Source: Acinetobacter phage vB_AbaM_14/CRR8. From it: a stretch of DNA of 64,000 nucleotides. Of this stretch, positions 1 through 64,000 are shown one piece after another (position 1 is the first letter of the stretch; every line of letters begins with the position of its first letter). A model generated the notes under the pieces. The model made no database searches, was not told the origin of the DNA, and was given only the letters and a program-made list of their open reading frames with translations. The DNA is taken from sequence record PV611675.1, one strand, 5' to 3'. Made by a program: the position numbers and the translations under genes.

Positions 1-317
1 CGAATAACAAATTGGCTCACTTCACAGAACACTCACTAGATGATTTAACTGTAGTACATAACTTAGGTACATCTCGTGAAAATAAGGTGATCTTAAAAAG
101 GGATGGTAGCCTTCAAATTAATAGCCCTAAGTCAGTTGATATTGATGCACCTGTCACCAACGTTTCAAAAGACTTAAATGTTAAAGGGCTGTTGAACGTA
201 GGTATTGATGTGAAGATCGCTGGACGTAGTGTTAAGACATTTATGGAAACTCATAGCCATAACTATACAGACGATGGTAATCCAATGGTTACTGCACCGC
301 CTAATCCAACAGCATAG
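1..317 (+). CDS. baseplate central spike/hub-like protein, C-terminal end (5' part lies outside the window)
   Basis: Frame is open to the window edge. There is a His-rich tip, HSHNYTDDG, like a metal-binding spike apex. It lies directly upstream of the gp25/W-like and J-like genes. Confidence 0.3.
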   Translation, partial: NNKLAHFTEHSLDDLTVVHNLGTSRENKVILKRDGSLQINSPKSVDIDAPVTNVSKDLNVKGLLNVGIDVKIAGRSVKTFMETHSHNYTDDGNPMVTAPPNPTA

Positions 318-326
318 GAGACTCAT

Positions 327-710
327 ATGGACATTTTAATGCAAGGAGGTGCTACTGCACTAGTTGGCGGTAAACTATTGCTTACAGCTTCACGTGGGGC
401 CTCTCTAGCACAAAGATTAGTTATTCGATTGAATACATTCTTAGGTTCTTGGTTTTTGAACGAGAACCTTGGTATTGACTACTTTAATAAAGTATTCGAA
501 AAGACAATTCCTAAATCCTCAATTGATGCAACCTTTCAAACAGCAATTTATGCAGATAACAGGGTTGAAACAATTACTCATTTCAGTAGCCATGTGAAAG
601 CTAACATATACCACATGGAATTCAAAGTAAAGGCCAGAGATGGTGTCGTGAGTGATATGGTAGATGTAACAGTCACAAATAATGGTATTACGATTAATGT
701 TGGAGCTTAA
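327..710 (+). CDS. baseplate wedge protein, GPW/gp25-like
   Basis: 127 aa, the size of gp25/W proteins. It carries a LGSWFLNENLGIDY-type motif and lies directly upstream of a J-like gene. RBS is ggagactcat-ATG. Confidence 0.5.
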   Translation: MDILMQGGATALVGGKLLLTASRGASLAQRLVIRLNTFLGSWFLNENLGIDYFNKVFEKTIPKSSIDATFQTAIYADNRVETITHFSSHVKANIYHMEFKVKARDGVVSDMVDVTVTNNGITINVGA

Positions 711-712
711 AT

Positions 713-2155
713 ATGGCAGTTTTAAATGACAAGGGTGTAGAAATCCAGAAATTGGACGGCATCCTAAAAGAATTACAAGATATTGCTAGACGTAGGTTTG
801 CAGACTTAATCAAACCTGACGACGAGCTAGATGTTAGTGAAGTTTCTATCTTAGGTAGAATATTAGCTACAGTGGCTGAGCCTGAAGCATTCAATGAAGA
901 ACTCCTTTTGATGTTATGGCAGTCACTTGACCCAGAACAAGCTGAAGGTATTTTCCTAGACAAGATTCTTGGATTGTCTGGCATCTTCCGTAAGAATGAA
1001 ATCAGCGGATTCTCTGGCCTCATCCTTGAAGGTAACATCGGTGTAACAGTACCAGAAAGAAGTTTAGTTTCTAGTACAATCACAGGTGACGTATTCGAGA
1101 CTACAAACGATGTAGTGTTTGGTTTAGAGAATGCTTGTGGTGTTGTTCTACAGATTCCAAATACTACACCAGATCAGACATATTCTCTTGGTTACACAGG
1201 TACTTATGGTCAAAATAAGTTTCCAACAATCTCATCAAGAAGTGTTGCTGGCGACACCAAGAATATGATCGCTAGACGTTTCGCTGAAACTGTAAATAGC
1301 TCATCAACTCTTCTATACGCTACTGTGGATAATGACGATAACGTTGTTGTTCGATTCCTTAACCTAAACACTGTAGGTTACTTTAGTTTAACTGGGAGTT
1401 CGTTTAAAGCCATTAAATCATTCATGCCAGTTTCTAGCATCTCAGTAACTGCTGATGCTGGAGTACAAGCTGCTGATACATTAACGGTGATGCAAACTCC
1501 TGTAATTGGTTGGGTAGGTGTTACTAATCCGTTTGACTCGATTGCTAGTGAACCTAAAGAGGATGACTCTACATTCAGAACTAGAGGTAGAATTTCTAAA
1601 GCTATGAAGTCTACTGGTAATAGGGTATCTCTTTACACAGAACTCTATTCATTGAATGGTGTCAGATATGTAAACGTACAGGAAAACATCTATGATAACA
1701 CAATTAACGGCATTACACCAAAAGGTATTGCTGTTGTTGTATTGGGTGGAGATGATCAAGAAATTGCAGATGTGATCAAGAGAAACATACCAATTGGTTG
1801 TGTTACGAACGGTAATATCGTAGTCCCTATTGTAGATGGTGCAGGTACAGTAGACATTAAGTTTAGTAGACCTGAGTATGTACAGATCGAAATGAAGATC
1901 GGATTACAAACAAATTCAGCATTCCCACAAAATGGTAAGACATTGATTCAAGAAGCTATCGTGAGATACTTCGAGACATTAGAAGTTGGGGATGATGTTG
2001 AGTGGTCAAAACTATTCAATCCTATTAACGAGATTAGAGGACAAAGTGTTAATAGTTTACTTATTGGTGTTAAAGGTCAGCAACTAGCTACTGGAAACAT
2101 CTTAATTAGCTACAACCAATTACCTATCATCTCATTTGAAGATATCGAAGTTTAA
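713..2155 (+). CDS. baseplate J-like protein (gp6/gpJ family)
   Basis: 480 aa. Its start abuts the stop of the gp25-like gene, matching the conserved W-J order of contractile-tail baseplates. Confidence 0.5.
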   Translation: MAVLNDKGVEIQKLDGILKELQDIARRRFADLIKPDDELDVSEVSILGRILATVAEPEAFNEELLLMLWQSLDPEQAEGIFLDKILGLSGIFRKNEISGFSGLILEGNIGVTVPERSLVSSTITGDVFETTNDVVFGLENACGVVLQIPNTTPDQTYSLGYTGTYGQNKFPTISSRSVAGDTKNMIARRFAETVNSSSTLLYATVDNDDNVVVRFLNLNTVGYFSLTGSSFKAIKSFMPVSSISVTADAGVQAADTLTVMQTPVIGWVGVTNPFDSIASEPKEDDSTFRTRGRISKAMKSTGNRVSLYTELYSLNGVRYVNVQENIYDNTINGITPKGIAVVVLGGDDQEIADVIKRNIPIGCVTNGNIVVPIVDGAGTVDIKFSRPEYVQIEMKIGLQTNSAFPQNGKTLIQEAIVRYFETLEVGDDVEWSKLFNPINEIRGQSVNSLLIGVKGQQLATGNILISYNQLPIISFEDIEV

Positions 2156-2166
2156 GAGAGGTTCTT

Positions 2167-3642
2167 ATGGACAAGATTGATTATGCATCTTTAGCAAAGT
2201 CAAGGTATACAAGCCAATTTGAGAAAGATAAGGTATATGATGCCATCATTCAAACTATCATTGAATACAAGCTTAAAACTCAAGATTTATATATCAATTT
2301 TGCTGAGACAATTCTCGATATTGACAAATCTACAGGAAAGAACTTGGACCTCATTGGTAATATTGTAGGTCAGCCAAGAATATTGGTTGACTTCAGTATT
2401 GAGAAGTACTTCGGCTTCTTGGGTAATCCAAGAGCTGAACCTTACGATAAAGGTTTATGGTATGACATGTACAGCACTAAAGGTGCTGATTCAAGAGTAC
2501 TTAATGATGAGGAATATAGAAGAATTATTAAGGCCAGAATTATTAGGAATAAGACAAACTGTAATCGTGAAGATTTCATTAAAATTTTAAATCTTATTCT
2601 TAATGTTGACCCTAATCAAACCTACAAAAACATTCTTTCTAACAGTAACTTTACATCACCTCTACTTACAGGCAATGCAACATACACAGTTACCAAGGGT
2701 GTTACATTTAGCGATCCATCCCAAGTTGAGGTAACAAGTACATGGGTTGCACCAAACTTGATTACAAATGGCGCTCAAGAAGTTACTGGAGGCAGCGCAT
2801 CACTCCCTGAGTATACACTTTGGAGACGTTCTGCCGAATTGAACTCAGCATACAGTAAAGGTGCTATTGATATCTCTTTTGATATCAAAGTGTCAAATGT
2901 AGGTAATGTCCAAGTTTATTCACAGAATAATACTCCAGATTGGTCATTCACTGTATTAACTAATGTTGATGTGGCAAACACTTACGTTAGAAGGACTGTA
3001 AGAGTTACACCAACTAGGAATACAGCAAATAATACTGGACAGTCTTCTCTTGAATTCTATGGATTAGCCTCAACTGGTCGAGTGGTGACAGTTAAGAATG
3101 TTGTTATCCAATTAGTGTCTCAACTCACAACAACAATGAGTTTTAACACAAATGTTAAAGCTACTAAATTGGTATCTGGTAAAGCTTACTCTATCTCAAT
3201 GAAGGTAGCAAGTAACACAGCAACCAATTCAATGAGTGTTACTGCGAAGGGTGCTAATACGAACGCTCAAAACATTATTGTATCTCAATCTATATCTAGT
3301 CGGGACCCGAAGAGTCCACAACAAATCAGAGTGAACTTTACATCTAATATCACAACTGATGTTGCAGATTTTACAGTGATCTTCTCAGGGAAATCTGGAG
3401 ATAAGTTTTGGGTTTCAGAAATGCAAGTTGTAGAGGGTTCGCAAACAACTACCCCACCTTGGAGTCCATCAAAGTATGACTCGCCTAGATATTCTATTGG
3501 TAATCCTAGCCACGGGAACATTGATTTGACTGTCAATAATTATGCAGGGGATTTAGGTGTACACTTCCTATCTAACTTTGAGAAGACAGGTGACTTAATT
3601 CCTGTGCCACTAGGTTATAAGTTAAGCGTTTATATGCAATGA
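2167..3642 (+). CDS. baseplate/tail-fibre associated protein (gpI-like N-terminus, Thr/Ser/Asn-rich variable C-terminus)
   Basis: 491 aa after the J-like gene. The N-terminal ~130 aa look conserved (LDLIGNIVGQPR). The C-terminal ~300 aa are T/S/N/V-rich and beta-like, as in receptor-binding fibres. Confidence 0.4.
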   Translation: MDKIDYASLAKSRYTSQFEKDKVYDAIIQTIIEYKLKTQDLYINFAETILDIDKSTGKNLDLIGNIVGQPRILVDFSIEKYFGFLGNPRAEPYDKGLWYDMYSTKGADSRVLNDEEYRRIIKARIIRNKTNCNREDFIKILNLILNVDPNQTYKNILSNSNFTSPLLTGNATYTVTKGVTFSDPSQVEVTSTWVAPNLITNGAQEVTGGSASLPEYTLWRRSAELNSAYSKGAIDISFDIKVSNVGNVQVYSQNNTPDWSFTVLTNVDVANTYVRRTVRVTPTRNTANNTGQSSLEFYGLASTGRVVTVKNVVIQLVSQLTTTMSFNTNVKATKLVSGKAYSISMKVASNTATNSMSVTAKGANTNAQNIIVSQSISSRDPKSPQQIRVNFTSNITTDVADFTVIFSGKSGDKFWVSEMQVVEGSQTTTPPWSPSKYDSPRYSIGNPSHGNIDLTVNNYAGDLGVHFLSNFEKTGDLIPVPLGYKLSVYMQ

Positions 3643-3649
3643 GGTTAAG

Positions 3650-4510
3650 ATGAGATTAATGATTTCTGCCTTCTTTAATGTTGGCTCATGGGACCGTAGA
3701 TACCTTTTAAACAAAGAATCTACAGGTTGGTTCGAAGGTAACTTAACCGACCAAGGTCTTGATAGATGTGGTGATAGTTACTGGTACTCTGGTGTACACA
3801 TCGGTTCAGGGATGGCAGATGTCAGCGATACAGCTATCTCACTCTCAAGCCCATTTAAATACCTAAGTGAACCTTTCACAGATGAATCAAAATCTTTTAT
3901 TGAGGATGACAAAATCATCTGGGAAAGGGAAATTACATATAAGGTTGAAAATGAGGACATCCCTACAGTAAGTGAGATTTCTGCTTCTTGGGATAGTGAT
4001 ATTAAAACGTCTGTAGCTTTAGCTAATCTTCCAAAGACAATTAGTCTAGGTGTTGACGACGATTTGATTGTTAAGGTTAAGTTGGTTGTTAAGCAATCTG
4101 CGACAGAGACATTCTCAGGTTCGATAGATTTTGGTGCATCTATCCATTCTTATATTATTAAACCTTGCTACTATAAAAAGTTTGATAATTTCTTTATTGG
4201 TAATGCACTATCACAAAAAGATGGTCGTGTCTACAGTGGTTCAATTCCTTCAGACCTGACATTGGAACCTGAAGGCTCTATCGATGCTAACTTAGCGATC
4301 TATGATGTATACACATTCAATGCTCGTAGTCGCACATTCTCAAACTTTTTCACTTTAAGTAGTCCCAATTCCGCTACTAAGACTGCCACTTCACATACTA
4401 TTGGTATTCCAAGTGCATATGGTGTCGAGTTTGATCCACCAATCGATAAAAGCTTTAACAGAGAACTGACTTTAAATTACGTATTAAAATGGGAGAGAGA
4501 TAATGGCTAA
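3650..4510 (+). CDS. tail fibre/baseplate-associated hypothetical protein
   Basis: 286 aa ORF within the fibre gene run. RBS is gaggttaag-ATG. Function unassigned. Confidence 0.3.
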   Translation: MRLMISAFFNVGSWDRRYLLNKESTGWFEGNLTDQGLDRCGDSYWYSGVHIGSGMADVSDTAISLSSPFKYLSEPFTDESKSFIEDDKIIWEREITYKVENEDIPTVSEISASWDSDIKTSVALANLPKTISLGVDDDLIVKVKLVVKQSATETFSGSIDFGASIHSYIIKPCYYKKFDNFFIGNALSQKDGRVYSGSIPSDLTLEPEGSIDANLAIYDVYTFNARSRTFSNFFTLSSPNSATKTATSHTIGIPSAYGVEFDPPIDKSFNRELTLNYVLKWERDNG

Positions 4511-5585
4511 GATTCAAAAACCTGACTTTACAACTTTGTGGGCTTCACAAGGTAACGTGCAAGCTCCTGACATTTCACAAGTATTGAGTGGTTGGCAATT
4601 AAATCAATTCCCACCATCTAACGTTACTAACTATCAGATGAATAAAGTTGAGTCTGCCATTGCTTACCTATTCCAAATGGGTATCTCTGAATGGACAGAT
4701 AAGATTGAGTTCCAACCTAATAGTCTGGCTATGCATCCAAAGGACGGATTAGTCTATAGATCAAAAACTGTGAACAAAGGTAAGGACCCTCAAACTTCTG
4801 GCACAGACTGGGCTATCGCTTTTGATAAGTATGGCGCATCTGAAGACTTAAGACAAGAGGTCATTAAGATTATGTCACAAGATGGTTACTTACCATTCTA
4901 TGTGAAAGTCTCTGACCCTGTAATGAATGGCCCAGCTAAAGCTCCTACATTTAGAGCTAACGTAGGTGCTCCATCTGGCGCTGTAGGTTATGGATTTGCG
5001 AACTATTTAACTACAGGTATGTTCAGCCAAGGTGGTGATCTATTACTTGCTGCTGGTGGTAATGTACAAGGACGTATTAAATCAGTACCTCCAACTCTGG
5101 AAATGAATGACAATACTCTTGTCACAACAGCACTTCTTAAAAAAGTTATTGAAGAGATAAAGATTGCTTCTCAGTTACCTGTCGGTATGTCTATTATCTC
5201 GAACAACAAAGCCAACCCATCTACATACTTAGGTTACGGTACATGGGTTCAAGATATGCAAGGTAAGGCATTGGTTGGTGTTGTATCTAATGCTGGTACT
5301 GATATGCCTGATTGGGTTAAGTATGTAGATAGTACATCTGGCGATAGCTACACAACTAAACTTGATGTTAAAAACTTGCCATCATTCAGAGCCAACATTC
5401 TACTTAACACATGGGTAGGTGGTGACGATGCTAGTGGTGAGGGTGCTATCTTGACAGCTAACCGTGAATGGAGATCAGGTACTCAGATGCCTGATAAATC
5501 ATATGCTGATTTCCAAGGTGAAAACTTGCCATTCAGTAATGTTCAGCCATCACAAACTAAGTTCATTTGGACTAGAACAGCATAG
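4503..5585 (+). CDS. putative tail fibre / receptor-binding protein
   Basis: 360 aa. Its start overlaps the previous stop (ATGGCTAA). Gly/Ser/Thr-rich, and it is the last structural gene before the lysis cassette. Confidence 0.35.
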   Translation: MAKIQKPDFTTLWASQGNVQAPDISQVLSGWQLNQFPPSNVTNYQMNKVESAIAYLFQMGISEWTDKIEFQPNSLAMHPKDGLVYRSKTVNKGKDPQTSGTDWAIAFDKYGASEDLRQEVIKIMSQDGYLPFYVKVSDPVMNGPAKAPTFRANVGAPSGAVGYGFANYLTTGMFSQGGDLLLAAGGNVQGRIKSVPPTLEMNDNTLVTTALLKKVIEEIKIASQLPVGMSIISNNKANPSTYLGYGTWVQDMQGKALVGVVSNAGTDMPDWVKYVDSTSGDSYTTKLDVKNLPSFRANILLNTWVGGDDASGEGAILTANREWRSGTQMPDKSYADFQGENLPFSNVQPSQTKFIWTRTA

Positions 5586-5593
5586 GAGACGTA

Positions 5594-5995
5594 ATGGAAT
5601 TTCTGACAAGCTTCATGGCTTTCGCTAAGGGCATATTCCCTGCCACTATTGGTTCGGTAGTAGCTGTTTGGCGAAAGCGTAATGAAGTTAATTTCAGGGA
5701 GATGGATGCTTACCAAAAAGCATCTATGATCCTTGTGGCACTGTTTGCCATCTTAGTAGGTGTTTGTATAGGTAAGTGGGTTGGAGGCGCTGTTGCAGCT
5801 TACTACACTACTACACCAATCATTACAACACTAATTGAATTTGTAACAGCCCTAAATGGACTTAAGATCGTAGATAGTGCAATCAAGAGTGTTGAAGCTG
5901 CTTTAGATATCGTTACCAAGAACGTTCCCGTCCTAGTAGGGAATGTTGTTGAACTAATCTCCGATAAAATCGAAAAGATTTTCGGTAAGAAATAA
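5594..5995 (+). CDS. small membrane protein, holin candidate
   Basis: 133 aa with two predicted TM helices (IFPATIGSVVAVW; ILVALFAILVGVCIGKWVGGAVAAYY). Charged C-terminus. Lies just upstream of the endolysin. Confidence 0.35.
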   Translation: MEFLTSFMAFAKGIFPATIGSVVAVWRKRNEVNFREMDAYQKASMILVALFAILVGVCIGKWVGGAVAAYYTTTPIITTLIEFVTALNGLKIVDSAIKSVEAALDIVTKNVPVLVGNVVELISDKIEKIFGKK

Positions 5996-6006
5996 AAGGT
6001 GAATAT

Positions 6007-6324
6007 ATGACTATTGTCCTTATACAAATTATCTTAGCACTTTTCGCAGCTGTAAATTTCTACTGTGAAGTATCAAAGAAATATAGAGACTGTGGAATAC
6101 ACGCATCACTACGCTGGTTGTTTATGGTTGCATCACTTATCGCATTGGTAAAGGTCAAGTACCTTGCCATTATGCCTTTTGTAGTGCAGCTATCAGCCTT
6201 GATTATAGTAATTGGATTAACCAAGTTACTATATGATCACGTTCTTAAACGTCAAATTAGGATTGCAAATTTTAAACTTAAAAAGCTTTATCTTGAAGAG
6301 GTTCAGAAACACTCTCACAGATAA
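6007..6324 (+). CDS. small membrane protein (about 3 TM), holin/antiholin candidate
   Basis: 105 aa, strongly hydrophobic with a basic C-terminus. Part of the lysis cassette. Confidence 0.35.
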   Translation: MTIVLIQIILALFAAVNFYCEVSKKYRDCGIHASLRWLFMVASLIALVKVKYLAIMPFVVQLSALIIVIGLTKLLYDHVLKRQIRIANFKLKKLYLEEVQKHSHR

Positions 6325-6366
6325 TAATAGACTGATTGTCTAAATTCAACTTAATAGGAGATTTAC

Positions 6367-6666
6367 ATGTTAAAAGGTAATCAAGCAATTTTCGTATATG
6401 GCGACCCTACATCAACTTTAGCAACTCTTGAAGAGCTTAAAGAGTACATGGGTGGTGGAGATGTTGGCGGTGTCACTAAAGAGTACGTAGATGGCGAGTT
6501 AGCTAAGAAGGCAAATGTATCAGCTTTAACAGCCAAAGCTGACAAGACGTATGTAGATGCAGAATTGGCTAAGAAAATTGGATTGCCAGCAACAGCGAAT
6601 GAAGGTGATATCCTAACTTTCACAGGAGGGAAATGGACTGCTGTACCTGCATCTCAACCAGTATAA
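6367..6666 (+). CDS. hypothetical protein with tandem YVD(G/A)ELAKK repeats
   Basis: 99 aa. Good RBS (taggagatttac-ATG). Contains the internal repeat YVDGELAKKANVSALTAKADKTYVDAELAKK. Confidence 0.3.
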   Translation: MLKGNQAIFVYGDPTSTLATLEELKEYMGGGDVGGVTKEYVDGELAKKANVSALTAKADKTYVDAELAKKIGLPATANEGDILTFTGGKWTAVPASQPV

Positions 6667-6676
6667 GGAGTATTAA

Positions 6677-7291
6677 ATGAAGTTGACTAAGGGTGGTTTC
6701 GACATCCTTAGAGCTGAATTGTTCAAATCTTTTACTGAAAGTCAAGTAGAAGCTTTGAACTTCTTGGTTTCTAAGTGTGAAGAAGCTGGATTGACTTATC
6801 CAGAAACAGCTTACGCATTAGCTACAGTATACCATGAAACAGGTGTTGTCAAAGGTGGTAAATTAGTTAGAACCATGCTTCCTGTAGAGGAACAAGGTAG
6901 CGACAAATATTTATCTAAATACGATACAGGTAAATTGGCGACTGCTTTAGGTAATACCCAAGCATTGGATGGAGATGGTCAGAAGTATAAAGGTCGTGGT
7001 TATGTACAGCTTACTGGTACACGAAACTATGCACTATTCGCTAGATTGTTGAAAGTAGACCTTCTCAATAAACCAGAGTTGGCTATGGACCCAGAAGTGG
7101 CAGCCAATATCATGACATATGGTATGTTGAATGGTTCCTTTACTGGTGTTGGGTTCAGGCGTAAGCGTCCAGTTTCCAAATATAATAAGGCCCAATACAT
7201 TGCTGCTAGGAATATCATCAACGGTTCAGATCGTGCTAATGATATTGCTGGATATGCTATGATCTTTGAGAGAGCTTTAAGAAGTTATTAA
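6677..7291 (+). CDS. endolysin, glycoside hydrolase family 19 (chitinase-like lysozyme)
   Basis: 204 aa carrying the GH19 signature YKGRGYVQLTGTRNY. No signal peptide. RBS aaggag. Followed by a bidirectional terminator. Confidence 0.7.
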   Translation: MKLTKGGFDILRAELFKSFTESQVEALNFLVSKCEEAGLTYPETAYALATVYHETGVVKGGKLVRTMLPVEEQGSDKYLSKYDTGKLATALGNTQALDGDGQKYKGRGYVQLTGTRNYALFARLLKVDLLNKPELAMDPEVAANIMTYGMLNGSFTGVGFRRKRPVSKYNKAQYIAARNIINGSDRANDIAGYAMIFERALRSY

Positions 7292-7292
7292 C

Positions 7293-7326
7293 AAAAAGAA
7301 AGGGAGCCTAGTGCTCCCTATTTTTA
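7293..7326. terminator. bidirectional intrinsic terminator (GGGAGC-ctagt-GCTCCC flanked by an A-run and a T-run)
   Basis: Perfect 6 bp stem with T5 downstream on + and A-rich upstream. Lies between the convergent genes 6677..7291(+) and 7324..7617(-). Confidence 0.6.
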
Positions 7327-7617
7327 TCTCTTGTATCCAACAAATTCTTTTAAAGCATCCACAAAGAATGGTTGCATAACAAGTTGCATACACAAAGCTT
7401 CATCGAAAATCTTACCAACGTTGACATCTGTTTCAAATCCAATCTCGTCAAAATGTTGATTGATACGTTTAGCAAAGCTGTCAATACCTCTTGCACATCC
7501 AAATATCATAATTCCTATGTCTTTTGGGTCATGTCTCTCAAGCATAAGCTCTTCAAACTCTTCATAGGTCCAGCCTTCCCTTGAACCTGTAATTAATAAT
7601 GCTACATGTTTCATCAA
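7324..7617 (-). CDS. DUF2493/SLOG-family Rossmann-like protein
   Basis: 97 aa. ITGSREGWT...IMIFGCARGIDSFA resembles the GGxxGxD nucleotide-binding loop of DUF2493 proteins, which are common in phages and plasmids. Confidence 0.4.
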   Translation of the reverse strand: MMKHVALLITGSREGWTYEEFEELMLERHDPKDIGIMIFGCARGIDSFAKRINQHFDEIGFETDVNVGKIFDEALCMQLVMQPFFVDALKEFVGYKR

Positions 7618-8288
7618 TAATCCTCTCTAAAATATTTGGCATCATCTTTCATCCGACGATTTCTTTCAAGAATATCTATATTTGGAATACGCTTGAAAAT
7701 ATCAGAGAAAGAAGTTTTTGGTTGTTCAACATGGTGTGTATTAGCACTTACTTGCTCCATAGCTGCATCAATAGCAGAGAAGTAGTCATCTAAATCCGAC
7801 CCATCATCTTCATCTTCAATTAATGGTTCAACAGGTAATTCTTCTCTTTTACCAACTAAATGTTTTAAAGCATCTGGAATACCTTTGACAACATTAGGTC
7901 TTGATTCACCTTGTTTCTCAAATGAATCTTCCATTTGTGTCTTTGGTTTAACAACCTTAGATACTTTCTTAACAACTTCTTTCACAGCTTTCTTGACAAT
8001 GTTAAGAAGCTTACAAGCTTTTTCAGTAATTGAATAATGTGTAGTACGGGTATGACCCATGTCATGAGAAATGATAATGAGACCAAAATCAACTAACTTT
8101 TTCTTAGCTCTTTGAATTTGACTCTCAGATAATGAGCCTTCGAAGTCTTCAGACAGTTGTTTATTAGTTCGATACACCTTATCCACATTCTTAGTCTCAG
8201 ACCAGAACTTAATGTGGTTAAGTAAGAGAGCAGCTTGAATACCAACTAAGTTAGCTACTTCTGGATTGTAAGATTTAATATACGACAT
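7614..8288 (-). CDS. putative DNA-binding protein (N-terminal winged-helix-like, acidic C-terminal half)
   Basis: The ORF in the track begins with GTG at 8321. The likely start is the ATG at 8288, with RBS gaggtgttatc. Its stop overlaps the start of the DUF2493 gene. It is transcribed from the minus-strand promoter at 8591..8618. Confidence 0.35.
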   Translation of the reverse strand: MSYIKSYNPEVANLVGIQAALLLNHIKFWSETKNVDKVYRTNKQLSEDFEGSLSESQIQRAKKKLVDFGLIIISHDMGHTRTTHYSITEKACKLLNIVKKAVKEVVKKVSKVVKPKTQMEDSFEKQGESRPNVVKGIPDALKHLVGKREELPVEPLIEDEDDGSDLDDYFSAIDAAMEQVSANTHHVEQPKTSFSDIFKRIPNIDILERNRRMKDDAKYFREDY

Positions 8289-8398
8289 GATAACACCTCT
8301 TCGATGTAGGCAATCATACACACCTTAAAAACTCAGATCAATATTTAATTTTATTTTTAATTTAATTTTATTCTATTAATAACATCTGACAGATACGA

Positions 8399-8500
8399 AG
8401 AATGGATTTTTCAAAAACGATAAATGGATATTTTGAAACTGAAACATGGAATTTATGATATCGAAATATGCATATTTCAGTATCGAAAAATGGAAAGGAA
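8399..8500. repeat. four spaced copies of A(A/C)ATGGA(W)WTT (iteron-like) in the divergent control region
   Basis: The copies are aatggatttt (8401), aaatggatat (8422), acatggaatt (8444) and aaatggaaag (8488). A perfect 16 bp palindrome lies between them. Confidence 0.4.
8463..8478. promoter_or_regulatory. perfect 16 bp palindrome GAAATATGCATATTTC (operator candidate)
   Basis: Exact dyad symmetry read directly from the sequence. It lies between the divergent promoters. Confidence 0.4.
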
Positions 8501-8510
8501 ATAAAAAGAT

Positions 8511-8539
8511 TTGACAACAGAATTTAATATGTGTAGTAT
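8511..8539 (+). promoter_or_regulatory. sigma70-like promoter TTGACA-N17-TAGTAT
   Basis: -35 TTGACA at 8511 and -10 TAGTAT at 8534. Confidence 0.45.
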
Positions 8540-8590
8540 GGATATAAATATATAGTAATTGACAGGACTAAAAAATTATTGTAGATAGTT

Positions 8591-8618
8591 ATAGTACCAC
8601 AAAAACGGATTTTGTCAA
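8591..8618 (-). promoter_or_regulatory. minus-strand sigma70-like promoter (TTGACA-N16-TACTAT on the - strand)
   Basis: The + strand reads atagta...tgtcaa. This is the only plausible promoter for the 7614..8288 / 7324..7617 minus-strand operon. A near-identical copy occurs at 63141..63168. Confidence 0.5.
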
Positions 8619-8653
8619 GTCATTTATTGTTACAGAAATGTAAACAGTAAGGC

Positions 8654-8681
8654 TTGACTATTGTCATTTTTACTGTATAAT
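8654..8681 (+). promoter_or_regulatory. strong sigma70-like promoter TTGACT-N16-TATAAT
   Basis: ggcTTGACTattgtcatttttactgTATAATag, directly upstream of the dCMP deaminase gene. Confidence 0.55.
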
Positions 8682-8711
8682 AGTCGGGTATCGATACATA
8701 AGGAGGTTATA

Positions 8712-9140
8712 TTGGAAATTACAAAGCTTAAATATAAACTAGCTTTTATGGGTATGGCTAAAGTCTTCGCAAAGACATCTGAAGCAAAGAGACTTCAAGT
8801 AGGTGCTTTAATTGTGAAGAATAAGCAGATCATATCTACAGGAGTAAATGGTACACCAGCTGGATGGGAAACAAACAATTGTGAGAACTCAAACAATGAG
8901 ACAGAATGGTTTGTTAGACACGCAGAAGTTCAGGCATTAAACAAATTAAGAAAATCACACGAGACATCTATTGGGGCTGAAATGTATATTACGCACAGCC
9001 CTTGTAAGAATTGTGCTGTCGAGATTATCGATGCTGGAATTTCTAAAGTTTACTATGACATTGACTATAGAGATTCAACTGGGATTGAACTACTTAAAAA
9101 GTATGGGATTCGAGTTGAAAAACTTCAGGAGGTTAAATGA
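8712..9140 (+). CDS. dCMP deaminase (cytidine/deoxycytidylate deaminase zinc-binding family)
   Basis: Carries the HAEVQAL...PCKNCA zinc motif (H-A-E ... P-C-x-x-C). The probable start is TTG at 8712, six nt after AGGAGG. The ORF track begins at an upstream TTG at 8661. Confidence 0.75.
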   Translation: MEITKLKYKLAFMGMAKVFAKTSEAKRLQVGALIVKNKQIISTGVNGTPAGWETNNCENSNNETEWFVRHAEVQALNKLRKSHETSIGAEMYITHSPCKNCAVEIIDAGISKVYYDIDYRDSTGIELLKKYGIRVEKLQEVK

Positions 9141-11218
9141 GTATCCCAACAAACATGATCTGGAAGAAAGTTAAAGGTGAGTGGACGATTGGGAAATTCA
9201 TGGGTGTTGATTGGAGTGGTGTAGAGTGGGATTATGAAGGAAAACAAGCCTGTCCTCATTGTCAAGCACAAGGGAATGATAACTCTGGCAACAATCTACA
9301 TGTGTATGGTCTTGATGACCAAGGTCGTCCACTTGGAGGTAAATGTTTTAGGGAAGAGTTGGTTATCGTGTCTGTTGAAAAAGCTATAGATGATGCCAAT
9401 GAAGAAAGTGGTAATGCTGCCAAGGATAAAGTTAAGAGTTTTAGTGGAGGTAAGAAAACAGATATGTCAGCATTTGATGAGAAGAAGTTGAGTAAGGAAA
9501 AAGCTAAACTTAAACGTGAGCGACTTACTAAAGAGGAACTTCAAGAGGTATTGGAATCCACTGGTGATGATCCAAAGCTTCTACGAGGAATGGACCTTGA
9601 GACATCTCAGAAGTATGATATTAGATATCAATATGATGAGAGTACTGGAAAACCAAAAGTAATGATGATCCCAGCATTTATTGAAGAGAATGGTGAGTTC
9701 GTTATTACGGGATACAAGTGTCGTAACTTCCGTAAGAAGAAAGAGCAAGAGGGTCACTTCTACTCGATTGGTTATGTAGGTAAATTGAACTGCTTCATGG
9801 GTCAAAACATTGCAAAGTCAGCTAACCATGCACTTATCGTTGGTGGTGAAATTGATGTTATTGCAGCTGATGCTTTACTTAAGAAACATTCAAAACTTAA
9901 GCAGTACAACAAGAACTATGTTGTATTAAGTTCTTTAGTTGGTGAACCTGCTACATTTGAGGTTTGTAAACAGAACTACGAGTTCATGGATCAATTCATG
10001 AAAGTTGTTCTTGCATTAGACAATGACGATGCTGGTAGAGATGCTACTGAGCGAGTTAAAGAAGTTTTACCTAATGAAACTTTATTCACTGCTAAATTGT
10101 CTTACAAAGACCCTTGGGTTTATTGGGAGCAATTTAAAAAGCATAAGAATAAAGAGGTTCCAAAAGAGTTTGAGAATGACATCCATTGGAATAGTAAACT
10201 GGTTAAGTCGTTTGGACTTGTTGGCTCGCGCTCTTTACTCTCAAGAGCAATTGAGCATGTGGTTCGCCCTAAGATTCCTTTGCCAGCATTCTTACAGGAT
10301 TTAGGTGATTATTTCACTGATGGTATTGGGCTTGGTGAAATCTTCAACATCATTTCCAACACATCTACAGGTAAATCTGTTTATGTGAATGAGATGATTT
10401 CTGACTGGGTTGTAAATGCACCATATAAAATGTGTATCTTCTCACTAGAGGATAACTGTGGTTCTTATGGTACTAAGATTGCATCACGATTAATCGGTCG
10501 ATCTATCCATCGTGTTAAGGGTGCAGAGAACCGTAAGAAAATACTTGAGGATAATGCCGATAAGATCATGGAGTTCTTGACTGACAAGGAAACTGGTGAA
10601 GATGCGTTCTACTTAATTGAGGAAGCATTCAGTGATCTTGAGCAAGTTAAGCAAGCTATTCTTCAAGCTATTAAAGTTCTTGGATGTAAGATCATTGTTA
10701 TTGACCCATTGGTTAACTTGATCTCACATAAGTCAAATGAAGAGCAGATTGCATTTATGGTGTTTGAGGAAGAGTGTCGTCGTATTTATGATGTAACCTT
10801 CATTAACGTATGTCATACACGTAAAGTTGGTGGTGGTGGCTCTAAAGCTGCATCTCAAGGTGGGGATATCACAGAAGAGGATGTTAAAGGTTCAAGCCAA
10901 ATTACTGGCTCTGCAACAATTAATATGATCATTCGTCGTGATAAAGGTAATGCATGTGAGATTAAACGTAATACTACAGAGATCGACTTGATCAAGAACC
11001 GTACAGACGGTCAGACAGGTAAATCAGTAGCTAAGATTTTCTATCATGGAGATAGTCATACATTGATCCCTTACTCTATTGCTGAGGAGAATGATTTCTA
11101 TCAAGATGGGCAAAAGGTAGATTTCAAGAGAAAAGGTATTACACCTGTAACCACACAGGAAGATGCCGAAGATGACGATGAAGTTGTTGATCCAGACAAA
11201 ATGGATTTCACGGATTAG
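9137..11218 (+). CDS. bifunctional DNA primase-helicase (T7 gp4-like: Zn ribbon + TOPRIM + DnaB-like helicase)
   Basis: 693 aa. N-terminal CPHCQ...C zinc ribbon. TOPRIM-like VGGEIDVIAADA. C-terminal RecA-fold with a P-loop (SNTSTGKSVY) and an arginine finger region. Confidence 0.8.
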   Translation: MSIPTNMIWKKVKGEWTIGKFMGVDWSGVEWDYEGKQACPHCQAQGNDNSGNNLHVYGLDDQGRPLGGKCFREELVIVSVEKAIDDANEESGNAAKDKVKSFSGGKKTDMSAFDEKKLSKEKAKLKRERLTKEELQEVLESTGDDPKLLRGMDLETSQKYDIRYQYDESTGKPKVMMIPAFIEENGEFVITGYKCRNFRKKKEQEGHFYSIGYVGKLNCFMGQNIAKSANHALIVGGEIDVIAADALLKKHSKLKQYNKNYVVLSSLVGEPATFEVCKQNYEFMDQFMKVVLALDNDDAGRDATERVKEVLPNETLFTAKLSYKDPWVYWEQFKKHKNKEVPKEFENDIHWNSKLVKSFGLVGSRSLLSRAIEHVVRPKIPLPAFLQDLGDYFTDGIGLGEIFNIISNTSTGKSVYVNEMISDWVVNAPYKMCIFSLEDNCGSYGTKIASRLIGRSIHRVKGAENRKKILEDNADKIMEFLTDKETGEDAFYLIEEAFSDLEQVKQAILQAIKVLGCKIIVIDPLVNLISHKSNEEQIAFMVFEEECRRIYDVTFINVCHTRKVGGGGSKAASQGGDITEEDVKGSSQITGSATINMIIRRDKGNACEIKRNTTEIDLIKNRTDGQTGKSVAKIFYHGDSHTLIPYSIAEENDFYQDGQKVDFKRKGITPVTTQEDAEDDDEVVDPDKMDFTD

Positions 11219-11219
11219 T

Positions 11220-11248
11220 TTGTAAAATCAAAAAGATGCTGGTATAAT
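11220..11248 (+). promoter_or_regulatory. sigma70-like promoter TTGTAA-N17-TATAAT with the -10 inside the dyad GATGCtggtataatgctgGCATC
   Basis: Read directly from the sequence. Confidence 0.45.
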
Positions 11249-11275
11249 GCTGGCATCTAATTTATTGGAGGTAAT

Positions 11276-11632
11276 ATGTATGGTAATTTAATTTTAGAAA
11301 AATTTAAATCTAATTCTGAAGATGAAGTCATTCGATTAAATGGTTTTAGATTTTTGTCTTGTGAAGGGACTGAATATTCTCACTTCTTTGGGAATATCTG
11401 GTTGTATGAAGTAAATTTCCAACATCACAGTAAGGAAACCATCAAAGGCCAAGGAGAGGTTCATAACTTCAAATTGACTATTAAACAAGCTCATATAGAG
11501 AAGTCTAGTATCATCTCTCATGAGGCTTTGAACATAGTAGGTGAAGTAGGTTTGATTAATACAATTAAACGTATGTGTGCCGAGATTAGTTCACAACGAA
11601 TTGATGAAATCCTTGGAGGTGATAATGTCTGA
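11276..11632 (+). CDS. hypothetical protein
   Basis: 118 aa. RBS is ggaggtaat-ATG. No recognisable motif. Confidence 0.4.
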   Translation: MYGNLILEKFKSNSEDEVIRLNGFRFLSCEGTEYSHFFGNIWLYEVNFQHHSKETIKGQGEVHNFKLTIKQAHIEKSSIISHEALNIVGEVGLINTIKRMCAEISSQRIDEILGGDNV

Positions 11633-13688
11633 AGAGCGTAAGTATAGATTTTTTGCTGCCGATTTGGAGGCAACAGGTCTATTGTGGGACATGGTTAAAC
11701 AAGGGGATGAGAAGAAATTACATAACTTCTGTGCTATTGAGATCAAGGACCATAAGTTTCAAAATATTGAGATGTTTCACCCTCATGATAAGAAGGGGAG
11801 AGATGAACTTCAAAAATTTATTGAACATCCAGATCATATCTTTCTGATTCACAATGCTTATACATATGATGTTCATGCACTGGAATTATTTGGTTTTGAT
11901 ACATCTAAAATGAAGGTGATTGATACATTGCCATTGTCTTGGTATCTCCATCATGATCGTGATCGTCATGGTCTTGAATGGTGGGGTGAAGAGTTTGGAG
12001 TACCTAAACCTAAGATCGACAACTGGGAAGATTTAACTCAAGAAGAGTATGACCATCGTGTTATCGAAGACTGTAAGATTCAGCGACTCCTGTGGATGAA
12101 GTTGTGTACAGAATTTGGTGAGATGTATAAGATTAAGACTCAGAAGGATGTATATGAACACTTTGCATTCAAATACATTCAGTTTAAATCTAAACAACTT
12201 TCTGAACAGATGAAGAATAAGTGGAAGTTCAATGTTGAGGAAGGTCAGAAATTATTTGATGAGCTTGAAGCTGAGATTGCAGAGCGTACAGAGAAGTTAA
12301 AATCTGTAATGCCTAAAGTTCCAAAGTATGCTAAACGTAAACCTCCAGCTAAACCGTTTAAAGCAAATGGTGAATTATCTGCTACTGGTGAGAAGTGGAA
12401 GAAACTTTGTGAGGAACATGGTTATGAGTTTGGTACTTATAAAGGTGAGATTTTAGAGCTTACTAAGTATGAAGAACCAAACCCAGCATCTTCAACTCAA
12501 GTGAAAGCTTGGTTAACTAGTTTAGGCTGGGAGCCAATGACATTTGAGTATAAGCGTGAAGCTGATGGTAAGACTCGTGCTATTCCTCAAGTTAACAAGA
12601 AGAACTCAGGTGGATTAGTTTGTGAATCTGTTTCGATGTTGGCTGAGGAAGTTGAGGAAGTATCAGCTCTGGAAGGTCTAGGTATCGTAAAGCACCGTTT
12701 TGCTATGGTTAAGGGTTGGTTGGAGAATCACGAAGATGGATTCTTAATCGCACAAGCTGGTGGGTTTACGAATACGTTACGATTGAAGCATAGACAACTT
12801 GTGAATATGCCTTCAGGTCGTGTACCATACGGAATGCGTTTACGTGGGTTGCTTGAAGCTCGTGAAGGTTGTATATTGACAGGGGCCGACTTAAGTTCTC
12901 TTGAGAACCGCTGGAAGTTCCATCATCAATATCCACTTGATCCTGATTATGTAGAAGCACAGATGTCGGATGACTTTGACCCTCACTTGGCACTAGCGGA
13001 GATGGCAGGTCTATTAACGACAGATGATGTAAACTTCTATAAGTTGTTTGAGAGTGGCTACACCATCCCTGATGAGTGTTACACTGATGAACTGAAGAGA
13101 CGAATTAAGAAAGCTGAGGAAGATGAGGAGTGGAAACACTCTGAGATCAAGCGCATTGCTAAAATTCGTGGTATTGGTAAGAATGGTAACTATGCACTAC
13201 AATATGGTTCTGGTGTTGAAACATTAGCCCGTACTGCTAAGATTACCAAGAAACAAGCAACCAAGTTGAAAGAAGGTTATGATAAGCTTAACTGGACTAT
13301 CCCTGTTATTGCCAAGGCACAACGGGTTAAAGATTTTAAACATGGACGATTCTTGTATAACCGTGAGAATAAAATCTGGTATCCATTAAAAGCTGAGAAG
13401 GATAGATTCTCTACCTTGATTCAGGGAAGTGGTTCGTATACACTAGACTTATGGATCATGAAGTTCTTCCAAATTCGTAAGAAGGCTATTGCCTCTGGTC
13501 GGATTAAGTTTGCTAATTTATTAGGGACTTTCCACGATGAGTTAATCTTGGAGCATTTGGAGGAGGATGCAGAAGAAGTTAAGAAGATGTTAAGTGAGGC
13601 GATCGACCTTGTTAATAAATCTTTGAAGCTTTCTGTAGACTTGACATGTGACATTAAACAGGGTAAAACATACGCTGAAATTCACTAA
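11625..13688 (+). CDS. DNA polymerase, family A, with N-terminal 3'-5' exonuclease domain
   Basis: Exo I motif FFAADLEATGL. Motif A ILTGADLSSLENR. Motif B RIAKIRGIGKNGNYALQYGSG. Start chosen at the ATG at 11625 with RBS ggaggtgata. The ORF track extends it to 11577. Confidence 0.85.
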   Translation: MSEERKYRFFAADLEATGLLWDMVKQGDEKKLHNFCAIEIKDHKFQNIEMFHPHDKKGRDELQKFIEHPDHIFLIHNAYTYDVHALELFGFDTSKMKVIDTLPLSWYLHHDRDRHGLEWWGEEFGVPKPKIDNWEDLTQEEYDHRVIEDCKIQRLLWMKLCTEFGEMYKIKTQKDVYEHFAFKYIQFKSKQLSEQMKNKWKFNVEEGQKLFDELEAEIAERTEKLKSVMPKVPKYAKRKPPAKPFKANGELSATGEKWKKLCEEHGYEFGTYKGEILELTKYEEPNPASSTQVKAWLTSLGWEPMTFEYKREADGKTRAIPQVNKKNSGGLVCESVSMLAEEVEEVSALEGLGIVKHRFAMVKGWLENHEDGFLIAQAGGFTNTLRLKHRQLVNMPSGRVPYGMRLRGLLEAREGCILTGADLSSLENRWKFHHQYPLDPDYVEAQMSDDFDPHLALAEMAGLLTTDDVNFYKLFESGYTIPDECYTDELKRRIKKAEEDEEWKHSEIKRIAKIRGIGKNGNYALQYGSGVETLARTAKITKKQATKLKEGYDKLNWTIPVIAKAQRVKDFKHGRFLYNRENKIWYPLKAEKDRFSTLIQGSGSYTLDLWIMKFFQIRKKAIASGRIKFANLLGTFHDELILEHLEEDAEEVKKMLSEAIDLVNKSLKLSVDLTCDIKQGKTYAEIH

Positions 13689-13700
13689 AGGTTAATATTT

Positions 13701-13892
13701 ATGAAAAATTTACAATTACTTGTTGACATTGCAGAAAGTTCTGGTAATATGGATGCCATTGAAGATGATGTAGGATTTAAATTTCCAGAATCCACATCTC
13801 TACCAAAGCTTGAGGTTATGTCCCTTGAGAAAAGGTTCTTAGAACATTGGAGTGATACATATTCTCCAGTTCATTTAAGATATGAATTGTAA
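13701..13892 (+). CDS. small hypothetical protein (possibly shorter, starting at 13749)
   Basis: 63 aa ORF. It overlaps a promoter-like element. Confidence 0.25.
   Translation: MKNLQLLVDIAESSGNMDAIEDDVGFKFPESTSLPKLEVMSLEKRFLEHWSDTYSPVHLRYEL
13724..13750 (+). promoter_or_regulatory. sigma70-like promoter acttGTTGACA-N15-TAATAT
   Basis: Lies inside the 5' part of ORF 13701..13892, so the real coding start there may be the ATG at 13749. Confidence 0.35.
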
Positions 13893-13908
13893 TTAAATAG
13901 GTGGTTCT

Positions 13909-14112
13909 ATGTTGTATTCGTTAGTATTAGTAGTATTTCTATCAAACGGTTCAGAAGATAGAACCACTTTAGCAAAAAATTATCAAGATTACTCTTGCAT
14001 TGATTCAAGAGATGTTGTAAGATCACAACTTGATTATTACAACAATCTCGAATCTAAAGGTGATGTTGAGTTTGTTGATGTTGAGTGTGAAGCTCAAAAA
14101 GATTTTATTTAG
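13909..14112 (+). CDS. small hypothetical protein
   Basis: 67 aa. RBS is taggtggttct-ATG. Hydrophobic N-terminus. Confidence 0.3.
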   Translation: MLYSLVLVVFLSNGSEDRTTLAKNYQDYSCIDSRDVVRSQLDYYNNLESKGDVEFVDVECEAQKDFI

Positions 14113-14131
14113 TAGTTCCTTAGAGGAGAAA

Positions 14132-15340
14132 TTTATGACAGCTTTTAAAATGCGTAAGGGTACAGGTAATGGCAACGGTGGTAACGGACCTAAAGTAGAC
14201 TATGCAGCTATTAATGCTCAGGTTGATGAAGGTTCACACGGTGCTCGTATTGTACACTTAATCGACTTAGGGGACCATCAAGATTCTGTTAAGTTGGGTG
14301 ATAAGGGTTACACAGGATTCCTTAGCGAAGAGGATGCTGAGTTATTCATTGAACAGATGAAAGAAAAGCATGGTGAAAAACATTCTGCATTCAAAAATGG
14401 TGATCCAGAGATTGAGGAAGCGGATGAAGCGGATTTTGATGAGTCTAAGACAAAAACACTTAAACTTACAGGTAAAGGTGACAAAGCTCGTTGGATTGAA
14501 ACAGACACTGATCCAGAGTATGTAGTAAACATCAATGAGTACGGTGGCTTTAAGAAAGATGGTACACCTCTTTTATATCAAGAGATTGCTCTTGTAGCTG
14601 ACTGTACAGAGATGGAAATTGATTATGGTGAAGATATTGGTGTAAAACCTTATCGTATCCTGTTGAACAAAACTTGGATGGGTGATGTTACTGGTTTCCA
14701 ACTTAAGAAAGTTCCACCAGCTAAAAAAGATGGTGTATGGACAATTAAAGGTAATACCAAGTTAGCTGAGGTAATTACAGCTTGTGGTAAGAAAGAGCTT
14801 CTTGATGTTGATTTGGAAGATGCAGATTTTTCTGAAATTCTTGGTGAAGCATTCAATATCGCAATTGAGAAGAATGGTGACAATGACCAGTATGTAAATA
14901 TCGGTAAAGCCATCCCTCTCAAGAAGAAGAAGGGTGTTCCAGAAGAAGTAGCTGAGCTTTGGGATGAACCATTAGTAATCACATTTGAGAATGCAACAGC
15001 TGATTTGCTTGAACAAGCACACGTTCGTGGAGACATTATCAAGAAGATTAAGTCTGCTACAAACTATAAAGGTTCTGCAATGGAAGAGGCTGTTGAAGAG
15101 TATGAAGCTCGTAACAAAGCAAAATACAAAGCTCAAGCTGAATCACAAGAATCTGATTTGGACGATGAAGGTGATGATGAGGATGAGGATGAAAAGCCAC
15201 AACGTAAGGTTACTAAAGAGACTAAGTCTAAGTCAACAAAAGCAAAGACTAAAACTAAGAAGGAACCTGAGCCTGAACCTGAATCAGATGATGATAATGA
15301 CGATGATGGTGACGACGATGAAAACGATGATTGGGAATAA
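14132..15340 (+). CDS. putative ssDNA-binding/replication accessory protein with a long acidic C-terminal tail
   Basis: Start is the ATG at 14132 after ggagaaattt. The C-terminal ~60 aa are poly-D/E (DDDNDDDGDDDENDDWE), as in the tails of T7 gp2.5-type SSBs. It lies between the polymerase and FEN genes. Confidence 0.3.
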   Translation, partial: FMTAFKMRKGTGNGNGGNGPKVDYAAINAQVDEGSHGARIVHLIDLGDHQDSVKLGDKGYTGFLSEEDAELFIEQMKEKHGEKHSAFKNGDPEIEEADEADFDESKTKTLKLTGKGDKARWIETDTDPEYVVNINEYGGFKKDGTPLLYQEIALVADCTEMEIDYGEDIGVKPYRILLNKTWMGDVTGFQLKKVPPAKKDGVWTIKGNTKLAEVITACGKKELLDVDLEDADFSEILGEAFNIAIEKNGDNDQYVNIGKAIPLKKKKGVPEEVAELWDEPLVITFENATADLLEQAHVRGDIIKKIKSATNYKGSAMEEAVEEYEARNKAKYKAQAESQESDLDDEGDDEDEDEKPQRKVTKETKSKSTKAKTKTKKEPEPEPESDDDNDDDGDDDENDDWE

Positions 15341-15347
15341 GTGATAA

Positions 15348-15608
15348 ATGGAAGCAAGCGTTAACATATCTTCAAATGAGTTGAAGCGCTTGTTCCACAA
15401 AGCTGTAAAGGATGGTGGCTTCTCTGAGAGAGTGATCTCGGAGACAGTCACTAAACTTTTAGATAGGGTAGCCAGAGACTACCCACATCTTCTCAAAGGT
15501 ATTTACCAGAATGCACATCGTAAGTACCAAGCGAGTTTAGCTCTTGGACTCAAGCAGCAAAGAGAACGTAACATGAAACAAATCTATGGAGGAAAGTATG
15601 GGAACTAA
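15348..15608 (+). CDS. hypothetical protein
   Basis: 86 aa, basic. Confidence 0.35.
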   Translation: MEASVNISSNELKRLFHKAVKDGGFSERVISETVTKLLDRVARDYPHLLKGIYQNAHRKYQASLALGLKQQRERNMKQIYGGKYGN

Positions 15609-16005
15609 ACACATTAATGAATTAGCTACAGAAATTGAAGCAAAGCGTGGCGCTGGTCGCCCATCTGTTGATAATGAATCTATCCTTGATGAGCTTTTGG
15701 CAAAGCCTGAAACACGACAGAAACTTAAAGATCAATTCCGTTATTTAAAAGAGCAGAAGCTTGCTGTAATGGCAAAGCAAGACATTTATAAAGATGATGT
15801 AAAAGCTACCAAAGAAGTATTTGGTCTTTCAAATGGGTTTATTACAAAAGCTGTCGATGCTCTTGTTAAGTCTGAAGTTAGTAAGAAAATGACTGAAGCT
15901 GCTCAATTCTCTGATTTCTTATCTGTTCTTGGTGAAGATGAGGAAGATGTAGATTCAGGCAATTACGACGAAAATGACTTTGGGGATGAGGATTATGACG
16001 ATTAA
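15586..16005 (+). CDS. hypothetical protein with acidic C-terminus
   Basis: 139 aa. An alternative start is at 15598. Ends in DFGDEDYDD. Confidence 0.4.
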   Translation: MEESMGTKHINELATEIEAKRGAGRPSVDNESILDELLAKPETRQKLKDQFRYLKEQKLAVMAKQDIYKDDVKATKEVFGLSNGFITKAVDALVKSEVSKKMTEAAQFSDFLSVLGEDEEDVDSGNYDENDFGDEDYDD

Positions 16006-16246
16006 TGTCGATTTAAAATACGGCAGTCAATCTCTCTATAAGGTACTTGATGATGAAGATGGTCACAAGTACCTTATTCCTTTTCAGGAGTATGATGAGG
16101 TAAAGGCTCAATTTGATAATATTTTAGAAGCTCAAGATGATGATTTATATGATCAGTTGGAAAACCTCCTTGACACATATGAAAAGTTGGAAGGTGCTGA
16201 CTTTTTAGTAATACTGGAATCGGAGGTGGTTAGTGTCAGGGTTTAA
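15974..16246 (+). CDS. small acidic hypothetical protein
   Basis: 90 aa. Confidence 0.35.
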   Translation: MTLGMRIMTINVDLKYGSQSLYKVLDDEDGHKYLIPFQEYDEVKAQFDNILEAQDDDLYDQLENLLDTYEKLEGADFLVILESEVVSVRV

Positions 16247-17549
16247 GATGCGAAAGGTGTCAGAGGAAGTAAAACAATATTATGTACATGAAATTGATTT
16301 CCCAGTTTATAAAAAGCGTGAAAAAGTTCTTTTAATCGATGCTGATATCTTAGCATTCAAAGTCTCTTCAGTTTGTGAATCAAGATTCAGATTTACACAT
16401 AAAGAAGACCCTGATGAGGTTTATCTAGCGAAATCCATTAAAGAGTTCCAAGGCTTCCTTGAAGACGAGAAGGCCCGTTCTGCTCGTAAAGTTGAACGTA
16501 TTAGTAAGAAGATGATGGAAGCTCGTCATTCTGATGATACCGAAGCTTACGAGAAGCATAAGAAGAATCTTGCCAAAGCTCGTGAAGTATTCCAAAATTG
16601 CTATGAGTTTGAAGATTTTGAACGTGAAGATGTTCAGATCGCTGATCCTTTTGAGTATTGTGCAAAAACATTGAAGGATGCTCTGGAAAGAGTACTTAAG
16701 ATGTTGAGAATCAAAAAGTTTGAGATGTATGTAGGTGGTGATGAAAACTTCCGATCTAAACTACCTCTTGTTGAAGAGTATAAAGTGTCTGTACGTAAAG
16801 ATGGTATTCGACCTATACACCTAACTGCTGCCAAAGAATTTTTAATGAAGAAGTATGGGGCAATTAAGGTTAAAGGTATTGAGGCTGATGACGTATTGCA
16901 GATGAGACAATATCAATTACACAAAGCTGGTGTTGATGTGGTCATGTACTCTAATGATAAAGACCGTAAGCAAGGCTGGTATGGTAAGTACTATAATCCA
17001 GACAGTGAGTCTCTAGAAGTCTTAGATTCTTATTTAGGCACAATCAACGAGAAGGGTAAGGGTTGTGGTCTTAAATGGTTATTGTTCCAAATGTCACAAG
17101 GTGATCCAGTCGATGGGTACTCGCCTAAAGCATGGTACGATAAAACGCATTATAAGCGTGGCTATGGGCCGAAAGGGTTTTATAATGACTTTGGTCACAT
17201 CGAATGTGAAAAAGAGCTTCTGGAGCATTTCATAGTAGTTCACCGTGATAGATTACTCACTCAGGAAATTTATGAGTGGACAACTTGGGATAAACGTCGA
17301 GTAAAATCAAATTGGCTAGGCATCATTGAGTTGATGTTCTCTTGTGCTTACATGAAGCTTGAGGTTGATGACCAGCGTACATTTAGATCATTGTGTCAAG
17401 AACACGGTGTGGATGCTGGAGAATTAATCTGGGATGTTTGCCATGAGTGGGACATTCCAACTGAGGAATTAGGGTGTGTTCAGAAGGTCGTTAAGGAGGT
17501 CTTAGATGAGGCAATTGAGGAAGGGGTCCTTCAAAGATCAAGTGATTAA
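16233..17549 (+). CDS. 5'-3' exonuclease / flap endonuclease (FEN, T4 RNase H / T5 D15-like)
   Basis: Carries VLLIDADILAFKV and GIEADDVL metal-binding motifs typical of phage FEN nucleases. Confidence 0.65.
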   Translation: MSGFKMRKVSEEVKQYYVHEIDFPVYKKREKVLLIDADILAFKVSSVCESRFRFTHKEDPDEVYLAKSIKEFQGFLEDEKARSARKVERISKKMMEARHSDDTEAYEKHKKNLAKAREVFQNCYEFEDFEREDVQIADPFEYCAKTLKDALERVLKMLRIKKFEMYVGGDENFRSKLPLVEEYKVSVRKDGIRPIHLTAAKEFLMKKYGAIKVKGIEADDVLQMRQYQLHKAGVDVVMYSNDKDRKQGWYGKYYNPDSESLEVLDSYLGTINEKGKGCGLKWLLFQMSQGDPVDGYSPKAWYDKTHYKRGYGPKGFYNDFGHIECEKELLEHFIVVHRDRLLTQEIYEWTTWDKRRVKSNWLGIIELMFSCAYMKLEVDDQRTFRSLCQEHGVDAGELIWDVCHEWDIPTEELGCVQKVVKEVLDEAIEEGVLQRSSD

Positions 17550-18153
17550 GTTCCCTTATGATTCATGGAAGTTGCTTAATGACCAAGCTGATGCAGTAGC
17601 TGAGTGCTTTAGGTTAATGAGAGATTGGGAGGAACCAAATTTGACAGCCCAACTAGGGATTAAAGCAGATTTAGTAACTATGGGAAATCATGTACATCAT
17701 GGTACAGATAACCCATTCATTACAACAACTTCAGGAGAGGTATTTATGTATAGTGATGCTATTAGAGACTCTAATATTAGTGGTTTAGGTTTACCTACCC
17801 GTAGAGGTATTGAAAACACTTTTATTTCAAGCATTTCGGGTGGAGTTGTGTCGATTTCAGGCAAAGTTCATCGTGAATGTCCACCAAACAAAGTTGTCAA
17901 GTATACACAACTGGTTTGGAATATCGCCAAATCTACACGAGATAATTTGGCAGACATGGTGGTTAATGACTACTATAGAATTTCAGGTAAATCTGTAGTT
18001 CAATTATTGGAAAATGCGACACCTGAACGTTTTGAACTTGAAATTTGGTTTGAGGATGATCGTAAATTCCATATATATCGAGATGATAAACGAATTTTTG
18101 AGAGTAAATCTGCTAAAGAGACTGCTGCATTTATTGAGGGTGGGCTTAAGTAA
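17506..18153 (+). CDS. hypothetical protein
   Basis: 215 aa. Start is uncertain because the ORF overlaps the 3' end of the FEN gene. Confidence 0.3.
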   Translation: MRQLRKGSFKDQVIKFPYDSWKLLNDQADAVAECFRLMRDWEEPNLTAQLGIKADLVTMGNHVHHGTDNPFITTTSGEVFMYSDAIRDSNISGLGLPTRRGIENTFISSISGGVVSISGKVHRECPPNKVVKYTQLVWNIAKSTRDNLADMVVNDYYRISGKSVVQLLENATPERFELEIWFEDDRKFHIYRDDKRIFESKSAKETAAFIEGGLK

Positions 18154-18770
18154 TGGATTTCGGAATTGTTCAAGAGGAAACTAAGGGTAAATCGATAGAT
18201 TTCTCCAAGGTGTCTGATAAAGACCTCAAGCAATTTCTCACCTGCACTAAGCATGTATTTAAATCTGAGTCGGCATTTTTTACTTGGGTTCGTAGTGGTT
18301 TAAGACAAGGTCTTTGGATGAAACACCCGATCAAGATGGAAATGCTCAATTCTCAGAGATATAAGATCAAGAACCCTAGACCAAATCCACGTAAAGGTTC
18401 AGAGTTGGTGTGGGGTTATGATTGTGCATGTTGTGGTGGTCAATTTACAGCACCAAACGTAGAAGTTGATCATATTGTTGGTGAACACAGTTTGAAGACA
18501 ATTGAAGATGTAGTTACTTTCTTTAAGAAAATTATGTTAGTGACTCCATCCGATTTACAAATTGTTTGTAAAGAATGTCATGCTATCAAAACTTATGCTG
18601 AGCGATATGGTGTTTCTGAGAAGAAAGCAAGAGCTATTAAGAAAGCTATCGCTGCTGTTAAAGATGGCATACATCAAGAGGAACTTGAGAGGTTAGGTGT
18701 TAAGAAATTAGTACCTAAGACAAAGGCTAGAGATATGCTTGCCGATCTCTATGAAAGAGAGGATACATAA
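18153..18770 (+). CDS. HNH endonuclease
   Basis: CACCGG...DHIVGEH...CKECHAIK is a classic HNH/zinc motif. Confidence 0.65.
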   Translation: MDFGIVQEETKGKSIDFSKVSDKDLKQFLTCTKHVFKSESAFFTWVRSGLRQGLWMKHPIKMEMLNSQRYKIKNPRPNPRKGSELVWGYDCACCGGQFTAPNVEVDHIVGEHSLKTIEDVVTFFKKIMLVTPSDLQIVCKECHAIKTYAERYGVSEKKARAIKKAIAAVKDGIHQEELERLGVKKLVPKTKARDMLADLYEREDT

Positions 18771-19966
18771 TGTACGACTACTGGCCTCAATGTAGTCTCT
18801 ATCACCAGCGATATTACATTCAACATGCTAAGGATATGGAATACAAACATGGCTTGGTAGTTGGCGGTAAATATAGAAGGAAGACAGGGGAGTTATATTT
18901 CTTTAGCCACCAGTATCTATGTGATTTCTTTTACATAAATGCTGAAACTATGCGTAAAGAACACGACTACCCTTCCAACTTCGTCGTAGAGGAGGATACT
19001 TTGAAGGTATTTGAAGAATTAAAACATTGGAAACAGAAGGCATTATACATGCATATGTTCCAAGGAAAAACTGGAGCACATATTAGTAGGGAATTGAATA
19101 TTCCTGAACGTACTGTACAAGATAACCTTAAAAAGCTTAAAGGTAAGATTCGTATTGAGGATATCTATGATCCAGATAATGTAGGCAAAAATATTGTTAA
19201 TGGAGCCAAGATTCTATTCCATGATATTGAAACATCATTGGCGGTATCTTACCACTTTGGACAATGGCAACAAAATTTAGGTATTAAGCAACAAGTATTT
19301 GAAAGTCATTTACTATCACACTCATGGGCTTGGAATGATGGAGAGGTTAAAGGCTCTATCTTAACTCGTGAAGAGGTTCTTAAACGAGATGATAGCCGAT
19401 TGGTTATGGAAGTCTGGGCTTTACTAGATGAATGTGATGTTTATGTTGCACACAATGGCAAGAAGTTTGATGTGAAGAAATTGAATGGTTTCTTCCTGAA
19501 ACACGGTCTCCCACCTCCTTCACCATACAAGGTTGTAGATACACTGCAAATTTCTCGTAATAAGTTTGGACTCCCATTCCATAATCTGGCATACTTAGCT
19601 AAATTCCTAGATGTTACTCGTAAGATTGACAACTCAGGTATTGAGCTTTGGATTAGTTGTGCTCAAGGTGATCAGGAAGCTCTTGATGAAATGTTAGAAT
19701 ATAACATTGGTGATATTGTAACTTTACGTGAGGTTTATTACAAAATCATTGGTTGGGATAATAACGGTGTCAATATGGCATTGTATCAGCCAGTACAAGG
19801 TCTTGTTTGTACGCATTGTGGTAATAACGAGATGATTAGGTTGGTTGGTAAGACAGCTACAACTGTACAGATGAAGTATAATGTGTATAGATGTACAAGC
19901 TGTAAAGCCCCACACCGTGGAAATACTTTGAATGGTGAAGATACTAAACTGTATCGTATTATCTAA
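18770..19966 (+). CDS. DEDDh (DnaQ-like) 3'-5' exonuclease with N-terminal sigma-r4/LuxR-like HTH and C-terminal Zn ribbon
   Basis: ILFHDIETSL (Exo I). YVAHNGKKFDVKKL (Exo II). YNIGDIV (Exo III). N-terminal HTH GAHISRELNIPERTVQDNLKKL. C-terminal CTHCG...CTSC. Confidence 0.5.
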   Translation: MYDYWPQCSLYHQRYYIQHAKDMEYKHGLVVGGKYRRKTGELYFFSHQYLCDFFYINAETMRKEHDYPSNFVVEEDTLKVFEELKHWKQKALYMHMFQGKTGAHISRELNIPERTVQDNLKKLKGKIRIEDIYDPDNVGKNIVNGAKILFHDIETSLAVSYHFGQWQQNLGIKQQVFESHLLSHSWAWNDGEVKGSILTREEVLKRDDSRLVMEVWALLDECDVYVAHNGKKFDVKKLNGFFLKHGLPPPSPYKVVDTLQISRNKFGLPFHNLAYLAKFLDVTRKIDNSGIELWISCAQGDQEALDEMLEYNIGDIVTLREVYYKIIGWDNNGVNMALYQPVQGLVCTHCGNNEMIRLVGKTATTVQMKYNVYRCTSCKAPHRGNTLNGEDTKLYRII

Positions 19967-19992
19967 ATGATTGTTAATTAATCAGTTTAGAG

Positions 19993-20020
19993 TTGAAATG
20001 GTGAGTTATTATGATATAAT
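19993..20020 (+). promoter_or_regulatory. sigma70-like promoter TTGAAA-N16-TATAAT with the -10 inside the 7 bp inverted repeat GGTGAGTtattatgatataatACTCACC
   Basis: Read directly from the sequence. Confidence 0.45.
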
Positions 20021-20048
20021 ACTCACCTAAGTTAATTTGGAGGATGTT

Positions 20049-20690
20049 ATGTCTAAGCATGTAGAATTTGGTGTTGAAGAGTTTAATAAGTTTTTGGAAC
20101 AAGAGTTATATCCAGCTGTATTTGAATTTAATGGGGCATGTGGTAAAGACCCAGAGAAGGTTGAAGATATTGATGATGCAGCCGAAATGATTTTAAATGA
20201 ATGTAAGCGTGTGATTGAAGAGTGTGATGAAACAATTGCAGCTTATAAAGCTCGTGATACAAAAGAGCGTTTGGATGGTGTTGTTGATGTGTATTGGACA
20301 AGTGCTCAGTTACAACGATTATTAGATGTGCTTATGGTGAAATTCCCTAATATTATTGCACACATGAAAGAGAATTATGAGTTTGACGAAGTTCTTCAGT
20401 TGAATCATGCTCTTGGTTTGTTCCCTATTGCAATTACGTTAGGTCAAGGTACAATCCTTTCTGGTCATCGTATTGCATTGGCAGCACGTCGAATTATTGC
20501 AAACAACAAACAGAAGTATACCTCTAATATTGAAGAGGCTCTTGACTGGGAGAAACATCGACCTGCTGGTGTTGTACTGCGTAAGTATGAATATAATGGT
20601 CAAGAGTTTTATTGTTTGAAACGTACATCTGATGATTATGTTGTTAAGCCTCATACATTTGAGGATGTAAAATTAGGGGACTTAGTATGA
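20049..20690 (+). CDS. putative all-alpha NTP pyrophosphohydrolase (MazG/dCTPase-like)
   Basis: Helical protein rich in E and D (EDIDDAAEMILNECKRVIEECDE). It lies among nucleotide-metabolism genes. Start taken at MSKHV after ggagg. Confidence 0.25.
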   Translation: MSKHVEFGVEEFNKFLEQELYPAVFEFNGACGKDPEKVEDIDDAAEMILNECKRVIEECDETIAAYKARDTKERLDGVVDVYWTSAQLQRLLDVLMVKFPNIIAHMKENYEFDEVLQLNHALGLFPIAITLGQGTILSGHRIALAARRIIANNKQKYTSNIEEALDWEKHRPAGVVLRKYEYNGQEFYCLKRTSDDYVVKPHTFEDVKLGDLV

Positions 20691-21070
20691 CAAAGAAGTT
20701 GGTACGAGGTCCAGACAGAATACCGCCACCAGAACGTCAAGTAAGCTTTAGTGAGTTGACAGTTGGTGACAAGAAGATTGAACTTGTCCTCGAAAAATGT
20801 GGTGTGGATTTTGTATTGGAGAAACTTTGGGGGTTTGACACTAAACATAAGAGTGGCACACCTGAAGGGTTTTATGAAGTTAAAGAATGTCAACATAGGA
20901 ATCGTGATGGAAAAATCGTCACTGGTAAACTTTATATTGGAGTCGAGAGACTTGATGATGAGTGGATTTTACAAGGCGCACCGTCCGAAAAAGCTAAGTT
21001 GGCTGCAAAGCAAGATTTGTCACTGTACAGAGAACTTTCTAGTATGAGTCGATCAATACAGTCTTGCTAA
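20687..21070 (+). CDS. hypothetical protein
   Basis: 127 aa. Confidence 0.35.
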   Translation: MTKKLVRGPDRIPPPERQVSFSELTVGDKKIELVLEKCGVDFVLEKLWGFDTKHKSGTPEGFYEVKECQHRNRDGKIVTGKLYIGVERLDDEWILQGAPSEKAKLAAKQDLSLYRELSSMSRSIQSC

Positions 21071-21074
21071 ATGT

Positions 21075-21101
21075 GATCCAGCCTTAGTGCTGGATTTTTT
21101 G
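21075..21101 (+). terminator. intrinsic terminator ATCCAGC-cttagtg-GCTGGAT + T6
   Basis: Perfect 7 bp stem followed by tttttt. Confidence 0.6.
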
Positions 21102-21119
21102 TTATATAGGAGTAATAAA

Positions 21120-24026
21120 TTGTCAGGAAAATATACATCAATCTTAATGCAAGAAACGAACTCATATGTTGATAGATTCCCACAGTTCGTTGATGCAATC
21201 ACATTCCAAAAGGAGGATTTATTCTGGACTGAGAAAGAAATCAAAGTAGAGAAAGATGAACAAGACTTAAAGCATAACATCTTGCATTCTCAAGTTCATG
21301 CTCTTATGTTTAACCAACGACTATTCACTAAGTATGAGGATGTCATTGGAAATGATTACTGGATCGGTGTTGTACACAAGAAATACAAATGTCAAGAGAT
21401 TCGTCGACTAGCCATTTGTTTTGCTGATGTGGAGAATAATATTCACTTCCCATTCTACCGTCGAGTGAATGAAGTGCTGGGAACTCATAATGATGAGTTC
21501 TATGATGCATTTGAAACAGACCCTATCTTGGTTGAACGTGTCAAATTCATGCAAGAGTTGGTGGCATCGAAAGATACACTAGCATCAATGGGTGGTTTTG
21601 CTTTCATGGAAGGTGCAGTATTATTTACAGCATTTGCTATGATTAAGTCTCTTGGTGTTAAAGGTCAGTCATTTATGCCTAACTTGATTTCAGGCATTAA
21701 CATGTCGATCCTTGATGAGAATTTCCACATGCAGACAGCTTGTGAGATTTTCCGCACACAGTTAGAGTTAGAGAATCGTACAGAAGAGGATATTAGAAAA
21801 CTTAAAGAGGATATCTTTAAGCATGCACAGAACGTTTTAGAGCATGAGTACATTATCATTAACGCTATGTTAGCTGAAGGGGATATTCCTTTTGCTTCTA
21901 AAAAGGAACTTCAAGCTTTTGCTCGACATCGTGTTAACGTAGTTTTAACAACTCTTGGATTCCCAGAGTTAGCTACATTTGATGAGACTGATGATACTAT
22001 CTCAGAATGGTTCTATGAGTTCATGGGTGGTTATACAAGTAATGATAATTTCTATTCTCGTGGTCGTAACTACAAGAAAGAGTTCTCTGCTGTTGACTAC
22101 GACATTATCTCAAATGGTGCTGTTGAAGAAGTCCTTGCACAAATCCCTGATGAGTATTTAGATCAAATGGGCATTGACTTGAATCGTAAGTTTGAAAAGA
22201 CTTTAGAAGAAGAGTTGGAAGCCCAACGACCTAAACGTAAGAAGCACAACAATGCTGAGGATGCTTTATATGTTCCAGACTATAGTCGTGAACGTAAAGA
22301 GATGCAAGCACGTGGTGAAGCTCCTGAGTGGATGGCAACGGCTGGATGGCAGCTATTTAAGAAGAAATACCTCAATGGTGATGCTAAAACTCCTAGAGAT
22401 CAGTACATGCGAATTGCTGAGTGTTTGGCACAGTATGCACCTAAATCTTACCCTTCTTGGTGGAATGAGATTGACTACTGGAAAGGTAAAACATGGAAAG
22501 ATGCATTCTTCCAGATCATGTGGGATGGCTTCTTAAGTCCTTCGACTCCTGTACTCTCTAACACAGGTACAGATTTTGGTATGTCAGTGTCGTGTTCTGG
22601 TGCTGTGACTGAAGATAGTGTTGCTGGCTTCTATGATGCTCGTAAGATTAACGCTTTACTTTCTAAGGAAGGTTTTGGTACTACGATTGATTTAGATCGT
22701 GTACGTGGACGTGGTAAGCCTATGAAGGGCGGTATCGCAAATGGTGCTCTCCCTGTGGCTCGTATGTTCCGTCAAGATGCTTTAGATATCAGTCAAGGCT
22801 CTCAGCGTCGAGGTGCTACTGCTTGGTACTACAACGTAGAAGGTTTAGACTTTGATGAGTTATTGCACTTCTTAGAATACGACACTGATGGTAACAATGG
22901 TGGTTGGAAAATTACCAACGAACTTATCAACCGTGTTCTTGTTGGTGATACATTAGCCATTGAACGTATGAACAAAATTTTAGCTGTACGTCACCATGTC
23001 GGTCTAGGCTATGAATTGTTTATTGATAAAGTAAACGCTCGTCGTCCTAAGATGTATAAAGATCGTGGTATGATGGTTACTACAAGTAACTTATGTACTG
23101 AGATTACACTGTTTAGTGATCCAAAACATACATTTACATGTGTGTTGTCAAGTGAGAACTTAGTACGTTTTGATGATCGTCCAAAGAACTTGGCATTCGT
23201 TGGTACAGTATTCCTTGACTGTGTGGCTGAAGACTTCATTCAGAAAGGTTCTAAGATCGAAGGTCTTGAAACTGCTGTTGAATTCACTAAGAAAGGTCGT
23301 GCTCTTGGTTATGGTACAATGGGCTTCGCTTCATACTTAATGCGTAACAACATCGAGTATGGCTCAATGGAATCATTCTGGAAGAATAAGAAGATTTACT
23401 CTACTATTGAAGCGGAAACAAAAGCAGCTTCTCGATGGTTAGCTAAAGAACTTGGTGAACCAGAATGGTGTGAAGGTTACGGTGTTCGTAATACTCACTT
23501 GATGGCTATCGCTCCAACTAAGTCTACTGGCTTATTGATGGGTGGTGACTCAGAAGGAATCAACGTTCCATCTGCATTTGTATTCGCACAAGATACACCT
23601 GCTGGTACAGTATTCCGTATTGATCCATCATTCTTGTTACTGTTGAAGCGTAAAGGATTATACAACATTGATCCTGAGACTAAGCGTATCACACCTGAAA
23701 CAGAAGCCTTGTTGAAACGTGTGTCAGATAATTTAGGTAGTGTGCAAACATTAACTGATGTTCTGACAGATAAAGAACGTGCTGTGTTCAAGACAGCTTA
23801 TGAAATTAACCAGTACCGTCATATTGATTTGTGTGCTCAGCGTCAAGAACATATTGACCAAGCTCAATCGATCAATTTATTCATTGCGAATATGTCGGCT
23901 CAAGAGATTTCTAAGTTGTATATGTACGCTGCACTTAACCCTAACATTTTGAGTCTTTACTACCATACTGGTATTCGAGATTCACGTATTGGAGAGAGTA
24001 AAAATGAATGCGAATCATGTATGTGA
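21120..24026 (+). CDS. ribonucleotide reductase, single polypeptide with an NrdB-like N-terminal half and an NrdA-like C-terminal catalytic half
   Basis: The N-terminal half has the ferritin-like diiron and tyrosyl radical signatures: FADVENNIHFPFY (E-x-x-H with Y four residues on), FMEGAVLF, ILDENFHMQ. The C-terminal half has the RNR active site TSNLCTEITL and a terminal CESC pair. One continuous 979-codon frame. Probable start is TTG at 21120 after ataggag. The ORF track begins at 21087. Confidence 0.7.
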   Translation: MSGKYTSILMQETNSYVDRFPQFVDAITFQKEDLFWTEKEIKVEKDEQDLKHNILHSQVHALMFNQRLFTKYEDVIGNDYWIGVVHKKYKCQEIRRLAICFADVENNIHFPFYRRVNEVLGTHNDEFYDAFETDPILVERVKFMQELVASKDTLASMGGFAFMEGAVLFTAFAMIKSLGVKGQSFMPNLISGINMSILDENFHMQTACEIFRTQLELENRTEEDIRKLKEDIFKHAQNVLEHEYIIINAMLAEGDIPFASKKELQAFARHRVNVVLTTLGFPELATFDETDDTISEWFYEFMGGYTSNDNFYSRGRNYKKEFSAVDYDIISNGAVEEVLAQIPDEYLDQMGIDLNRKFEKTLEEELEAQRPKRKKHNNAEDALYVPDYSRERKEMQARGEAPEWMATAGWQLFKKKYLNGDAKTPRDQYMRIAECLAQYAPKSYPSWWNEIDYWKGKTWKDAFFQIMWDGFLSPSTPVLSNTGTDFGMSVSCSGAVTEDSVAGFYDARKINALLSKEGFGTTIDLDRVRGRGKPMKGGIANGALPVARMFRQDALDISQGSQRRGATAWYYNVEGLDFDELLHFLEYDTDGNNGGWKITNELINRVLVGDTLAIERMNKILAVRHHVGLGYELFIDKVNARRPKMYKDRGMMVTTSNLCTEITLFSDPKHTFTCVLSSENLVRFDDRPKNLAFVGTVFLDCVAEDFIQKGSKIEGLETAVEFTKKGRALGYGTMGFASYLMRNNIEYGSMESFWKNKKIYSTIEAETKAASRWLAKELGEPEWCEGYGVRNTHLMAIAPTKSTGLLMGGDSEGINVPSAFVFAQDTPAGTVFRIDPSFLLLLKRKGLYNIDPETKRITPETEALLKRVSDNLGSVQTLTDVLTDKERAVFKTAYEINQYRHIDLCAQRQEHIDQAQSINLFIANMSAQEISKLYMYAALNPNILSLYYHTGIRDSRIGESKNECESCM

Positions 24027-24089
24027 TATGTACGGACTTGGCAAAGAAGGTTGGTATGGAAAAGAAGCTTGGGACTTGTAAAAAAGTTG

Positions 24090-24119
24090 TTGACAAGCTA
24101 AAAAGTAATCATTAATATA
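24090..24119 (+). promoter_or_regulatory. sigma70-like promoter agTTGTTGACA-N18-TAATAT
   Basis: Read directly from the sequence. It abuts the RNR terminator. Confidence 0.45.
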
Positions 24120-24150
24120 GGGACATGTCTTAGGGCGTGTCCCTTTTTTA
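24120..24150 (+). terminator. intrinsic terminator GGGACATG-tcttagggc-GTGTCCC + T6
   Basis: Read directly from the sequence. Confidence 0.6.
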
Positions 24151-24424
24151 TTGTGAGGTGATTATGGGCTGGTTAAAAGCTAAGAAACAAATGGTTATAA
24201 CCATAGGTGAAAATATCTACAAGGTTATTGAATTACGTAGAGATGATGGTAAGCTTTCAAAACTTCGTTTAAATCGTGTTGTTAATGGAGAGGTGGTCCC
24301 TTACATCCACAAATACATAACACTTAATGATGCTTGTTCAATCTATATTGATGGTGTGATTCGATATAAAGTTCAAATGGAAGATGGTAGCATAGGTTTT
24401 ATTTCTGCTGGAGCAATACAATGA
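24137..24424 (+). CDS. hypothetical protein
   Basis: 95 aa. Start is uncertain; an alternative is 24164. Confidence 0.3.
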   Translation: MSLFYCEVIMGWLKAKKQMVITIGENIYKVIELRRDDGKLSKLRLNRVVNGEVVPYIHKYITLNDACSIYIDGVIRYKVQMEDGSIGFISAGAIQ

Positions 24425-25083
24425 GTCTAATTGGTCGATGGTTTAAGGTAGTTGATGATCGTAAAATGCATGATCTGGAAATCCTTAATGGTGATATCTT
24501 AAAGGTTCAAGATGAACATAAAGATGTATCTTGGGGTTACGGAGCAACTAAGGTTGAGTGTGTTCGTGGTGGTGAGAGTAGAGTTCTAACACTTTCAAGA
24601 TTCAGTGGGTATTGGTGCTACTTTTCTGAAGGTATGATTAAAAAAGGTGAATTGGTTGAGGTCGAGCCTACATTTGAAGATGATCAGAAGTCTGATGAAA
24701 CAGAGTATTTGATGAAAGGTAAGAACGGTGAAAGATTGGCTGAATCTGTTAAAAACATTCGAAGTAAATCATACCTTCATGCTCATGGTGTTGAATCTCT
24801 AGAAGATCGATACAACAACTGGATTGTTGAAAATATCCATGTGTACGAATTATTCTGTGAATTTGCGATCAAAGCTATTCAATCAGGTAAGAAAAAGATT
24901 TCTCATTGGTTGATTGTAAATCGCTTACGTTGGGAAGTGGAGATTGAAACTAAAGGGACATGTTATCAAGACAAAGACTTTAAAATCTCAAATGATTATA
25001 TCGCTTTCTTGGCTCGTGACTTCATGAAAGATTATCCACAATATGGTGAGGTATTTACCATCAAGCAGATGAAGCGAGTATAA
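24421..25083 (+). CDS. hypothetical protein
   Basis: 220 aa. Confidence 0.4.
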   Translation: MSLIGRWFKVVDDRKMHDLEILNGDILKVQDEHKDVSWGYGATKVECVRGGESRVLTLSRFSGYWCYFSEGMIKKGELVEVEPTFEDDQKSDETEYLMKGKNGERLAESVKNIRSKSYLHAHGVESLEDRYNNWIVENIHVYELFCEFAIKAIQSGKKKISHWLIVNRLRWEVEIETKGTCYQDKDFKISNDYIAFLARDFMKDYPQYGEVFTIKQMKRV

Positions 25084-25084
25084 T

Positions 25085-26122
25085 ATGTATATAGCAACTA
25101 TGATAGTAATCTTCCTTGCTGTTATGATTTGGATGTGGCACAAGGATTATAAAGGGTATCTATTAATACCTATCCTCTTCTCAATGGTTTTTAGTGCATT
25201 CATGGTATTTATGTACGTTGCAGCTAAAGATTCTCAGGGTGGTGATGTGATGGTCCTTAATGGACATGTCACAAAGAAGTTCTCGCAACGTACATCATGC
25301 AGTCACAGTTATAGCTGTAATTGTCGTATAGTGCAGAATGGGAAATCAACTACAACAAAGTGTGATACATGTTATGAACATCCATATGATGTTGATTGGG
25401 TGGTTAAATCTAACGTTGGATCAGCTGAGATTGACAGGATAAATAGGCAGGGCACTAAAGAACCTCCTAGATTCACACAAGCTTATATAGGTGAGCCATT
25501 CTCGATTGAAATGGATTACTACAACTACATTAAAGCATCACCTTTAAGTGTGTTTAAGGATTATCATACATTCAAGAATGTTTTGACTCCTAGCTACCCA
25601 AAAGTTTATGACTATTACAGGATTAAACATGTGGTTGATTATAATAGTGAATGGAGAGGTCAGTTTGAGGTTATTGACAACTACCTTGCACATAAACTAA
25701 AATATAGTTCAGCTAAGGCTAAGGCCAACGTGGTTGTGATATTCTATGGCAAAGAAGATATACGTGAAGCCATGAGGGTTAAGAACTACGGGGGCAGGAT
25801 TAATGACTTGACTGTTATGATTCAGGCTGCTAAGGATGGGACTATTAAGAATGCTTATGTGTTCTCATGGTCTAAGAGTGATATGGTGAACATTCTACTT
25901 CGTGACGACATTCTTGATATGAAAAATATGAATGGAAGTCAGAAAAAACTTGTTGACAGTATCGACAACATTCTGGTAAAGTACTACACACATCGTAGCA
26001 TGGAAGATTTCAAGTATTTGGAACACAACATTCAAATGCCTATGTGGTATTATGTTGGAACTATACTTGGTATGCTATTAGTTTTAGGTTTTAATTTATT
26101 TATCGTTCGTGATTTGAGGTAA
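25085..26122 (+). CDS. membrane protein with two N-terminal and one C-terminal TM helices and a Cys-rich central domain
   Basis: 345 aa. TM segments IATMIVIFLAVMIWMW, ILFSMVFSAFMVFMYVAA and YYVGTILGMLLVLGFNLFIV. Cys cluster CSHSYSCNCRIV...KCDTCYEHP. Confidence 0.4.
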   Translation: MYIATMIVIFLAVMIWMWHKDYKGYLLIPILFSMVFSAFMVFMYVAAKDSQGGDVMVLNGHVTKKFSQRTSCSHSYSCNCRIVQNGKSTTTKCDTCYEHPYDVDWVVKSNVGSAEIDRINRQGTKEPPRFTQAYIGEPFSIEMDYYNYIKASPLSVFKDYHTFKNVLTPSYPKVYDYYRIKHVVDYNSEWRGQFEVIDNYLAHKLKYSSAKAKANVVVIFYGKEDIREAMRVKNYGGRINDLTVMIQAAKDGTIKNAYVFSWSKSDMVNILLRDDILDMKNMNGSQKKLVDSIDNILVKYYTHRSMEDFKYLEHNIQMPMWYYVGTILGMLLVLGFNLFIVRDLR

Positions 26123-26123
26123 A

Positions 26124-26690
26124 ATGTTTATGAATAAGATTGTATTAGCTATTATTGCAGGATTGGCGAGTATCGCTATTCTATTAGGTGGTTGGAACTA
26201 CGTACATTATAAGAATGTCGGTGTGCAGTATGAACAACAGGTGAAGGCTACATATGATGATAACAAAGTCACATTGAATGCTCTAACTACAAAAGTTCAA
26301 GAGATTGCCCAAGTACCTGACATGTACAAGAAAGATTTACAGGATGTCATCAAGCAGACGTTTGAGGGTCGATATGGTGGAGATGGTTCACAAGCTGTAT
26401 TCCAAATGATCCAAGAGAATAATATGAATCTTGATCCTACTATGTATCGACAGATTCAACAGGTGATGGAGGCAGGACGTAATGAGTTTAAAACATCACA
26501 GAAGCAGTTGATTGATGTTACACGAAACTATGAGGCATCTTTAAACTATGTGTGGTCAGGGTTCTGGTTGAATATTGCAGGTTATCCTAAGATTAATCTT
26601 AATGATTATCGAGTGATTGTAACTGATGAAGTTGATCAAAAGATGAAATCAGGTAAGGACTCTGTAATTAAGTTGAAATCTGGAGAGTAA
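26124..26690 (+). CDS. LemA-family-like membrane-anchored protein
   Basis: 188 aa. One N-terminal TM segment. The C-terminal R-x-Y-x5-Y-x10-N-x-AG-Y pattern resembles LemA proteins. Confidence 0.4.
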   Translation: MFMNKIVLAIIAGLASIAILLGGWNYVHYKNVGVQYEQQVKATYDDNKVTLNALTTKVQEIAQVPDMYKKDLQDVIKQTFEGRYGGDGSQAVFQMIQENNMNLDPTMYRQIQQVMEAGRNEFKTSQKQLIDVTRNYEASLNYVWSGFWLNIAGYPKINLNDYRVIVTDEVDQKMKSGKDSVIKLKSGE

Positions 26691-26691
26691 T

Positions 26692-26871
26692 ATGAAAGCA
26701 CTTTTCGCAGGTTATTGGATTGCAATGTTCTTGTGTTTACTGGGTTGGATTCTCAATATTAAACAGATTATTGGTAGTGCAGTTGTATTTTCATGGTTGT
26801 TGGTGGCTAAGGTTGCTGGAATCTTTATCTTTCCAGTTGGAATTGTGTTAGGTTGGGCTGGAGTATTTTAA
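26692..26871 (+). CDS. small two-TM membrane peptide (59 aa)
   Basis: MKALFAGYWIAMFLCLLGWILN...VFSWLLVAKVAGIFIFPVGIVLGWAGVF. Its start abuts the LemA-like stop and its stop overlaps the next ATG. Confidence 0.3.
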   Translation: MKALFAGYWIAMFLCLLGWILNIKQIIGSAVVFSWLLVAKVAGIFIFPVGIVLGWAGVF

Positions 26872-27098
26872 TGCCAAAGTTTAAGATTTGTGTTACACGT
26901 ATTCATGTTGATGAGTTAATCGTGGAGGCAGCTGATTTAGAACATGCACAAGAAATTGGAAGTAATTACGAAGATCAGATGGAATCTACACGAGATAACC
27001 ATATTGAGTCTGAATGGCCTGTGACTCCTCTTCCAGATGATGCTAAGGTAAATTACAAACCTACAGCAAAATATCTTGCAATGAAGAATTGGAAGTAA
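26871..27098 (+). CDS. hypothetical protein
   Basis: 75 aa, acidic. Confidence 0.35.
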   Translation: MPKFKICVTRIHVDELIVEAADLEHAQEIGSNYEDQMESTRDNHIESEWPVTPLPDDAKVNYKPTAKYLAMKNWK

Positions 27099-27104
27099 TA
27101 TAAT

Positions 27105-27133
27105 GGGATCATCGAAAGGTGGTCCCTTTTTAT
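27105..27133 (+). terminator. intrinsic terminator GGGATCatcgaaaggtGGTCCC + T5
   Basis: One of three terminators sharing the loop aTCGAAAGGt. Confidence 0.6.
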
Positions 27134-27145
27134 TAGGAGAATTAA

Positions 27146-27391
27146 ATGTATATACATGGCAGAAGTATAGCTTATGTGATTGTAGATGAATGCTTGCATG
27201 AGGTCGAGAGTGTTGATGCAGCGTTAAAGATTCTTGCTGAGAAAGTGGAAAAGAGGAGAAAGTTTTCAATAGATGAGACTACTAGTTTATTTCCGAAGTT
27301 CGCAATGGAAGTAAACAAACGTCCACCAGAACCAAATGACTGGAGACGTAAAAGTAAACGTGGCTTCAATGGATATCAACGTCATGTCTAA
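27146..27391 (+). CDS. hypothetical protein
   Basis: 81 aa. RBS taggagaatta. Confidence 0.4.
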   Translation: MYIHGRSIAYVIVDECLHEVESVDAALKILAEKVEKRRKFSIDETTSLFPKFAMEVNKRPPEPNDWRRKSKRGFNGYQRHV

Positions 27392-27417
27392 TAAATTTAA
27401 TTTAAGAGGTAGCGAAG

Positions 27418-27531
27418 ATGCTAACTAAACACGAAAGATTAGCTATACTATACTCATTTATTGGGATCATATACTTGGTTGTGATTATGATGGGTGTTGG
27501 TTCTTATTTAGATAAAACTTGTGGAGGTTAG
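27418..27531 (+). CDS. small hydrophobic peptide (37 aa)
   Basis: MLTKHERLAILYSFIGIIYLVVIMMGVGSYLDKTCGG. RBS gaggtagcga. Confidence 0.25.
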   Translation: MLTKHERLAILYSFIGIIYLVVIMMGVGSYLDKTCGG

Positions 27532-27532
27532 G

Positions 27533-27955
27533 ATGGGTAAAGCAGCTCGCCTTAAACAGCAACGTAAGGCTCGTGTGGCGATTTTACAGAAGAGAGGTAC
27601 GATTACACCGATTGACATTGAAAAGGTCAAATCTGGACCAATGGGTGCAGCATACTGGGTTACTGGATACTTCTGGGAACATGATGTCAAGATTGTAGAG
27701 CCATTTTGTGTGGTGAATAAGTTTGGTAACTTGAATATTACAAGTTTAGGTATTGGTGACATGGAGTTCTATGAGGCTAGAAAACTATTGAAGTCACCAA
27801 ACAATATCCTTATATTTGAGGATCGGGTTGCAGCTTTAGATGCTTGTCAAGCTTTACACAATGAAAAAGAGCTTCTTGATGGTATGTTTGAATTTATGTC
27901 TAAGGAAGATTTTGAACAATTTGCAAATGATAGGGTAGGAAATGAAAATGAGTGA
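27533..27955 (+). CDS. hypothetical protein
   Basis: 140 aa. RBS ggaggttagg-ATG. Confidence 0.4.
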   Translation: MGKAARLKQQRKARVAILQKRGTITPIDIEKVKSGPMGAAYWVTGYFWEHDVKIVEPFCVVNKFGNLNITSLGIGDMEFYEARKLLKSPNNILIFEDRVAALDACQALHNEKELLDGMFEFMSKEDFEQFANDRVGNENE

Positions 27956-28913
27956 TGAAGTACAGTATTTAAATCTACTAAAAGATTTATTAAATAAAAT
28001 TGAAGATAAAGGTTTTCAGACAAATGATCGAACGGGTGTAGGGACGTGTAAGATTTTTGGCGCTCAGATGAGATTTGATTTGGAGAAAGGCTTCCCATTG
28101 TTTACACATAAGAAGGTGTTCATGCGTGGAATCTTTGAAGAGCTTATGTGGTTCTTAAGAGGTGATACAAACATTCGCACATTATTAGATCGTGATGTAC
28201 ATATCTGGACAGAGTGGCGATATAAAGCATATTGTAAATTTCAGGATCACTACAATCTACCTAAGTTTACTATGAAAGAATTTGAACAAGAGATTGTTGA
28301 GTCTCAAGCTTTTGCGAACCAGTTTGGAGATATTGGTAAAGGTTATGGACATCAATGGCGTAACTTTGGTGAAATTGAAGATGAGGCAACTAGTGTAGAT
28401 TGTTTCGGTGAAAGGACTGTACCATATTATCGTGAAGGTATTGACCAGATTGAGTGGGTTATCAATGAGATTAAGGTTAATCCGAACAGTCGTCGTCTAA
28501 TTGTATCTGGTTGGAATCCTCAAGAGGTTGATCAAGTAGACCTTCCACCATGCCATACACTATTCCAATTCTTTGTAGAAGATGGTAAGTTATCTTGTCA
28601 GTTATATCAACGTAGTGCTGACATTTTGTTAGGTGTGCCGTTTAATATCGCATCGTATGCTTTGTTGACACATTTAATTGCAGCTGAATGTGGCTTAGGT
28701 GTTGGAGAGTTCATCTGGACAGGTGGGGATATCCATGTATATTCAAACCAAATAGATGGATTGAAAGAGATCGTAAATAATAGATTTGCTTTAAAAGCTC
28801 CTACGCTGAAATTACGAAGAGTACGTAAGGATATTGCACAATATCAATGGCAAGATATTATTTTAGAAGGGTATAGTTCATTACCTAAAGTGGAAATGCC
28901 AGTAGCAGTATAG
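27942..28913 (+). CDS. thyA: thymidylate synthase (ThyA/Td)
   Basis: Conserved ThyA blocks: RTGVGT, MRFDL, HTLFQFFV...LSCQLYQRSADI (active-site Cys in PCH) and GVPFNIASYALL. Confidence 0.9.
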   Translation: MKMSDEVQYLNLLKDLLNKIEDKGFQTNDRTGVGTCKIFGAQMRFDLEKGFPLFTHKKVFMRGIFEELMWFLRGDTNIRTLLDRDVHIWTEWRYKAYCKFQDHYNLPKFTMKEFEQEIVESQAFANQFGDIGKGYGHQWRNFGEIEDEATSVDCFGERTVPYYREGIDQIEWVINEIKVNPNSRRLIVSGWNPQEVDQVDLPPCHTLFQFFVEDGKLSCQLYQRSADILLGVPFNIASYALLTHLIAAECGLGVGEFIWTGGDIHVYSNQIDGLKEIVNNRFALKAPTLKLRRVRKDIAQYQWQDIILEGYSSLPKVEMPVAV

Positions 28914-28922
28914 GAGACTACA

Positions 28923-29126
28923 ATGAGTGAATGTAAGGATGTATGCAACTTCAGTTACACAAACAACAAGAATATCGTTGTGGAAGTAATTTTAAGGACA
29001 GATGGTGAAGTTTATTGGGTCATGGAAGGTCCACGATATGTTGGGGAATTTGAAGACCTTGAAACTATCGAGAACTATTTCTTCCAGAACTATAACATTG
29101 CTGTAGACTTATCTAAGTTTAAGTAG
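28923..29126 (+). CDS. hypothetical protein
   Basis: 67 aa. Confidence 0.35.
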   Translation: MSECKDVCNFSYTNNKNIVVEVILRTDGEVYWVMEGPRYVGEFEDLETIENYFFQNYNIAVDLSKFK

Positions 29127-29134
29127 TACAATAA

Positions 29135-29160
29135 GGGTCATCGAAAGGTGGCCCTTTTTA
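29135..29160 (+). terminator. intrinsic terminator GGGTCatcgaaaggtgGCCC + T5
   Basis: Same loop family as the terminators at 27105 and 52031. Confidence 0.6.
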
Positions 29161-29173
29161 TTTGGAGGTTGAA

Positions 29174-29440
29174 ATGGTTAAGAGAAAAACAGAAGTTAGA
29201 GCAAGTGTATCTATTTATAAAGATTATGGTGATAGAATCTCTTGTGAGTTTATTGTATCTGTCGTAGAAGATGGCAAGAATGTCCCTGATCGTGGTGGTG
29301 CTATGGAGATGCTTTACTTTAAAGATACAAAAGCAATGGATTTCATTAATAATGATGCTATGTATGGAGTCACTTTAATTCCATTCAGTAAGGTGGAAGA
29401 GTTCCGTAACTGGTTAATTGCAAACAATTTTGAGGGTTAA
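29174..29440 (+). CDS. hypothetical protein
   Basis: 88 aa. RBS ggaggttgaa-ATG. Confidence 0.35.
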   Translation: MVKRKTEVRASVSIYKDYGDRISCEFIVSVVEDGKNVPDRGGAMEMLYFKDTKAMDFINNDAMYGVTLIPFSKVEEFRNWLIANNFEG

Positions 29441-29442
29441 AT

Positions 29443-30009
29443 ATGTACAATGGTCGTAATAAAGTTAAAATCTGCCACATCGTAGCTGCTGGTTTGAATG
29501 GCGAGATCGGTAAAGATAATAAATTACTTTGTCATATTCCAGAGGATTTAGCTTATTTCAAGAAGATGACATTAGGTCATGCTGTAGTAATGGGTCGGAA
29601 GACTTTAGAATCCCTACCAAACAAGCTCTCTCGTCGTGCTGTATGGGAGGTTTCTAATAGAAACCATGATGGAAGTCGATGGTATAATGGTTTGTACTCA
29701 GCTCTATATGCAGCATCTGGTTCATGCTATTTCTTAAATACGAACAAGATTTGGATTGCTGGTGGTGCATCTATTTATGAGCAGACAAATGATATTGTTG
29801 ATGAGGTTTACCTTACACGTATTCACCATGAATTTCCTGATGCAGACACTTTCTACAAGATTCCTGAAGGATTTGTATTTGAGGGATATACAGAACGTAC
29901 ATTGGAGCATTTCCCTGAAGAACGCTTTCTTGAAGATAAATTAAGTTTAGATACATGGAAAGTTACATTTGAGAAGTGGGTTCGTGTTGACAGTTGGAAA
30001 AATAAGTAG
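29443..30009 (+). CDS. folA: dihydrofolate reductase
   Basis: ICHIVAAGLNGEIGKDNKLLCHIPEDLAYFKKMTLGHAVVMGRKTLESLP matches the DHFR N-terminal NADPH/folate-binding pattern. Confidence 0.85.
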   Translation: MYNGRNKVKICHIVAAGLNGEIGKDNKLLCHIPEDLAYFKKMTLGHAVVMGRKTLESLPNKLSRRAVWEVSNRNHDGSRWYNGLYSALYAASGSCYFLNTNKIWIAGGASIYEQTNDIVDEVYLTRIHHEFPDADTFYKIPEGFVFEGYTERTLEHFPEERFLEDKLSLDTWKVTFEKWVRVDSWKNK

Positions 30010-30040
30010 TATTCTATGGAAATGAACTAGGAGATACATC

Positions 30041-30319
30041 ATGTCTTTAAAAATTTATGATTTAGATGACTGCACATTCTTGGTAGATGTTGCTGACTAT
30101 GGTGTTGTGGCATTTCATTATGAGTGTGATCTAAAATTCTTAACTGAGGAAGTTGAGGTAAATAATTTGATAATCAACCATCTGTCAGATGATTGTAATA
30201 TGTCAGAGAATGAAATCGACATTCTTGTAGGTGAAGTACGTGATCATAAATTAGAGATTGAAGATATGATTATCAAGTACTGGATTAAAGAGCGTGGAAA
30301 GTATTGGGATGAAGTCTAA
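30041..30319 (+). CDS. hypothetical acidic protein
   Basis: 92 aa. Confidence 0.35.
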   Translation: MSLKIYDLDDCTFLVDVADYGVVAFHYECDLKFLTEEVEVNNLIINHLSDDCNMSENEIDILVGEVRDHKLEIEDMIIKYWIKERGKYWDEV

Positions 30320-30509
30320 GGTAGGAAATCTATTTGTTGTCAATAGTGGAAGTTATTTCGCTGGCGAAGTTGGCTGTTGTATAGAGCAATTGTCAGAAGA
30401 AGTAAAGTTTAAAAAATCTAAACATGATGACTATGTTAAACTAGAACTTGAGCACTCAGGTACTGTTACATGGTTCAATTTAAATGAATTAACGGAGGTG
30501 GTACTATGA
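30294..30509 (+). CDS. hypothetical protein
   Basis: 71 aa. Confidence 0.3.
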   Translation: MESIGMKSKVGNLFVVNSGSYFAGEVGCCIEQLSEEVKFKKSKHDDYVKLELEHSGTVTWFNLNELTEVVL

Positions 30510-30790
30510 ATGTTGGAACTATTGGTGGAGGCAGACAGCTTAATGCAGCTATCATAGCTCATGCATTGGCAAATGATCTAGTATCTGCACTTGGTGGACC
30601 AAAGCCTGTTCGATATACTTATCGTGACGATGATGGTGTTTTCACAAGAGCTTATGCTCAAGACTCAGTATCTAACCGACATACTTTTATTAAGTTATTA
30701 CAGGGTACAGAGTTTTGTTATCAGGAGTCTGAAATACAGAAGTTCTTAGCTTTTAAGGGTCAAAATTCAATTTTAGTGGAGAATATTTAA
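30506..30790 (+). CDS. hypothetical protein
   Basis: 94 aa. Confidence 0.35.
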   Translation: MNVGTIGGGRQLNAAIIAHALANDLVSALGGPKPVRYTYRDDDGVFTRAYAQDSVSNRHTFIKLLQGTEFCYQESEIQKFLAFKGQNSILVENI

Positions 30791-31854
30791 TGAGTAAAGC
30801 ACCTAAACCTTTCCGTCCAATGAAAACAGTAAATGAAGCATTGGATTTTGGTGATGTAAAGTATCCAAAGTTTGGGTCAATTAAGTTCGATGGTGTGTAC
30901 GCATTTGTTCGTGATAACAAATTACTCGGACGTTCTCTTAAACCTTTGAAGAATAAATGGATCACAGAGCAGCTTAGTCATCCAGAATTTAATGGTATGG
31001 TGTTTGAGACATTGAATGCTCGTATGGATGGTAAAGACGGCTTACAATTGAACCGACAAGATTTATACAACAACAGTAATTCTTGTACTGGTACGATCAA
31101 CAAGGAAGATTGGGATGTTACCTTAGTGTTGTTTGACTACGTCAAAGACTGTACTGGAGAGTATTTAGAGAATCCATATGATGTTCGTATGGAGCATTTG
31201 AATCTACTTCTCAGCGAGTTGAGCGACGAGGCATTTATCACAGAGCATAATATCTGTGGTATCGACTATCATGAATATATGATTCGTGGCATCACTGTAT
31301 TAATCCCAATGCCTCATCTTATTGAAGATGCTGAGTATGCGCGTGAACTTTACGAGCGTATTGTTGCCGAGGGTCATGAGGGCTTAATCTTACGTTGCCC
31401 TATGGGTGTATTTAAGTGTGGTCGAGCTACCAAGAAGTCTCAAGAGATGATTCGATTCAAACCTTCTGGTGATAGTGAGATCATTGTCACTCGTATGGAA
31501 GAGATGATGGAGAATCAGAATGAAGCTAAGACAAATGAGTTAGGCTATACTGAACGTTCTTCACATCAAGAGAATAAAGTGCCTCTTGGTATGGTTGGTG
31601 CATTGATTGGTATCGACATCAATTCTGGCATTGAGGTTAAGATTGGAGCTGGTAAGCTTACACATGAACAGCGTAAAGAGGTTTGGGATAATCGAGGTGA
31701 TTATATCGGTCGATTGGCTAAGTATAAGTTCATGGATTCAGGTCAAAAAGATTTGCCACGACATCCACGTTGGGTTGGTTGGCGAGAGTTAACAGATGTG
31801 GACCCAGAGGTTGTTTCTTTTGCTAAAGAACATGATGTATATATTAAGGAGTAA
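30790..31854 (+). CDS. ATP-dependent DNA ligase
   Basis: Motif I GSIKFDGVY (KxDG). Downstream blocks EGLILR (motif IV-like) and IRFKPSGD (motif V-like). 354 aa, small phage-type ligase. Confidence 0.7.
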   Translation: MSKAPKPFRPMKTVNEALDFGDVKYPKFGSIKFDGVYAFVRDNKLLGRSLKPLKNKWITEQLSHPEFNGMVFETLNARMDGKDGLQLNRQDLYNNSNSCTGTINKEDWDVTLVLFDYVKDCTGEYLENPYDVRMEHLNLLLSELSDEAFITEHNICGIDYHEYMIRGITVLIPMPHLIEDAEYARELYERIVAEGHEGLILRCPMGVFKCGRATKKSQEMIRFKPSGDSEIIVTRMEEMMENQNEAKTNELGYTERSSHQENKVPLGMVGALIGIDINSGIEVKIGAGKLTHEQRKEVWDNRGDYIGRLAKYKFMDSGQKDLPRHPRWVGWRELTDVDPEVVSFAKEHDVYIKE

Positions 31855-31856
31855 TC

Positions 31857-32192
31857 ATGTCGGATTTTGCAACTGAAATGACTATAGAGGATATGATTGA
31901 CCGTGATATATCAAATCTTAATAATACATTAGGGCATTTGATTTCAGAGCAATTTCCTAATGTATATCTTGTGAGAGATCAAATGTATTTCTATGTATAT
32001 GAGCATGGAAACAAGGAAAAGTTGGGTTATTTTAAAACAACTGAAGGTTGCATATCGTATTTGAACATAGAGCATATGGAACTATTTGGTGAGATGTCGA
32101 ATTTGTTAAACTTCCTGAGACGAAATCCTTATGCAATTTTTGCTCTAGAATTATGTGGGTTTGTTAAACAACGATATCAAGTTGAACAATAA
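31857..32192 (+). CDS. hypothetical protein
   Basis: 111 aa. Confidence 0.35.
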   Translation: MSDFATEMTIEDMIDRDISNLNNTLGHLISEQFPNVYLVRDQMYFYVYEHGNKEKLGYFKTTEGCISYLNIEHMELFGEMSNLLNFLRRNPYAIFALELCGFVKQRYQVEQ

Positions 32193-32207
32193 ATCCTAAA
32201 ATAGTTG

Positions 32208-32236
32208 TTGACCCATTATGGATTAATCTCTATAAT
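32208..32236 (+). promoter_or_regulatory. sigma70-like promoter agTTGTTGACC-N17-TATAATGG with the -10 inside the dyad GATTAAtctctataatgggTTAATC
   Basis: Read directly from the sequence. Confidence 0.5.
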
Positions 32237-32262
32237 GGGTTAATCATTTAGGAGGTAATACT

Positions 32263-34131
32263 ATGAGTTTTAAACCGACAGAAGAACAGCAAACAATTAT
32301 TGACATGGCACTAGAGGGTGAAGATTTAGTTATCAATGCGTTTGCAGGTGCTTCAAAAACAACTACACTTACCATGATTGCTGAAGCTAAGCATGAGCAA
32401 GGTGGAGAGTTGGGGTTATATTTAGCATTTAACAAAGCTATTGCGACAGAAGCAGAGGAGAGGTTCCCAACATCTGTTGAGTGTCGAACTGTGCACAGTT
32501 TAGCTTATCGTCACACACCTAAAGCTTTGAAGTCCAAGATTGGTGGTCGAATATTCCCTAAAGAGATCGCAGAACTGTTAGGGTTTAAGGGTGAGTTCAT
32601 TGTAAGCAAGAAGAGTAATGAAGTTCGTAAGCTTGTGTCAATTAATGCTAAGGCTAGTATGATCAAGCAGACTTTATCTCGCTTCTGTAATTCGGCTGAC
32701 AATTCTATTGAGGCTCACCACTTAGTTAAGATGGATTGGATGAATAAACTTAGCCCAGAAGATTTTGACTTTGACCCTCTGATGGCAGAGATTCTTGTGT
32801 TAACACGAGCTTATTGGGAGGAGTGCAAGGACCCATCATCACCTGTACCTTTAGAGCATGACGGATACTTGAAGATGTATTCAATGCTGGGTAAACAAAT
32901 ACCTGTATCGTACATCATGATTGATGAGAACCAAGATTCATCACCTGTGATTCTTAATATTATTGAGGCTCAAAAGAAAGCTCAGAAAGTTTATGTTGGT
33001 GATAAGTATCAGGCTATTTATGGGTGGCGTGGTGCAATCAACGCTATGAACTTTGTGACAGGTAATAAAGTTTACTTGACTAAGTCATTCCGTTTTGGTA
33101 ATAACGTACAGACAGTAGCAAACATGATTCTTGCAGAATCTGGATGTGAAATTGAATTAAAAGGTAATGGCTCTAATGAAGGTAAACTATTCCTTAGAGA
33201 GAAGTCTATTGAACCTAACGTTGTAATCTGTCGTACAAACTCTGGTGTTATCAAGAATGTGTTTGAGTACAGTAACCGTTACCCTAACAAGGTGATTGGG
33301 GCAAGCTGTGATTTGACGGAGATTCAATCTTTTGTCAAGGCTTATGAAGACTTGGTTGCTGGTAAGAAGGTGGAGCATAAGCTTCTGTATGCCTTTGAAA
33401 ACAAGGGTGAGTTGATGGACTACTGTGAAGAGTGTCCAAATGACTTAGAAGTTTCTGGTATGGTAAAACTCATTGAACGATTTGGAGCTAAGGCTTTAAT
33501 GGCAGCAATGAGTAGATGTTTTAACCAACAGCGACCAGATATTATGGTGACAACTGCACATAAATCAAAAGGTCTTGAGTGGGATAATGTTATCCTATAC
33601 AATGACTTTGGTTATGATATTGATGAATCTGGAGCCTTAGAGGTTTCTGATGAAGAGATGAATATTGTTTATGTGGCAGCTACTCGCGCTAAAAAACATC
33701 TTTGTATAGCTGGCATTCATGACTTACTCAACTTACTTAGTAAGAAATCTGGTGTTAAGTTTGAGATGTCAGATGAGTCTACAGAGTATCTTGATTACTT
33801 AAACCGTGTTGTGCAAGAGGCTAAATTAAGGAATGTTAAGTTCTCTTATAAAGGCTGTACAATGGAAGAGTTAGAGAGATTCACTCAACGACACAGCCAT
33901 TTGTTAGAGATGAAGTATGACGGTACAGGTGAAGTTCTTGTAGGGTTTGATGAAGCAGCGGAGGCAACAGGTGGTGTATTAACTAATGCTAAAATGATGC
34001 ACATTTCCCCAAATACAGGGATATCTAATGATGTTATTATGGATCGTATAGGTCAGTTCATTGATAGTAACAGTGAGTACTATCATGAAGCTATGATCAG
34101 TGATATGGAGCATGATCATATAGACAATTGA
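32263..34131 (+). CDS. superfamily 1 DNA helicase (UvrD/Rep/PcrA-like)
   Basis: Walker A AFAGASKTTTL. RTVHSLAYR (motif Ia-like). MIDENQDSSP (DExx). TTAHKSKGLEWDNVILY (motif VI-like). Confidence 0.7.
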   Translation: MSFKPTEEQQTIIDMALEGEDLVINAFAGASKTTTLTMIAEAKHEQGGELGLYLAFNKAIATEAEERFPTSVECRTVHSLAYRHTPKALKSKIGGRIFPKEIAELLGFKGEFIVSKKSNEVRKLVSINAKASMIKQTLSRFCNSADNSIEAHHLVKMDWMNKLSPEDFDFDPLMAEILVLTRAYWEECKDPSSPVPLEHDGYLKMYSMLGKQIPVSYIMIDENQDSSPVILNIIEAQKKAQKVYVGDKYQAIYGWRGAINAMNFVTGNKVYLTKSFRFGNNVQTVANMILAESGCEIELKGNGSNEGKLFLREKSIEPNVVICRTNSGVIKNVFEYSNRYPNKVIGASCDLTEIQSFVKAYEDLVAGKKVEHKLLYAFENKGELMDYCEECPNDLEVSGMVKLIERFGAKALMAAMSRCFNQQRPDIMVTTAHKSKGLEWDNVILYNDFGYDIDESGALEVSDEEMNIVYVAATRAKKHLCIAGIHDLLNLLSKKSGVKFEMSDESTEYLDYLNRVVQEAKLRNVKFSYKGCTMEELERFTQRHSHLLEMKYDGTGEVLVGFDEAAEATGGVLTNAKMMHISPNTGISNDVIMDRIGQFIDSNSEYYHEAMISDMEHDHIDN

Positions 34132-34144
34132 TTTAGGAGGTTTA

Positions 34145-34399
34145 ATGGTTTTACTGGGTTGGTCGCAGAGAGAAGTATATAGCGATAGATTATATGATCA
34201 CGTAAAATTTTCTGGTGAAACCAACCTCATACATGTGCTGGATTCCTCTGGAGTTCAGCATATTGGTGTAGAGGTGAGGTATAAAGGTAAAGTGAAGGAA
34301 TCTGATATTGAAAAATCTCATAGATATTTAATGAAGAATGTCTTTGGTGTGTTGGAAGGTATGGAACCTAAGCTGTTTATTTTAAGTGAGGTGTTATGA
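34145..34399 (+). CDS. hypothetical protein
   Basis: 84 aa. Confidence 0.35.
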   Translation: MVLLGWSQREVYSDRLYDHVKFSGETNLIHVLDSSGVQHIGVEVRYKGKVKESDIEKSHRYLMKNVFGVLEGMEPKLFILSEVL

Positions 34400-34671
34400 A
34401 AGGTGTAATGTTAATTACAGCGGATTTCGATGAGAAAGAGTTGCATACTCAAGTCTATGAAAACATCGATTATCTTGTGGAAGATCGGACTGGTTGGCCC
34501 TCTTATGCTGACATGAAGCTGTATGTAGATAAACACGGTTATGACAGTGAAGAGTGTGAAGGTTCAGAGAAGATGATTATAGAGCTTGTTGAAGATGGGT
34601 TCTATGTCGATGAATGGCATTCTTATGAGTTGCATACTGGTGAGTTCACTATGGGAGTTAAGAGTGTTTAG
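34396..34671 (+). CDS. hypothetical acidic protein
   Basis: 91 aa. Confidence 0.35.
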   Translation: MKGVMLITADFDEKELHTQVYENIDYLVEDRTGWPSYADMKLYVDKHGYDSEECEGSEKMIIELVEDGFYVDEWHSYELHTGEFTMGVKSV

Positions 34672-34813
34672 TTCATTTGATGATTGGTTTGAGGAGCTTA
34701 AAGAGTCTGCAAGCTACTATGGTTTTTATATTGATAATGCAGCTGATTGGGAAGATTACTATAAGATGGGTATGATGCCTGACGCAGCTTGGAAGAAATA
34801 CGGTAATAAATAG
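34664..34813 (+). CDS. small hypothetical protein (49 aa from GTG)
   Basis: GTG at 34664 lies 6 nt after gggag. The ORF track gives a longer overlapping version from 34586. Confidence 0.25.
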   Translation: MFSSFDDWFEELKESASYYGFYIDNAADWEDYYKMGMMPDAAWKKYGNK

Positions 34814-34821
34814 GAGGTTCT

Positions 34822-35511
34822 GTGGAAAATTTAGAAAATGTAATTCAAGATAAAGTTGAAAGTAAACTTAAACAACGTGTTGTCTTATTGAATGGTCCAC
34901 CAAACACTGGTAAGGATGTCTCGGCTGACATGCTGAAAGAATTGTTTGGTACAGGGGCACATAAAGCTTTTAAAGACGTGTTGTATGAAGAAACAGCTAA
35001 GTATTTTGGTGTGGAAACTGGTTGGATTCGTTCAATGGCAACTGATCGAACAACAAAAGAGTCGCCAACACGTCGATTATTCGATAAAGATTTAAATTGG
35101 ATTGTGCGTTTAGCCTTAACCTTGTTAAGTTTTGTACGACCTGTTGGCTTTAGTCCACGTCAAGCTTTAATCCATGTATCTGAAAACATTATCAAGCCAC
35201 GCTTTGGTAAAAAGTATTTTGGTCATAAACTACTTGATGCAATTAAAGAGAGTGGTGAGGAGTATACTTTTGTTTCAGACTCTGGGTTTATTGAAGAGAT
35301 TCATCCTCTAGTAGAGGCTGGATTAGAAGTAATCGTATTACGCTTAAAGCGTGACGGTTGCACTTATACTGGTGATAGTCGTCGTTATCTAACAGATGAA
35401 GAGCTTGAAGATTTAGGTGTTAAAGTTATCGACATTGATAACAATGGTACACTTGAGGATTTAAAATCGAAACTGTTGAATGCATCACTAGAAATTTTGG
35501 GAGTTAAGTAG
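34822..35511 (+). CDS. deoxynucleoside monophosphate kinase (T4 gp1-like)
   Basis: P-loop VVLLNGPPNTGKDVSADML. C-terminal NNGTLEDLKSKLLNASLEIL closely parallels the T4 gp1 end NDGSLEELFSKIKNTLKVL. GTG start after taggagg. Confidence 0.65.
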   Translation: MENLENVIQDKVESKLKQRVVLLNGPPNTGKDVSADMLKELFGTGAHKAFKDVLYEETAKYFGVETGWIRSMATDRTTKESPTRRLFDKDLNWIVRLALTLLSFVRPVGFSPRQALIHVSENIIKPRFGKKYFGHKLLDAIKESGEEYTFVSDSGFIEEIHPLVEAGLEVIVLRLKRDGCTYTGDSRRYLTDEELEDLGVKVIDIDNNGTLEDLKSKLLNASLEILGVK

Positions 35512-35512
35512 T

Positions 35513-35731
35513 ATGAAGATACTGAAGGATTTCTGGATTATATTCGTTGTTGTAGCAATCTTTATTAGCTTGCTTGTAGATAATCTCAGTAAAGCTAATG
35601 CAAGTAAACCTACATCAACAACATACCCTCCAGTGGTTGCACCATTAAGTTGGGACATGGTGAAGAAAGAATGTAAACTGAAAATTAAGAAGGATCAGAA
35701 GCTACCTAAGCACTGTTATAAACTTGTGTAG
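35513..35731 (+). CDS. small membrane protein
   Basis: 72 aa with an N-terminal TM segment, FWIIFVVVAIFISLLV. Confidence 0.3.
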   Translation: MKILKDFWIIFVVVAIFISLLVDNLSKANASKPTSTTYPPVVAPLSWDMVKKECKLKIKKDQKLPKHCYKLV

Positions 35732-35835
35732 GAGATTACCTTGAAGCTTAAGTATCTTGCAGTAGGTGTTATACTTTTAGTAGTTGTATACAGAAAATCA
35801 TTAAAAGATTTTGATGAAATTCTTATTGGAAGTGC

Positions 35836-35863
35836 TTGACACAATATAGGGCCATGTATTATC
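35836..35863 (+). promoter_or_regulatory. sigma70-like promoter TTGACA-N16-TATTAT with the -10 inside the dyad GCCATGtattatCATGGC
   Basis: Read directly from the sequence. Confidence 0.45.
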
Positions 35864-35892
35864 ATGGCTTTATTCATTTAGAGGAGAAAAAC

Positions 35893-36534
35893 ATGACTAT
35901 TCAATTCAAAACTCAAGTATTCCGTGAAGCACCTCAAATTACAGAACTTCGACGTTGGTTTATCTCAACAATTTCCAAGAAGTATGGTGTGAATATGGCG
36001 ATTCAATCTGGCGTATTGTTTGATGAATGTTTAACGATGTCTTATATTGGATATCGAAATAAAGTTCCTGCTGTATCAGGAATCAATATCCCTGTACTGG
36101 CTAAGAAATTCACCCGTGTGAATGGTGGATTTGATGTCAATGTGTTTAATGACCTATGTACTCGATGGATTCTTGATGAAGAGACAGCTTTTGATACTGG
36201 CTTGTTAGGTAAGTCTCAATACGATGGTGTACACATTCATGCGTCTGCTTTACAAGCATTAAAGATTATCTACAACCAGTTACGTATTGGGTTTGCAGCT
36301 CAACACCTAAGCTCATGGGTTTATGACCACGACAATTGGGACGTTGTGCTTAATTTAGCTTTATGTTACACACGTGAGTTTACGAACAAGGAATTTAGTG
36401 GGCACGTACAACGTATTGCAAATATTTCTCGTAACAGTGCCATTGTTATGCTGATGTCTATTGATGGCCTAAACTATAAGCAGTCATCAACACTTGTTGA
36501 TTTAGTTCGAAAAATAAGTGGAAGTGTACGATAA
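35893..36534 (+). CDS. hypothetical protein
   Basis: 213 aa from the ATG at 35893 with RBS gaggagaaaaac. The ORF track begins at 35836, inside the promoter. Confidence 0.4.
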   Translation: MTIQFKTQVFREAPQITELRRWFISTISKKYGVNMAIQSGVLFDECLTMSYIGYRNKVPAVSGINIPVLAKKFTRVNGGFDVNVFNDLCTRWILDEETAFDTGLLGKSQYDGVHIHASALQALKIIYNQLRIGFAAQHLSSWVYDHDNWDVVLNLALCYTREFTNKEFSGHVQRIANISRNSAIVMLMSIDGLNYKQSSTLVDLVRKISGSVR

Positions 36535-37073
36535 TGAAATTCTACCACAAGAAAACTGTAGGTGATATTAACAAAAGAATCTCGGAGTTAAAGCAAGAGA
36601 TTCGTGAAGCTGAGGAAAAAGTTCAGCTTGTTATTAAAGATCACCTTAGAGCTGGATGTAAGACATTTCCAGAGGTTGTAGAACTCTCTAAAGAACTTGG
36701 CTGTAGTTTTGAATATGTAGTCGATGGACTTGGGCCAAAAAGAAAGTATTCACTATGGTCTAACTTAATGTGGGTGGAGGTCAAGTCTGGTCATGATGGT
36801 TTGATACTTAAATTAGAAAATGTAGGGATTTTGGAAAAGACTTACTATTACTGTAATAATTATGGTGGGCAAGATTTATGTATCGGTGATGAGGAGGCTA
36901 TGAAATCCTTTGAGTGTGAGGATGGAATTTGGGCTTGTCCGATCAAGGGTGAGGAGATTAGTAAAGAAGAATTTGATGAAAATCTTTACCCAATGTTCTC
37001 TACTACTGATAAATATCATAACATCTGGAAGAAATTATCTGAAGGCATTGACAACTTACTGGTGTTCCAATAA
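36534..37073 (+). CDS. hypothetical protein
   Basis: 179 aa. Confidence 0.4.
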   Translation: MKFYHKKTVGDINKRISELKQEIREAEEKVQLVIKDHLRAGCKTFPEVVELSKELGCSFEYVVDGLGPKRKYSLWSNLMWVEVKSGHDGLILKLENVGILEKTYYYCNNYGGQDLCIGDEEAMKSFECEDGIWACPIKGEEISKEEFDENLYPMFSTTDKYHNIWKKLSEGIDNLLVFQ

Positions 37074-37079
37074 AATCGA

Positions 37080-37107
37080 GGGTGTGGCTTAGGCTGCACC
37101 CTTTTTA
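37080..37107 (+). terminator. intrinsic terminator GGGTGTGGcttaggCTGCACCC + T5
   Basis: Loop contains CTTAGG, as in the terminators at 24120, 47538 and 54068. Confidence 0.6.
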
Positions 37108-37124
37108 TTTGTCTGGAGGAAAGT

Positions 37125-37322
37125 ATGTCTAAAACTATTAGCCCTACCTTCACCTGTGAATGTGGTGGACGTGTTACATCACACTGGGTTATGGGGACTA
37201 GGGAGGATATCAGGACAAGCCAAGATTATGCTCGTGGTAAGAGACGATGGAAGCTTGTTAGTAACGGTTACTGGAGTATGGGTTGCAATAGTTGTGATTA
37301 CAGGGGGAAATATACACCATGA
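37125..37322 (+). CDS. small zinc-ribbon protein
   Basis: CECGG...CNSCDY, two CxxC pairs. Confidence 0.35.
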   Translation: MSKTISPTFTCECGGRVTSHWVMGTREDIRTSQDYARGKRRWKLVSNGYWSMGCNSCDYRGKYTP

Positions 37323-37588
37323 GCGCTAAAGATTATATTGAAAATGTACTGGCATATCCTGATGACAGTAATGTGAAGTCTGACCTATTGTACTTTAAAG
37401 AATTTCAAGACTTCTTGTTTGAGTTATACTACTCAGAGCATTTTGACTGCCTTATAAAGTTCGTTGGTGGAACAACCTTTATGGAGCAAGATGGTGGATG
37501 GACATTCTATTCATCTAGTGAATCAGCTATGCGTACATTAAGATGGAAGGGTAGACTGATAAGTGTTAAAAAGTATTTGACAGAGTAA
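37319..37588 (+). CDS. hypothetical protein
   Basis: 89 aa. Confidence 0.35.
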   Translation: MSAKDYIENVLAYPDDSNVKSDLLYFKEFQDFLFELYYSEHFDCLIKFVGGTTFMEQDGGWTFYSSSESAMRTLRWKGRLISVKKYLTE

Positions 37589-37623
37589 TACTTTAATTAT
37601 ATTATACCTTTAAATTAACTGAG

Positions 37624-37893
37624 GTGAAGTGTATGTTGGTAGTTAGTCGAAGAACTGCAATATTTATTAATACAGTCGCTAATTGGGCTTTTATTAATTA
37701 CAATTATGATCGTAATGCACTGAAGGATTTTCAGGGTAGGCTTAGAGATAGAGTTAACCTATCAAAATTAGTTAGTGATGTATCTTTAGGTGATGACTGT
37801 GATTGTCTTGTTTCGATAGATGATGCAGACACACCTTTAGTTGAAAGTATTCTTAAAAGTTTCAAGGAGCGTAATCGTGGAAGTAATTCGTAA
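37624..37893 (+). CDS. hypothetical protein
   Basis: 89 aa. Confidence 0.3.
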   Translation: MKCMLVVSRRTAIFINTVANWAFINYNYDRNALKDFQGRLRDRVNLSKLVSDVSLGDDCDCLVSIDDADTPLVESILKSFKERNRGSNS

Positions 37894-38785
37894 TAAGGTG
37901 GTAGAACAATATACTTGGGCTGGTCAGAAAATTGAATTGACTATTAAGAAATATAAGCCGATTGTTTTCCATAAAAATTTGTGGGACCAATACCCTTCAG
38001 CTATCAAAGCGCGTGGTGCTGTATATCATGGTGATGAACAAGTGGTATATCCTATGGACAAGTGTTTCAACTACCTTGAGAATGGTTGTGGAAAAGATAT
38101 CGAGGGTGATCACTATGTTATGTGGTATCGTAAAGTAAATGGCTTTATGGTGAACCTTACATACCATGAAGCTCTTGGTTGGATCATTTCAACTACAGGT
38201 GATGCTATCATCTTTGGCAATGTGACAGAGAATAAATACATCAATATGGCTTTGCAGTATATTGAAAAGTATGATGGCTTTGGTTTGTATGAACAGTTAA
38301 AGGGTGACTATTGCTTCTTTGATGACGATCAATTTACGGTGACGTTTGAAGTTGTCCATGAGAATGATCCACACATCGTAACTGAAGTGACTGGACTATA
38401 CCCATTATGTGTGCAAAAGAATGGTGTAACAATACCATTAAATGTCTCTCTTCAGGAGGATGGTAGTGGTGAGTTTGATGATTTGAAAGAAGCTTTGAAG
38501 GTATGTAGACATGAAGGCTTTATGGTCTACAATGGTGCTGGTGAGCTTCTATTTAAGATGAAGTCTCCATATTACCTTGCTAAGAAATGGGTACAGCGTG
38601 GAGGAGCTAAGCGAGTTTGGAGTAATGACTATAAAGAACGTTTGGATGAAGAGTATTACCCAATCATTGATTACTTACGATCACATCATGACAAGGAAGA
38701 GTGGGATAAGATGACAGAAGAGGCAAAGTCTATTGCATTCTTGGATGCTTACTACTTTGTAAATAACTTTAGTAGGGAGGGATAA
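37877..38785 (+). CDS. RNA/DNA-ligase-like covalent nucleotidyltransferase (putative RNA ligase)
   Basis: Motif I YRKVNGFM (KxNG variant, as in tRNA ligases). Motif III FFDDDQFTVTFEVV. Motif IV HEGFMVYNG. Motif V LLFKMKSPYY. Start taken at the GTG at 37877, 7 nt after aaggag. Confidence 0.45.
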   Translation: MEVIRNKVVEQYTWAGQKIELTIKKYKPIVFHKNLWDQYPSAIKARGAVYHGDEQVVYPMDKCFNYLENGCGKDIEGDHYVMWYRKVNGFMVNLTYHEALGWIISTTGDAIIFGNVTENKYINMALQYIEKYDGFGLYEQLKGDYCFFDDDQFTVTFEVVHENDPHIVTEVTGLYPLCVQKNGVTIPLNVSLQEDGSGEFDDLKEALKVCRHEGFMVYNGAGELLFKMKSPYYLAKKWVQRGGAKRVWSNDYKERLDEEYYPIIDYLRSHHDKEEWDKMTEEAKSIAFLDAYYFVNNFSREG

Positions 38786-39342
38786 TGGGTGTAGTAACAC
38801 ACGGCATGAGTGGGACTCCATTGTACCAATGTTGGAAGAATATGAAGGCTAGGTGTTATAGAAAGTCATCTACTCACTTCCATAGGTATGGTGGTAGGGG
38901 TATTAAGGTCTGTGATGAGTGGAAATTTTCATTCATCACATTTATGGATTGGGCATATAAAAGTGGCTACTCTGAGGATTTAACTATTGATAGGGTAGAT
39001 GTTGATAAGGACTATACACCTGATAATTGTAGATGGATTAGACCTGATGAAAATGTATCAAGAGCTAACTTTTACCATAAGGAGTTAGGAACTGGATGTC
39101 AATCGGATACATCTAAGATGAAAATGAGGGAAACCATTGTTGATTTACAAGGCATGAAGGTTGAACTTTATTTTGGTTTGAAATTGATTGGTGTGTATGA
39201 TTCAATAGGTCTAGCTTCTGATTATGTTGCTGAAGCCCTTGGAAGGAAGAAAAAGAATGTCTACTCTCAGATGAAACAACAAATGAAAGGTAAGGTTAAA
39301 ACTACTGGTGGCTATACTGTGGAGGAATTTTTAGATGAGTAA
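38785..39342 (+). CDS. HNH_3-type homing-endonuclease-like protein
   Basis: CYRKSSTHFHRYGGRGIKVCDEW...TIDRVDVDKDYTPDNCRWI matches the HNH_3 / AP2-associated endonuclease pattern. It is inserted between the ligase-like and Pnk-like genes. Confidence 0.4.
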   Translation: MGVVTHGMSGTPLYQCWKNMKARCYRKSSTHFHRYGGRGIKVCDEWKFSFITFMDWAYKSGYSEDLTIDRVDVDKDYTPDNCRWIRPDENVSRANFYHKELGTGCQSDTSKMKMRETIVDLQGMKVELYFGLKLIGVYDSIGLASDYVAEALGRKKKNVYSQMKQQMKGKVKTTGGYTVEEFLDE

Positions 39343-39748
39343 TAAAATACTTTGGTTTATTAGGGGTGTGTCGGGTTCTGGAAAGAGTACCGTAGCAAAA
39401 GTGTTACGGGAACAGCTACCATTTGGTTGTGGAACTGAGGCTGATGACTTTCGTTATATCGATGGTCGGTATGCATGGGAGGAGGTCCCAAATTATATTG
39501 CACACCGTAAATGTTTTGATACTACAAAAGAATTCTTGACAGATGGTCGTCAAAATGTGGTAGTATCTAATACATCGACAAGAAGCAAAGATGTTCGCAA
39601 GTATAAGAAGCTTGCAGAAGAATTTGGGTATATGTTTATATCTATTGTGGTTGAGAATTACCATGAGACAGGTAATACACATAATGTACCATATGCTACA
39701 CTTGTTGATATGGAAAATAAACTACGTGGTAGTATTAAATTAAAGTGA
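39335..39748 (+). CDS. polynucleotide 5'-kinase domain protein (T4 Pnk kinase-like P-loop)
   Basis: ILWFIRGVSGSGKSTVAKVL parallels the T4 Pnk N-terminus (GCPGSGKSTWA). 137 aa, so kinase domain only. Confidence 0.55.
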   Translation: MSNKILWFIRGVSGSGKSTVAKVLREQLPFGCGTEADDFRYIDGRYAWEEVPNYIAHRKCFDTTKEFLTDGRQNVVVSNTSTRSKDVRKYKKLAEEFGYMFISIVVENYHETGNTHNVPYATLVDMENKLRGSIKLK

Positions 39749-39755
39749 GGTATTT

Positions 39756-39944
39756 GTGAAAATTTTACTAAATGGGTTGGAATGGGACTCTGAGGTACAT
39801 AAAAATTTAATTAAAAAATTGGGTGGTGTCAAGGTTATTGAAGGTAAAATAAAAGAACCTCTTTTAGCAGGGGAGGCTCACTACTATAAAATGATCTTGC
39901 ATGTAAAGGAAACTTTTGAAGCTCATAACGTAGGATTTAAATAA
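39756..39944 (+). CDS. small hypothetical protein
   Basis: 62 aa. Confidence 0.3.
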   Translation: MKILLNGLEWDSEVHKNLIKKLGGVKVIEGKIKEPLLAGEAHYYKMILHVKETFEAHNVGFK

Positions 39945-40570
39945 TGGCTAAGTTATCTACAAGTGATTTACATTTTGGACATGTAAATATTTTAAAGTTC
40001 ACCAAGCGTTACCATTTTATGTTTGACGATTCAACTTTTAAAAATCAATATTTTATTGATTCGGATGTATTTGAAAGAATGCATAACGGAACTCTGACTT
40101 ATTCTGACAAGGTGTTGATTAAAGAGAAGCATGATAATTGGTTGATCGAAAGGTTGAATAGCCAAATTGACAATGGTGATGTGGTTTATCATGTAGGGGA
40201 TTTTGCATTCTATAAGGATGTAAAGTCTATTCGCAATATCATTATGCAGTTGGCTGGAGATTGGATTTTTGTACTAGGTAATCATGATAATGAATCTACA
40301 TTACGTGAAGCTTGTAAGGGTACTCGTCATAAGGTGGTAGGTTATTACCATATGACTCGTGTCAATCGTAAGCGTGTGATTTTCTGCCATTTTCCTTTTG
40401 AAGAGTGGGATCAATGCCATAATGGTTCATGGCATGTCTATGGACATTTACATGGTTCTGATGGTCATGGGGAGTTCAAGATGAGAAAGGACTTGCCACG
40501 TCGATTTGATACTGGCATTGATGCACATAAAGAATGTAAGCTTTTCAACTTAGATGAGGTGATTCAGTGA
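39944..40570 (+). CDS. calcineurin-like metallophosphoesterase (candidate 2',3'-phosphatase end-healing enzyme)
   Basis: DLHFGH, VYHVGDFA, VLGNHD and FCHFP blocks match the metallophosphatase signature DxH...GD...GNH(D/E). Confidence 0.6.
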   Translation: MAKLSTSDLHFGHVNILKFTKRYHFMFDDSTFKNQYFIDSDVFERMHNGTLTYSDKVLIKEKHDNWLIERLNSQIDNGDVVYHVGDFAFYKDVKSIRNIIMQLAGDWIFVLGNHDNESTLREACKGTRHKVVGYYHMTRVNRKRVIFCHFPFEEWDQCHNGSWHVYGHLHGSDGHGEFKMRKDLPRRFDTGIDAHKECKLFNLDEVIQ

Positions 40571-40746
40571 GTTTATTTACAGTAGGTAATGATGTTGGTC
40601 TAGCTGCTGACCATTTAAATTTCGCTATCGAGACTTTGGAAGATTGTGATATTGATGGCGAGGCTATGGATTCATTACGTGAGGCACAGCAACGATTAGA
40701 CCAAGCTATGGCTGAGATTGCTGTATTAAGGGAAAAGTACCCATGA
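40567..40746 (+). CDS. small hypothetical protein (59 aa, GTG start)
   Basis: Its start overlaps the MPE stop (GTGA) and its stop overlaps the next ATG, so it is translationally coupled. Confidence 0.25.
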   Translation: MSLFTVGNDVGLAADHLNFAIETLEDCDIDGEAMDSLREAQQRLDQAMAEIAVLREKYP

Positions 40747-41012
40747 TGCTGCATGGCAGAAAGACTACATATAAGGATTCGGTCCAACGACTGCTTAATT
40801 GTGGAGCCAACCTTGAAGAAATGATGATAGAGATGCTTGAGTTTGAGAGTACTCTATCTGCTGGTCTAAAGGAACGTCACTGGACAGCCTCATTTCACGT
40901 AGGAGGTGAGTTAAAGTCTTTGACTGTAGTACCAGAGGGAACGGAGCTTTCATTCCGTGTGCAGGATTTGGCGAAGTATAGGGTGTTGTTAACACCAGAG
41001 GAGTTGAGATAG
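40743..41012 (+). CDS. hypothetical protein
   Basis: 89 aa. Confidence 0.35.
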   Translation: MMLHGRKTTYKDSVQRLLNCGANLEEMMIEMLEFESTLSAGLKERHWTASFHVGGELKSLTVVPEGTELSFRVQDLAKYRVLLTPEELR

Positions 41013-41245
41013 TGCCTATATGTATTGGAGGACCATTCCATGATAAACATGCTAATTGTGGTGATTACATTTATACTATAATGGGTACTAGGAAGCTTGT
41101 AGAATATCGGCTAAGAGATTACTGTTATGACGATGGTTCTATTAAAAAGATTCAACTTTACCAGCATGTGTCCCTTTCAGATGAATGTATCATTCAATTC
41201 CTAAATGAAAAATTTAATTTAAACCCTGTTGAGAAAAAGTCTTGA
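41012..41245 (+). CDS. hypothetical Cys/His-rich protein
   Basis: 77 aa. CIGGPFHDKHANCGDY. Confidence 0.35.
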   Translation: MPICIGGPFHDKHANCGDYIYTIMGTRKLVEYRLRDYCYDDGSIKKIQLYQHVSLSDECIIQFLNEKFNLNPVEKKS

Positions 41246-41269
41246 CAGGGTTTTTCTTTGCCTGTAATA
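41241..41269 (+). promoter_or_regulatory. sigma70-like promoter TTGACA-N17-TAATAT overlapping a 7 bp hairpin (AACCCTG...CAGGGTT + T-run)
   Basis: Read directly from the sequence. Confidence 0.45.
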
Positions 41270-41303
41270 TTCACTTCACTTCATAGACAACTAGGAGCTG
41301 GAA

Positions 41304-41849
41304 ATGAAAGCAAGACGTGAGTTAGAGTTAAAAGTTTGGAATCTTTCTGAAGAGGAAGTTTTAAATAAAACACTATTTGATTTGCTTGGTAAAGAAGAAA
41401 TTGTAAGATGCTTCCATGAAGCATTTAAAAAGCTTGGCGTACTACAACGTTATGATGAGTTTTATCTGAAGAAAATTGGTAATCGTAAGGTTAATAACTA
41501 TATCTCAACGTTACGTGAATTAGATGGTCAAGTTGGAACTCGACTCTACAAAGTTGAGCACAATGCATTCATGACAGGTTTGTTACGTGAAGCTGGCATA
41601 ATCGATGGTGTTTATTTCGCAGCTCTGTATCCAAACTTCATGAAGAAGATTATTACTTCTGCACAAAGCCATATGGGTTTAATTGAGGGTGATACAGGAA
41701 ATGGTAAAGATCATTTAATCTATGTACTTAAGGGTGTTAGTGGTCTTGCAACTACAGAGCAATCTAAGTTGTTGGGCATTTCAATGGGTCATTGGGAAGG
41801 TGGTCGAGAGAAAGTTACTGGACTTAAACGTCGAAAAGATCGTAAATAA
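41304..41849 (+). CDS. hypothetical protein
   Basis: 181 aa. Confidence 0.4.
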   Translation: MKARRELELKVWNLSEEEVLNKTLFDLLGKEEIVRCFHEAFKKLGVLQRYDEFYLKKIGNRKVNNYISTLRELDGQVGTRLYKVEHNAFMTGLLREAGIIDGVYFAALYPNFMKKIITSAQSHMGLIEGDTGNGKDHLIYVLKGVSGLATTEQSKLLGISMGHWEGGREKVTGLKRRKDRK

Positions 41850-41853
41850 TTGT

Positions 41854-41882
41854 TGACACAGATTTAATTTTTAATTATATTT
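41854..41882 (+). promoter_or_regulatory. sigma70-like promoter atTGTTGACA-N16-TATATT
   Basis: Read directly from the sequence. Confidence 0.45.
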
Positions 41883-41910
41883 AATGCACAAACTAACTGG
41901 AGTAAAGGAA

Positions 41911-42051
41911 ATGTCTAAATTCACTAAACCGTCACAAGATAAAGATCAGTTCGAATCTTATCATGATGAGCGAAAGCAACGTGGTCGTAAGCGACATGAC
42001 GGTGGTAAGAAAGTGAAATCTTCAACTAAATGGTATGATCGGATGAACTAA
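41911..42051 (+). CDS. small basic protein (46 aa)
   Basis: MSKFTKPSQDKDQFESYHDERKQRGRKRHDGGKKVKSSTKWYDRMN. RBS ggagtaaaggaa. Confidence 0.3.
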   Translation: MSKFTKPSQDKDQFESYHDERKQRGRKRHDGGKKVKSSTKWYDRMN

Positions 42052-42052
42052 T

Positions 42053-42571
42053 ATGAAAGGATTTATTAAAGAAGGTTCGTTAGAAGAAGCCAACAAAATC
42101 TTGATGTGTTACCAAGATGTTTTGAAGGCAATGGATAAAATCCAAAAGGGTGAAGAGCCACCGCCTTGGTTTAATACTAGGGTTGGTACTTGTATCAATG
42201 TTGAGTTAGCAGCTTTTGCAAACTATGGTATTAATTTAAACAATCTAGATGATTGGCAGAGAAGTGTTGTACATCCAGATCAAGATATTTGTATAGGTGA
42301 GTCGAAACTCGATTATATTCTTAACAAAGCTTGGATTGATTTTGTAAACACTATGGGTAATACTGTAGGGTATGTTGAACCTAACTCAAGTAATGTTTAC
42401 CCTATCATCCGTGAATATCCAGAATATACAGCTGCATATTCATATGCCAATAGTGTTGCATATGGAACTCTTTACAAAGGCAAACAGTTAGAGGCTCGTG
42501 TAAGTTTAGTGAACTTCAAGTGTCAAGTACTACGAGAAGAGTTACTGAACATTTGGAAATTAAGTAAGTAA
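42053..42571 (+). CDS. hypothetical protein
   Basis: 172 aa. Confidence 0.4.
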   Translation: MKGFIKEGSLEEANKILMCYQDVLKAMDKIQKGEEPPPWFNTRVGTCINVELAAFANYGINLNNLDDWQRSVVHPDQDICIGESKLDYILNKAWIDFVNTMGNTVGYVEPNSSNVYPIIREYPEYTAAYSYANSVAYGTLYKGKQLEARVSLVNFKCQVLREELLNIWKLSK

Positions 42572-42586
42572 TTTGAGGATTAAAAT

Positions 42587-43690
42587 ATGAAATTTATCAA
42601 GTACCCAAGCATTAAACGTTTAACTGAACGTGCAATCAATAATGTGAAGGAAATGCCATTTGAATTACCACAATTTATGGTAACTGAGAAACTTCATGGG
42701 GCCAATATGGGTATCTACTCTAATGGTGAAGAGTTTAAGATTGCATCTCGTGAAGGTTTTGTCCGTGAAGGTATCAAGTTCTACAATGGTCGTGCTGTAG
42801 CTGATCGATACAAAGATGGTATCATGGAACATGCCAAACACTCTGTTAAATCTGCTCGTGAGATTGGCATCATTGGTGATGTAGTAAGTATCTACTTTGG
42901 TGAACTGTTTGGTGGGAGTATCCATAAAGGTACACCATACTCTCAAGAGCAAGATTTTGTTTTGTTTGACTTCTTCATGACATTTGAAAACTCTGAAGAG
43001 AACCTTAAAGCATTAAAGCTATTTGGTGTTAAAGATTTTATTGTATATGAGGAGCAAGGAGTTATTGCTTGTCGTAGTTACGATAAACCTAGTTCATTGA
43101 AATACATCTCCGAGTTTATTGGTTGTCGACATATTGAGATTTTATTTATTGGCTCATTTGAAGATGCTTTAAAAGTTGAGAACAACTTTAAATCTAAGTA
43201 TGTGTGTCCTGAAAAGGTTAAGGAGTCTGGCGTTGCTGCTCATGGTCAAGATGCAGTAGACTACCTATGCATTACTGAAGGTGTAATCATTGAACCAGTG
43301 AACCCAATGAATCATTTTGGTGACATGCTTAAATACAAATCTAAGAACTCTAAGTTTGAAGAGAAGTATAATACAGGTTATAAAGAGAAAATTTCTGCTG
43401 TTGAGAAGGCTCTCAATAAATTAACAGATGAAGAACGTGATACATTGACTGATATGGATCAATACATTACTAACCCTCGTTACGATGCTGTGGTGAGTAA
43501 GATTGGTGAAGTAACCATCAAAGATTTTTCAAAAGTTTTGAAAGCTTTTGTTGAAGACGTATTAGCTGACATTAAAGAAGATTATCAAGAGTATCGTGAG
43601 TGCTTCCCTGATCTTAGTAAAGATGCTATGATGTTATTCACAAATGAAGTTAAAGCGTTTATTCGCCCTAAATTATTGGAGAACAGTTAA
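42587..43690 (+). CDS. RNA ligase 2 (T4 Rnl2-like)
   Basis: Motif I TEKLHGANMGI, the KxHG variant that characterises Rnl2. EGVIIEP (motif IV). LKYKSKNSKF (motif V). The C-terminal VVSKIGEVTIKDFSKVL parallels the T4 Rnl2 C-terminal domain. Confidence 0.8.
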   Translation: MKFIKYPSIKRLTERAINNVKEMPFELPQFMVTEKLHGANMGIYSNGEEFKIASREGFVREGIKFYNGRAVADRYKDGIMEHAKHSVKSAREIGIIGDVVSIYFGELFGGSIHKGTPYSQEQDFVLFDFFMTFENSEENLKALKLFGVKDFIVYEEQGVIACRSYDKPSSLKYISEFIGCRHIEILFIGSFEDALKVENNFKSKYVCPEKVKESGVAAHGQDAVDYLCITEGVIIEPVNPMNHFGDMLKYKSKNSKFEEKYNTGYKEKISAVEKALNKLTDEERDTLTDMDQYITNPRYDAVVSKIGEVTIKDFSKVLKAFVEDVLADIKEDYQEYRECFPDLSKDAMMLFTNEVKAFIRPKLLENS

Positions 43691-44658
43691 TGTCCATTTT
43701 ACGAGTTAAAAACTTCCTTGAACTGCATGTAGTTGGCAAGGGGCAGATTAAAGTAGATGTGGTGGAATTTGGGGACGGCACTAAAAGTGTCCGTATCCCT
43801 ACTATTAAGTGTTACGACCGAGAGACCACTTTCCGTATTGAGTTATTTCAGCGTAGTATGGATGACATCATGCTTGTTGCACAAATTGTAGATATCATTC
43901 GTCGTAATACACGTACAATTGTGAACATCATCTTAAGCTTAGAGTCACCAATGTATATGCGTTATGATCGTGTGATGAATGATAAGAAGGATGATGCCTT
44001 TGCACTAAAACAGTTTGTGAAAATGATTCTGGCGACAGGTGTCAATCATGTACAGTTGACAGACCCTCACAGTGAAGTGGCTGAGGAGTTGTTATTCCTA
44101 CATGGCTCTGGTCGAAACTTTGTAAGTGTTACACGTCAAGAAGATTGTGTGTATGAGGCTCTACGAACATTCACAGAAGGACATAAAAACCTAGGGCATT
44201 ATGATATTGTACTACCTGATGCTGGAGCAGCTAAGAAAGTTCTTGGTTATGAAACTTTCCAATGTATGAAAGCTCGTGACCCTAACACTGGTAAGTTGTC
44301 TAAAGCTGGGTTTGATATTGATCCTAATGTATTAACTAAGTTGTTATTGAGTAAGAAAGATAGAATCATTATTGTTGACGACATCTGCGAGAACGGTGGA
44401 ACCTTCTTAGGATGCCATAAAATGCTCAGAGAGCGTGGTGTTATAAAACCTATGGATTTGTACATCACACATGGCGTATTCCCTAATGTGCAAGCAATGA
44501 GTAAGTTCTATGGGGTGTTTGAGAATATCTACATATACAATGGAACAAATGCAAAGTATCTTGACCTTGTATCCCATACAGGAGCTAAGATTCATATGGT
44601 AAATGCTTTTGTGGGAGCTGATGAATTAGTTTTCGAAGATGACCTATTTAAGTCTTGA
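43690..44658 (+). CDS. Prs-like phosphoribosyl-pyrophosphokinase-fold protein; candidate ADP-ribose pyrophosphokinase (Adps) of a NARP1-type NAD+ reconstitution pathway
   Basis: 322 aa. PRPP-synthetase-type binding loop RIIIVDDICENGGTFLG. The overall length matches Prs. Its start overlaps the Rnl2 stop (TAATG). A NAMPT-like gene lies 285 nt downstream. Confidence 0.6.
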   Translation: MSILRVKNFLELHVVGKGQIKVDVVEFGDGTKSVRIPTIKCYDRETTFRIELFQRSMDDIMLVAQIVDIIRRNTRTIVNIILSLESPMYMRYDRVMNDKKDDAFALKQFVKMILATGVNHVQLTDPHSEVAEELLFLHGSGRNFVSVTRQEDCVYEALRTFTEGHKNLGHYDIVLPDAGAAKKVLGYETFQCMKARDPNTGKLSKAGFDIDPNVLTKLLLSKKDRIIIVDDICENGGTFLGCHKMLRERGVIKPMDLYITHGVFPNVQAMSKFYGVFENIYIYNGTNAKYLDLVSHTGAKIHMVNAFVGADELVFEDDLFKS

Positions 44659-44684
44659 CATCTATACAATAGTGGGGTTATAAT
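44655..44684 (+). promoter_or_regulatory. sigma70-like promoter TTGACA-N18-TATAAT with the -10 in the clamp GGGGttataatggCCCC
   Basis: Read directly from the sequence. Confidence 0.45.
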
Positions 44685-44711
44685 GGCCCCACAAACTTTT
44701 AGAGGTGTGCT

Positions 44712-44939
44712 ATGAGAAAAGCTCGTATTAAAGCTACAAAACAACAAATGGTTGATATGGGTATCGACGGTGTGGTTGTTAATGGAGAGGTAATTAAAGA
44801 TGGTACAATTCTAGACATTAAAGAATTGCAAATCAACTTTGAGGGTAAGCCAGCATTTCAGTTTATTGGATCATATAATGGGTTAATAGACCATACATGG
44901 TACATCTCGGCTGAGCTATTTGAATTTATTGAGGGTTAA
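44712..44939 (+). CDS. hypothetical protein
   Basis: 75 aa. RBS tagaggtgtgct-ATG. Confidence 0.4.
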   Translation: MRKARIKATKQQMVDMGIDGVVVNGEVIKDGTILDIKELQINFEGKPAFQFIGSYNGLIDHTWYISAELFEFIEG

Positions 44940-44942
44940 TTT

Positions 44943-46787
44943 ATGAATTTTTTAGAAAAGAAAGCCTTATTAGAGGAATCAATCTTTGACGCAGTGCCAA
45001 AGGTGAATCCTTTCTTATATTGGACAGACTCTTACAAAGATTCTCATATTCGTTTTGAAGTTGAGGGTGTTAAGTATATTTATTCTAATGCCACAGCACG
45101 TTTTGGTTACTACATGAAAAACCTTCTGGGTGAATACTTTGAAGATGAGTTCGTTGTTTTTGGTATTCAGTGGATGTTGGCACGTTTTCATGCTATGGCT
45201 AAGATCGGATTCTTTGATCGTCCTAAGCAAGAAGTATTGGATGAAATGTTAGAGGTACTTGGACCTTACATTGGTGAAACGGATGTAACTCGTTTTGGTG
45301 ATCTCCATGATCTTGGTTATGTACCATTGATCTTTAAAGCATTACCAGAAGGTACAGTTGCACCTATTGGTACTCCATTCTATACATGTGAGAATACATT
45401 ACCTGAATTTGAATGGCTTGCAAATTTCCTTGAGTCTGGTATGTCTACAGATACTTGGAAACAGTTAACAGTAGCTACTGTAGCTTATGCTTTCCGTCGA
45501 ATCAGTAACAAGTTCGCTTTAGAGACTCAAGGAAATATCGAGGGTACAGAGTGGCAAAACCATGACTTCTCAACACGTGGTCAATCTGGATTTGAGTCTG
45601 GTGCAATTAATGGTGTAGCATTCTTGCTTAGCTCTTGTGGCACAGACAATAAGCCATCATTGTGGGCAGCTCGTGACTTCTATTTGAGTAAGAATACCCA
45701 AGACTTATTGTTGTGTGGTTCTGTACCTGCTGGGGAACATAGTGTTTCTACATTAGGTATTCAATCATTCATTAAGAAAGCTGAACTTGCTGGTGAGGAA
45801 CTATCGTTACTTGAGGCTGAAATTAAATATGCTAAGTTTGTTATTACAGAACGTTTCCCTACAGGTATCTTATCTTATGTGTCGGATTCGTATGATTACT
45901 GGGGATTCATTAAAGAAGTTCTTCCAGCTCTTAAAGAAGATATTCTTGCACGTGATGGTAAACTTGTTGTGCGTGGCGATTCAGGTGATCCTATTCATAT
46001 TATCGCTGGTTATCGTATCTTTGATGCTGATACAGATGTACGTGTTAAGGGTAAGTTTAATTCAGTATCTCAGTTGATGTTGAACACACACTTATGGTGG
46101 GATTCTAAGTGGGAGGTCATCAAATTCAATGATCAATATTTCTTGATCATTGATAGTGGTACAGAACTTCAAGAGATTTCACGTGAAGAAGCTCATGGAA
46201 CTATCCAATGTTTATGGGATGAGTTTGGTGGTATTGTAAATGATCTTGGATTTAAACACTTAGATAGTCATATCGGCATGATCTATGGTGATGGAATTAC
46301 AATCCAACGTTCAGTAGAAATCTTGACTCGATTAAAGGACAAAGGTTTTGCATCTACAAATATCGTATTTGGTGTAGGTAGTTACTCATTGAATATGTTA
46401 TCTCGTGACCATCTTGGTATTGCCATTAAAGCAACCAATGCAATCATTGAGATTGATGAACGTCTCGTTGAGATGCCTATCTACAAGGACCCTAAGACTG
46501 ATACGAGTAAGAAGTCTGCTAAAGGTTATTTGGTGGTGTCTGCTGATAAGGAAGGGAATATCATTACTTTGGATGAACAGAGTCGTGAAGCAGCTTTACA
46601 TACTGGTTTACTTGAAACTGTATATATGAATGGGCAATTCCAAGTCTTAACTACAGTACCAGAGATTCGAGAGCGTCTATGGAATCCTAAATCTTTAGCT
46701 CCTCCAACTGTAGAGGAGGGTGAGGAAGTGATTGTAAATGATATCACACCAGAAGTTGACGGTGAGTCAGAGGAGTTTGTAGAGTAA
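44943..46787 (+). CDS. nicotinamide phosphoribosyltransferase-family protein; candidate nicotinamide ADPR transferase (Namat) partner of the Prs-like gene
   Basis: 614 aa. NAMPT/NadV-like blocks: HDFSTRGQSGFESG, DSYDYW, RGDSGDP, IYGDGIT. It has an acidic C-terminal extension. It pairs with a Prs-like gene rather than an NMN adenylyltransferase. Confidence 0.6.
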   Translation: MNFLEKKALLEESIFDAVPKVNPFLYWTDSYKDSHIRFEVEGVKYIYSNATARFGYYMKNLLGEYFEDEFVVFGIQWMLARFHAMAKIGFFDRPKQEVLDEMLEVLGPYIGETDVTRFGDLHDLGYVPLIFKALPEGTVAPIGTPFYTCENTLPEFEWLANFLESGMSTDTWKQLTVATVAYAFRRISNKFALETQGNIEGTEWQNHDFSTRGQSGFESGAINGVAFLLSSCGTDNKPSLWAARDFYLSKNTQDLLLCGSVPAGEHSVSTLGIQSFIKKAELAGEELSLLEAEIKYAKFVITERFPTGILSYVSDSYDYWGFIKEVLPALKEDILARDGKLVVRGDSGDPIHIIAGYRIFDADTDVRVKGKFNSVSQLMLNTHLWWDSKWEVIKFNDQYFLIIDSGTELQEISREEAHGTIQCLWDEFGGIVNDLGFKHLDSHIGMIYGDGITIQRSVEILTRLKDKGFASTNIVFGVGSYSLNMLSRDHLGIAIKATNAIIEIDERLVEMPIYKDPKTDTSKKSAKGYLVVSADKEGNIITLDEQSREAALHTGLLETVYMNGQFQVLTTVPEIRERLWNPKSLAPPTVEEGEEVIVNDITPEVDGESEEFVE

Positions 46788-47260
46788 TGATTGAGGAACG
46801 CATCAAAGGTGATGTGTTCCCTTACCTTATGAAGAAGGATAACAATTTTGACGCATTTGTTCATGGTTGTAATTGCTTCTGTACTATGGGTAAGGGGATA
46901 GCTCCACTAGTCAAAAAGCATTTCTATGCTGCTTATGAGGCTGATTTACTCACAGAGAAAGGTGATCGGAGTAAGCTTGGTGATTATACATGGGCTTGGT
47001 TTAATGAGTATAAACTTGAAATTATCAATGCTTACACTCAATACGATTACAGAAAAGCTTATGGTGATACAGATATCAATGTCAGTTATCATGCTATTCG
47101 GGAAGTGTTTAGAAAGCTTAACAAGGACTATCGAGGGTGTCGATTCGCTATACCTAAGATCGGTGCTGGTTTGGCTGGAGGTGATTGGGAGTTGATTGAG
47201 AAGATCATCAATGAAGAGACACCACACTTACACATTACATTATTTTATTTAGAGGATTAA
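46787..47260 (+). CDS. macro domain protein (ADP-ribose binding/processing)
   Basis: 157 aa. DAFVHGCNCFCTMGKGIAPLV (the N-x6-GGG-like ADPR-binding loop region) and RFAIPKIGAGLAGGDWE (the second phosphate-binding loop). Its start overlaps the NAMPT-like stop (TAATG). Confidence 0.55.
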   Translation: MIEERIKGDVFPYLMKKDNNFDAFVHGCNCFCTMGKGIAPLVKKHFYAAYEADLLTEKGDRSKLGDYTWAWFNEYKLEIINAYTQYDYRKAYGDTDINVSYHAIREVFRKLNKDYRGCRFAIPKIGAGLAGGDWELIEKIINEETPHLHITLFYLED

Positions 47261-47262
47261 TT

Positions 47263-47523
47263 ATGAAATTTAATATTAAAGGCGTACAACCTCTTGTACA
47301 ATCAAATAAGTTCCCTGCTTTAGTGCAAAGTATTCCACAAGAAGGCGATAATCCAGAAGATGTATTTATTATTTGGGCTTTGGACAAGAGTCAAGGTGTC
47401 ATTGTAAAGAACACTGAAGAGCCTGATTCTGAAGGTGAACTTGAAGATGGTTATGACTTTACAGACTCTAAGGCTTGGGTCCGATTACCAGTTGGAACAG
47501 TGCTAGAAATTACTCAAGAATAA
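47263..47523 (+). CDS. hypothetical acidic protein
   Basis: 86 aa. Confidence 0.4.
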   Translation: MKFNIKGVQPLVQSNKFPALVQSIPQEGDNPEDVFIIWALDKSQGVIVKNTEEPDSEGELEDGYDFTDSKAWVRLPVGTVLEITQE

Positions 47524-47537
47524 AATATTTAAATTAA

Positions 47538-47565
47538 GGGTGAGCTTAGGCTTGCCCTTTTTTAT
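47538..47565 (+). terminator. intrinsic terminator GGGTGAGCttaggCTTGCCC + T7
   Basis: Read directly from the sequence. Confidence 0.6.
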
Positions 47566-47613
47566 TGCTTGTAGTATTATAAGATCATTAGTTAACCAAC
47601 GAGAGATCGTCTA

Positions 47614-48147
47614 ATGAAAGTTTATCGTATTGAGCATCCAGAAACAGGGCATGGAATTTTCCGTACAGATTGGGAAGATATTCGACATAATGGATTCTTG
47701 TCAAATTTACCTGACAACCTTATATGGTCTTATCATGATGCATTTAAACGAGTTAAAGCTTGTAACTGTAGTGTTAAACATGATACTCCAACAGGTGAGT
47801 CTACAGGCAAACAATATGCTATAGCTATGGCTATTCTGTACGGAGACACTGAGTCTATACAAGCTAAAAAACATTTAACAGAGCAAGAAAGATCAATAAT
47901 TAGAGAAGATTATTCAAGTGGTAAGAGGGCTTTATGTGCAGCTCCTAGTATTGAAGTTATGTCTGATTGGATTGAATTGGAAGCAATACAATTCTTACAA
48001 ATGACTGGCTTCAAATTGTATGAAATAGATTTAAAAGTACGTAAGTCAATCCATTATGTATCAGACACACAAGTAGTATTCTTTCCAAGAACTGTTAAAA
48101 GTAAGAAAGAAATTTGCTTATCTCGTTTAGCATCTAGAGGAGTTTAA
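47614..48147 (+). CDS. hypothetical protein
   Basis: 177 aa. Confidence 0.4.
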   Translation: MKVYRIEHPETGHGIFRTDWEDIRHNGFLSNLPDNLIWSYHDAFKRVKACNCSVKHDTPTGESTGKQYAIAMAILYGDTESIQAKKHLTEQERSIIREDYSSGKRALCAAPSIEVMSDWIELEAIQFLQMTGFKLYEIDLKVRKSIHYVSDTQVVFFPRTVKSKKEICLSRLASRGV

Positions 48148-48151
48148 TATT

Positions 48152-48853
48152 ATGAAATTAGTTAACGATTTAATCATGAATAAGATTGAAAAAGAGTTCG
48201 ATGTACGCAACATTGAATTACCTTACGATGTTACATCTGAGGTTTTTCACTGGACCCATGAATACCTAGGTAAAGGTATGACTCCAGAGCAAGTAGCAGA
48301 CAAATTATTTGAAGAGATTTTCTCTTATAAGAATTATGATGTTGGTAAATTTGTTTATCTGGATACAGAGAAACGTGAAACCACACATGGTTGGGTATTA
48401 TCTCCTGAAGGTGTGATGTATCATACTCGATATGAATATTGTCATGGCCTAGCTATTGCAGCCTTATGTCCTGTTGAAGCATTAAAACACAAATTTATTG
48501 CACCTCCAATGTTTAGCAAGTATGAATGTATTCATCGAAACAGTTACCAAGATTTTGGATTCATTGCTACAAGAGAGTATGGTTGGATTCGATTTGATCA
48601 ATCGTTTAACATCCTACGTATAGATTTCTATATGGAAAATGTTACTCAGGCCCAAATTGATACAATGAAAGATTGGTTTAAATATCATGATTTGCTTGAC
48701 AGAAAATGTGAAACATATTACACTCACTCAAACATTAGAAAGGTGTTAGATCAAATGCAACGTGAAGTATCAGAGCGTAAGCTTGGTAAGCCACCTGAAG
48801 AGATGATTTTAATCGAACCTGACGAAAATGGTTTTGGTTTAGGTTCACTATAG
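48152..48853 (+). CDS. hypothetical protein
   Basis: 233 aa. Confidence 0.4.
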   Translation: MKLVNDLIMNKIEKEFDVRNIELPYDVTSEVFHWTHEYLGKGMTPEQVADKLFEEIFSYKNYDVGKFVYLDTEKRETTHGWVLSPEGVMYHTRYEYCHGLAIAALCPVEALKHKFIAPPMFSKYECIHRNSYQDFGFIATREYGWIRFDQSFNILRIDFYMENVTQAQIDTMKDWFKYHDLLDRKCETYYTHSNIRKVLDQMQREVSERKLGKPPEEMILIEPDENGFGLGSL

Positions 48854-48864
48854 AGGATAAATAA

Positions 48865-49353
48865 ATGTACATATTTCCAAGTCAAGTATTCTTTTACCCG
48901 AACAATTTATTCTTAGATTCAATAAATGAACTTGATGGTCATATAATTGAGATGGGCTGTGGTGTGGGTCATACTCTGGCTAGAATGAAAGAGTATGGTG
49001 GGGCGGTAGATAACTGCAATATGTTTAACTCACGTGGGTTTGATATTGTAGCTAGAACTGAATGTGAGGCACCTACCCAAGTGGCTTATGGTTATATGTT
49101 TGACGCTTTAGAATTTAAGTTCTACACTAAGCTTATGAACGTATTGGTATGCCGTCCTGATCATGGAGGTTGGGTCGGAACTTTGTTGGACAAGTTCTTG
49201 AGTGGTGAGAAAACTTGTAAGCGATTCATCTATGTAGGATTAGAACGTAACTTGACTATAGATTTTGATCCTATACAATTAGATGCATTATCTCAAGTCA
49301 TAGAGAATGTTGGTGATGACGGGGAGAATATGTACATTTGGGAGATTTCCTGA
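48865..49353 (+). CDS. hypothetical protein with a SAM-methyltransferase-like glycine-rich motif
   Basis: IIEMGCGVGHTL resembles MTase motif I. At 162 aa it is short for a complete methyltransferase. Confidence 0.25.
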   Translation: MYIFPSQVFFYPNNLFLDSINELDGHIIEMGCGVGHTLARMKEYGGAVDNCNMFNSRGFDIVARTECEAPTQVAYGYMFDALEFKFYTKLMNVLVCRPDHGGWVGTLLDKFLSGEKTCKRFIYVGLERNLTIDFDPIQLDALSQVIENVGDDGENMYIWEIS

Positions 49354-49559
49354 TGGATACTATGATTGAATATTTCTTTCACGGTTTACTGGTGGCTGTA
49401 GTATTATACTACGCCATCAAGATGACATTGTTCATGATCCAAGCTCAAATAGATTCTTATAAATTTCAGAAGAATCTGAAGGAGACTGAGCGAAAACAGG
49501 CAGAGTATGAAAACTCTATTGAATGTAAACTAATAAACAAGTATCTCTCGGAGAAATAA
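49338..49559 (+). CDS. small membrane protein
   Basis: 73 aa. TM segment FFHGLLVAVVLYYAIKMTLFMI. Confidence 0.3.
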   Translation: MGDFLMDTMIEYFFHGLLVAVVLYYAIKMTLFMIQAQIDSYKFQKNLKETERKQAEYENSIECKLINKYLSEK

Positions 49560-49560
49560 C

Positions 49561-50238
49561 ATGGATTTTACAGGTGGACAAATAGCATTTATAGTACTGT
49601 TTTCTTTTTCAATATTCTTACTTCTTGTTTGGCATGACAAGTATCGGAGGAAGAAGTTATCTGAAATTGAGCAGACAACATGGGAGCCTTGGATGGAGTA
49701 CGATAATGGTACTCCAGATGGTGATGACAGTGAAGATGTATACTATTCACTCCGTGAGAAATTTGTTGAAAACTATCAGTGGGCAAGTAAAATATTTGGT
49801 GTGCATTGGTGTCTTATTGGAAATGATGCTGTAGATACCATATTACATGACCGTGAGAAATTTAACTACAAGGCTTGTTACTATATCTTCAGATGGCCTC
49901 AACACCTCCCAACGTGTTTTAGGATTTCAGAATTTACACACAAAGTTACGGATGATGCTAAATCTACGTATGCTTGTAGAGGTGCTGAACTCTTCATGAA
50001 GGAGTTTAATGAAAAGGTTGATAGGTTAAGAACTTATGCTGAAGATAACAGGTTGTCAATCAAATATGGTTTAGATGACGAGTTCCCAGTAGAAGCTATT
50101 GTAAATTGTATTAGAGAGTGTACTATTAACAGTAAGCATACATACGATACCTGTTTTAAAGTTCATTCGGAATTATTACCAAAACTTTTGAGGAAAGAGA
50201 AGTGGAAGAAAATAGTGAACGGTTCGGAATGGGATTGA
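49561..50238 (+). CDS. membrane-anchored hypothetical protein
   Basis: 225 aa with an N-terminal TM segment, IAFIVLFSFSIFLLLVW. Confidence 0.4.
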   Translation: MDFTGGQIAFIVLFSFSIFLLLVWHDKYRRKKLSEIEQTTWEPWMEYDNGTPDGDDSEDVYYSLREKFVENYQWASKIFGVHWCLIGNDAVDTILHDREKFNYKACYYIFRWPQHLPTCFRISEFTHKVTDDAKSTYACRGAELFMKEFNEKVDRLRTYAEDNRLSIKYGLDDEFPVEAIVNCIRECTINSKHTYDTCFKVHSELLPKLLRKEKWKKIVNGSEWD

Positions 50239-51263
50239 GTTTAAGTAAAGGTCCCTTATCTTCGGAAGAGAATTACTCGGAGCGTATTAGGAGAAGTCGT
50301 GAAAGGTTGAGAGATTCTGTGGCTGCATCTGATGAGTATCTGATGTGGCGTGGTGATGGTAGAGGAGCACAAGCCATTAACGCATTTGCAACTAAGGTGT
50401 TTAGTCAAGAACTAAATATTAAGGAAACTGCTGATGCGATAACTAAACTACAAAGGGATATGACAGAGAGACCTGCACCTATACCACACCGAAACAGATA
50501 TAAAGCTATACTTGCAGATAAACCATATGTGATGTATTTGCAAGGTTGTAAGTATGTAGTTCATCCAAATTTCATGCCTTACAATGATTTAAGTTGCATT
50601 GATGATTTAAGCCTTGCTGCTGTACTTAGGGTATATGACAAGTATACAAACATCAAGCTTCAAGACTATGAAAGCATTGTCCCAGTAAAATTGGAAGTCT
50701 TAGATAAAACTATACTTGTTTGGGATAAGAGAGCTGATGTAGATAAGCTTGATATTTTCAAGCAAGTGATGGAGTTTAGTGATGACGACTTCGATACTTA
50801 TGCAAAAAGGAAAGGTTGGAGGACACATCGTGATGATCGTGGTAAGATTATAGCCTTATCTAAACCTGATCCAGTTCGTGTTGGATTTCCTAGAAGATCG
50901 GGAATGTTTATGCATGGAATGATGGAGGACTGGGAAGATGATGTTGAGGAAGATATTGATGAGTGCTGGGAGTTTGAAAATGAGGAATCGAAGGAGTATT
51001 CAGATTCGTACTCTGAAAGCAATGATGAACATCTTCTCCAAAAAATATATGAAAGGAAACTCGAAACTAGGTCAAAGAGAATACCTCCATATTTGAAGGA
51101 TGAGAGTATCGATATGTCTATGGCCGAAGCAATGAAGGCTAAACGTGATGGTAGGTTTGATGTTCGGACATTGTGTAATGGTACAACTATAAAGGTTGGT
51201 GAGCCAAAACTTTCAATGTCTGAAGAGATTGAACAGAGATTAATTGAAAAATATTTAACATAG
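50202..51263 (+). CDS. hypothetical acidic protein
   Basis: 353 aa. An alternative start is at 50229. Confidence 0.4.
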   Translation: MEENSERFGMGLSLSKGPLSSEENYSERIRRSRERLRDSVAASDEYLMWRGDGRGAQAINAFATKVFSQELNIKETADAITKLQRDMTERPAPIPHRNRYKAILADKPYVMYLQGCKYVVHPNFMPYNDLSCIDDLSLAAVLRVYDKYTNIKLQDYESIVPVKLEVLDKTILVWDKRADVDKLDIFKQVMEFSDDDFDTYAKRKGWRTHRDDRGKIIALSKPDPVRVGFPRRSGMFMHGMMEDWEDDVEEDIDECWEFENEESKEYSDSYSESNDEHLLQKIYERKLETRSKRIPPYLKDESIDMSMAEAMKAKRDGRFDVRTLCNGTTIKVGEPKLSMSEEIEQRLIEKYLT

Positions 51264-51266
51264 TTG

Positions 51267-51295
51267 TTGACAGTATTTTAAATTGTTTATATACT
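51267..51295 (+). promoter_or_regulatory. sigma70-like promoter agTTGTTGACA-N17-TATACT
   Basis: Read directly from the sequence. Confidence 0.45.
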
Positions 51296-51323
51296 GACTG
51301 CATAACTTAAGAGGAGATACAAA

Positions 51324-52022
51324 ATGTCAAACTGGTTCTTAAAATTATTCACTATCGGTGTTAACAAGGTTAATGAAGCTGGTGAAAAAGCTGTAGAGAA
51401 TTACATTGATATTCAGCGTGAAGGTAAAGCTGTGGTGGCAAATAAACGCAAAGCAATTGAACAGCGTAATGCTAAGGTTGTGAAGTCTCAGACATTCATC
51501 AAGCTTAAACAACAAGAGATTGAAGGTAAGAAGGCATCTCTTGATAAGATGAATCTTATTGCAGAGAAAGCTTTAGCTGCTGGTGAAGAGGCTGATGCAC
51601 GTCAAGCTTTGGTACAGGCAGAACGATTGGAAGATGATATTACTGTTCTACAGGGTATTGTCGATGAGTTGCAACCTATTGTAGATGATTCAATCCAACA
51701 GATTGAAGAATACAAAATTGAAATTTCTCGAATTGAAAGTGAGATTGAGCGACTTGACCATATTTACGAAAGTATTAAATATCGTGAAGAGTTAGAGGGT
51801 GGCAACTTTGGTGCTGGTGGTGCATTCGATATGGATTCATTACGTAATCTTGTTAATAAAGCTAAAGCAACTTCTGAAGCTAAGGCTGAGATTAAAGAGA
51901 AGACTGGTGGAAACTTGGAGAAGAAATACAACAACATTAAGTCTGAATCTAAAGTTGATTCTCGCTTAGAAGAGCTTAAACAAAAATTAGCTGCTGATAA
52001 ACCAGCTAAGAAAAAAGCTTAA
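51324..52022 (+). CDS. PspA/IM30 (phage-shock protein A / Vipp1) family coiled-coil protein
   Basis: IAEKALAAGEEADARQALVQAERLEDDITVLQGIVDEL parallels the PspA core (AELALxKGxEDLAREALxxK...). It is predicted to be coiled-coil throughout. Confidence 0.55.
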   Translation: MSNWFLKLFTIGVNKVNEAGEKAVENYIDIQREGKAVVANKRKAIEQRNAKVVKSQTFIKLKQQEIEGKKASLDKMNLIAEKALAAGEEADARQALVQAERLEDDITVLQGIVDELQPIVDDSIQQIEEYKIEISRIESEIERLDHIYESIKYREELEGGNFGAGGAFDMDSLRNLVNKAKATSEAKAEIKEKTGGNLEKKYNNIKSESKVDSRLEELKQKLAADKPAKKKA

Positions 52023-52030
52023 TAATATGG

Positions 52031-52062
52031 AAGGGTGGCATCGAAAGGTGTTGCCCTTTTTG
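52031..52062 (+). terminator. intrinsic terminator GGGTGGCatcgaaaggtGTTGCCC + T5
   Basis: Third member of the ATCGAAAGG-loop terminator family. Confidence 0.6.
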
Positions 52063-52109
52063 TTTGTCTGTAGTAAACTTAATTCATCAAATAACAGAGG
52101 TATGTTGAT

Positions 52110-52574
52110 GTGAGTAAGTGTCAAGAAATTGTAAATCATTTTGGTGGTACGGTTGAGGCTTTTAAGGCTTTAATGCAAATGCATCGTATAGGGTTCTCTC
52201 GTAACTACGATTACGTGGATGGAGAGTTGGTTATATGTGATATCCATTCCCATGAGGGATACTTCCCCAGTGAGCTTGAATTAGCGCTAGAGGAATGTTT
52301 GACTAAACAAGTACTATCACACAGAAAACCTCACCACGTTGAATATACGAGCGCTAGTGAGCCTCCAGAGGTATTCCATAAGCAGCTTAGGGTTAATGGA
52401 TTTAATACTTCAATGAAGACTGATAAACTGATACTTAAGTATGAGTATAAAGGTGAAATAGCTTATGCTACAGGACATATGCTTCGTTATATGTATGACA
52501 GACCAGATGAATTTAGACTTGACGGGCATGGTGGAGACTGGCATAATACTGTAGTTGGTTGGGCTTATTGTTGA
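52110..52574 (+). CDS. hypothetical protein
   Basis: 154 aa, GTG start. Confidence 0.35.
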   Translation: MSKCQEIVNHFGGTVEAFKALMQMHRIGFSRNYDYVDGELVICDIHSHEGYFPSELELALEECLTKQVLSHRKPHHVEYTSASEPPEVFHKQLRVNGFNTSMKTDKLILKYEYKGEIAYATGHMLRYMYDRPDEFRLDGHGGDWHNTVVGWAYC

Positions 52575-52609
52575 GGTGATGTATGGGATCATTCTGGGGT
52601 GATAGGTTG

Positions 52610-52759
52610 ATGGCTTTAACGTTTATCATCCTAGTATCTTTTATCATGGCTAAGTGTACAGCTCATGAAGTGGACCAGAAACGTAAAGAGGTTTGTGTCA
52701 TGGGTAAGAAAACGTTTATATATAAGGGTAATGAGTACCGTTGTGGAGGATTTAAATGA
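52610..52759 (+). CDS. small hydrophobic/secreted-type peptide (49 aa)
   Basis: MALTFIILVSFIMAKCTAHE... Its stop overlaps the next start (ATGA). Confidence 0.25.
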   Translation: MALTFIILVSFIMAKCTAHEVDQKRKEVCVMGKKTFIYKGNEYRCGGFK

Positions 52760-52992
52760 AATTATTTTTAGTGGTAAATGAGAGAGCTGGTGAATGTATT
52801 GGCTTTGATAACTTAGCTGATGCACAACATGCAGCAACAGGTAAAAACTTTAACCTTGAACAACGACAGGGTTGGCACAGTGTTTTAGGTTCTGAATACC
52901 GTGAAAGTATTATTGAGGATGAAGATGAGCAATTCCGTATTGCTGAAGTTGAAATTGATTTGGCTACATTAAAGAATGCAGAGGATTTCTAG
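52756..52992 (+). CDS. hypothetical protein
   Basis: 78 aa. Confidence 0.35.
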   Translation: MKLFLVVNERAGECIGFDNLADAQHAATGKNFNLEQRQGWHSVLGSEYRESIIEDEDEQFRIAEVEIDLATLKNAEDF

Positions 52993-53370
52993 ATGGAAAG
53001 AATACCTAGAGACTGGAAAGAAGCATCGGAACACTTTAGAGCTATAAGTTCTTTTAAACGTGGCACAAATCGAAGCACTAGAATGCTTTGTCAGGCTCTA
53101 TTGCATGTGTCAAACAAGTTCTCTGGCAATCGTTCTGTAGTGGTTGCTTTACATGAGGATCACAAGAATCAATTAGAGGGTAGGGCTAGGGAATTATTCT
53201 CTAAAGAGATGCTTAAGAGTATTGGATTCATGACTTACCAGAAGTACAAGGACTCTAATCGAGAAGGTGAAGTTATAGGGTTAAAATATTTTATCGATCC
53301 TGCTTGTCTTGAAGATGAAATTGCTGTACTATTGAAAAAGTGGGAACAGTATGATGACCCAAGAGATTAA
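52993..53370 (+). CDS. hypothetical protein
   Basis: 125 aa. Confidence 0.4.
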   Translation: MERIPRDWKEASEHFRAISSFKRGTNRSTRMLCQALLHVSNKFSGNRSVVVALHEDHKNQLEGRARELFSKEMLKSIGFMTYQKYKDSNREGEVIGLKYFIDPACLEDEIAVLLKKWEQYDDPRD

Positions 53371-53385
53371 TTAACGGAGACTATT

Positions 53386-53883
53386 ATGTCACACTTTGGT
53401 ATAGACCCAAGAGCAGCTAAAGATTTTTGGAGTACTGATCCTCTGAAAGTAAATCAAGAGATGCTTGAGAGTAAGACAATGGCACTTTGTGAAAAGTTTT
53501 TGCATGACATGTTGCTACATGATGCATACTTTTATGGACTATTTAATGCTGGTCCAGATAGTGAAGAGTACCTGAATGCTTTTGCAGATATAAAAGGGAT
53601 TGCACGTAAGTATCCTGTACTCTTCGTAGAGCCAAAGAAGATGACAGATGTTGGAACTATAGGGTTTCCATTAGAACCTAGCTTAAACGAGCTTACACAG
53701 TCAATTAGAGGTGGTATTGCTAAGGATGAGATGTGTGTGGTAGTTGGTAGACCTACAAGTGCATCTGCTATACGTCCTGAAGTGTTGGAGTTTTATAAGA
53801 GTCGTCGTAATAATCCTGTATTGCATGTAGCCCTTGAAGATACTAAACCTTATCTAGTTGAAAGGTACTTAGGAACTTCATAA
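53386..53883 (+). CDS. hypothetical protein
   Basis: 165 aa. Confidence 0.4.
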   Translation: MSHFGIDPRAAKDFWSTDPLKVNQEMLESKTMALCEKFLHDMLLHDAYFYGLFNAGPDSEEYLNAFADIKGIARKYPVLFVEPKKMTDVGTIGFPLEPSLNELTQSIRGGIAKDEMCVVVGRPTSASAIRPEVLEFYKSRRNNPVLHVALEDTKPYLVERYLGTS

Positions 53884-53904
53884 AATAATCTTGGAGATTT
53901 TGAA

Positions 53905-54072
53905 ATGAGTTATGACATTCATCGTAAAGCTGCTGCTATTATGTTTGGCATACCAGAGAGTATGGTGACAGACAAGCAACGTAAGGTTGGTAAGGCATAC
54001 AATACAGCTAGACAGTACAAGGCCAGTCATTCCACTGCCATGCATCTAGCATTAAAGGAGAAGGGAGCTTAG
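53905..54072 (+). CDS. 55 aa ORF resembling the O-helix/motif B segment of family A DNA polymerases (possible gene fragment or mimic)
   Basis: DIHRKAAAIMFGIPESMVTDKQRKVGKAYNTARQYK can be aligned to the Pol I pattern DIHxxTAxxxFGVxxxxVTxxxRRxAKxxNFGxxYG. Here the NFGxxYG core has degenerated. RBS ggagattttgaa. Followed by a terminator. Confidence 0.3.
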   Translation: MSYDIHRKAAAIMFGIPESMVTDKQRKVGKAYNTARQYKASHSTAMHLALKEKGA

Positions 54073-54090
54073 GCTCTCTTTTTTATTGTC
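54068..54090 (+). terminator. intrinsic terminator AGGGAGCttaggCTCTCT + T6 (one G-U pair)
   Basis: Read directly from the sequence. Confidence 0.5.
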
Positions 54091-54124
54091 TAGATATTCC
54101 CAGATATATTCAGATATTCCAGCA

Positions 54125-54165
54125 AAATCAGAAAAAATTTGAAAAGTTTTTGAAAGTTTTTGAAA
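54125..54165. repeat. A-tract repeats (TTTTGAAAG x2, GAAAAAATTTGAAAAG) upstream of a promoter (UP-element-like)
   Basis: gaaaaaatttgaaaagtttttgaaagtttttgaaatttcc. Confidence 0.4.
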
Positions 54166-54170
54166 TTTCC

Positions 54171-54200
54171 TTGACATGTGTTGTGAGTTGAACTAAAATG
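54171..54200 (+). promoter_or_regulatory. sigma70-like promoter TTGACA-N18-TAAAAT
   Basis: Read directly from the sequence. It drives a non-coding transcript. Confidence 0.5.
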
Positions 54201-54206
54201 TAATCT

Positions 54207-54425
54207 CTTTATTAAAGGTTACTCCATATTGATTTGAAGATTAACAGGTTTTGCCGAACCTATTGAATAGGAGGATGTTGTATGTGAGCTTATGTGGTAG
54301 ATAGGTGTGACACTACGGAAGTTTGATAGACGAAGTGCTATACGATCCCAGCATCTTGATGGAGGTTCATGAAAGTGTCTAGTGAACTGTGAGAAATTGC
54401 CCATGCTTTGTCGTGGGCTTTTTTG
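54207..54425 (+). ncRNA. candidate ~220 nt non-coding RNA (promoter to intrinsic terminator, no plausible ORF)
   Basis: Bounded by the promoter at 54171..54200 and the terminator GCCCATGctttgtCGTGGGC + T6 at 54399..54425. The interior is more GC-rich than its flanks. The only RBS-like site, aggagg, is followed by a 9-codon ORF. Confidence 0.4.
54399..54425 (+). terminator. intrinsic terminator GCCCATG-ctttgt-CGTGGGC + TTTTTT
   Basis: Read directly from the sequence. Confidence 0.6.
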
Positions 54426-54840
54426 TGCCTGTCTGTCTGGCCTGAAAAAATTTTTAGAGGGCATGATGACTTTTGAAAATTTGAGTGGGATTACAGGAAT
54501 ATCCATTTTTACAACTTGGGTTAAATCTGATCACTTTGGAATTTTAAGAAACTGAAAAGTTAGAGATTGTCAATAGGTATTAACAAAAAATATTGATTTA
54601 TTTTTATTGACTTTGATTTTTATTTACTGTATTCGCATGCGCCCGCTCTTTATAAACGTGGCGTTATTTCGTTGTGGTTGTAGTATGAAAGGTATGTAAG
54701 AACATTCCAAATGATTATTTAGAACTATAAATTTATCTATTTCATACACTTATAAAATTTATATAAAATTTTCTTGCATTTATTTTTAGATTGTTTACTA
54801 TGTGCTTATCGAAACGAAACAAGCCTAGAAAGGTGATGAG

Positions 54841-55440
54841 ATGGAACAAATTACATTAGATTTATTTAGCTTTGAAGAACTCTCTAATGAAGCTCAACAA
54901 GTGGCAATTGAAGCAGTCCGTAACAGTGAATATTATTTATCTCATGATTGGTATGATTCTACAAAAGAAGATTTTCACCAAATCTTAAACATTATCGGCT
55001 TTTATGATGTTAAGAGTCAATTTTCTGGTTTTAATTCTCAAGGTGATGGGGCGAGTTTTTCAGCTAACTACCGTTATCAAACAGAATGTTTAACTAATGT
55101 TAAAATCCATGCACCAAATGATAATGAGTTGCATGATATTGTAAGCGGTATCGTTAAGATCATGAGACGTTATTTCTATCGTCTTGAGTGTGAAATTTAC
55201 ACACAAGGTTATTACTGCCATTCTAACACGATGAATTTTAATTGGTCGTATAATGATAGATATGATTGCAATATTAGTGATGAAGACGAAAGTATCTTGA
55301 ATCAATTGTTCCGAGACTTGGCAGATTGGTATTATGAAAAGCTTAATAAAGAATATGATTACCTTATGAGTGATGAAGGTATCACGGGGCATATTATAGC
55401 AAATGAGTGCAAATATACAGTTGATGGGAAGGAGTTTTGA
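54841..55440 (+). CDS. hypothetical protein (first gene of the AT-rich early-like block)
   Basis: 199 aa. RBS aaaggtgatgag-ATG. Putative promoter CTTGCA-N17-TACTAT lies upstream. Confidence 0.4.
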   Translation: MEQITLDLFSFEELSNEAQQVAIEAVRNSEYYLSHDWYDSTKEDFHQILNIIGFYDVKSQFSGFNSQGDGASFSANYRYQTECLTNVKIHAPNDNELHDIVSGIVKIMRRYFYRLECEIYTQGYYCHSNTMNFNWSYNDRYDCNISDEDESILNQLFRDLADWYYEKLNKEYDYLMSDEGITGHIIANECKYTVDGKEF

Positions 55441-55442
55441 TT

Positions 55443-55583
55443 ATGAAAACTTACTTAATAACATTTGATGGCGGTTATGCATTTATGAATGCAAAAAATA
55501 AAAAGACTGCTAAAGAAAAGTTTATTGAAAAGTGTGTTCGTGAAAGTAATTTCACTCCTGAAAATGTTGTGGTAGTTTATTAA
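55443..55583 (+). CDS. small hypothetical protein (46 aa)
   Basis: MKTYLITFDGGYAFMNAKNKK... Confidence 0.3.
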   Translation: MKTYLITFDGGYAFMNAKNKKTAKEKFIEKCVRESNFTPENVVVVY

Positions 55584-55594
55584 AGGTAAATGAA

Positions 55595-55873
55595 ATGAAA
55601 ATGTCAACTCAAGAGATTATTGATTTCCTATCTGTAAATCAAAGTGCATGGAAAAAGGTAGCACTAAAAAATATTGAAGATATTAGTGCGGTGAATGATG
55701 AGCTAGAAGAAAAAGATATCTATACATTGAAACATGATTGTACATTCTATGATGCTTTGAATGACCACAATACACCTTTTGAAGATGTGTTAAATGATTT
55801 CTTTATGTTACATTTAGACATCGAACAAAATAGCAATGATGTGATGATTTGGTTGCAGCGTATTTATGCTTAA
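55595..55873 (+). CDS. hypothetical acidic protein
   Basis: 92 aa. Confidence 0.35.
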   Translation: MKMSTQEIIDFLSVNQSAWKKVALKNIEDISAVNDELEEKDIYTLKHDCTFYDALNDHNTPFEDVLNDFFMLHLDIEQNSNDVMIWLQRIYA

Positions 55874-55879
55874 TGGTGG

Positions 55880-56215
55880 ATGAAAATGAGTAAACAGCAA
55901 TGTATATTTTTTGATGCCTTTTTTAACTTCAAAAAGAAACGTAAAGTTGAAGAGTACACATTAACTATTACTGTGTGGTACACTCTTAAAGATCAAATAA
56001 GACGTGGTAAATATTGCATCGTCATACATGGCGACAACCCTAGTCGGATGAGTGTAGACGGGGTAAATAAGTTTAAAGACTTTATCGACGGCAGAGAGAT
56101 TACAAAAGGTATTGCTATGTCTAGTGTAAGCTATGACGTGACAAAGTATAGAGGCCATTTGGTGGCAAGTCATGTCAAAGCACAAAACTTGATTGTAAAT
56201 GAAAAAGGTAATTGA
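55880..56215 (+). CDS. hypothetical protein
   Basis: 111 aa. Confidence 0.35.
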   Translation: MKMSKQQCIFFDAFFNFKKKRKVEEYTLTITVWYTLKDQIRRGKYCIVIHGDNPSRMSVDGVNKFKDFIDGREITKGIAMSSVSYDVTKYRGHLVASHVKAQNLIVNEKGN

Positions 56216-56591
56216 TATGAGTAACTTAAATATTGCAGCACATCCTATAGATGGGGAAAACACATTAATCGTAAACGGTTATGAAGTTAAAATCTCGTAT
56301 GATGATGAATTAGATGCTTTGTTGTATCGTGTGTATTACAATAATGAGCATGTAGAGTCATTTTCATCTATTCAGCAAGCTTTTGGTTACATCGAAAGTA
56401 TTGATATAACTTTGTTGCAATGCCCACATTGTAAAAGTTTATTTAGCATGGATGAGGATGGATACCAAATGAATGACATTTTCGAGATAGTGTTTTGTTC
56501 TTTAGAGTGTTCGCATAAACATAATCTTGAACATAAAGATGAGCTATTATCGCAAGGTTATACGGAAAATGATTTAAGTGAATTGGCATGA
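56199..56591 (+). CDS. hypothetical protein with C-terminal zinc-ribbon-like CPHC...CSLEC
   Basis: 130 aa. The likely start is the ATG at 56217. Confidence 0.35.
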   Translation: MKKVIDMSNLNIAAHPIDGENTLIVNGYEVKISYDDELDALLYRVYYNNEHVESFSSIQQAFGYIESIDITLLQCPHCKSLFSMDEDGYQMNDIFEIVFCSLECSHKHNLEHKDELLSQGYTENDLSELA

Positions 56592-56785
56592 TTATAGTTT
56601 GTACGTTCAAATCAACAAATGACATTGTTACTCATTCAGTAGCAATATTTAAAGGTGGTAAGATTGTTAAACAAATCCTGAATATTAAAGAGGATGGATT
56701 AAGAACAGTTTTAGCAGCATACAACACACATAAAGATATTTATTATCGAGATGTAAAATCAAAAGCGAGTTTAAAATGGCGTTAG
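56588..56785 (+). CDS. small hypothetical protein
   Basis: 65 aa. Confidence 0.3.
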   Translation: MIIVCTFKSTNDIVTHSVAIFKGGKIVKQILNIKEDGLRTVLAAYNTHKDIYYRDVKSKASLKWR

Positions 56786-56955
56786 ATGTAGAGATTTACA
56801 GTAAATACGAACATGATACGGGCCTTATATTATATTCCGACTTCAAGCAAGGTCAGTTTATACAAGGTTACATGGGCGATATTACTTATATCATCGTACT
56901 GTGGGATGTTAACGGCATACCTAAAGCCCATTATTCAAAAGAATTTAATATTTAA
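56776..56955 (+). CDS. small hypothetical protein (59 aa)
   Basis: MALDVEIYSKYEHDTGLILYSDF... Confidence 0.3.
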   Translation: MALDVEIYSKYEHDTGLILYSDFKQGQFIQGYMGDITYIIVLWDVNGIPKAHYSKEFNI

Positions 56956-56968
56956 TTTAAATTAATTG

Positions 56969-56997
56969 TTGACAAGGATTTTAAATAGGGCCATAAT
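56969..56997 (+). promoter_or_regulatory. near-consensus promoter atTGTTGACAagg-N-gggCCATAATaccc
   Basis: TTGACA-N17-CATAAT. The unit is repeated almost verbatim at 60132, 60939 and 63215. Confidence 0.55.
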
Positions 56998-57041
56998 ACC
57001 CACATAGACAAACAAACAGCTTAAACAAAAGGTAAAGCGAA

Positions 57042-57524
57042 ATGGCTATGCAACGTATCAGTAAAAAGAAAGAACTAAACGAACAAGAAATCGAAATGAA
57101 GGAATTCTTTCGTTTAGGTAGATTTGAAATGACTGCAACATATATTGCAGAAGTTAAGATGAATGCAGAAGACCGTTATCCAATGGATAAGTTTGCCATT
57201 GTATTTAAAAATGGGTACGGTGATGTAGAAGCATTTGATTTCTATCAAGGTGTAGGCCATAGAAATTTGAATACAAAAGGTTTGATTGGTCAACCATATA
57301 AAACTATTTTTGCACCTAGTGAAGCCGATGTATTATATTGCTTGGTTCTTGATGCTTCATTAGCAAATCTATCTTATGAAGATTACTGTAATGAATTTGG
57401 CTATGACAGTGATAACTTAAAGCACAAGAAGCTTCATATGCTAATGAAAGAAAACACCAAAAAACTTGAAAAGATTTTTAAACTCAATCTAGTTAAGATT
57501 GAACAAATATTGCAAGATTATTGA
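57042..57524 (+). CDS. hypothetical protein
   Basis: 160 aa. Confidence 0.4.
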   Translation: MAMQRISKKKELNEQEIEMKEFFRLGRFEMTATYIAEVKMNAEDRYPMDKFAIVFKNGYGDVEAFDFYQGVGHRNLNTKGLIGQPYKTIFAPSEADVLYCLVLDASLANLSYEDYCNEFGYDSDNLKHKKLHMLMKENTKKLEKIFKLNLVKIEQILQDY

Positions 57525-57536
57525 TAAATAGGTTTA

Positions 57537-57580
57537 CTTTTAGCATGAATCGATTATAATGGGTTCATGCAATAAAGCAA
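57537..57580 (+). promoter_or_regulatory. conserved element ttttaGCATGAAtcgatTATAATgggTTCATGCaataaagcaa (-10 box in the loop of a 7 bp inverted repeat)
   Basis: Second copy at 58776..58820. Lies 28 nt upstream of the 57608 start codon. Confidence 0.4.
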
Positions 57581-57607
57581 ACAACCATACACAAAAGGAT
57601 TCATTTA

Positions 57608-58351
57608 ATGAATACATTTAACATCGAACTAGTAAAGAAAATTGAAAGTGACCTTGCAACGTCAAAGGTTGTTGTAATGGATGCATTGACAGCTATGCAA
57701 AAAGTGCCGTCATACTTGTCGGAACATGTAGCAGAAGCAGACTACACAATGAGACAAGCTTTTCTAGGAAATAATAGCAGTATTGCTAGTGTGTTAAGTG
57801 GTTTAACTCATGCAGCGTGGTCAGAATTTTTTGCTCACCACTTAGTACATCATTTAATAATTGACCGTGAAAGTGTTGCTACACATAAGTATGTGTTTGC
57901 AGACAGCTACAAGCGTTTGTTATATAGTGGTGTAAAAGAGTTGGTAGAATTCAACCAATCAAATGCAGAGGAATTTTTTAATGAGTTCTTAAATATTGAC
58001 CGTGCGAAATGTTCTAAGTGGTTGAAAGATTTGCTAGAACGTACTGGAAAAGATTGGAAAAATTCTAGTAAAGAATTTAAATCTAAAATGACTTTAAGAG
58101 GATTGGATTCATACGGAACTGTAAGCCGTGAACTGGGGCGCACATTATTTGCAGTGTGTAAACATTTGGGCCTTGATTTTACTTTCGACAAGTATTACAC
58201 TGAATTACGTAACCACAGTAAAATTAATGGTGACAAATTTAAGGTTAACGATGATTTGGATATTACATTCGAATATCATCAAAATGGCAATACAACTTTA
58301 CGTATTGATAAAGATTTGGTAAAATTGTTAAACGATTTACTTGAGGGTTAA
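57608..58351 (+). CDS. hypothetical protein
   Basis: 247 aa. Confidence 0.4.
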   Translation: MNTFNIELVKKIESDLATSKVVVMDALTAMQKVPSYLSEHVAEADYTMRQAFLGNNSSIASVLSGLTHAAWSEFFAHHLVHHLIIDRESVATHKYVFADSYKRLLYSGVKELVEFNQSNAEEFFNEFLNIDRAKCSKWLKDLLERTGKDWKNSSKEFKSKMTLRGLDSYGTVSRELGRTLFAVCKHLGLDFTFDKYYTELRNHSKINGDKFKVNDDLDITFEYHQNGNTTLRIDKDLVKLLNDLLEG

Positions 58352-58355
58352 CATC

Positions 58356-58532
58356 ATGATGTATGCATTAGTTTTGATAGTATTTGGTAATAACGTTTAT
58401 ACACCTATCGACAAGGTGGAGATTAAACACAGCCTTACTTATTCGCAATGTCAGAAACAAATGAAAGACTTAAATAAGAACATTCAAGGCGCACAAGTTC
58501 AATTCACTTGTGAATCATATCGATTACGTTAA
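58356..58532 (+). CDS. small protein with N-terminal TM/signal-like segment
   Basis: MMYALVLIVFGNNVY... RBS gagggttaacatc. Confidence 0.3.
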   Translation: MMYALVLIVFGNNVYTPIDKVEIKHSLTYSQCQKQMKDLNKNIQGAQVQFTCESYRLR

Positions 58533-58542
58533 TAGGTGTAAC

Positions 58543-58764
58543 ATGAAATTTGATTTGGATGACTTGGCTAAAAAGACGGATGATACAAGTAACGGTAACA
58601 CGTATCGAATTGTAGAAATCAATTTAGCTCACCAATGTTATTTGGTTGAATGCGAAAACTACTATGGCCCTGAAGATTTAGGTGACGGCATCATGTTATA
58701 TGGTAGTGGTCAACAAGTGTGGGTAGCTGCTTATACATTTGATTGGATAACTCAAAAACTTTAA
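58543..58764 (+). CDS. small hypothetical protein
   Basis: 73 aa. RBS aggtgtaac-ATG. Confidence 0.3.
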   Translation: MKFDLDDLAKKTDDTSNGNTYRIVEINLAHQCYLVECENYYGPEDLGDGIMLYGSGQQVWVAAYTFDWITQKL

Positions 58765-58775
58765 ATAAAGCTTGC

Positions 58776-58820
58776 TTTTAGCATAACTATCTATATAATG
58801 GTGGTTATGCAATAAAGCAA
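58776..58820 (+). promoter_or_regulatory. second copy of the conserved element ttttaGCATAACtatctaTATAATggtgGTTATGCaataaagcaa
   Basis: Same architecture as 57537..57580. Lies 20 nt upstream of the 58840 ORF. Confidence 0.4.
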
Positions 58821-58839
58821 TCGTTATTATATCGGTGAC

Positions 58840-59172
58840 GTGATGAACATTATCAAAGTAACTAAAAACTATATTATCTCTTTCAATGCTGATAATAACG
58901 TACAGTACGTTAAGTCAAAATTAAATGGTAAATTTGCTAAACATACAGAAGCTTTGGAAGAACTTAAGCAATTGATTTTAGAAGATAAAAAGCAAGTTGT
59001 AGACGCTTTTATCGGATTATCAATCTGTGTTTTATCTGTAATAATGGCATTATCTTATATTAAATTTGGTATTTCTTTAGATTTAGGCTTGATTTTAATG
59101 ACAAGTGTTGTTAGTATATCGGGTATAGGTTTTGCATTATCAAATTTCAATGAGGGCATTAATAATGCTTAA
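58840..59172 (+). CDS. membrane protein (2-3 TM)
   Basis: 110 aa. FIGLSICVLSVIMALSYIKFGISLDLGLILMTSVVSISGIGFAL. Confidence 0.35.
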   Translation: MMNIIKVTKNYIISFNADNNVQYVKSKLNGKFAKHTEALEELKQLILEDKKQVVDAFIGLSICVLSVIMALSYIKFGISLDLGLILMTSVVSISGIGFALSNFNEGINNA

Positions 59173-59380
59173 GAATGTTGTATTATCAGTGTTTTATGTT
59201 ATATTTTACAGTTTGATTATGGCTACTTTACTAAGCGTTAGATCAAGCATGTTAACTGTTTACTTTGGTGTATTTATCACCATGATTATGGTTACATTTG
59301 TATTTATTGCAACAGCAAAAGACCATATTGATCTAACAGTATCACAATTATCTGATTGGATGGCCACAAAATGGAACTAA
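59165..59380 (+). CDS. small membrane protein (2 TM)
   Basis: MLKNVVLSVFYVIFYSLIMATLL...VFITMIMVTFVFIATA. Confidence 0.3.
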   Translation: MLKNVVLSVFYVIFYSLIMATLLSVRSSMLTVYFGVFITMIMVTFVFIATAKDHIDLTVSQLSDWMATKWN

Positions 59381-59601
59381 CAAAGCAAGTTAAAATAGTA
59401 TTAGACTCACAAGATTATAAATATCTTTTTGAGCCTAGTTCAAAAATTGAATGGCTGTCTAGTGAAGTTGAGGCATTGGCAAATGGTGGAATAGAGTTTT
59501 ATCATTCCGCTGCATGCAGTCCTTACTATGTATTGACAGTGAATAGTGAAGACTTGAAAGATTGCTTAAAGCTTTATATGATCATATTGTGTTATCTTTA
59601 A
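59371..59601 (+). CDS. hypothetical protein
   Basis: 76 aa. Confidence 0.3.
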   Translation: MELTKQVKIVLDSQDYKYLFEPSSKIEWLSSEVEALANGGIEFYHSAACSPYYVLTVNSEDLKDCLKLYMIILCYL

Positions 59602-59807
59602 GTGTTGAAATAGTAGCAGATTTAGGCAAATACTCTAAGACATATAAAGATGATCAAGAGGATGAGGAGTGGGAAATTAATCACCACATTAACCAAGTAT
59701 GGTCAGTCGATAGTTATAGCGAACTATACCTTGTTAAGAAATCTATTAACAAGCTAGAAGGTGAAGTGTATAAAAAATTGTGCTTAGCAAGAAAAGGTTT
59801 GATCTAA
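59562..59807 (+). CDS. hypothetical acidic protein
   Basis: 81 aa. Confidence 0.3.
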   Translation: MLKALYDHIVLSLSVEIVADLGKYSKTYKDDQEDEEWEINHHINQVWSVDSYSELYLVKKSINKLEGEVYKKLCLARKGLI

Positions 59808-59809
59808 GC

Positions 59810-59947
59810 ATGTATAACATAGTAAATGACAAAGGTGTTGTTGTTAAACAAATCCGTGGCTATTGGGATGCTAAGAGACAGCTAGAAGAACTTAACATTC
59901 AAAAAGGCGGTAAGGTTGAACATAAGCTTGTGAAGGTGGAGAAATGA
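59810..59947 (+). CDS. small hypothetical protein (45 aa)
   Basis: MYNIVNDKGVVVKQIRGYWDAKRQ... Confidence 0.25.
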   Translation: MYNIVNDKGVVVKQIRGYWDAKRQLEELNIQKGGKVEHKLVKVEK

Positions 59948-60123
59948 TTAAACGTGATCTATATCAAGATAAGTACAATCCTCGTAAAACGTGGCAAGTT
60001 AACCACATGAAAGGCGCTAAATACCTTAAACAGTTTATTGACGGTGTACAGTGTGGTAAGGGTATCCGCTGCAATATGAAATTCATTAAGGATATAGGGA
60101 TAAATAATTTTAAATTAATTTAA
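59944..60123 (+). CDS. small basic protein (59 aa)
   Basis: MIKRDLYQDKYNPRKTWQVNHMKGAKYLK... Its start overlaps the previous stop (ATGA). Confidence 0.25.
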   Translation: MIKRDLYQDKYNPRKTWQVNHMKGAKYLKQFIDGVQCGKGIRCNMKFIKDIGINNFKLI

Positions 60124-60131
60124 ATTAGGTG

Positions 60132-60160
60132 TTGACAAGGATGTCACAAAGGCCCATAAT
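60132..60160 (+). promoter_or_regulatory. near-consensus promoter gTGTTGACAaggatg-N-ggCCCATAATacccc
   Basis: TTGACA-N17-CATAAT. Confidence 0.55.
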
Positions 60161-60199
60161 ACCCCACATACCAAGTAAACAGCTTAAAGGAAAGTTGAA

Positions 60200-60334
60200 A
60201 TGAAGGTTAGAATAGTTGGAACACAAATTTTTGGTGAAGTGGTTGAACAAGGCTTTGTAAATGGTAATTTTCTTTATTCAGTAAAGACTGGTGAAGGTAA
60301 GGTTTTTCGAGTTCAACAAGTAGAGTATGTTTAA
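60200..60334 (+). CDS. small hypothetical protein (44 aa)
   Basis: MKVRIVGTQIFGEVVEQGFVNGNFLYSVKTGEGKVFRVQQVEYV. RBS aaaggaaagttgaa-ATG. Confidence 0.3.
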   Translation: MKVRIVGTQIFGEVVEQGFVNGNFLYSVKTGEGKVFRVQQVEYV

Positions 60335-60517
60335 ATGAAACGTAAATATGTGTATTTAAGAGTGTTGCAACAATATACGTCTTGTGGTTGGGAGGATGTC
60401 GATTGTTTTGATGTTAATAATTCCACTATACTTGAAAGAAAACAAAGCATGAAGGCTCATAGAGAGAATCAGCCACAATATGCATTACGATTTGTAAATA
60501 GACGAGAATTAGCTTAA
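60335..60517 (+). CDS. small hypothetical protein
   Basis: 60 aa. Confidence 0.3.
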   Translation: MKRKYVYLRVLQQYTSCGWEDVDCFDVNNSTILERKQSMKAHRENQPQYALRFVNRRELA

Positions 60518-60591
60518 TTGTTTGTTTATCCGTAGCATTCTATAGGGATGCTATTAATAAACTCTCAACAAGCCTAAAAAGGTGATTTAAA

Positions 60592-60930
60592 ATGTTAAAC
60601 ATGTCTAATATCCAAAATGTTGCAAATGCTAACCTTGGAACTATCGAGAGCATCGATATCGAAAACATGTATACAAACAGTGGTAGCAAGGCCCCTAACC
60701 AATTTAACCTATTCATTTATGGTCAAGAAGGTAACATAAGAGTATTTAAATCTTATGACACAATCATAGCAGTCCGTTGTAATGGTGTAACATACTTAGA
60801 TCAAGGTAAATGGGATTACTCACCTACAACATTACGTTATCTTAAACAGTGGTTAGGCACTCAAGATAGTAAAGCGGAGATTGTGAAAAAGATTGATGAC
60901 GGGATTTATAAATTAGTTGAATTAAACTAA
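60592..60930 (+). CDS. hypothetical protein
   Basis: 112 aa. RBS aaaaggtgatttaaa-ATG. Confidence 0.4.
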   Translation: MLNMSNIQNVANANLGTIESIDIENMYTNSGSKAPNQFNLFIYGQEGNIRVFKSYDTIIAVRCNGVTYLDQGKWDYSPTTLRYLKQWLGTQDSKAEIVKKIDDGIYKLVELN

Positions 60931-60938
60931 AATAGTGC

Positions 60939-60967
60939 TTGACAAGGATGTCAAACAAAACCATAAT
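60939..60967 (+). promoter_or_regulatory. near-consensus promoter gCTTGACAaggatg-N-aaCCATAATagcg
   Basis: TTGACA-N17-CATAAT. Confidence 0.55.
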
Positions 60968-60997
60968 AGCGACATAGGCAAGCAAAGGTTTAATGAG

Positions 60998-61393
60998 ATG
61001 AAAACAGTCCATATAGAAAATGCTCCACTAGCAGTACAAAAAGCATTTGAGCATGTAAAGTCACTATTTCCAACATTAACGAGTGTTGAGTATGACGAAA
61101 TTTGTCATTGGGACTTTCAGGAAGAGGGATGGAAGAGTCTTAATTTTCGTAACGTTAAAGTAGATATAGACATCTTGAATGATGCAGCAGACGCACAATA
61201 TAACATCGGTGTACCAGTACGTTATATTCTAAATACGTCTAATGTCATGAAATTTGTTAGAGGATTTTCAGGCATTTATTTTAACAAGAGAAATCATGAT
61301 TGGGAATGGCGTTACAAGTACGTTATGGATGATTATGGAAATTTAATCAACATTGAACGTAATTTCCAAAAAGTTGTATTCTTCTATCAATAA
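60998..61393 (+). CDS. hypothetical protein
   Basis: 131 aa from the ATG at 60998. The ORF track version from 60935 would include the promoter. Confidence 0.4.
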   Translation: MKTVHIENAPLAVQKAFEHVKSLFPTLTSVEYDEICHWDFQEEGWKSLNFRNVKVDIDILNDAADAQYNIGVPVRYILNTSNVMKFVRGFSGIYFNKRNHDWEWRYKYVMDDYGNLINIERNFQKVVFFYQ

Positions 61394-61413
61394 GTTTGTA
61401 TATAGGTTTTAAG

Positions 61414-61809
61414 ATGGATAAGTCAGAATTACTTAATCTAGCTGCTAGTGTTGCTTTATCATTCTTAGGTAATAATGCAGAAGCTCCTCAAGGTGATGGC
61501 TTTGTGAAAGTTTATAGTGATGCAAACGAAACAATGTTTGTGTTGAAAACTCGTGAATCTCTTGTAGGTGGTGCTTGGATGAAGACAGCGACTGTAAGGT
61601 CTGTATTTAAGCAATATCCTAATATTGGCACTAAAGTAGAGGGTAGTTATTTAGTGAACTGTGAAAATCGTCAATATACGATTGACTCTGTGATGAAAGT
61701 CAATTCAAGTGGCAAGGTGTTGGATGTTCAACATGCTACGTTTAGAACATGGTATAAAGCCGATGATCAAGCATTAGAAAACATGATTGATTTTGTTTGT
61801 GAGGGTTAA
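61414..61809 (+). CDS. hypothetical protein
   Basis: 131 aa. RBS aggttttaag-ATG. Confidence 0.4.
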   Translation: MDKSELLNLAASVALSFLGNNAEAPQGDGFVKVYSDANETMFVLKTRESLVGGAWMKTATVRSVFKQYPNIGTKVEGSYLVNCENRQYTIDSVMKVNSSGKVLDVQHATFRTWYKADDQALENMIDFVCEG

Positions 61810-61813
61810 CAAG

Positions 61814-62326
61814 ATGAAAGAGCTTAAAACTATTGATTTGTGTGAACTTGCCCCTGAGCTAATAAAAGAGTATATAATTATTGGTGACGACAAAATTGAC
61901 TTGTTATCAATATTAAAAATCTTTCGTGACTGGGTAGAGAACCCAACAAGTAGAACTCTTAAGATTAATAGTCAAAATGGTATTAATAACGGCTTTAGTC
62001 TATCTTCTGGTATCTGTGGGAATATTAATTTTATCTGGGTAGACAGTACAGAAGATAAAAGGAGTATTGACCTTATGATACCTTTACATAGAATCTTTAA
62101 ATTATGGCCTAAATGTAGTGGTGATCTATGTTACCCAATCCCTAACCCATATGTAGAGAATCCAACCCATCTCGATAATGCAGACGTTTATCAAGACATT
62201 TCTAAGAGTGGGCGTTATAGCCTATATGATAAGACATCGGAGTATGGGCGACTTAGACTTGAGTTACTGGATTTTCTAATAGAGACGATTAAAAATGACT
62301 TTGATTTGTACATAGAGAAGTATTAA
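61814..62326 (+). CDS. hypothetical protein
   Basis: 170 aa. RBS gagggttaacaag-ATG. Confidence 0.4.
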   Translation: MKELKTIDLCELAPELIKEYIIIGDDKIDLLSILKIFRDWVENPTSRTLKINSQNGINNGFSLSSGICGNINFIWVDSTEDKRSIDLMIPLHRIFKLWPKCSGDLCYPIPNPYVENPTHLDNADVYQDISKSGRYSLYDKTSEYGRLRLELLDFLIETIKNDFDLYIEKY

Positions 62327-62609
62327 ACATATTGTAACTTTGTGTAAATTAGGTCCTTTGTATGATGCATTGGGCCTACTGTCTATCGACAGTATACTAA
62401 ATATAATTAAATCAATTGTTTGCACACTGCAAACATGTATACAAATTCAAGGATGTTTTTCGACGACGACAAAGGAGAAAAACAAGTAAATGACTATTGT
62501 TAATAGCGTTCGCTTGCGCTCAATTGCTATTAGGGAAATGTTAAGTATAACTATGGTACTATCGTACCAGAAGGTTAAACAATAGCTCTAACGAGCTTAT
62601 ATAACCAAT

Positions 62610-62630
62610 GAGGCTTATAGCCTCTTTCTT
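62610..62630 (+). terminator. intrinsic terminator GAGGCttataGCCTC + TTTCTT
   Basis: Read directly from the sequence. Confidence 0.45.
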
Positions 62631-62714
62631 GCACATCAATTTACTCGTATCCACTCGTTATCATCTCTCAAACCCTTTAAGGGCAATGTATTTGCAAAGC
62701 AAATAGGTTTTAAT

Positions 62715-62805
62715 ACCTATCTAGTATTCATCTATCTAACATACCTATCTAGGGTTATTACTTATCTAAATAAACATATCTAGTATGTACTTATCTAGGG
62801 TAATT
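62715..62805. repeat. six direct copies of YYTATCTA(G/A) spaced 13-17 bp apart (iteron array)
   Basis: The copies are acctatctag, catctatctaa, acctatctaggg, cttatctaaa, catatctagt and cttatctaggg. The region is non-coding. Confidence 0.5.
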
Positions 62806-63057
62806 TCATCAAGAAACATGAGAAGTATTACATTACAAGAAAGGGTAGATTCATCTAGTTTATTAGGCAAACCTATGTCTCTTTTACAAGTATATTTTTG
62901 TAAATTTAAATTTGATTAAATAACTCACAAAAGTTAGACTTTGTCAAGCAGAATTTTCAGAGAATTTACTGTTTCATAGATGTGCAAGAATGTCAAGAAA
63001 TATTGAAATTTCCTGAGATTTAATTAAATTAATTGAAATAATAAATAAAGATAACGA

Positions 63058-63086
63058 TTGACAGGATGAGAATTGACAGGTATAAT
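63058..63086 (+). promoter_or_regulatory. consensus promoter TTGACA-N17-TATAAT
   Basis: gaTTGACAggatgagaattgacaggTATAATga. A second TTGACA lies in the spacer, so the promoters are overlapping tandem ones. Confidence 0.5.
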
Positions 63087-63140
63087 GATAATAGGATTAT
63101 AATAATAGACAGGACTGCAATAGATGATGATGATAAGAAT

Positions 63141-63168
63141 ATAGTACCATAATTTCTCAAAAAGTCAA
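63141..63168 (-). promoter_or_regulatory. minus-strand promoter (TTGACT-N16-TACTAT on - strand), a duplicate of the 8591..8618 promoter and its upstream CATTTATTGTTA element, with no ORF downstream
   Basis: The + strand reads atagtaccat...agtcaagtcatttattgtta. The identical atagtacca and gtcaagtcatttattgtta blocks occur at 8591-8632. Confidence 0.4.
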
Positions 63169-63214
63169 GTCATTTATTGTTAAGAATTGTAATTAAATTA
63201 ATTTAAATTAGTTG

Positions 63215-63243
63215 TTGACAAGATGATGAGAAAGGGCCATAAT
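63215..63243 (+). promoter_or_regulatory. near-consensus promoter agTTGTTGACAagatg-N-agggCCATAATgggc
   Basis: TTGACA-N17-CATAAT. It drives the 63270 and 63392 ORFs. Confidence 0.55.
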
Positions 63244-63269
63244 GGGCACATAGTAGAGGAGTTATACAA

Positions 63270-63380
63270 ATGAAATGTAACGTACACAATATGATTGACA
63301 ATGTAGAGTATGTATTCAGTGTTGTTATGGTGATGTTATTCTCACTTGTAGCGTACTTTGCTGGAATTAACTTATTTTAA
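63270..63380 (+). CDS. small hydrophobic peptide (36 aa)
   Basis: MKCNVHNMIDNVEYVFSVVMVMLFSLVAYFAGINLF. RBS gaggagttatacaa-ATG. Confidence 0.25.
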   Translation: MKCNVHNMIDNVEYVFSVVMVMLFSLVAYFAGINLF

Positions 63381-63391
63381 GGTGTAAGACA

Positions 63392-63703
63392 ATGACAACA
63401 TTAAATCAAGCGGTAAATGGTGAATTAGTAAAGGGTACTATTGTACTATCTCAAATCATCCGTGAGACAGATTTCTTTATGGACGACATAGGCAATCGTT
63501 ACAGCTTGCAAATGTCAGGTGATGCAGACATAGACGGCAATGATGAATATGCATTGCACGATTATGAAGGTGGAACTCTTGGCTATGTGATTGAGTCTGA
63601 CATGGTGGCATATACAGTCGATTGTGCTAAGAACATCACTAAGGTCCGTATATGTGGTCTATGGCTACTACCTTATAAGCATGTACCAGTCAAGCTCATC
63701 TAA
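63392..63703 (+). CDS. hypothetical protein
   Basis: 103 aa. RBS aaggtgtaagaca-ATG. Confidence 0.4.
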   Translation: MTTLNQAVNGELVKGTIVLSQIIRETDFFMDDIGNRYSLQMSGDADIDGNDEYALHDYEGGTLGYVIESDMVAYTVDCAKNITKVRICGLWLLPYKHVPVKLI

Positions 63704-63723
63704 TGTGTAAGACAACAAACAAC

Positions 63724-63750
63724 AAGAGGGCCTAGTGTCCTCTTTCTTAT
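63724..63750 (+). terminator. intrinsic terminator AAGAGGgcctagtgtCCTCTT + TCTTATTG
   Basis: Loop contains CCTAGTG, as in the terminators at 7302 and 21075. Confidence 0.5.
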
Positions 63751-63960
63751 TGTCATAATATCAATAACAATATCACATCATTAACTATTTATTATAACAG
63801 CATAGTGCATCAACCAACTGTACACCATACAACATATAAACAATAACAGCAAACACATCACAAATTTTATTAACTCCATAGCATACTCTCCTAAAGTATA
63901 ACACAGATATTCAAATCTATATAGCCAAATATTTACAAATTTTTCACAGATATTCCAATT
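63746..63960 (+). other. G-depleted (A/C/T-rich), strand-asymmetric non-coding tract containing CAGATATTC(A/C)A repeats, ending in a TTGACT promoter-like site at 63961
   Basis: About 215 nt with only a handful of G residues on the + strand and no ORF on either strand. The motif cagatattcaa / cagatattccaatttttcag recurs at 54088-54120. Confidence 0.4.
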
Positions 63961-64000
63961 TTTCAGTTGACTTATATTTTAGGGTGTGGTAGGATGGGTT

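Follow-up and report, generated by a model that had tools for sequence, protein, structure and literature searches.

About one-third of the host-type promoters in an Acinetobacter phage sit within conserved stem-loops, which can fold only in read-through RNA arriving from the upstream gene. The window, a stretch of 64,000 nucleotides, comes from a Saclayvirus-type Acinetobacter myophage. The design is real in this phage, but the principle is not new, as composite promoter/stem-loops are already known from T4-like phages. The cassettes probably belong to this PeSL (promoter-early stem-loop) type, with a promoter superimposed on a sense-RNA stem-loop that would most likely attenuate or terminate read-through, and/or protect the upstream 3' end. 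Promoter activity and the +1 positions are predictions from sigma70 geometry, and we likewise infer the attenuating or stabilizing function.

The -10 boxes lie systematically inside dyads, as the initial annotation had proposed. Among 18 intergenic sigma70-like promoters, picked by -35/-10 criteria alone, eight enclose the -10 box in a perfect inverted repeat with arms of at least 6 bp (loop of at most 20 nt), against an expectation of about 0.5, and three have one of at least 7 bp. In the shuffled-control test of dyad symmetry that the annotation had suggested, flank shuffles give a mean of 0.47 dyads per 18 promoters, and 0 of 5000 reach eight. Dyads of at least 6 bp occur at 3.3% of positions across the whole window, at 6.3% of those in intergenic DNA, and at 3.2% of 557 non-promoter TATAAT-like hexamers, which is the background level. 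The enrichment is also found in three complete relatives (binomial P = 1.5e-4, 0.035, and 8e-4). All seven dyad strings listed in the annotation exist, displaced by no more than 1 nt (11235, 20000, 32221, 35851, 44674, 57543, and 58781), but several arms, such as AGATGC/GCATCT and GTGGGG/CCCCAC, are longer than it stated. The string at 32221 is present but is not the conserved helix (16 bp, 32207-32244), whose loop is formed by the claimed left arm, GATTAA. Two further candidates, one AT-only at 37600 and one of 5 bp at 60962, show neither stability nor conservation and are chance occurrences.

The dyads act as structures, namely hairpins, and not as shared sequence. Over 48 nt, the sense-RNA minimum free energy (MFE) at eight promoters is -13.1 to -19.9 kcal/mol, with z-scores of -2.8 to -5.6 against dinucleotide shuffles, and each ranks among the lowest 0.1-2.3% of genome windows by MFE. 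The same energy test gives z between -1.3 and +1.35 for 12 other promoters. Folded as sense RNA, the stems reach 9-16 bp, including G·U pairs, which exceeds the dyads of the initial annotation, and TATAAT is placed at the apex or in the 3' arm (Table 1).

Table 1. Promoter/stem-loop cassettes in the window; promoters and start sites are predicted.
Cassette	Position	Strand	Promoter elements	Predicted +1	Stem-loop or terminator	Context
Type A	11220..11258	+	-35 TTGTAA 11220-11225; -10 TGnTATAAT 11243-11248	~11255	RNA hairpin 11234-11258, AGAUGCUGGUA-UAA-UGCUGGCAUCU, 11 bp, 3 G·U; loop at centre of -10	Upstream of gene pair ending in DNA polymerase
Type A	19993..20027	+	-35 TTGAAA 19993-19998; -10 TGaTATAAT 20015-20020	~20027	20000-20027; 7 bp + bulge + 5 bp (AUUAU/AUAAU); 3-nt loop	Upstream of MazG-like and RNR genes
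Type A	32207..32244	+	-35 32208-32213; -10 32231-32236	~32243	16 bp, GUUGACCCAUUAUGGA paired with UCUAUAAUGGGUUAAU; loop 32223-32228	Upstream of DNA helicase
Type A	35836..35873	+	-35 TTGACA 35836-35841; -10 TATCAT 35860-35865 (18-bp spacer) or TATTAT 35857-35862 (15 bp)		35846-35873; 11 bp, GCCAUG/CAUGGC core	
Type A	44655..44692	+	-35 TTGACA 44655-44660; -10 TATAAT 44679-44684	~44691	44672-44692, GUGGGGUUA-UAA-UGGCCCCAC, 9 bp	Upstream of small ORF and nicotinamide phosphoribosyltransferase gene
Type A, paralogue 1	57532..57582	+	-35 TTTACT 57533-57538; -10 TATAAT 57555-57560	~57567	Inner 57543-57570 (GCAUGAAUC/GGUUCAUGC, 9 bp); outer CUUU/AAAG 57537-57577	
Type A, paralogue 2	58772..58820	+	-35 TTGCTT 58772-58777; -10 TATAAT 58794-58799	~58806	Inner 58781-58810 (GCAUAACUAUC/GGUGGUUAUGC, 11 bp); outer 58772-58778 with 58814-58820	
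Probable extra hairpin promoter	8654..8695	+	-35 TTGACT 8654-8659; -10 TATAAT 8676-8681			Head of rightward replication module
Type B	24090..24144	+	TTGACA-17-TAATAT 24090-24118	Stem position 7	Abuts canonical terminator 24119-24144, then UUUUUUAUU	
Type B	27076..27126	+	TTGCAA-17-TATAAT 27076-27104	Stem position 7	Abuts terminator 27105-27126	
Type B	29104..29156	+	TAGACT-17-TACAAT 29104-29132	Stem position 7	Abuts terminator 29133-29156	
Type B	37048..37103	+	TTGACA-17-TAAAAT 37048-37076	Stem position 6	Terminator 1 nt downstream, 37078-37103	
Type C	41221..41270	+	TTGACA-17-TAATAT, -35 at 41242-47		Terminator-like hairpin 41221-41253; 3' arm holds the -35	

Relatives preserve the stems by compensatory and wobble changes or swap in unrelated stems, and the loops drift. 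At 20015, GGUGAG/CUCACC becomes GGUAGG/CCUACC in D22, P1, KissB, and phiAbaA1, which amounts to two compensatory double changes, and Liucustia has a G·U intermediate. The arms at 11234-11258 are invariant in five relatives, with varying flanks, and the stem at 35857 is retained in seven, with one loop base changed. In phiAbaA1, the 35857 locus instead holds an unrelated stem, GAUGUGAG-uuaauauu-CUCACAUC, around TAATAT. Whole stems are also replaced at 44679, by AAGGGUAUA-guaa-UAUACCCUU in D22 and by GUGGGGGCAUA-guaa-UAUGCUCUCAC, with G·U pairs and a AAUUUUUAU tail, in phiAbaA1. The helix at 32231 pairs the -35 with the discriminator and the spacer with the -10; all 78 of 78 cells are paired over six distinct orthologues, stem changes are limited to AU<->GU, and four of six loop columns vary. 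Much of the pairing at this site uses the -35 and -10 themselves, which are conserved regardless.

The cassettes at 57555 and 58794 are the two copies of a paralogous cassette that every relative has. The initial annotation had set them apart as a separate promoter class; the pairing of the two copies stands, but their architecture is otherwise that of the other sites. It had also described them as lacking a canonical -35, and the boxes are indeed weak, but TTTACT and TTGCTT are present at 16 bp. The shared flanks it noticed form the hairpin base (GCAU/AUGC) and the outer helix (CUUU/AAAG). Arms at 57555 are invariant in eight relatives around a variable loop, and three double changes occur at 58794: C-G>U-A and A-U>G-C in UOL-KIMZ-24, and an A-U>U-A flip in D22. 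In a joint alignment of the two sites, 121 of 121 cells pair, against 36-46% in slid controls. The covariation score of 0.23 is reached by 0 of 500 shuffles, which give 0.10.

The stems are specific to the sense strand, through G·U pairs. Across 37 orthologue sequences, the sense fold is more stable than the antisense fold in 32, and all five exceptions belong to the chance site at 60962. The sense-minus-antisense difference averages -5.8 kcal/mol for hairpin promoters versus -2.7 for background stable windows, and is -6 to -12 kcal/mol at canonical terminators of the same window; individual MFE values are -13.5 (sense) versus -6.0 (antisense) at 11234-11258 and -19.9 versus -12.5 at 32231. 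Part of this sense-strand bias is compositional (G > C on the coding strand), with a background difference of -1.5 to -2.7 kcal/mol. Folded as DNA, the same hairpins reach only -3.5 to -8.7 kcal/mol.

The stems keep a constant position with respect to the promoter hexamers: at each of the seven confident Type A sites, the last base of the 3' arm falls at +1 to +5 of the predicted transcript. A sigma70-type promoter of the downstream gene would be overlaid on a stem-loop selected as sense-strand RNA. The arms would use the promoter parts free to vary, namely the discriminator/+1 region and the spacer, in some cases together with the -35, so that the -10 lands at the apex or in the 3' arm. The hairpin would fold in transcripts that arrive from the upstream gene and so contain both arms. 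Initiation at the embedded promoter would leave only the final 1-5 nt of the 3' arm in the RNA; the 5' arm is therefore never transcribed from that promoter, and the hairpin forms only in read-through RNA. The suggestion that the dyads give the promoter's own RNA a 5' stem-loop is thus not supported. On read-through RNA, the most likely effect of the hairpin is attenuation or termination and/or a protected 3' end for the upstream message, and the downstream gene would thereby be insulated from upstream transcription. A U-rich tail is found only at 11243 (AAUUUAUU) and 35857, where UUUAUUCAUUU lies after and partly inside the hairpin and makes it terminator-like, as well as in some 44679 orthologues and the left-arm element of relatives; the 11234-11258 hairpin is also flagged as terminator-like by an independent pattern scan. 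The U-tract is absent at 20015, 32231, 57555, and 58794, making efficient intrinsic termination unlikely there.

In a sister class, Type B, the predicted start lies inside a canonical terminator, 6-7 nt into its 5' arm. In both classes the promoter's own transcript would lack the hairpin and therefore escape. A promoter-like -10 adjoins four of ten canonical terminators with the predicted +1 at stem position 6-7 (P = 8e-6), and the 27105-27126 stem covaries in phiAbaA1 and KissB. The left arm of relatives has the same design with a full terminator, AGACCUCAUGCAU-UAAU-AUGUGUGAGGUCU then UUUUUAUU, with TTGACA-17-TAATAT. The fold at the probable additional site, 8676, is ambiguous between two alternatives of near-equal energy: the 48-nt MFE is -14.1 (z -4.1), and in the 64-nt fold the hairpin shifts so that it covers the -35 and spacer. 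A homology breakpoint at 8685 limits conservation among relatives to the ACUAUU/AAUAGU core. This site heads an operon after a divergent region, where read-through could arise only from a tandem upstream promoter at ~8511-8539.

It is possible, though unlikely, that the hairpins on read-through RNA are processing or stability elements rather than terminators, serving as barriers to 3' exonuclease or RNase E scanning or as endonuclease sites, and setting the half-lives of upstream and downstream cistrons. Most Type A hairpins lack a U-tract, textbook terminators (GGG..CCC then UUUUUAUU) are used where the phage wants termination, and -13 to -20 kcal/mol is typical for protective 3' hairpins. 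However, 9-16 bp stems are short for RNase III, the hairpins have no common sequence for a specific nuclease, several family members do have U-tracts, and a PeSL stem-loop alone strongly cut downstream expression (PMC2839356). Shine-Dalgarno sequences are unpaired, 4-14 nt downstream of the 3' arm, and the computed SD-AUG unpaired probability is equal in read-through and promoter-initiated RNA at six of eight sites, with exceptions in opposite directions (0.38 against 0.53 at 32231; 0.72 against 0.57 at 35857). These values make it very improbable that the hairpin masks the ribosome-binding site in early read-through RNA and leaves internal-promoter transcripts translatable, even though the T4 lysozyme, soc, and gene 49 cases would share the geometry of a promoter inside a hairpin.

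Binding of a dimeric phage or host repressor that occludes the -10 (the initial annotation had offered a phage regulator) would fit dyad symmetry centred at or near the -10, and operators overlapping promoters are common. This is nevertheless improbable, as the arms all differ (AGATGC, GGTGAG, GACCC.., GCCATG, GTGGGG, GCATGAA, and GCATAAC), a common half-site is absent, arm-to-arm spacing ranges from 3 to 16 nt, and orthologous sites exchange arms for unrelated sequences. Selected pairing includes G·T, which is asymmetric in duplex DNA, and compensatory changes fit base pairing, not half-site recognition. Equally hard to sustain, if not slightly more so, is a structure in the DNA itself, either a cruciform or a single-strand hairpin in supercoiled or melted DNA, that would alter or confer promoter activity in the manner of the N4 virion-RNAP promoters, which the initial annotation had also raised. 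The 3-nt loops at 11243, 20015, and 44679 match those of N4 early promoters, and DNA hairpins tolerate G·T pairs to some extent, but the G·T pairs that the stems need exist in the sense strand alone, folding is far worse for the antisense (template) strand, and -3.5 to -8.7 kcal/mol per strand is weak against melting a 25-38 bp duplex. In addition, 6-8 nt loops and bulges disfavour extrusion, every site has sigma70-type hexamers, and the annotations of the relatives examined include neither a virion RNAP nor any other phage RNAP. A chance origin of the dyads, from -10 regions that are AT-rich and near-palindromic, is scarcely credible: TATAAT is almost self-complementary and the candidates at 37600 and 60962 are indeed chance, but non-promoter TATAAT-like hexamers stay at background, and shuffles, genome-window percentiles, conservation, and covariation all reject it.

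The preferred reading, a promoter superimposed on a read-through hairpin, can be set against several known systems. Like N4 virion-RNAP promoters, the cassettes have a small hairpin centred near the -10, with 3-nt loops at three sites; N4 hairpins are template-strand DNA read by a giant virion RNAP, whereas here the template strand folds poorly, such a polymerase is not annotated, and sigma70 hexamers are present. The T4 e, soc, 49, and I-TevI leaders have their late or middle promoter within a hairpin present only in early read-through RNA. As there, internal-promoter RNA here would lack the 5' arm, giving two transcript classes of differing structure, but the T4 hairpins sequester the ribosome-binding site, whereas here the stem does not include the SD, which stays equally accessible at most sites. 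Intrinsic (Rho-independent) terminators share sense-strand RNA hairpins, G·U pairs, covarying stems and, in some members (11243, 35857, and the relatives' left-arm element), U-rich tails. They differ in that four of seven sites here have no U-tract and loops are 6-8 nt with the -10 box, except for three 3-nt loops; the genome's own canonical terminators follow another pattern (GGG..CCC, tetraloop, UUUUUAUU).

PeSLs are described in the T4-type phages RB49/phi1, PST/T4, and nt-1/KVP40 (Arbiol et al. 2010, PMC2839356; Comeau et al. 2014, PMC4122927). They consist of sigma70 promoters and stem-loops, drawn with G-T pairs and mostly located between the -35 and -10 or overlapping the -10, and one stem-loop terminated on par with rrnB T1 (PMC2839356). 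As a positive control, the same pipeline applied to phage phi1 recovers GGGGGUA-UUAA-UAUACCCCC-type stems around the -10, and 6 of 30 promoters there rank within the lowest 2.5% (P = 9e-5). The present cassettes come from an unrelated lineage, the Acinetobacter myophage genus Saclayvirus; most have a sequence of their own and lie in the replication and nucleotide-metabolism module, rather than repeating one motif beside ORFans, and their stems rely on G·U pairs and are strand-asymmetric, unlike the GC-perfect, symmetric PeSLs of phi1. A role in modular shuffling is not demonstrable, as homology breakpoints are no commoner at cassettes than at other gene boundaries (P = 0.33). Both systems fuse a sigma70-type promoter and a stem-loop in the short gap from the upstream stop codon to the downstream Shine-Dalgarno, both have stems with G-T pairs and G-run/C-run arms, and both include positional subclasses in which the stem-loop overlaps the -10, directly follows it, or overlaps the -35. 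The D22 motif GGGUAUAguaaUAUACCC is near-identical to GGGGGUAuuaaUAUACCCCC of phi1.

As a general design, this genome couples promoters to stem-loops: it includes promoters with a hairpin around the -10 box, -10 boxes that abut terminators and a terminator-like hairpin that carries a -35 box. The initial annotation saw one register of this design, at least seven TATAAT-like -10 boxes nested in inverted repeats of 4-7 bp, and all seven of its strings are found, each within 1 nt of where it placed them. When intergenic sigma70-like promoters are picked on hexamer criteria alone and the longest perfect inverted repeat enclosing the -10 is then measured, repeats of at least 6 bp occur in 8 of 18 promoters and repeats of at least 7 bp in 3 of 18. 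The background for a dyad of at least 6 bp is 3.3% at all positions, 3.2% among 557 non-promoter TATAAT-like hexamers and 6.3% at intergenic positions. Flank shuffles give an expectation of 0.47 per 18 promoters, and 8 is reached in 0 of 5000 shuffles, so the dyads stand clearly above shuffled sequence, the comparison proposed alongside the original claim. Predicted promoter hexamers score 10-12 of 12 at sites 11243, 20015, 32231, 35857, 44679 and 57555 (named by the position of the -10 box) and 9 of 12 at 58794. At six of eight hairpin sites, the upstream gene ends in a stop codon 15-40 nt ahead of the hairpin; site 8676 comes after a divergent region, and the nearest upstream stop of site 35857 is at 35731. 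The predicted 5' UTR is 20-24 nt long at six sites.

Scoring of perfect dyads alone was replaced by RNA folding and orthologue comparison because it missed stems extended by G·U pairs, mis-assigned the dyad at 32221 and admitted an AT-only dyad at 37600. The 37600 dyad and a 5-bp dyad at 60962 both fall in the unstructured promoter group, lack conservation and are attributed to chance. With 48 nt around each -10 folded as sense-strand RNA, G·U pairs extend the dyads into stems of 9-16 bp. Eight promoters have minimum free energies (MFE) of -13 to -20 kcal/mol and z-scores of -2.8 to -5.6, within the lowest 0.1-2.3% of genome windows; the remaining 12 are without structure in the same test. The eighth hairpin promoter is that at 8676. 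At 32221 the string named in the initial annotation is present, but its GATTAA "arm" is the loop of a longer helix, which is why it decays in relatives.

Hairpins around -10 boxes, from sense-strand RNA folding
Site (-10 box)	Hairpin	Stem	Remark
8676			two competing folds
11243	11234-11258	AGAUGCUGGUA-UAA-UGCUGGCAUCU	loop is the centre of the -10
20015	20000-20027	7 bp, bulge, 5 bp	-10 within the 3' arm
32231	32207-32244	16 bp	-35 pairs with discriminator; spacer pairs with -10
35857	35846-35873	11 bp	continues into a U-rich tail
44679	44672-44692	GUGGGGUUA-UAA-UGGCCCCAC, 9 bp
57555	57543-57570	9 bp	plus outer helix
58794	58781-58810	11 bp	plus outer helix

At all confident sites the predicted start, 7 nt past the -10, comes within the 3' arm, 1-5 nt short of its end. 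The promoter's own RNA would therefore lack the hairpin, which the initial annotation had considered as a possible 5' stem-loop, and only RNA derived from upstream can carry it. Promoter-like -10 boxes also abut 4 of the 10 canonical terminators in the window, with the predicted start at stem position 6-7 in each (P = 8e-6), and one terminator-like hairpin has a -35 in its 3' arm. Rfam covariance models give no match at the gathering threshold anywhere in the window.

The Saclayvirus myophages Aci01-1, Aci02-2, Liucustia and TAC1 of Acinetobacter are 95-98% identical to the window, and the farther relatives UOL-KIMZ-24, D22, P1, phi1_092033, KissB and phiAbaA1 are 72-84% identical. Relatives were taken from GenBank phage records; IMG/VR contains only three. 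Pairs were counted from per-site alignments, and automated counting on MAFFT columns was discarded because it scored too many pairs as "broken" where stems had shifted register or turned over. At site 20015, GGUGAG/CUCACC becomes GGUAGG/CCUACC in four relatives, amounting to two compensatory double changes, with a G·U intermediate in one phage. Site 58794 has three double changes, carried by UOL-KIMZ-24 and D22. When the paralogous sites 57555 and 58794 are aligned jointly, 121 of 121 cells are paired, against 36-46% in slid controls, and their joint covariation score is 0.23 vs 0.10 in shuffles, a value reached by 0 of 500. These are the only paralogous cassettes (starting at 57537 and 58775), with exactly two copies per genome; every other cassette is a unique sequence within the replication module.

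Site 32231 is paired in all 78 of 78 cells, with stem changes between AU and GU only and variation in four of six loop columns, and site 11243 keeps invariant arms between flanks that both vary. Some relatives carry wholly unrelated stems in the same place around the -10 of sites 44679 and 35857, such as AAGGGUAUA-guaa-UAUACCCUU and GAUGUGAG-uuaauauu-CUCACAUC. Each complete relative has an excess of intergenic promoters whose sense MFE ranks among the lowest 2.5% of windows (P = 1.5e-4, 0.035 and 8e-4). In the leftward early region of the relatives, the element takes a textbook terminator form, in which a 13-bp stem with a UAAU loop within TAATAT is followed by UUUUUAUU, and TTGACA lies upstream at 17 bp. 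The covariation points to selection on RNA rather than on a DNA dyad.

The + strand, which carries nearly all genes of the window, has a strong G>C skew over the whole window (G 14108 vs C 9377). This skew makes sense RNA about 1.5 kcal/mol more stable than antisense everywhere, so claims of strand-specific structure must control for composition. Sense is the more stable strand in 32 of 37 orthologue sequences, all five exceptions belonging to the chance site 60962. The mean sense minus antisense difference is -5.8 kcal/mol at hairpin promoters vs -2.7 in stably folding background windows, and it is -6 to -12 kcal/mol at the canonical terminators of the same window.

These values bear on the DNA-level mechanisms that had been proposed for the dyads. 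Folded with DNA parameters, the hairpin of either strand yields -3.5 to -8.7 kcal/mol, too little to extrude as a cruciform a palindrome that is imperfect and has a loop of 3-8 nt. A hairpin promoter of the N4 type is excluded by the strand asymmetry, as folds of the antisense (template) strand are weak, together with the absence of a phage RNAP from the annotations: no virion RNAP is annotated in the relatives fetched, and the largest ORF in the window, of 979 aa, is RNR. An operator for a dimeric regulator fares no better; every arm differs, spacings vary between 3 and 16 nt, and an arm of one relative may be replaced in another; such diversity and turnover exclude a shared operator. A dyad over a -10 box is not necessarily an operator, which is a warning for annotation. 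Masking of the ribosome-binding site, as in T4 lysozyme, was rejected, with Shine-Dalgarno (SD) accessibility the same at six of the eight sites.

The hairpins are instead putative RNA-level insulators. A hairpin would attenuate or terminate read-through, protect the 3' end of the upstream message, or both, and the embedded promoter would restart transcription immune to the hairpin. Putative attenuation or termination of upstream transcription is suggested indirectly: one site fits the terminator scan, orthologues carry U-tracts and the sense bias is terminator-like. The Rho-independent arrangement of a GC-rich hairpin followed by a U-tract is present at site 11243 and approximately at 35857; a GC-rich hairpin with an immediate U-tract is absent at 20015, 32231, 44679, 57555 and 58794. 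Because U-tracts occur in only some members, a role of the hairpins in RNA processing or stability is the main rival to attenuation.

Hairpin promoters also differ from naked sigma70-like promoters, which lack a hairpin, although the split is subject to selection, since a total hexamer score was required of promoters: the -10 is TATAAT at 7 of 8 hairpin promoters vs 1 of 13 naked ones (P = 5e-4), TTGACA at 17-bp spacing is found at 0 of 8 vs 12 of 13 (P = 4e-5), and a consensus TATAAT with a weak -35 or an off-17 spacer in the hairpin class is set against a perfect TTGACA at 17 bp with a deviant -10 in the naked class. Besides the end of the structural module, the window takes in the module for replication and nucleotide metabolism and a stretch of small early ORFs. 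The genes headed by hairpin promoters serve replication and nucleotide metabolism (primase-helicase, DNA polymerase, RNR, helicase and NAMPT), suggestive of a temporal class; that hairpin promoters form a distinct one, possibly coupled to a hairpin-gated early-to-middle switch, is a speculative and rather unlikely reading. Early transcripts from -35-dependent promoters would halt at the hairpins, the phage would then disable -35 recognition in an AsiA-like manner, and transcription would pass to the -35-independent promoters that the hairpins contain. Such a scheme, if true, would give a phage without its own polymerase a hairpin-gated switch from early to middle expression. No MotA or AsiA gene is annotated. 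A MotA-box reading of CTTTTAGCAT at the paralogues 57555 and 58794 was rejected, as the motif is accounted for by the outer helix; 58794 has TGCTTTTA, with one extra T relative to the T4 MotA box, and 57555 has TTTACTTTTA. The early region of phage P1 (L017) encodes, at 49324-49491, a 55-aa CxxC...CxxC zinc-ribbon protein annotated "putative transcription initiation factor", a candidate that lacks a homologue in the window.

Several other promoter elements occur in the window. An early promoter family, (a/t)TTGTTGACAAGGAT...CATAAT, is located at 56969-57041, 60132-60199, 60939-60997 and 63215-63260, each member being followed by a C/A-rich leader (e.g. AAACAAACAGCTTAAACAAAAGG) that ends in a weak SD. 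A conserved motif that agrees with this family, "AAGCAAACAACTTAAAAGG", has been reported ahead of eight genes of Acibel004 (PMC4128745), and the "aataaagcaa" flank of sites 57555 and 58794 overlaps the same leader type. At 60132-60147 and 60939-60957, the -35 hexamer lies inside a small palindrome, TTGACAAGGATGTCA(A), which a minus-strand scan calls terminator-like; the palindrome has little stability (about -6 kcal/mol), and one of its base pairs is lost in D22 and P1. A repeat of about 40 nt, TATAGTACCA..GTCAAGTCATTTATTGTTA, is present in two copies, at 8590-8632 and 63141-63182, and reads on the minus strand as a TTGACA-16-TGnTACTAT promoter. Each copy seems to head a leftward transcription unit of its own, opposite a cluster of rightward promoters. 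Tandem GTTTTTGAAA (aaaatttgaaaagtttttgaaagtttttgaaatt) at 54120-54170 lies directly upstream of the -35 of promoter 54171-54199, is conserved in relatives and could be an UP-element or regulator-binding array. The 1-kb non-coding region at 62327-63391, near the genome end, may serve as an origin or in packaging or regulation. It contains duplicated TTGACAGG boxes at 63058-63086 and, around 62.7-62.9 kb, several CTATCTAG-like repeats by eye, of which a strict pattern search finds one exact copy, at 62731.

The breakpoint data do not demonstrate modular shuffling mediated by the cassettes. Of 100 homology breakpoints, 19 are no more than 60 nt from a cassette vs 6.3 expected at random, an enrichment that does not hold against gene boundaries (14/21 at cassettes vs 39/72 at gene starts in general, P = 0.33). 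Close relatives differ in whether they carry small ORFs at 29170-29428, 37582-37972, 38789-39340 and 55867-56586, and the homology breakpoints there come immediately after a promoter or terminator cassette; between promoter 37600 and the RNA ligase gene, for example, an 86-aa ORF is inserted.

The Saclayvirus literature, so far as searchable, contains no description of such promoter/stem-loops. A short RNA upstream of the PAK_P3 primase/helicase was rejected as an experimental analogue, as it consists of an ordinary promoter and a separate terminator. The closest likeness is to the promoter-early stem-loops (PeSLs) of T4-type phages, fusions of a sigma70 promoter to a stem-loop that are drawn with G-T pairs and commonly have G-run/C-run arms (PMC2839356; PMC4122927). 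One PeSL stem-loop cut downstream lacZ to the same degree as rrnB T1 (PMC2839356). As a type, PeSLs are further marked by forming a repeated, conserved family of motifs gathered in hyperplastic regions near ORFans, and by mediating modular shuffling or mini-circle formation through recombination among copies. A PeSL-rich region of phi1, passed through the same pipeline, gives a matching picture: of its 30 promoters, 6 rank within the lowest 2.5% (P = 9e-5), and the stem GGGGGUA-UUAA-UAUACCCCC around TAATAT is recovered.

Like PeSLs, the elements described here combine a predicted sigma70-consensus promoter (-35, 16-18 bp spacer, -10) in an intergenic gap with a stable stem-loop (counting G-T pairs) that lies over or next to the promoter boxes, and all three positional subclasses are present. 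The cassettes likewise lie between an upstream stop codon and a downstream SD or start codon. They provide a map of predicted start sites, attenuators and terminators for annotating Saclayvirus transcription units, and are compact, putative promoter-plus-insulator parts that could be reused. This likeness would extend the composite promoter/attenuator design of PeSLs from T4-like phages to unrelated therapeutic Acinetobacter phages, and its occurrence in unrelated groups suggests a general way to insulate genes in very compact phage genomes.

Follow-up and report, generated by a model that had tools for sequence, protein, structure and literature searches.

This locus of an Acinetobacter baumannii myophage (genus Saclayvirus) is very probably a counter-defence cassette of the NARP1-AP type (NAD+ reconstitution pathway 1 with associated phosphatase), with predicted activities for its products. 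Most likely, this three-enzyme cassette rebuilds NAD+ from the fragments that bacterial NAD+-destroying defences leave. On the side of the phage, support comes from gene content, homology, conserved residues, fold, genomic linkage and the lack of a detectable NMN adenylyltransferase (NMNAT); the activities of all three enzymes and the anti-defence phenotype we infer from the experimentally tested homologues of SPbetaL1, Bas63, ICP1 and Gary. In the window (the whole analysed stretch of 64,000 nucleotides of Acinetobacter phage vB_AbaM_14/CRR8, PV611675.1), the genes are arranged in the order Rnl2, Adps, ORF75, Namat, Adpp and ORF86, all on the plus strand, with the following features:

42587 to 43690, plus strand: Rnl2-type RNA ligase (Pfam RNA_ligase and T4_Rnl2_C; phrog_548, 1e-55), context only and no NARP1 component
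43690 to 44658, plus strand: predicted Adps, ADP-ribose pyrophosphate synthetase, PRPS-like, 322 aa (fold, conserved residues, BLASTP, published listing of the orthologue)
44655 to 44684, plus strand: sigma-70-type promoter in the Adps-ORF75 gap, TTGACA-18-TATAAT, 12/12 consensus
44672 to 44692, plus strand: conserved 9-bp hairpin enclosing the -10 hexamer (dG -13.8 kcal/mol, z -3.4)
44712 to 44939, plus strand: ORF75, a lineage-specific conserved small gene of 75 aa, 3 nt upstream of Namat
44943 to 46787, plus strand: predicted Namat, nicotinamide ADP-ribose transferase, Nampt-like, 614 aa (structure-sequence matches, BLASTP, catalytic core)
46787 to 47260, plus strand: predicted Adpp, macro-domain ADPR-1''-phosphate phosphatase, 157 aa (homology to Gary Adpp, phrog_335, PDB macro structures)
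47263 to 47523, plus strand: ORF86, an open reading frame for an acidic small protein, last gene ahead of the terminator
47536 to 47559, plus strand: terminator-like hairpin followed by a T-run (10-bp stem with 5 GC pairs, TTTTATTG tail)

The 322-aa and 614-aa reading frames, both on the plus strand, are exactly where the first-pass annotation had placed them. Its reading of the pair as NARP1-type Adps and Namat is supported by similarity, conserved residues, linkage to Adps, the lack of an NMNAT and a published listing.

In the proposed pathway, a host defence whose effector is of the SIR2, TIR or SEFIR kind would split NAD+ into ADP-ribose (ADPR) and nicotinamide. Adps would then move the beta,gamma-pyrophosphate of ATP onto the 1'' position of ADPR, giving ADPR-PP (predicted reaction: ADPR + ATP -> ADPR-PP + AMP), with K194 as the putative key catalytic lysine. 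Namat would swap this pyrophosphate for nicotinamide (ADPR-PP + nicotinamide -> NAD+ + PPi), yielding NAD+ directly and bypassing both NMN and any NMN adenylyltransferase. RES-domain defences (aRES) would give ADPR-1''-phosphate instead, which is not expected to be a substrate of Adps; the macro-domain protein Adpp would strip this phosphate (ADPR-1''P -> ADPR + Pi), and the ADPR would enter the pathway.

The 322-aa protein is a highly divergent member of the PRPP-synthetase-like proteins. Its match to TIGR01251 is weak (50.5 bits vs. a cut-off of 113), compared to 423 bits for E. coli Prs and 98-138 bits for validated Adps; phrog_619 is matched at 3e-51. The AlphaFold2 model (pLDDT 90.4) aligns with both human PRPS1 and E. 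coli Prs at a TM of ~0.66. Past the last strand, only a 14-aa low-confidence tail is present; hence, the protein has no alpha11-alpha12 module. In BLASTP, four validated Adps score 59-83 bits and E. coli Prs only 30 bits, by which the protein appears about twice as similar to the former. The PRPP loop IIVDDICENGGTF, already recognized in the first-pass annotation, is located at about residues 227-239, where D230, D231 and F239 were mapped. K194, F27, R91, H127, D177, D230, D231 and F239 correspond to K185, F18, R87, H121, D161, D212, D213 and F221 of ICP1 Adps, respectively, catalytic and ADPR-contact residues with roles taken from PMC13586617; across a family alignment of 88 sequences, these eight positions vary little or not at all. 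Counted against the Adps reading were the substitutions D216 to E, F92 to M and F223 to G with respect to ICP1, as well as the length of the protein (322 aa vs. 270-290 aa for a typical Adps).

The 614-aa protein, proposed earlier to be NAMPT/NadV-like, clearly belongs to the Nampt family (PF04095, 8e-27; phrog_448, 1e-166). Its score against the SPbetaL1 Namat structures 9W5X/9W5W is 336 bits, vs. 165 bits against human NAMPT; in BLASTP, it reaches 302-326 bits to three validated Namats vs. 141 bits to KVP40 NadV, a Nampt to which it thus seems about half as similar. In these BLASTP results, for Prs versus Adps and NadV versus Namat, both proteins fall nearer to the NARP1 enzymes. The catalytic core is kept (D29, Y31, F209, R212, D235, H266, R344 and D346). 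The clamp motif, GSYSLNMLSRD, begins with GSY as in Namat and not with GGG as in KVP40 or human Nampt. The adenine-clamp helix is otherwise atypical when compared to the GS[FY]TYQY.TRD of validated Namats, which was counted against the Namat reading: the second adenine-stacking aromatic (Y396 of SPbetaL1) is a Met, and position 5 is a Leu, as in Nampt.

No match to NMNAT, Nudix, NadR or PnuC was found in the 41 ORFs of the window and 7 further ORFs from the genome of the closest relative, in agreement with the earlier remark that NatV is missing; elsewhere, that genome encodes tRNAs, structural proteins and small hypothetical proteins. Many ORFs of this phage are without any Pfam match, so that a very divergent NMNAT may have escaped the search. 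Acinetobacter hosts encode their own NMN adenylyltransferase; therefore, the lack of an NMNAT in the phage does not alone rule out an NMN route. Such a route would be ordinary PRPP-dependent nicotinamide salvage, NARP2-like or a metabolic boost, in which a divergent Prs makes PRPP, a NadV/Nampt makes NMN and the host NMN adenylyltransferase finishes the synthesis. Both proteins are indeed members of the Prs and Nampt superfamilies, the Nampt core is intact, the clamp helix is without one of the two adenine-stacking aromatics and carries Leu at positions 5 and 8 as in Nampt, the PRK09198 model does not tell Namat from NadV, and validated Namat still makes NMN from PRPP (PMC12774641). Salvage is nonetheless highly improbable given the ~50 bits to TIGR01251 where a real Prs has 423, the missing structured C-terminal regulatory module, the similarity of both proteins, far greater with validated Adps and Namat than with E. 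coli Prs and KVP40 NadV, and the retention of the aromatic F27, a Phe that reaches the ADPR adenine from the adjacent protomer. Other Adps-linked Namats likewise include clamp variants that have Met, His or Cys at position 7. Moreover, the counter-defence of the homologous Bas63 operon is independent of host NMN-to-NAD+ enzymes, and an ADPR-1''P phosphatase homologue in the unit of Namat fits an ADPR-based route only. The sequence-level tests that were run all favour Adps/Namat (NARP1) over Prs/NadV salvage.

The third putative enzyme, the macro protein, shares 36.8% identity over 133 aa with the Adpp of Vibrio phage Gary, which in experiments converts ADPR-1P to ADPR and is required against aRES (Osterman et al. 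2026, bioRxiv 10.64898/2026.01.28.702374). The motifs CNCFC.MG.GIAP and IG.GLAGGDW are common to both. It also matches the 'phosphatase' family phrog_335 (3.5e-51) and PDB macro structures, and its gene is under very strong purifying selection (dN/dS about 0.01). Counted against the Adpp reading were a score under the Pfam Macro cut-off (18.4 vs. 22) and a weak resemblance to DarG. A function outside NARP1 can be envisaged, either on ADP-ribosylated macromolecules, undoing the action of DarT or other ADP-ribosyltransferase defences in the manner of DarG, or on Appr-1''p/Appr>p from RNA repair together with the Rnl2, RNA ligase and kinase genes. The sole NCBIfam match is indeed antitoxin DarG, far under the cut-off (36 bits, 3.6e-9; cut-off 250), and the top PDB sequence matches are uncharacterised macro proteins and not Poa1p (E 0.012). 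Rnl2 lies upstream of Adps and is translationally coupled to it, and at 4-5 kb upstream the closest GenBank record annotates another RNA ligase together with a gene for a polynucleotide kinase/phosphatase. Such a function is unlikely, however, in view of the similarity to Gary Adpp and of an identical sequence among the published NARP1-associated macro proteins. The macro gene also stays with Adps and Namat where its position differs, e.g., in Acibel004, and no Rnl2-like ORF was detected in 80 other NARP1 loci from IMG/VR (single-sequence phmmer, E<=1e-5). The macro gene, annotated at first as a downstream neighbour, does have that position and overlap, but the evidence supports a larger role as the pathway component Adpp, a predicted phosphatase of NARP1-AP.

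The view of one translationally coupled operon was only partly retained. TAATG stop/start overlaps do join Rnl2 to Adps (43688-43692) and Namat to the macro gene (46785-46789), but ORF75 and an internal promoter split the Adps-Namat pair. Five Saclayvirus relatives carry a TTGACA-type promoter at this position, and four relatives have equivalent hairpins of 9-11 bp with differing stem sequences; the hairpin may be a terminator or attenuator of the upstream unit, or a regulatory element. With a perfect sigma-70 promoter and a conserved hairpin between Adps and the rest, the locus is therefore not simply one operon: Adps closes an upstream unit that also includes Rnl2, and ORF75, Namat, Adpp and ORF86 stand behind their own consensus promoter. 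The hairpin downstream of ORF86 probably ends this second unit. ORF75 turned up in 20 Acinetobacter phage records only, among them those of the examined Saclayvirus relatives, and searches of 5.8 billion and 1.84 billion proteins gave a single true homologue. Its dN/dS vs. phage D22 is 0.05 (at dS 0.95); no match was obtained in Pfam or PHROG, and the fold search found nothing, with a poor structure model. ORF86, also without a family match in the Pfam/PHROG searches, occurs only in 15 Acinetobacter phage records. The first-pass annotation did not mention ORF75, the 12/12 promoter with its hairpin or the pathway role of the macro protein.

The cassette is not new: it is a catalogued system, and the genes of a near-identical phage are already in published NARP1 tables. 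This closest phage, vB_AbaM_B09_Aci01-1, is 98.8% identical across the cassette (proteins: Adps 99.1%, ORF75 100%, Namat 99.5%, macro 100%). In the supplementary tables of Osterman 2024, its gene MH800198_00139 is in the Adps/Prs-family table, and MH800198_00141, the Namat orthologue, is labelled 'Adps-associated'. Table S1 of Osterman 2026 lists the Aci01-1 (MH800198) genes as an Adps/Namat/MACRO triplet in a NARP1 operon, with a MACRO protein identical in sequence to that of the window. Among the 80 nearest IMG/VR viral relatives of Namat, most have an Adps gene at <=6 kb from the Nampt-like gene; under a strict score filter, 11 of the 80 are without one within 6 kb.

Among the known systems, NARP2 (KVP40 NadV-NatV) likewise restores NAD+ in infection with a Nampt-family enzyme, but it uses PRPP and needs an NMN adenylyltransferase, none of which was detected in the window ORFs scanned; NadV is 25.6% identical to the window Namat (141 bits) and has GGGLLQQLDRD in the clamp region. 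Cellular Prs (E. coli b1207) has the same PRPS fold, although the window Adps scores far under the curated Prs cut-off, and yeast Poa1p is a remote match that shares the macro fold. ICP1 Adps (UniProt F1D1Q1; PMC13586617) and the window Adps have in common the PRPS-like fold, the acceptor-site residues, the catalytic beta-hairpin lysine, the DDIC...F PP-loop and the lack of a structured alpha11-alpha12 module. They differ in the three substitutions given above, with a BLASTP identity of about 25-29%, and in about 40 extra residues of the window protein, which are inserted at the N-terminus and internally or form a short tail. The window proteins are most similar to those of NARP1 from SPbetaL1 (Bacillus) and Bas63 (E. 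coli) (Osterman et al. 2024; 9W5X/9W5W, PMC12774641), also an Adps and Namat pair: the catalytic K162 of SPbetaL1 corresponds to K194, and R306 of the Namat core to R344. In contrast to these, where the clamp helices read GSFTYQYNTRD and GSYTYQYMTRD, the window has GSYSLNMLSRD, a longer SCL loop, a far more divergent Adps (TIGR01251, 50 bits vs. 106-138) and a macro phosphatase. The NARP1-AP of Vibrio phage Gary (Adps-Adpp-Namat) contains the same three families in one locus, with identities of 27.5% for Adps and 36.8% for both Namat and Adpp. Compared to Gary, where the phosphatase is in the middle, it comes last in the window (Adps, ORF75, Namat, Adpp); the window cassette additionally has the orphan gene ORF75 and an internal consensus promoter, and its Namat bears a divergent clamp helix and an acidic C-terminal tail.

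The source phage, a myophage of Acinetobacter baumannii, belongs to the genus Saclayvirus, and its segment 43690-46787 is 98.8% identical to phage vB_AbaM_B09_Aci01-1 (MH800198, 103.6 kb), hereafter Aci01-1. ORF calling confirmed the positions of the Prs-like and Nampt-like genes reported in the first-pass annotation. The translational coupling it had claimed, to Rnl2 on one side and to a macro-domain gene on the other, is borne out by TAATG stop/start overlaps at the Rnl2/Prs-like and Nampt-like/macro junctions. The features of the region are as follows, with the predicted roles in brackets:

42587-43690, + strand: Rnl2, from the ORF call
43690-44658, + strand: Prs-like protein (Adps), 322 aa, from the ORF call
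44655-44684, + strand: sigma-70 promoter TTGACA-18-TATAAT, a perfect consensus, at the 53-nt gap 3' of the Prs-like gene
44672-44692, + strand: hairpin of 9 bp around the -10 hexamer, from folding
44712-44939, + strand: ORF75, 75 aa, stopping 3 nt before the Nampt-like start
44943-46787, + strand: Nampt-like protein (Namat), 614 aa, from the ORF call
46787-47260, + strand: macro protein (Adpp), 157 aa, from the ORF call
47263-47523, + strand: ORF86, acidic, 86 aa, directly 3' of the macro gene
47536-47559, + strand: terminator-like hairpin followed by a T-run, 3' of ORF86

The gene pair had been read as NARP1, the pathway in which Adps and Namat rebuild NAD+ from ADP-ribose (ADPR) and nicotinamide. 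Similarity scores, conserved residues, linkage to Adps, the lack of any detected NMN adenylyltransferase (NMNAT) and a published listing all support this reading, which is nevertheless incomplete: the evidence supports a fuller description, as a predicted NARP1-AP cassette (NARP1 plus the phosphatase Adpp) carrying an additional orphan gene and an internal promoter. NARP1 was described in 2024, and NARP1-AP in 2026 (Osterman et al.). The system is already catalogued in the published tables. MH800198_00139 is included in the Adps/Prs-family table and MH800198_00141 is given as an "Adps-associated" Nampt-family protein (Osterman 2024 supplement), while MH800198_00139, 00141 and 00142 are entered as a NARP1 operon that includes a MACRO protein (Osterman 2026, Table S1). 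The macro sequence of MH800198 in the latter table is identical to the macro protein of the window, and several further Saclayviruses are also present in the published NARP1 lists (Osterman et al.). These tables, together with pairwise and profile scores, are the basis of the Adps and Namat assignments.

For the 322-aa protein, the question is whether it resembles Adps or an ordinary PRPP synthetase (Prs). The curated NCBIfam/TIGRFAM Prs cut-offs are not reached, every equivalog model staying far below its cut-off: with TIGR01251 (cut-off 113), the protein scores 50.5 bits, compared with 423 for E. coli Prs and 98-138 for the four experimentally studied Adps. By BLASTP, it is closer to the Adps of Bas63 (83 bits), Gary (69), ICP1 (66) and SPbetaL1 (59) than to E. 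coli Prs (30). A profile built from its 88 closest homologues gives 166-222 bits for the validated Adps and 131 for E. coli Prs. The comparison of Adps with Prs proposed at first pass thus comes out, in both profile and BLASTP scores, in favor of Adps. A Namat homologue is located two genes 3' of the Adps gene, the criterion for linkage being a distance within 10 genes. As an Adps, the protein would turn ADPR and ATP into ADPR-pyrophosphate and leave ribose-5-phosphate unused.

The AlphaFold2 model of this protein (pLDDT 90.4) has a two-domain PRPS-like fold, which Foldseek aligns with human PRPS1 and E. coli Prs at a TM of ~0.66, 18-19% identity and an E value of ~1e-10. The last strand covers residues 300-308 and is followed by a 14-aa tail with a pLDDT of 48-67 and a single 4-residue helix. 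Loss of the alpha11-alpha12 module has been described as a family signature of Adps (PMC13586617). With only this low-confidence tail after the last beta-strand, the model fits the loss of that regulatory/filament module of PRPS. The residues involved in ADPR binding and catalysis in ICP1 Adps, F18, R87, H121, D161, K185, D212, D213 and F221 (PMC13586617), correspond to F27, R91, H127, D177, K194, D230, D231 and F239 of the window protein and are mostly invariant in the 88-sequence alignment. The beta-hairpin lysine K194, invariant in the 88 homologues, aligns with ICP1 K185 and with SPbetaL1 K162, the mutation of which abolished NARP1 activity (Osterman 2024). ICP1 F92 is replaced by M96, and a Met is also found in the functional Bas63 Adps. 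The PP-loop of the donor site, remodelled to DDICDGAASFKF in ICP1, reads DDICENGGTFLG in the window: DDIC and F221 are kept, and D216 is changed to E, AAS to GGT and F223 to G. F223 is also absent from the Bas63 and SPbetaL1 Adps.

The 614-aa protein shows the same tendency. A PDB search returned as top matches 9W5X and 9W5W, the SPbetaL1 Namat, at 336 bits, compared with 165 for human NAMPT. The BLASTP scores are 326, 310 and 302 bits for the Namats of SPbetaL1, Bas63 and Gary, respectively, and 141 for KVP40 NadV, the PRPP-preferring Nampt of NARP2 (Osterman 2024). On the distinction between Namat and NadV that the first reading had left to be made, the protein is therefore nearer to the Namats. 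NCBIfam PRK09198 was discarded as a discriminator, as the validated Namats (418-594 bits) and KVP40 NadV (508) all pass; the window protein reaches 389 bits, just short of the cut-off. The Nampt-like catalytic core is kept: D29, Y31, F209, R212, D235, H266, R344 and D346, to be compared with D13, Y15, F189, R192, D215, the catalytic His, R306 and D308 of SPbetaL1. Relative to SPbetaL1, residues 357-417 form an insertion of ~60 residues; Bas63 and Gary are likewise expanded at this site. The C-terminus (residues ~580-614; 46680-46787 in the window) is an acidic tail of variable sequence, shared by the Saclayvirus relatives and absent in the Namats of SPbetaL1, Bas63, Gary and ICP1. Identification of the protein as a Namat, predicted from its sequence to prefer ADPR-pyrophosphate over PRPP and to form NAD+ directly, is supported.

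The element that discriminates Namats is the adenine clamp, composed of a variable loop and a helix with the motif GS-X-phi-X-phi-X-phi-TRD, in which positions 3 and 7 are aromatic (PMC12774641). The window helix, GSYSLNMLSRD, has the GS frame and the position-3 Tyr of Namats; positions 5 (Leu) and 7 (Met) are not aromatic, and TRD is replaced by SRD. In KVP40 NadV (GGGLLQQLDRD) and human Nampt (GGGLLQKLTRD), GGG occupies positions 1-3, with Gly-Gly where the window protein and the Namats carry Ser-Tyr. IMG/VR was scanned with a Namat/NadV alignment, and the 80 closest loci were kept. Wherever the motif was found in these loci, position 3 is Phe or Tyr. Position 7 is mostly Tyr or Phe, but several Adps-linked genes encode Met, His or Cys there (GSYSLNMVSRD in locus L015, GSFQLGMASRD in L024 and, also, L069, L089, L019 and L078). 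The window clamp is thus atypical, yet Adps-linked proteins vary naturally over a range that includes it. For the selectivity-clamp loop (beta1-beta2), the criterion was that it supplies a stacking residue (Arg, Lys or Tyr). The window loop exceeds all references in length and is aromatic-rich (ARFGYYMKNLLGEYFED), and Y56 stands opposite R40 in a loop alignment that is unreliable. Another solved "nicotinamide phosphoribosyltransferase", PDB 9KE8/9KEO, scores 261 bits, between Namat and human NAMPT, and its clamp, GAQTYQRNTRD, is without both adenine-stacking aromatics. No paper naming these entries was found, and they were set aside as a Namat reference.

An Adps-like ORF is present in the fetched flanks of 72 of the 80 IMG/VR loci (HMM, 1e-5), or 69 under a stricter filter (>100 bits). 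The loci without one are mostly short or truncated contigs.

The 157-aa macro protein is a homologue of the Poa1p-like Adpp encoded in the NARP1 locus, and would act as its ADPR-1''-phosphate phosphatase. It is 36.8% identical over 133 aa to Adpp of Vibrio phage Gary, with which it has the motifs CNCFC.MG.GIAP and IG.GLAGGDW in common. The purified Gary protein converts ADPR-1''-phosphate to ADPR and is needed, along with Adps and Namat, against the RES-domain defense aRES (Osterman 2026). The Pfam Macro score of the window protein is 18.4 bits, under the cut-off of 22; in the PDB, macro structures are matched at 1.8e-7 and Poa1p at just 0.012. The start of the gene overlaps the Namat stop. 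Across Saclayviruses, its dN/dS of ~0.01 (dS 0.7-0.9) indicates very strong purifying selection, and the gene remains part of the NARP1 locus when it changes place, as in Acibel004, where it is upstream of Adps. A macro gene is found in the fetched flanks of 19 of the 80 IMG/VR loci; the published figure is 15% (Osterman 2026).

Two other NAD+ pathways of phages, NARP2 and NARP3, were compared with the locus. In NARP2, the Nampt is accompanied by an Nmnat, a phage NMN adenylyltransferase that is often fused to a Nudix domain. No match to a cytidylyltransferase-like NMNAT (CTP_transf_like), Nudix or NadR was obtained at E<=1e-3 (<=1e-2 in some scans) in 41 window ORFs and 7 ORFs of Aci01-1. The latter were taken from the 39 kb of that genome outside the window, a part with genes for tRNAs, structural proteins and small hypothetical proteins. 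The NMNAT is hence missing from the ORFs scanned, as the first-pass annotation had claimed and in disagreement with NARP2; since many phage ORFs are without any Pfam match, this absence is good, not absolute, evidence. The GenBank label "MutT/nudix" on a 208-aa ORF (39944-40570, Aci011_117) made it a candidate for the missing NatV half, which was rejected: its sole Pfam match is a weak one to a calcineurin-like phosphoesterase (Metallophos_2, 22.6 bits), so that the label is unsupported and looks wrong. NARP3 consists of a PnuC-like transporter and a bifunctional NadR-like enzyme (PMC13464706). PnuC, like NadR, had no Pfam match in the ORFs scanned from the window and the remainder of Aci01-1, and NARP3 does not apply. 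The NARP1-type reading is the one retained.

The surroundings contain several other genes of interest. An RNA-repair gene set is located 5' of the cassette at 37841-39339, with Rnl2 (42587-43690) downstream of that stretch. The closest GenBank record labels its ORFs as RNA ligase and 3'-phosphatase/5'-polynucleotide kinase, and neither 37841-38782 nor 38785-39339 gave a match in Pfam. This set may be a second counter-defense module, directed against tRNA nucleases. The idea that Rnl2 and NARP1 are generally linked was considered and dropped, as no Rnl2-like ORF was found in the 80 IMG/VR loci (single-sequence phmmer, E<=1e-5). The DNA ligase of the phage (30790-31851; DNA_ligase_OB_2, DNA_ligase_A_M) is ATP-dependent, so that the phage's own ligation step would be independent of NAD+. 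In the Aci01-1 genome outside the window, a 127-aa protein with a DUF4326 domain (2.5e-13) is encoded on the minus strand (L095, 3894-4277). ORF86, at the end of the cassette, was found in only 15 Acinetobacter phage records.

The first-pass annotation had placed both genes in one operon. This is an oversimplification: an internal consensus promoter and a hairpin split Adps from ORF75-Namat-Adpp-ORF86. Sigma-70-like matches of at least 11/12 in the window number 16 on the + (coding) strand and one on the - strand, a bias that suggests real host-type promoters. The Adps-ORF75 promoter matches the consensus at every position, and 4-5 relatives have a TTGACA-type promoter in the same place; there, the -10 region is likewise enclosed by a hairpin of 9-11 bp with different stem sequences. 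The coordinates in the Saclayvirus relatives are 3949-3990 (L011), 3950-3990 (L012), 3951-3985 (L013) and 4836-4875 (L014). Folding each sequence singly was informative and revealed the hairpin, with a dG of -12.6 to -16.5 kcal/mol and z-scores of -2.3 to -6.2 (4-5 sequences); an RNAalifold consensus was discarded, the MAFFT alignment being out of register (-0.6 kcal/mol). This promoter-hairpin element may act as terminator and promoter at once, or be regulatory. In the likely arrangement, Rnl2 and Adps close an upstream unit, and ORF75, Namat, Adpp and ORF86 form the next one, with possible read-through between the two. Elsewhere in the window, another perfect sigma-70 consensus is present at 63058-63086, and at 41221-41270, a terminator-like hairpin and a TTGACA -35 box overlap.

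Divergence of the cassette among Saclayviruses is mosaic (43690-47260 compared with L011-L014): identities are 48-62% for Adps, 88% for Namat and 92-99% for the macro protein, and for ORF75, 89% in D22 and 30% in P1 and phiAbaA1. This pattern suggests recombination breakpoints inside the cassette.

ORF75 is a real gene. Selection on it is strongly purifying (dN/dS 0.05 at a dS of 0.95 against phage D22), and it is retained at the same position in the more distant Saclayviruses, at 30% identity. All records in which it was found are of Acinetobacter phages, among them the Saclayvirus relatives examined. Just one homologue was identified among 5.8 billion proteins; an exhaustive HMMER search of 1.84 billion representatives returned the same one, plus repeat or low-complexity false positives, among them a DUF5666-repeat match that is too weak a lead. 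No match was obtained in Pfam and PHROG. The AF2 model is poor (pLDDT 68; 50 or less for the other models), and Foldseek found nothing for it in the PDB. No similarity was detected to the aRES inhibitor aRad1a or to the ORFs between Adps and Namat in the 80 IMG/VR loci. A protein of the type of RyDEP, the RyR-domain glycosidase inside a mycobacteriophage NARP1 operon, was also considered, and set aside because 75 aa is too short and PF02026 is not matched.

Among the 69 IMG/VR loci with both genes, 41 have an Adps-Namat gap of at least 150 nt, and in all but one of these, the gap holds one or more ORFs. They belong to several unrelated, recurrent families, macro included, none of which is related to ORF75. 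By eye only, a family of 132-185 aa bearing a DxDxT-like motif (HAD-like phosphatase?) was seen in nine loci and macro in six, along with Thg1-like, GatB/YqeY-like and nucleoside-deoxyribosyltransferase-like families. The gap families, Adpp and RyDEP together mark the Adps-Namat interval as a slot for accessory genes.

The cassette would give a phage lineage of the therapeutic type for A. baumannii an extended NAD+ reconstitution pathway. NARP1-AP would predict escape from NAD+-depleting defenses of the Thoeris, DSR, SIR2-HerA, SEFIR and aRES types, which is relevant to the choice or engineering of phages against Acinetobacter. The scientific gain is small: descriptions of the pathway date from 2024-2026, and the same genes are already in published catalogues. 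Noteworthy here are the orphan ORF75, a Namat whose adenine clamp is atypical, and a probable split in transcription between Adps and Namat. It seems rather improbable that the Saclayvirus cassette is more than a standard NARP1-AP, with ORF75 as a fourth, lineage-specific component and, separately, an unusual Namat with altered substrate recognition. The bases for the former are the conservation of ORF75, its dedicated consensus promoter and its place 3 nt before Namat; those for the latter are the Met in place of the second adenine-stacking aromatic, the long aromatic-rich clamp loop and the acidic tail. Speculatively, ORF75 might process or sequester some other product derived from ADPR, or be an inhibitor of an Acinetobacter NADase. 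As an accessory protein, it would parallel Adpp and RyDEP, both of which are encoded inside NARP1 operons.
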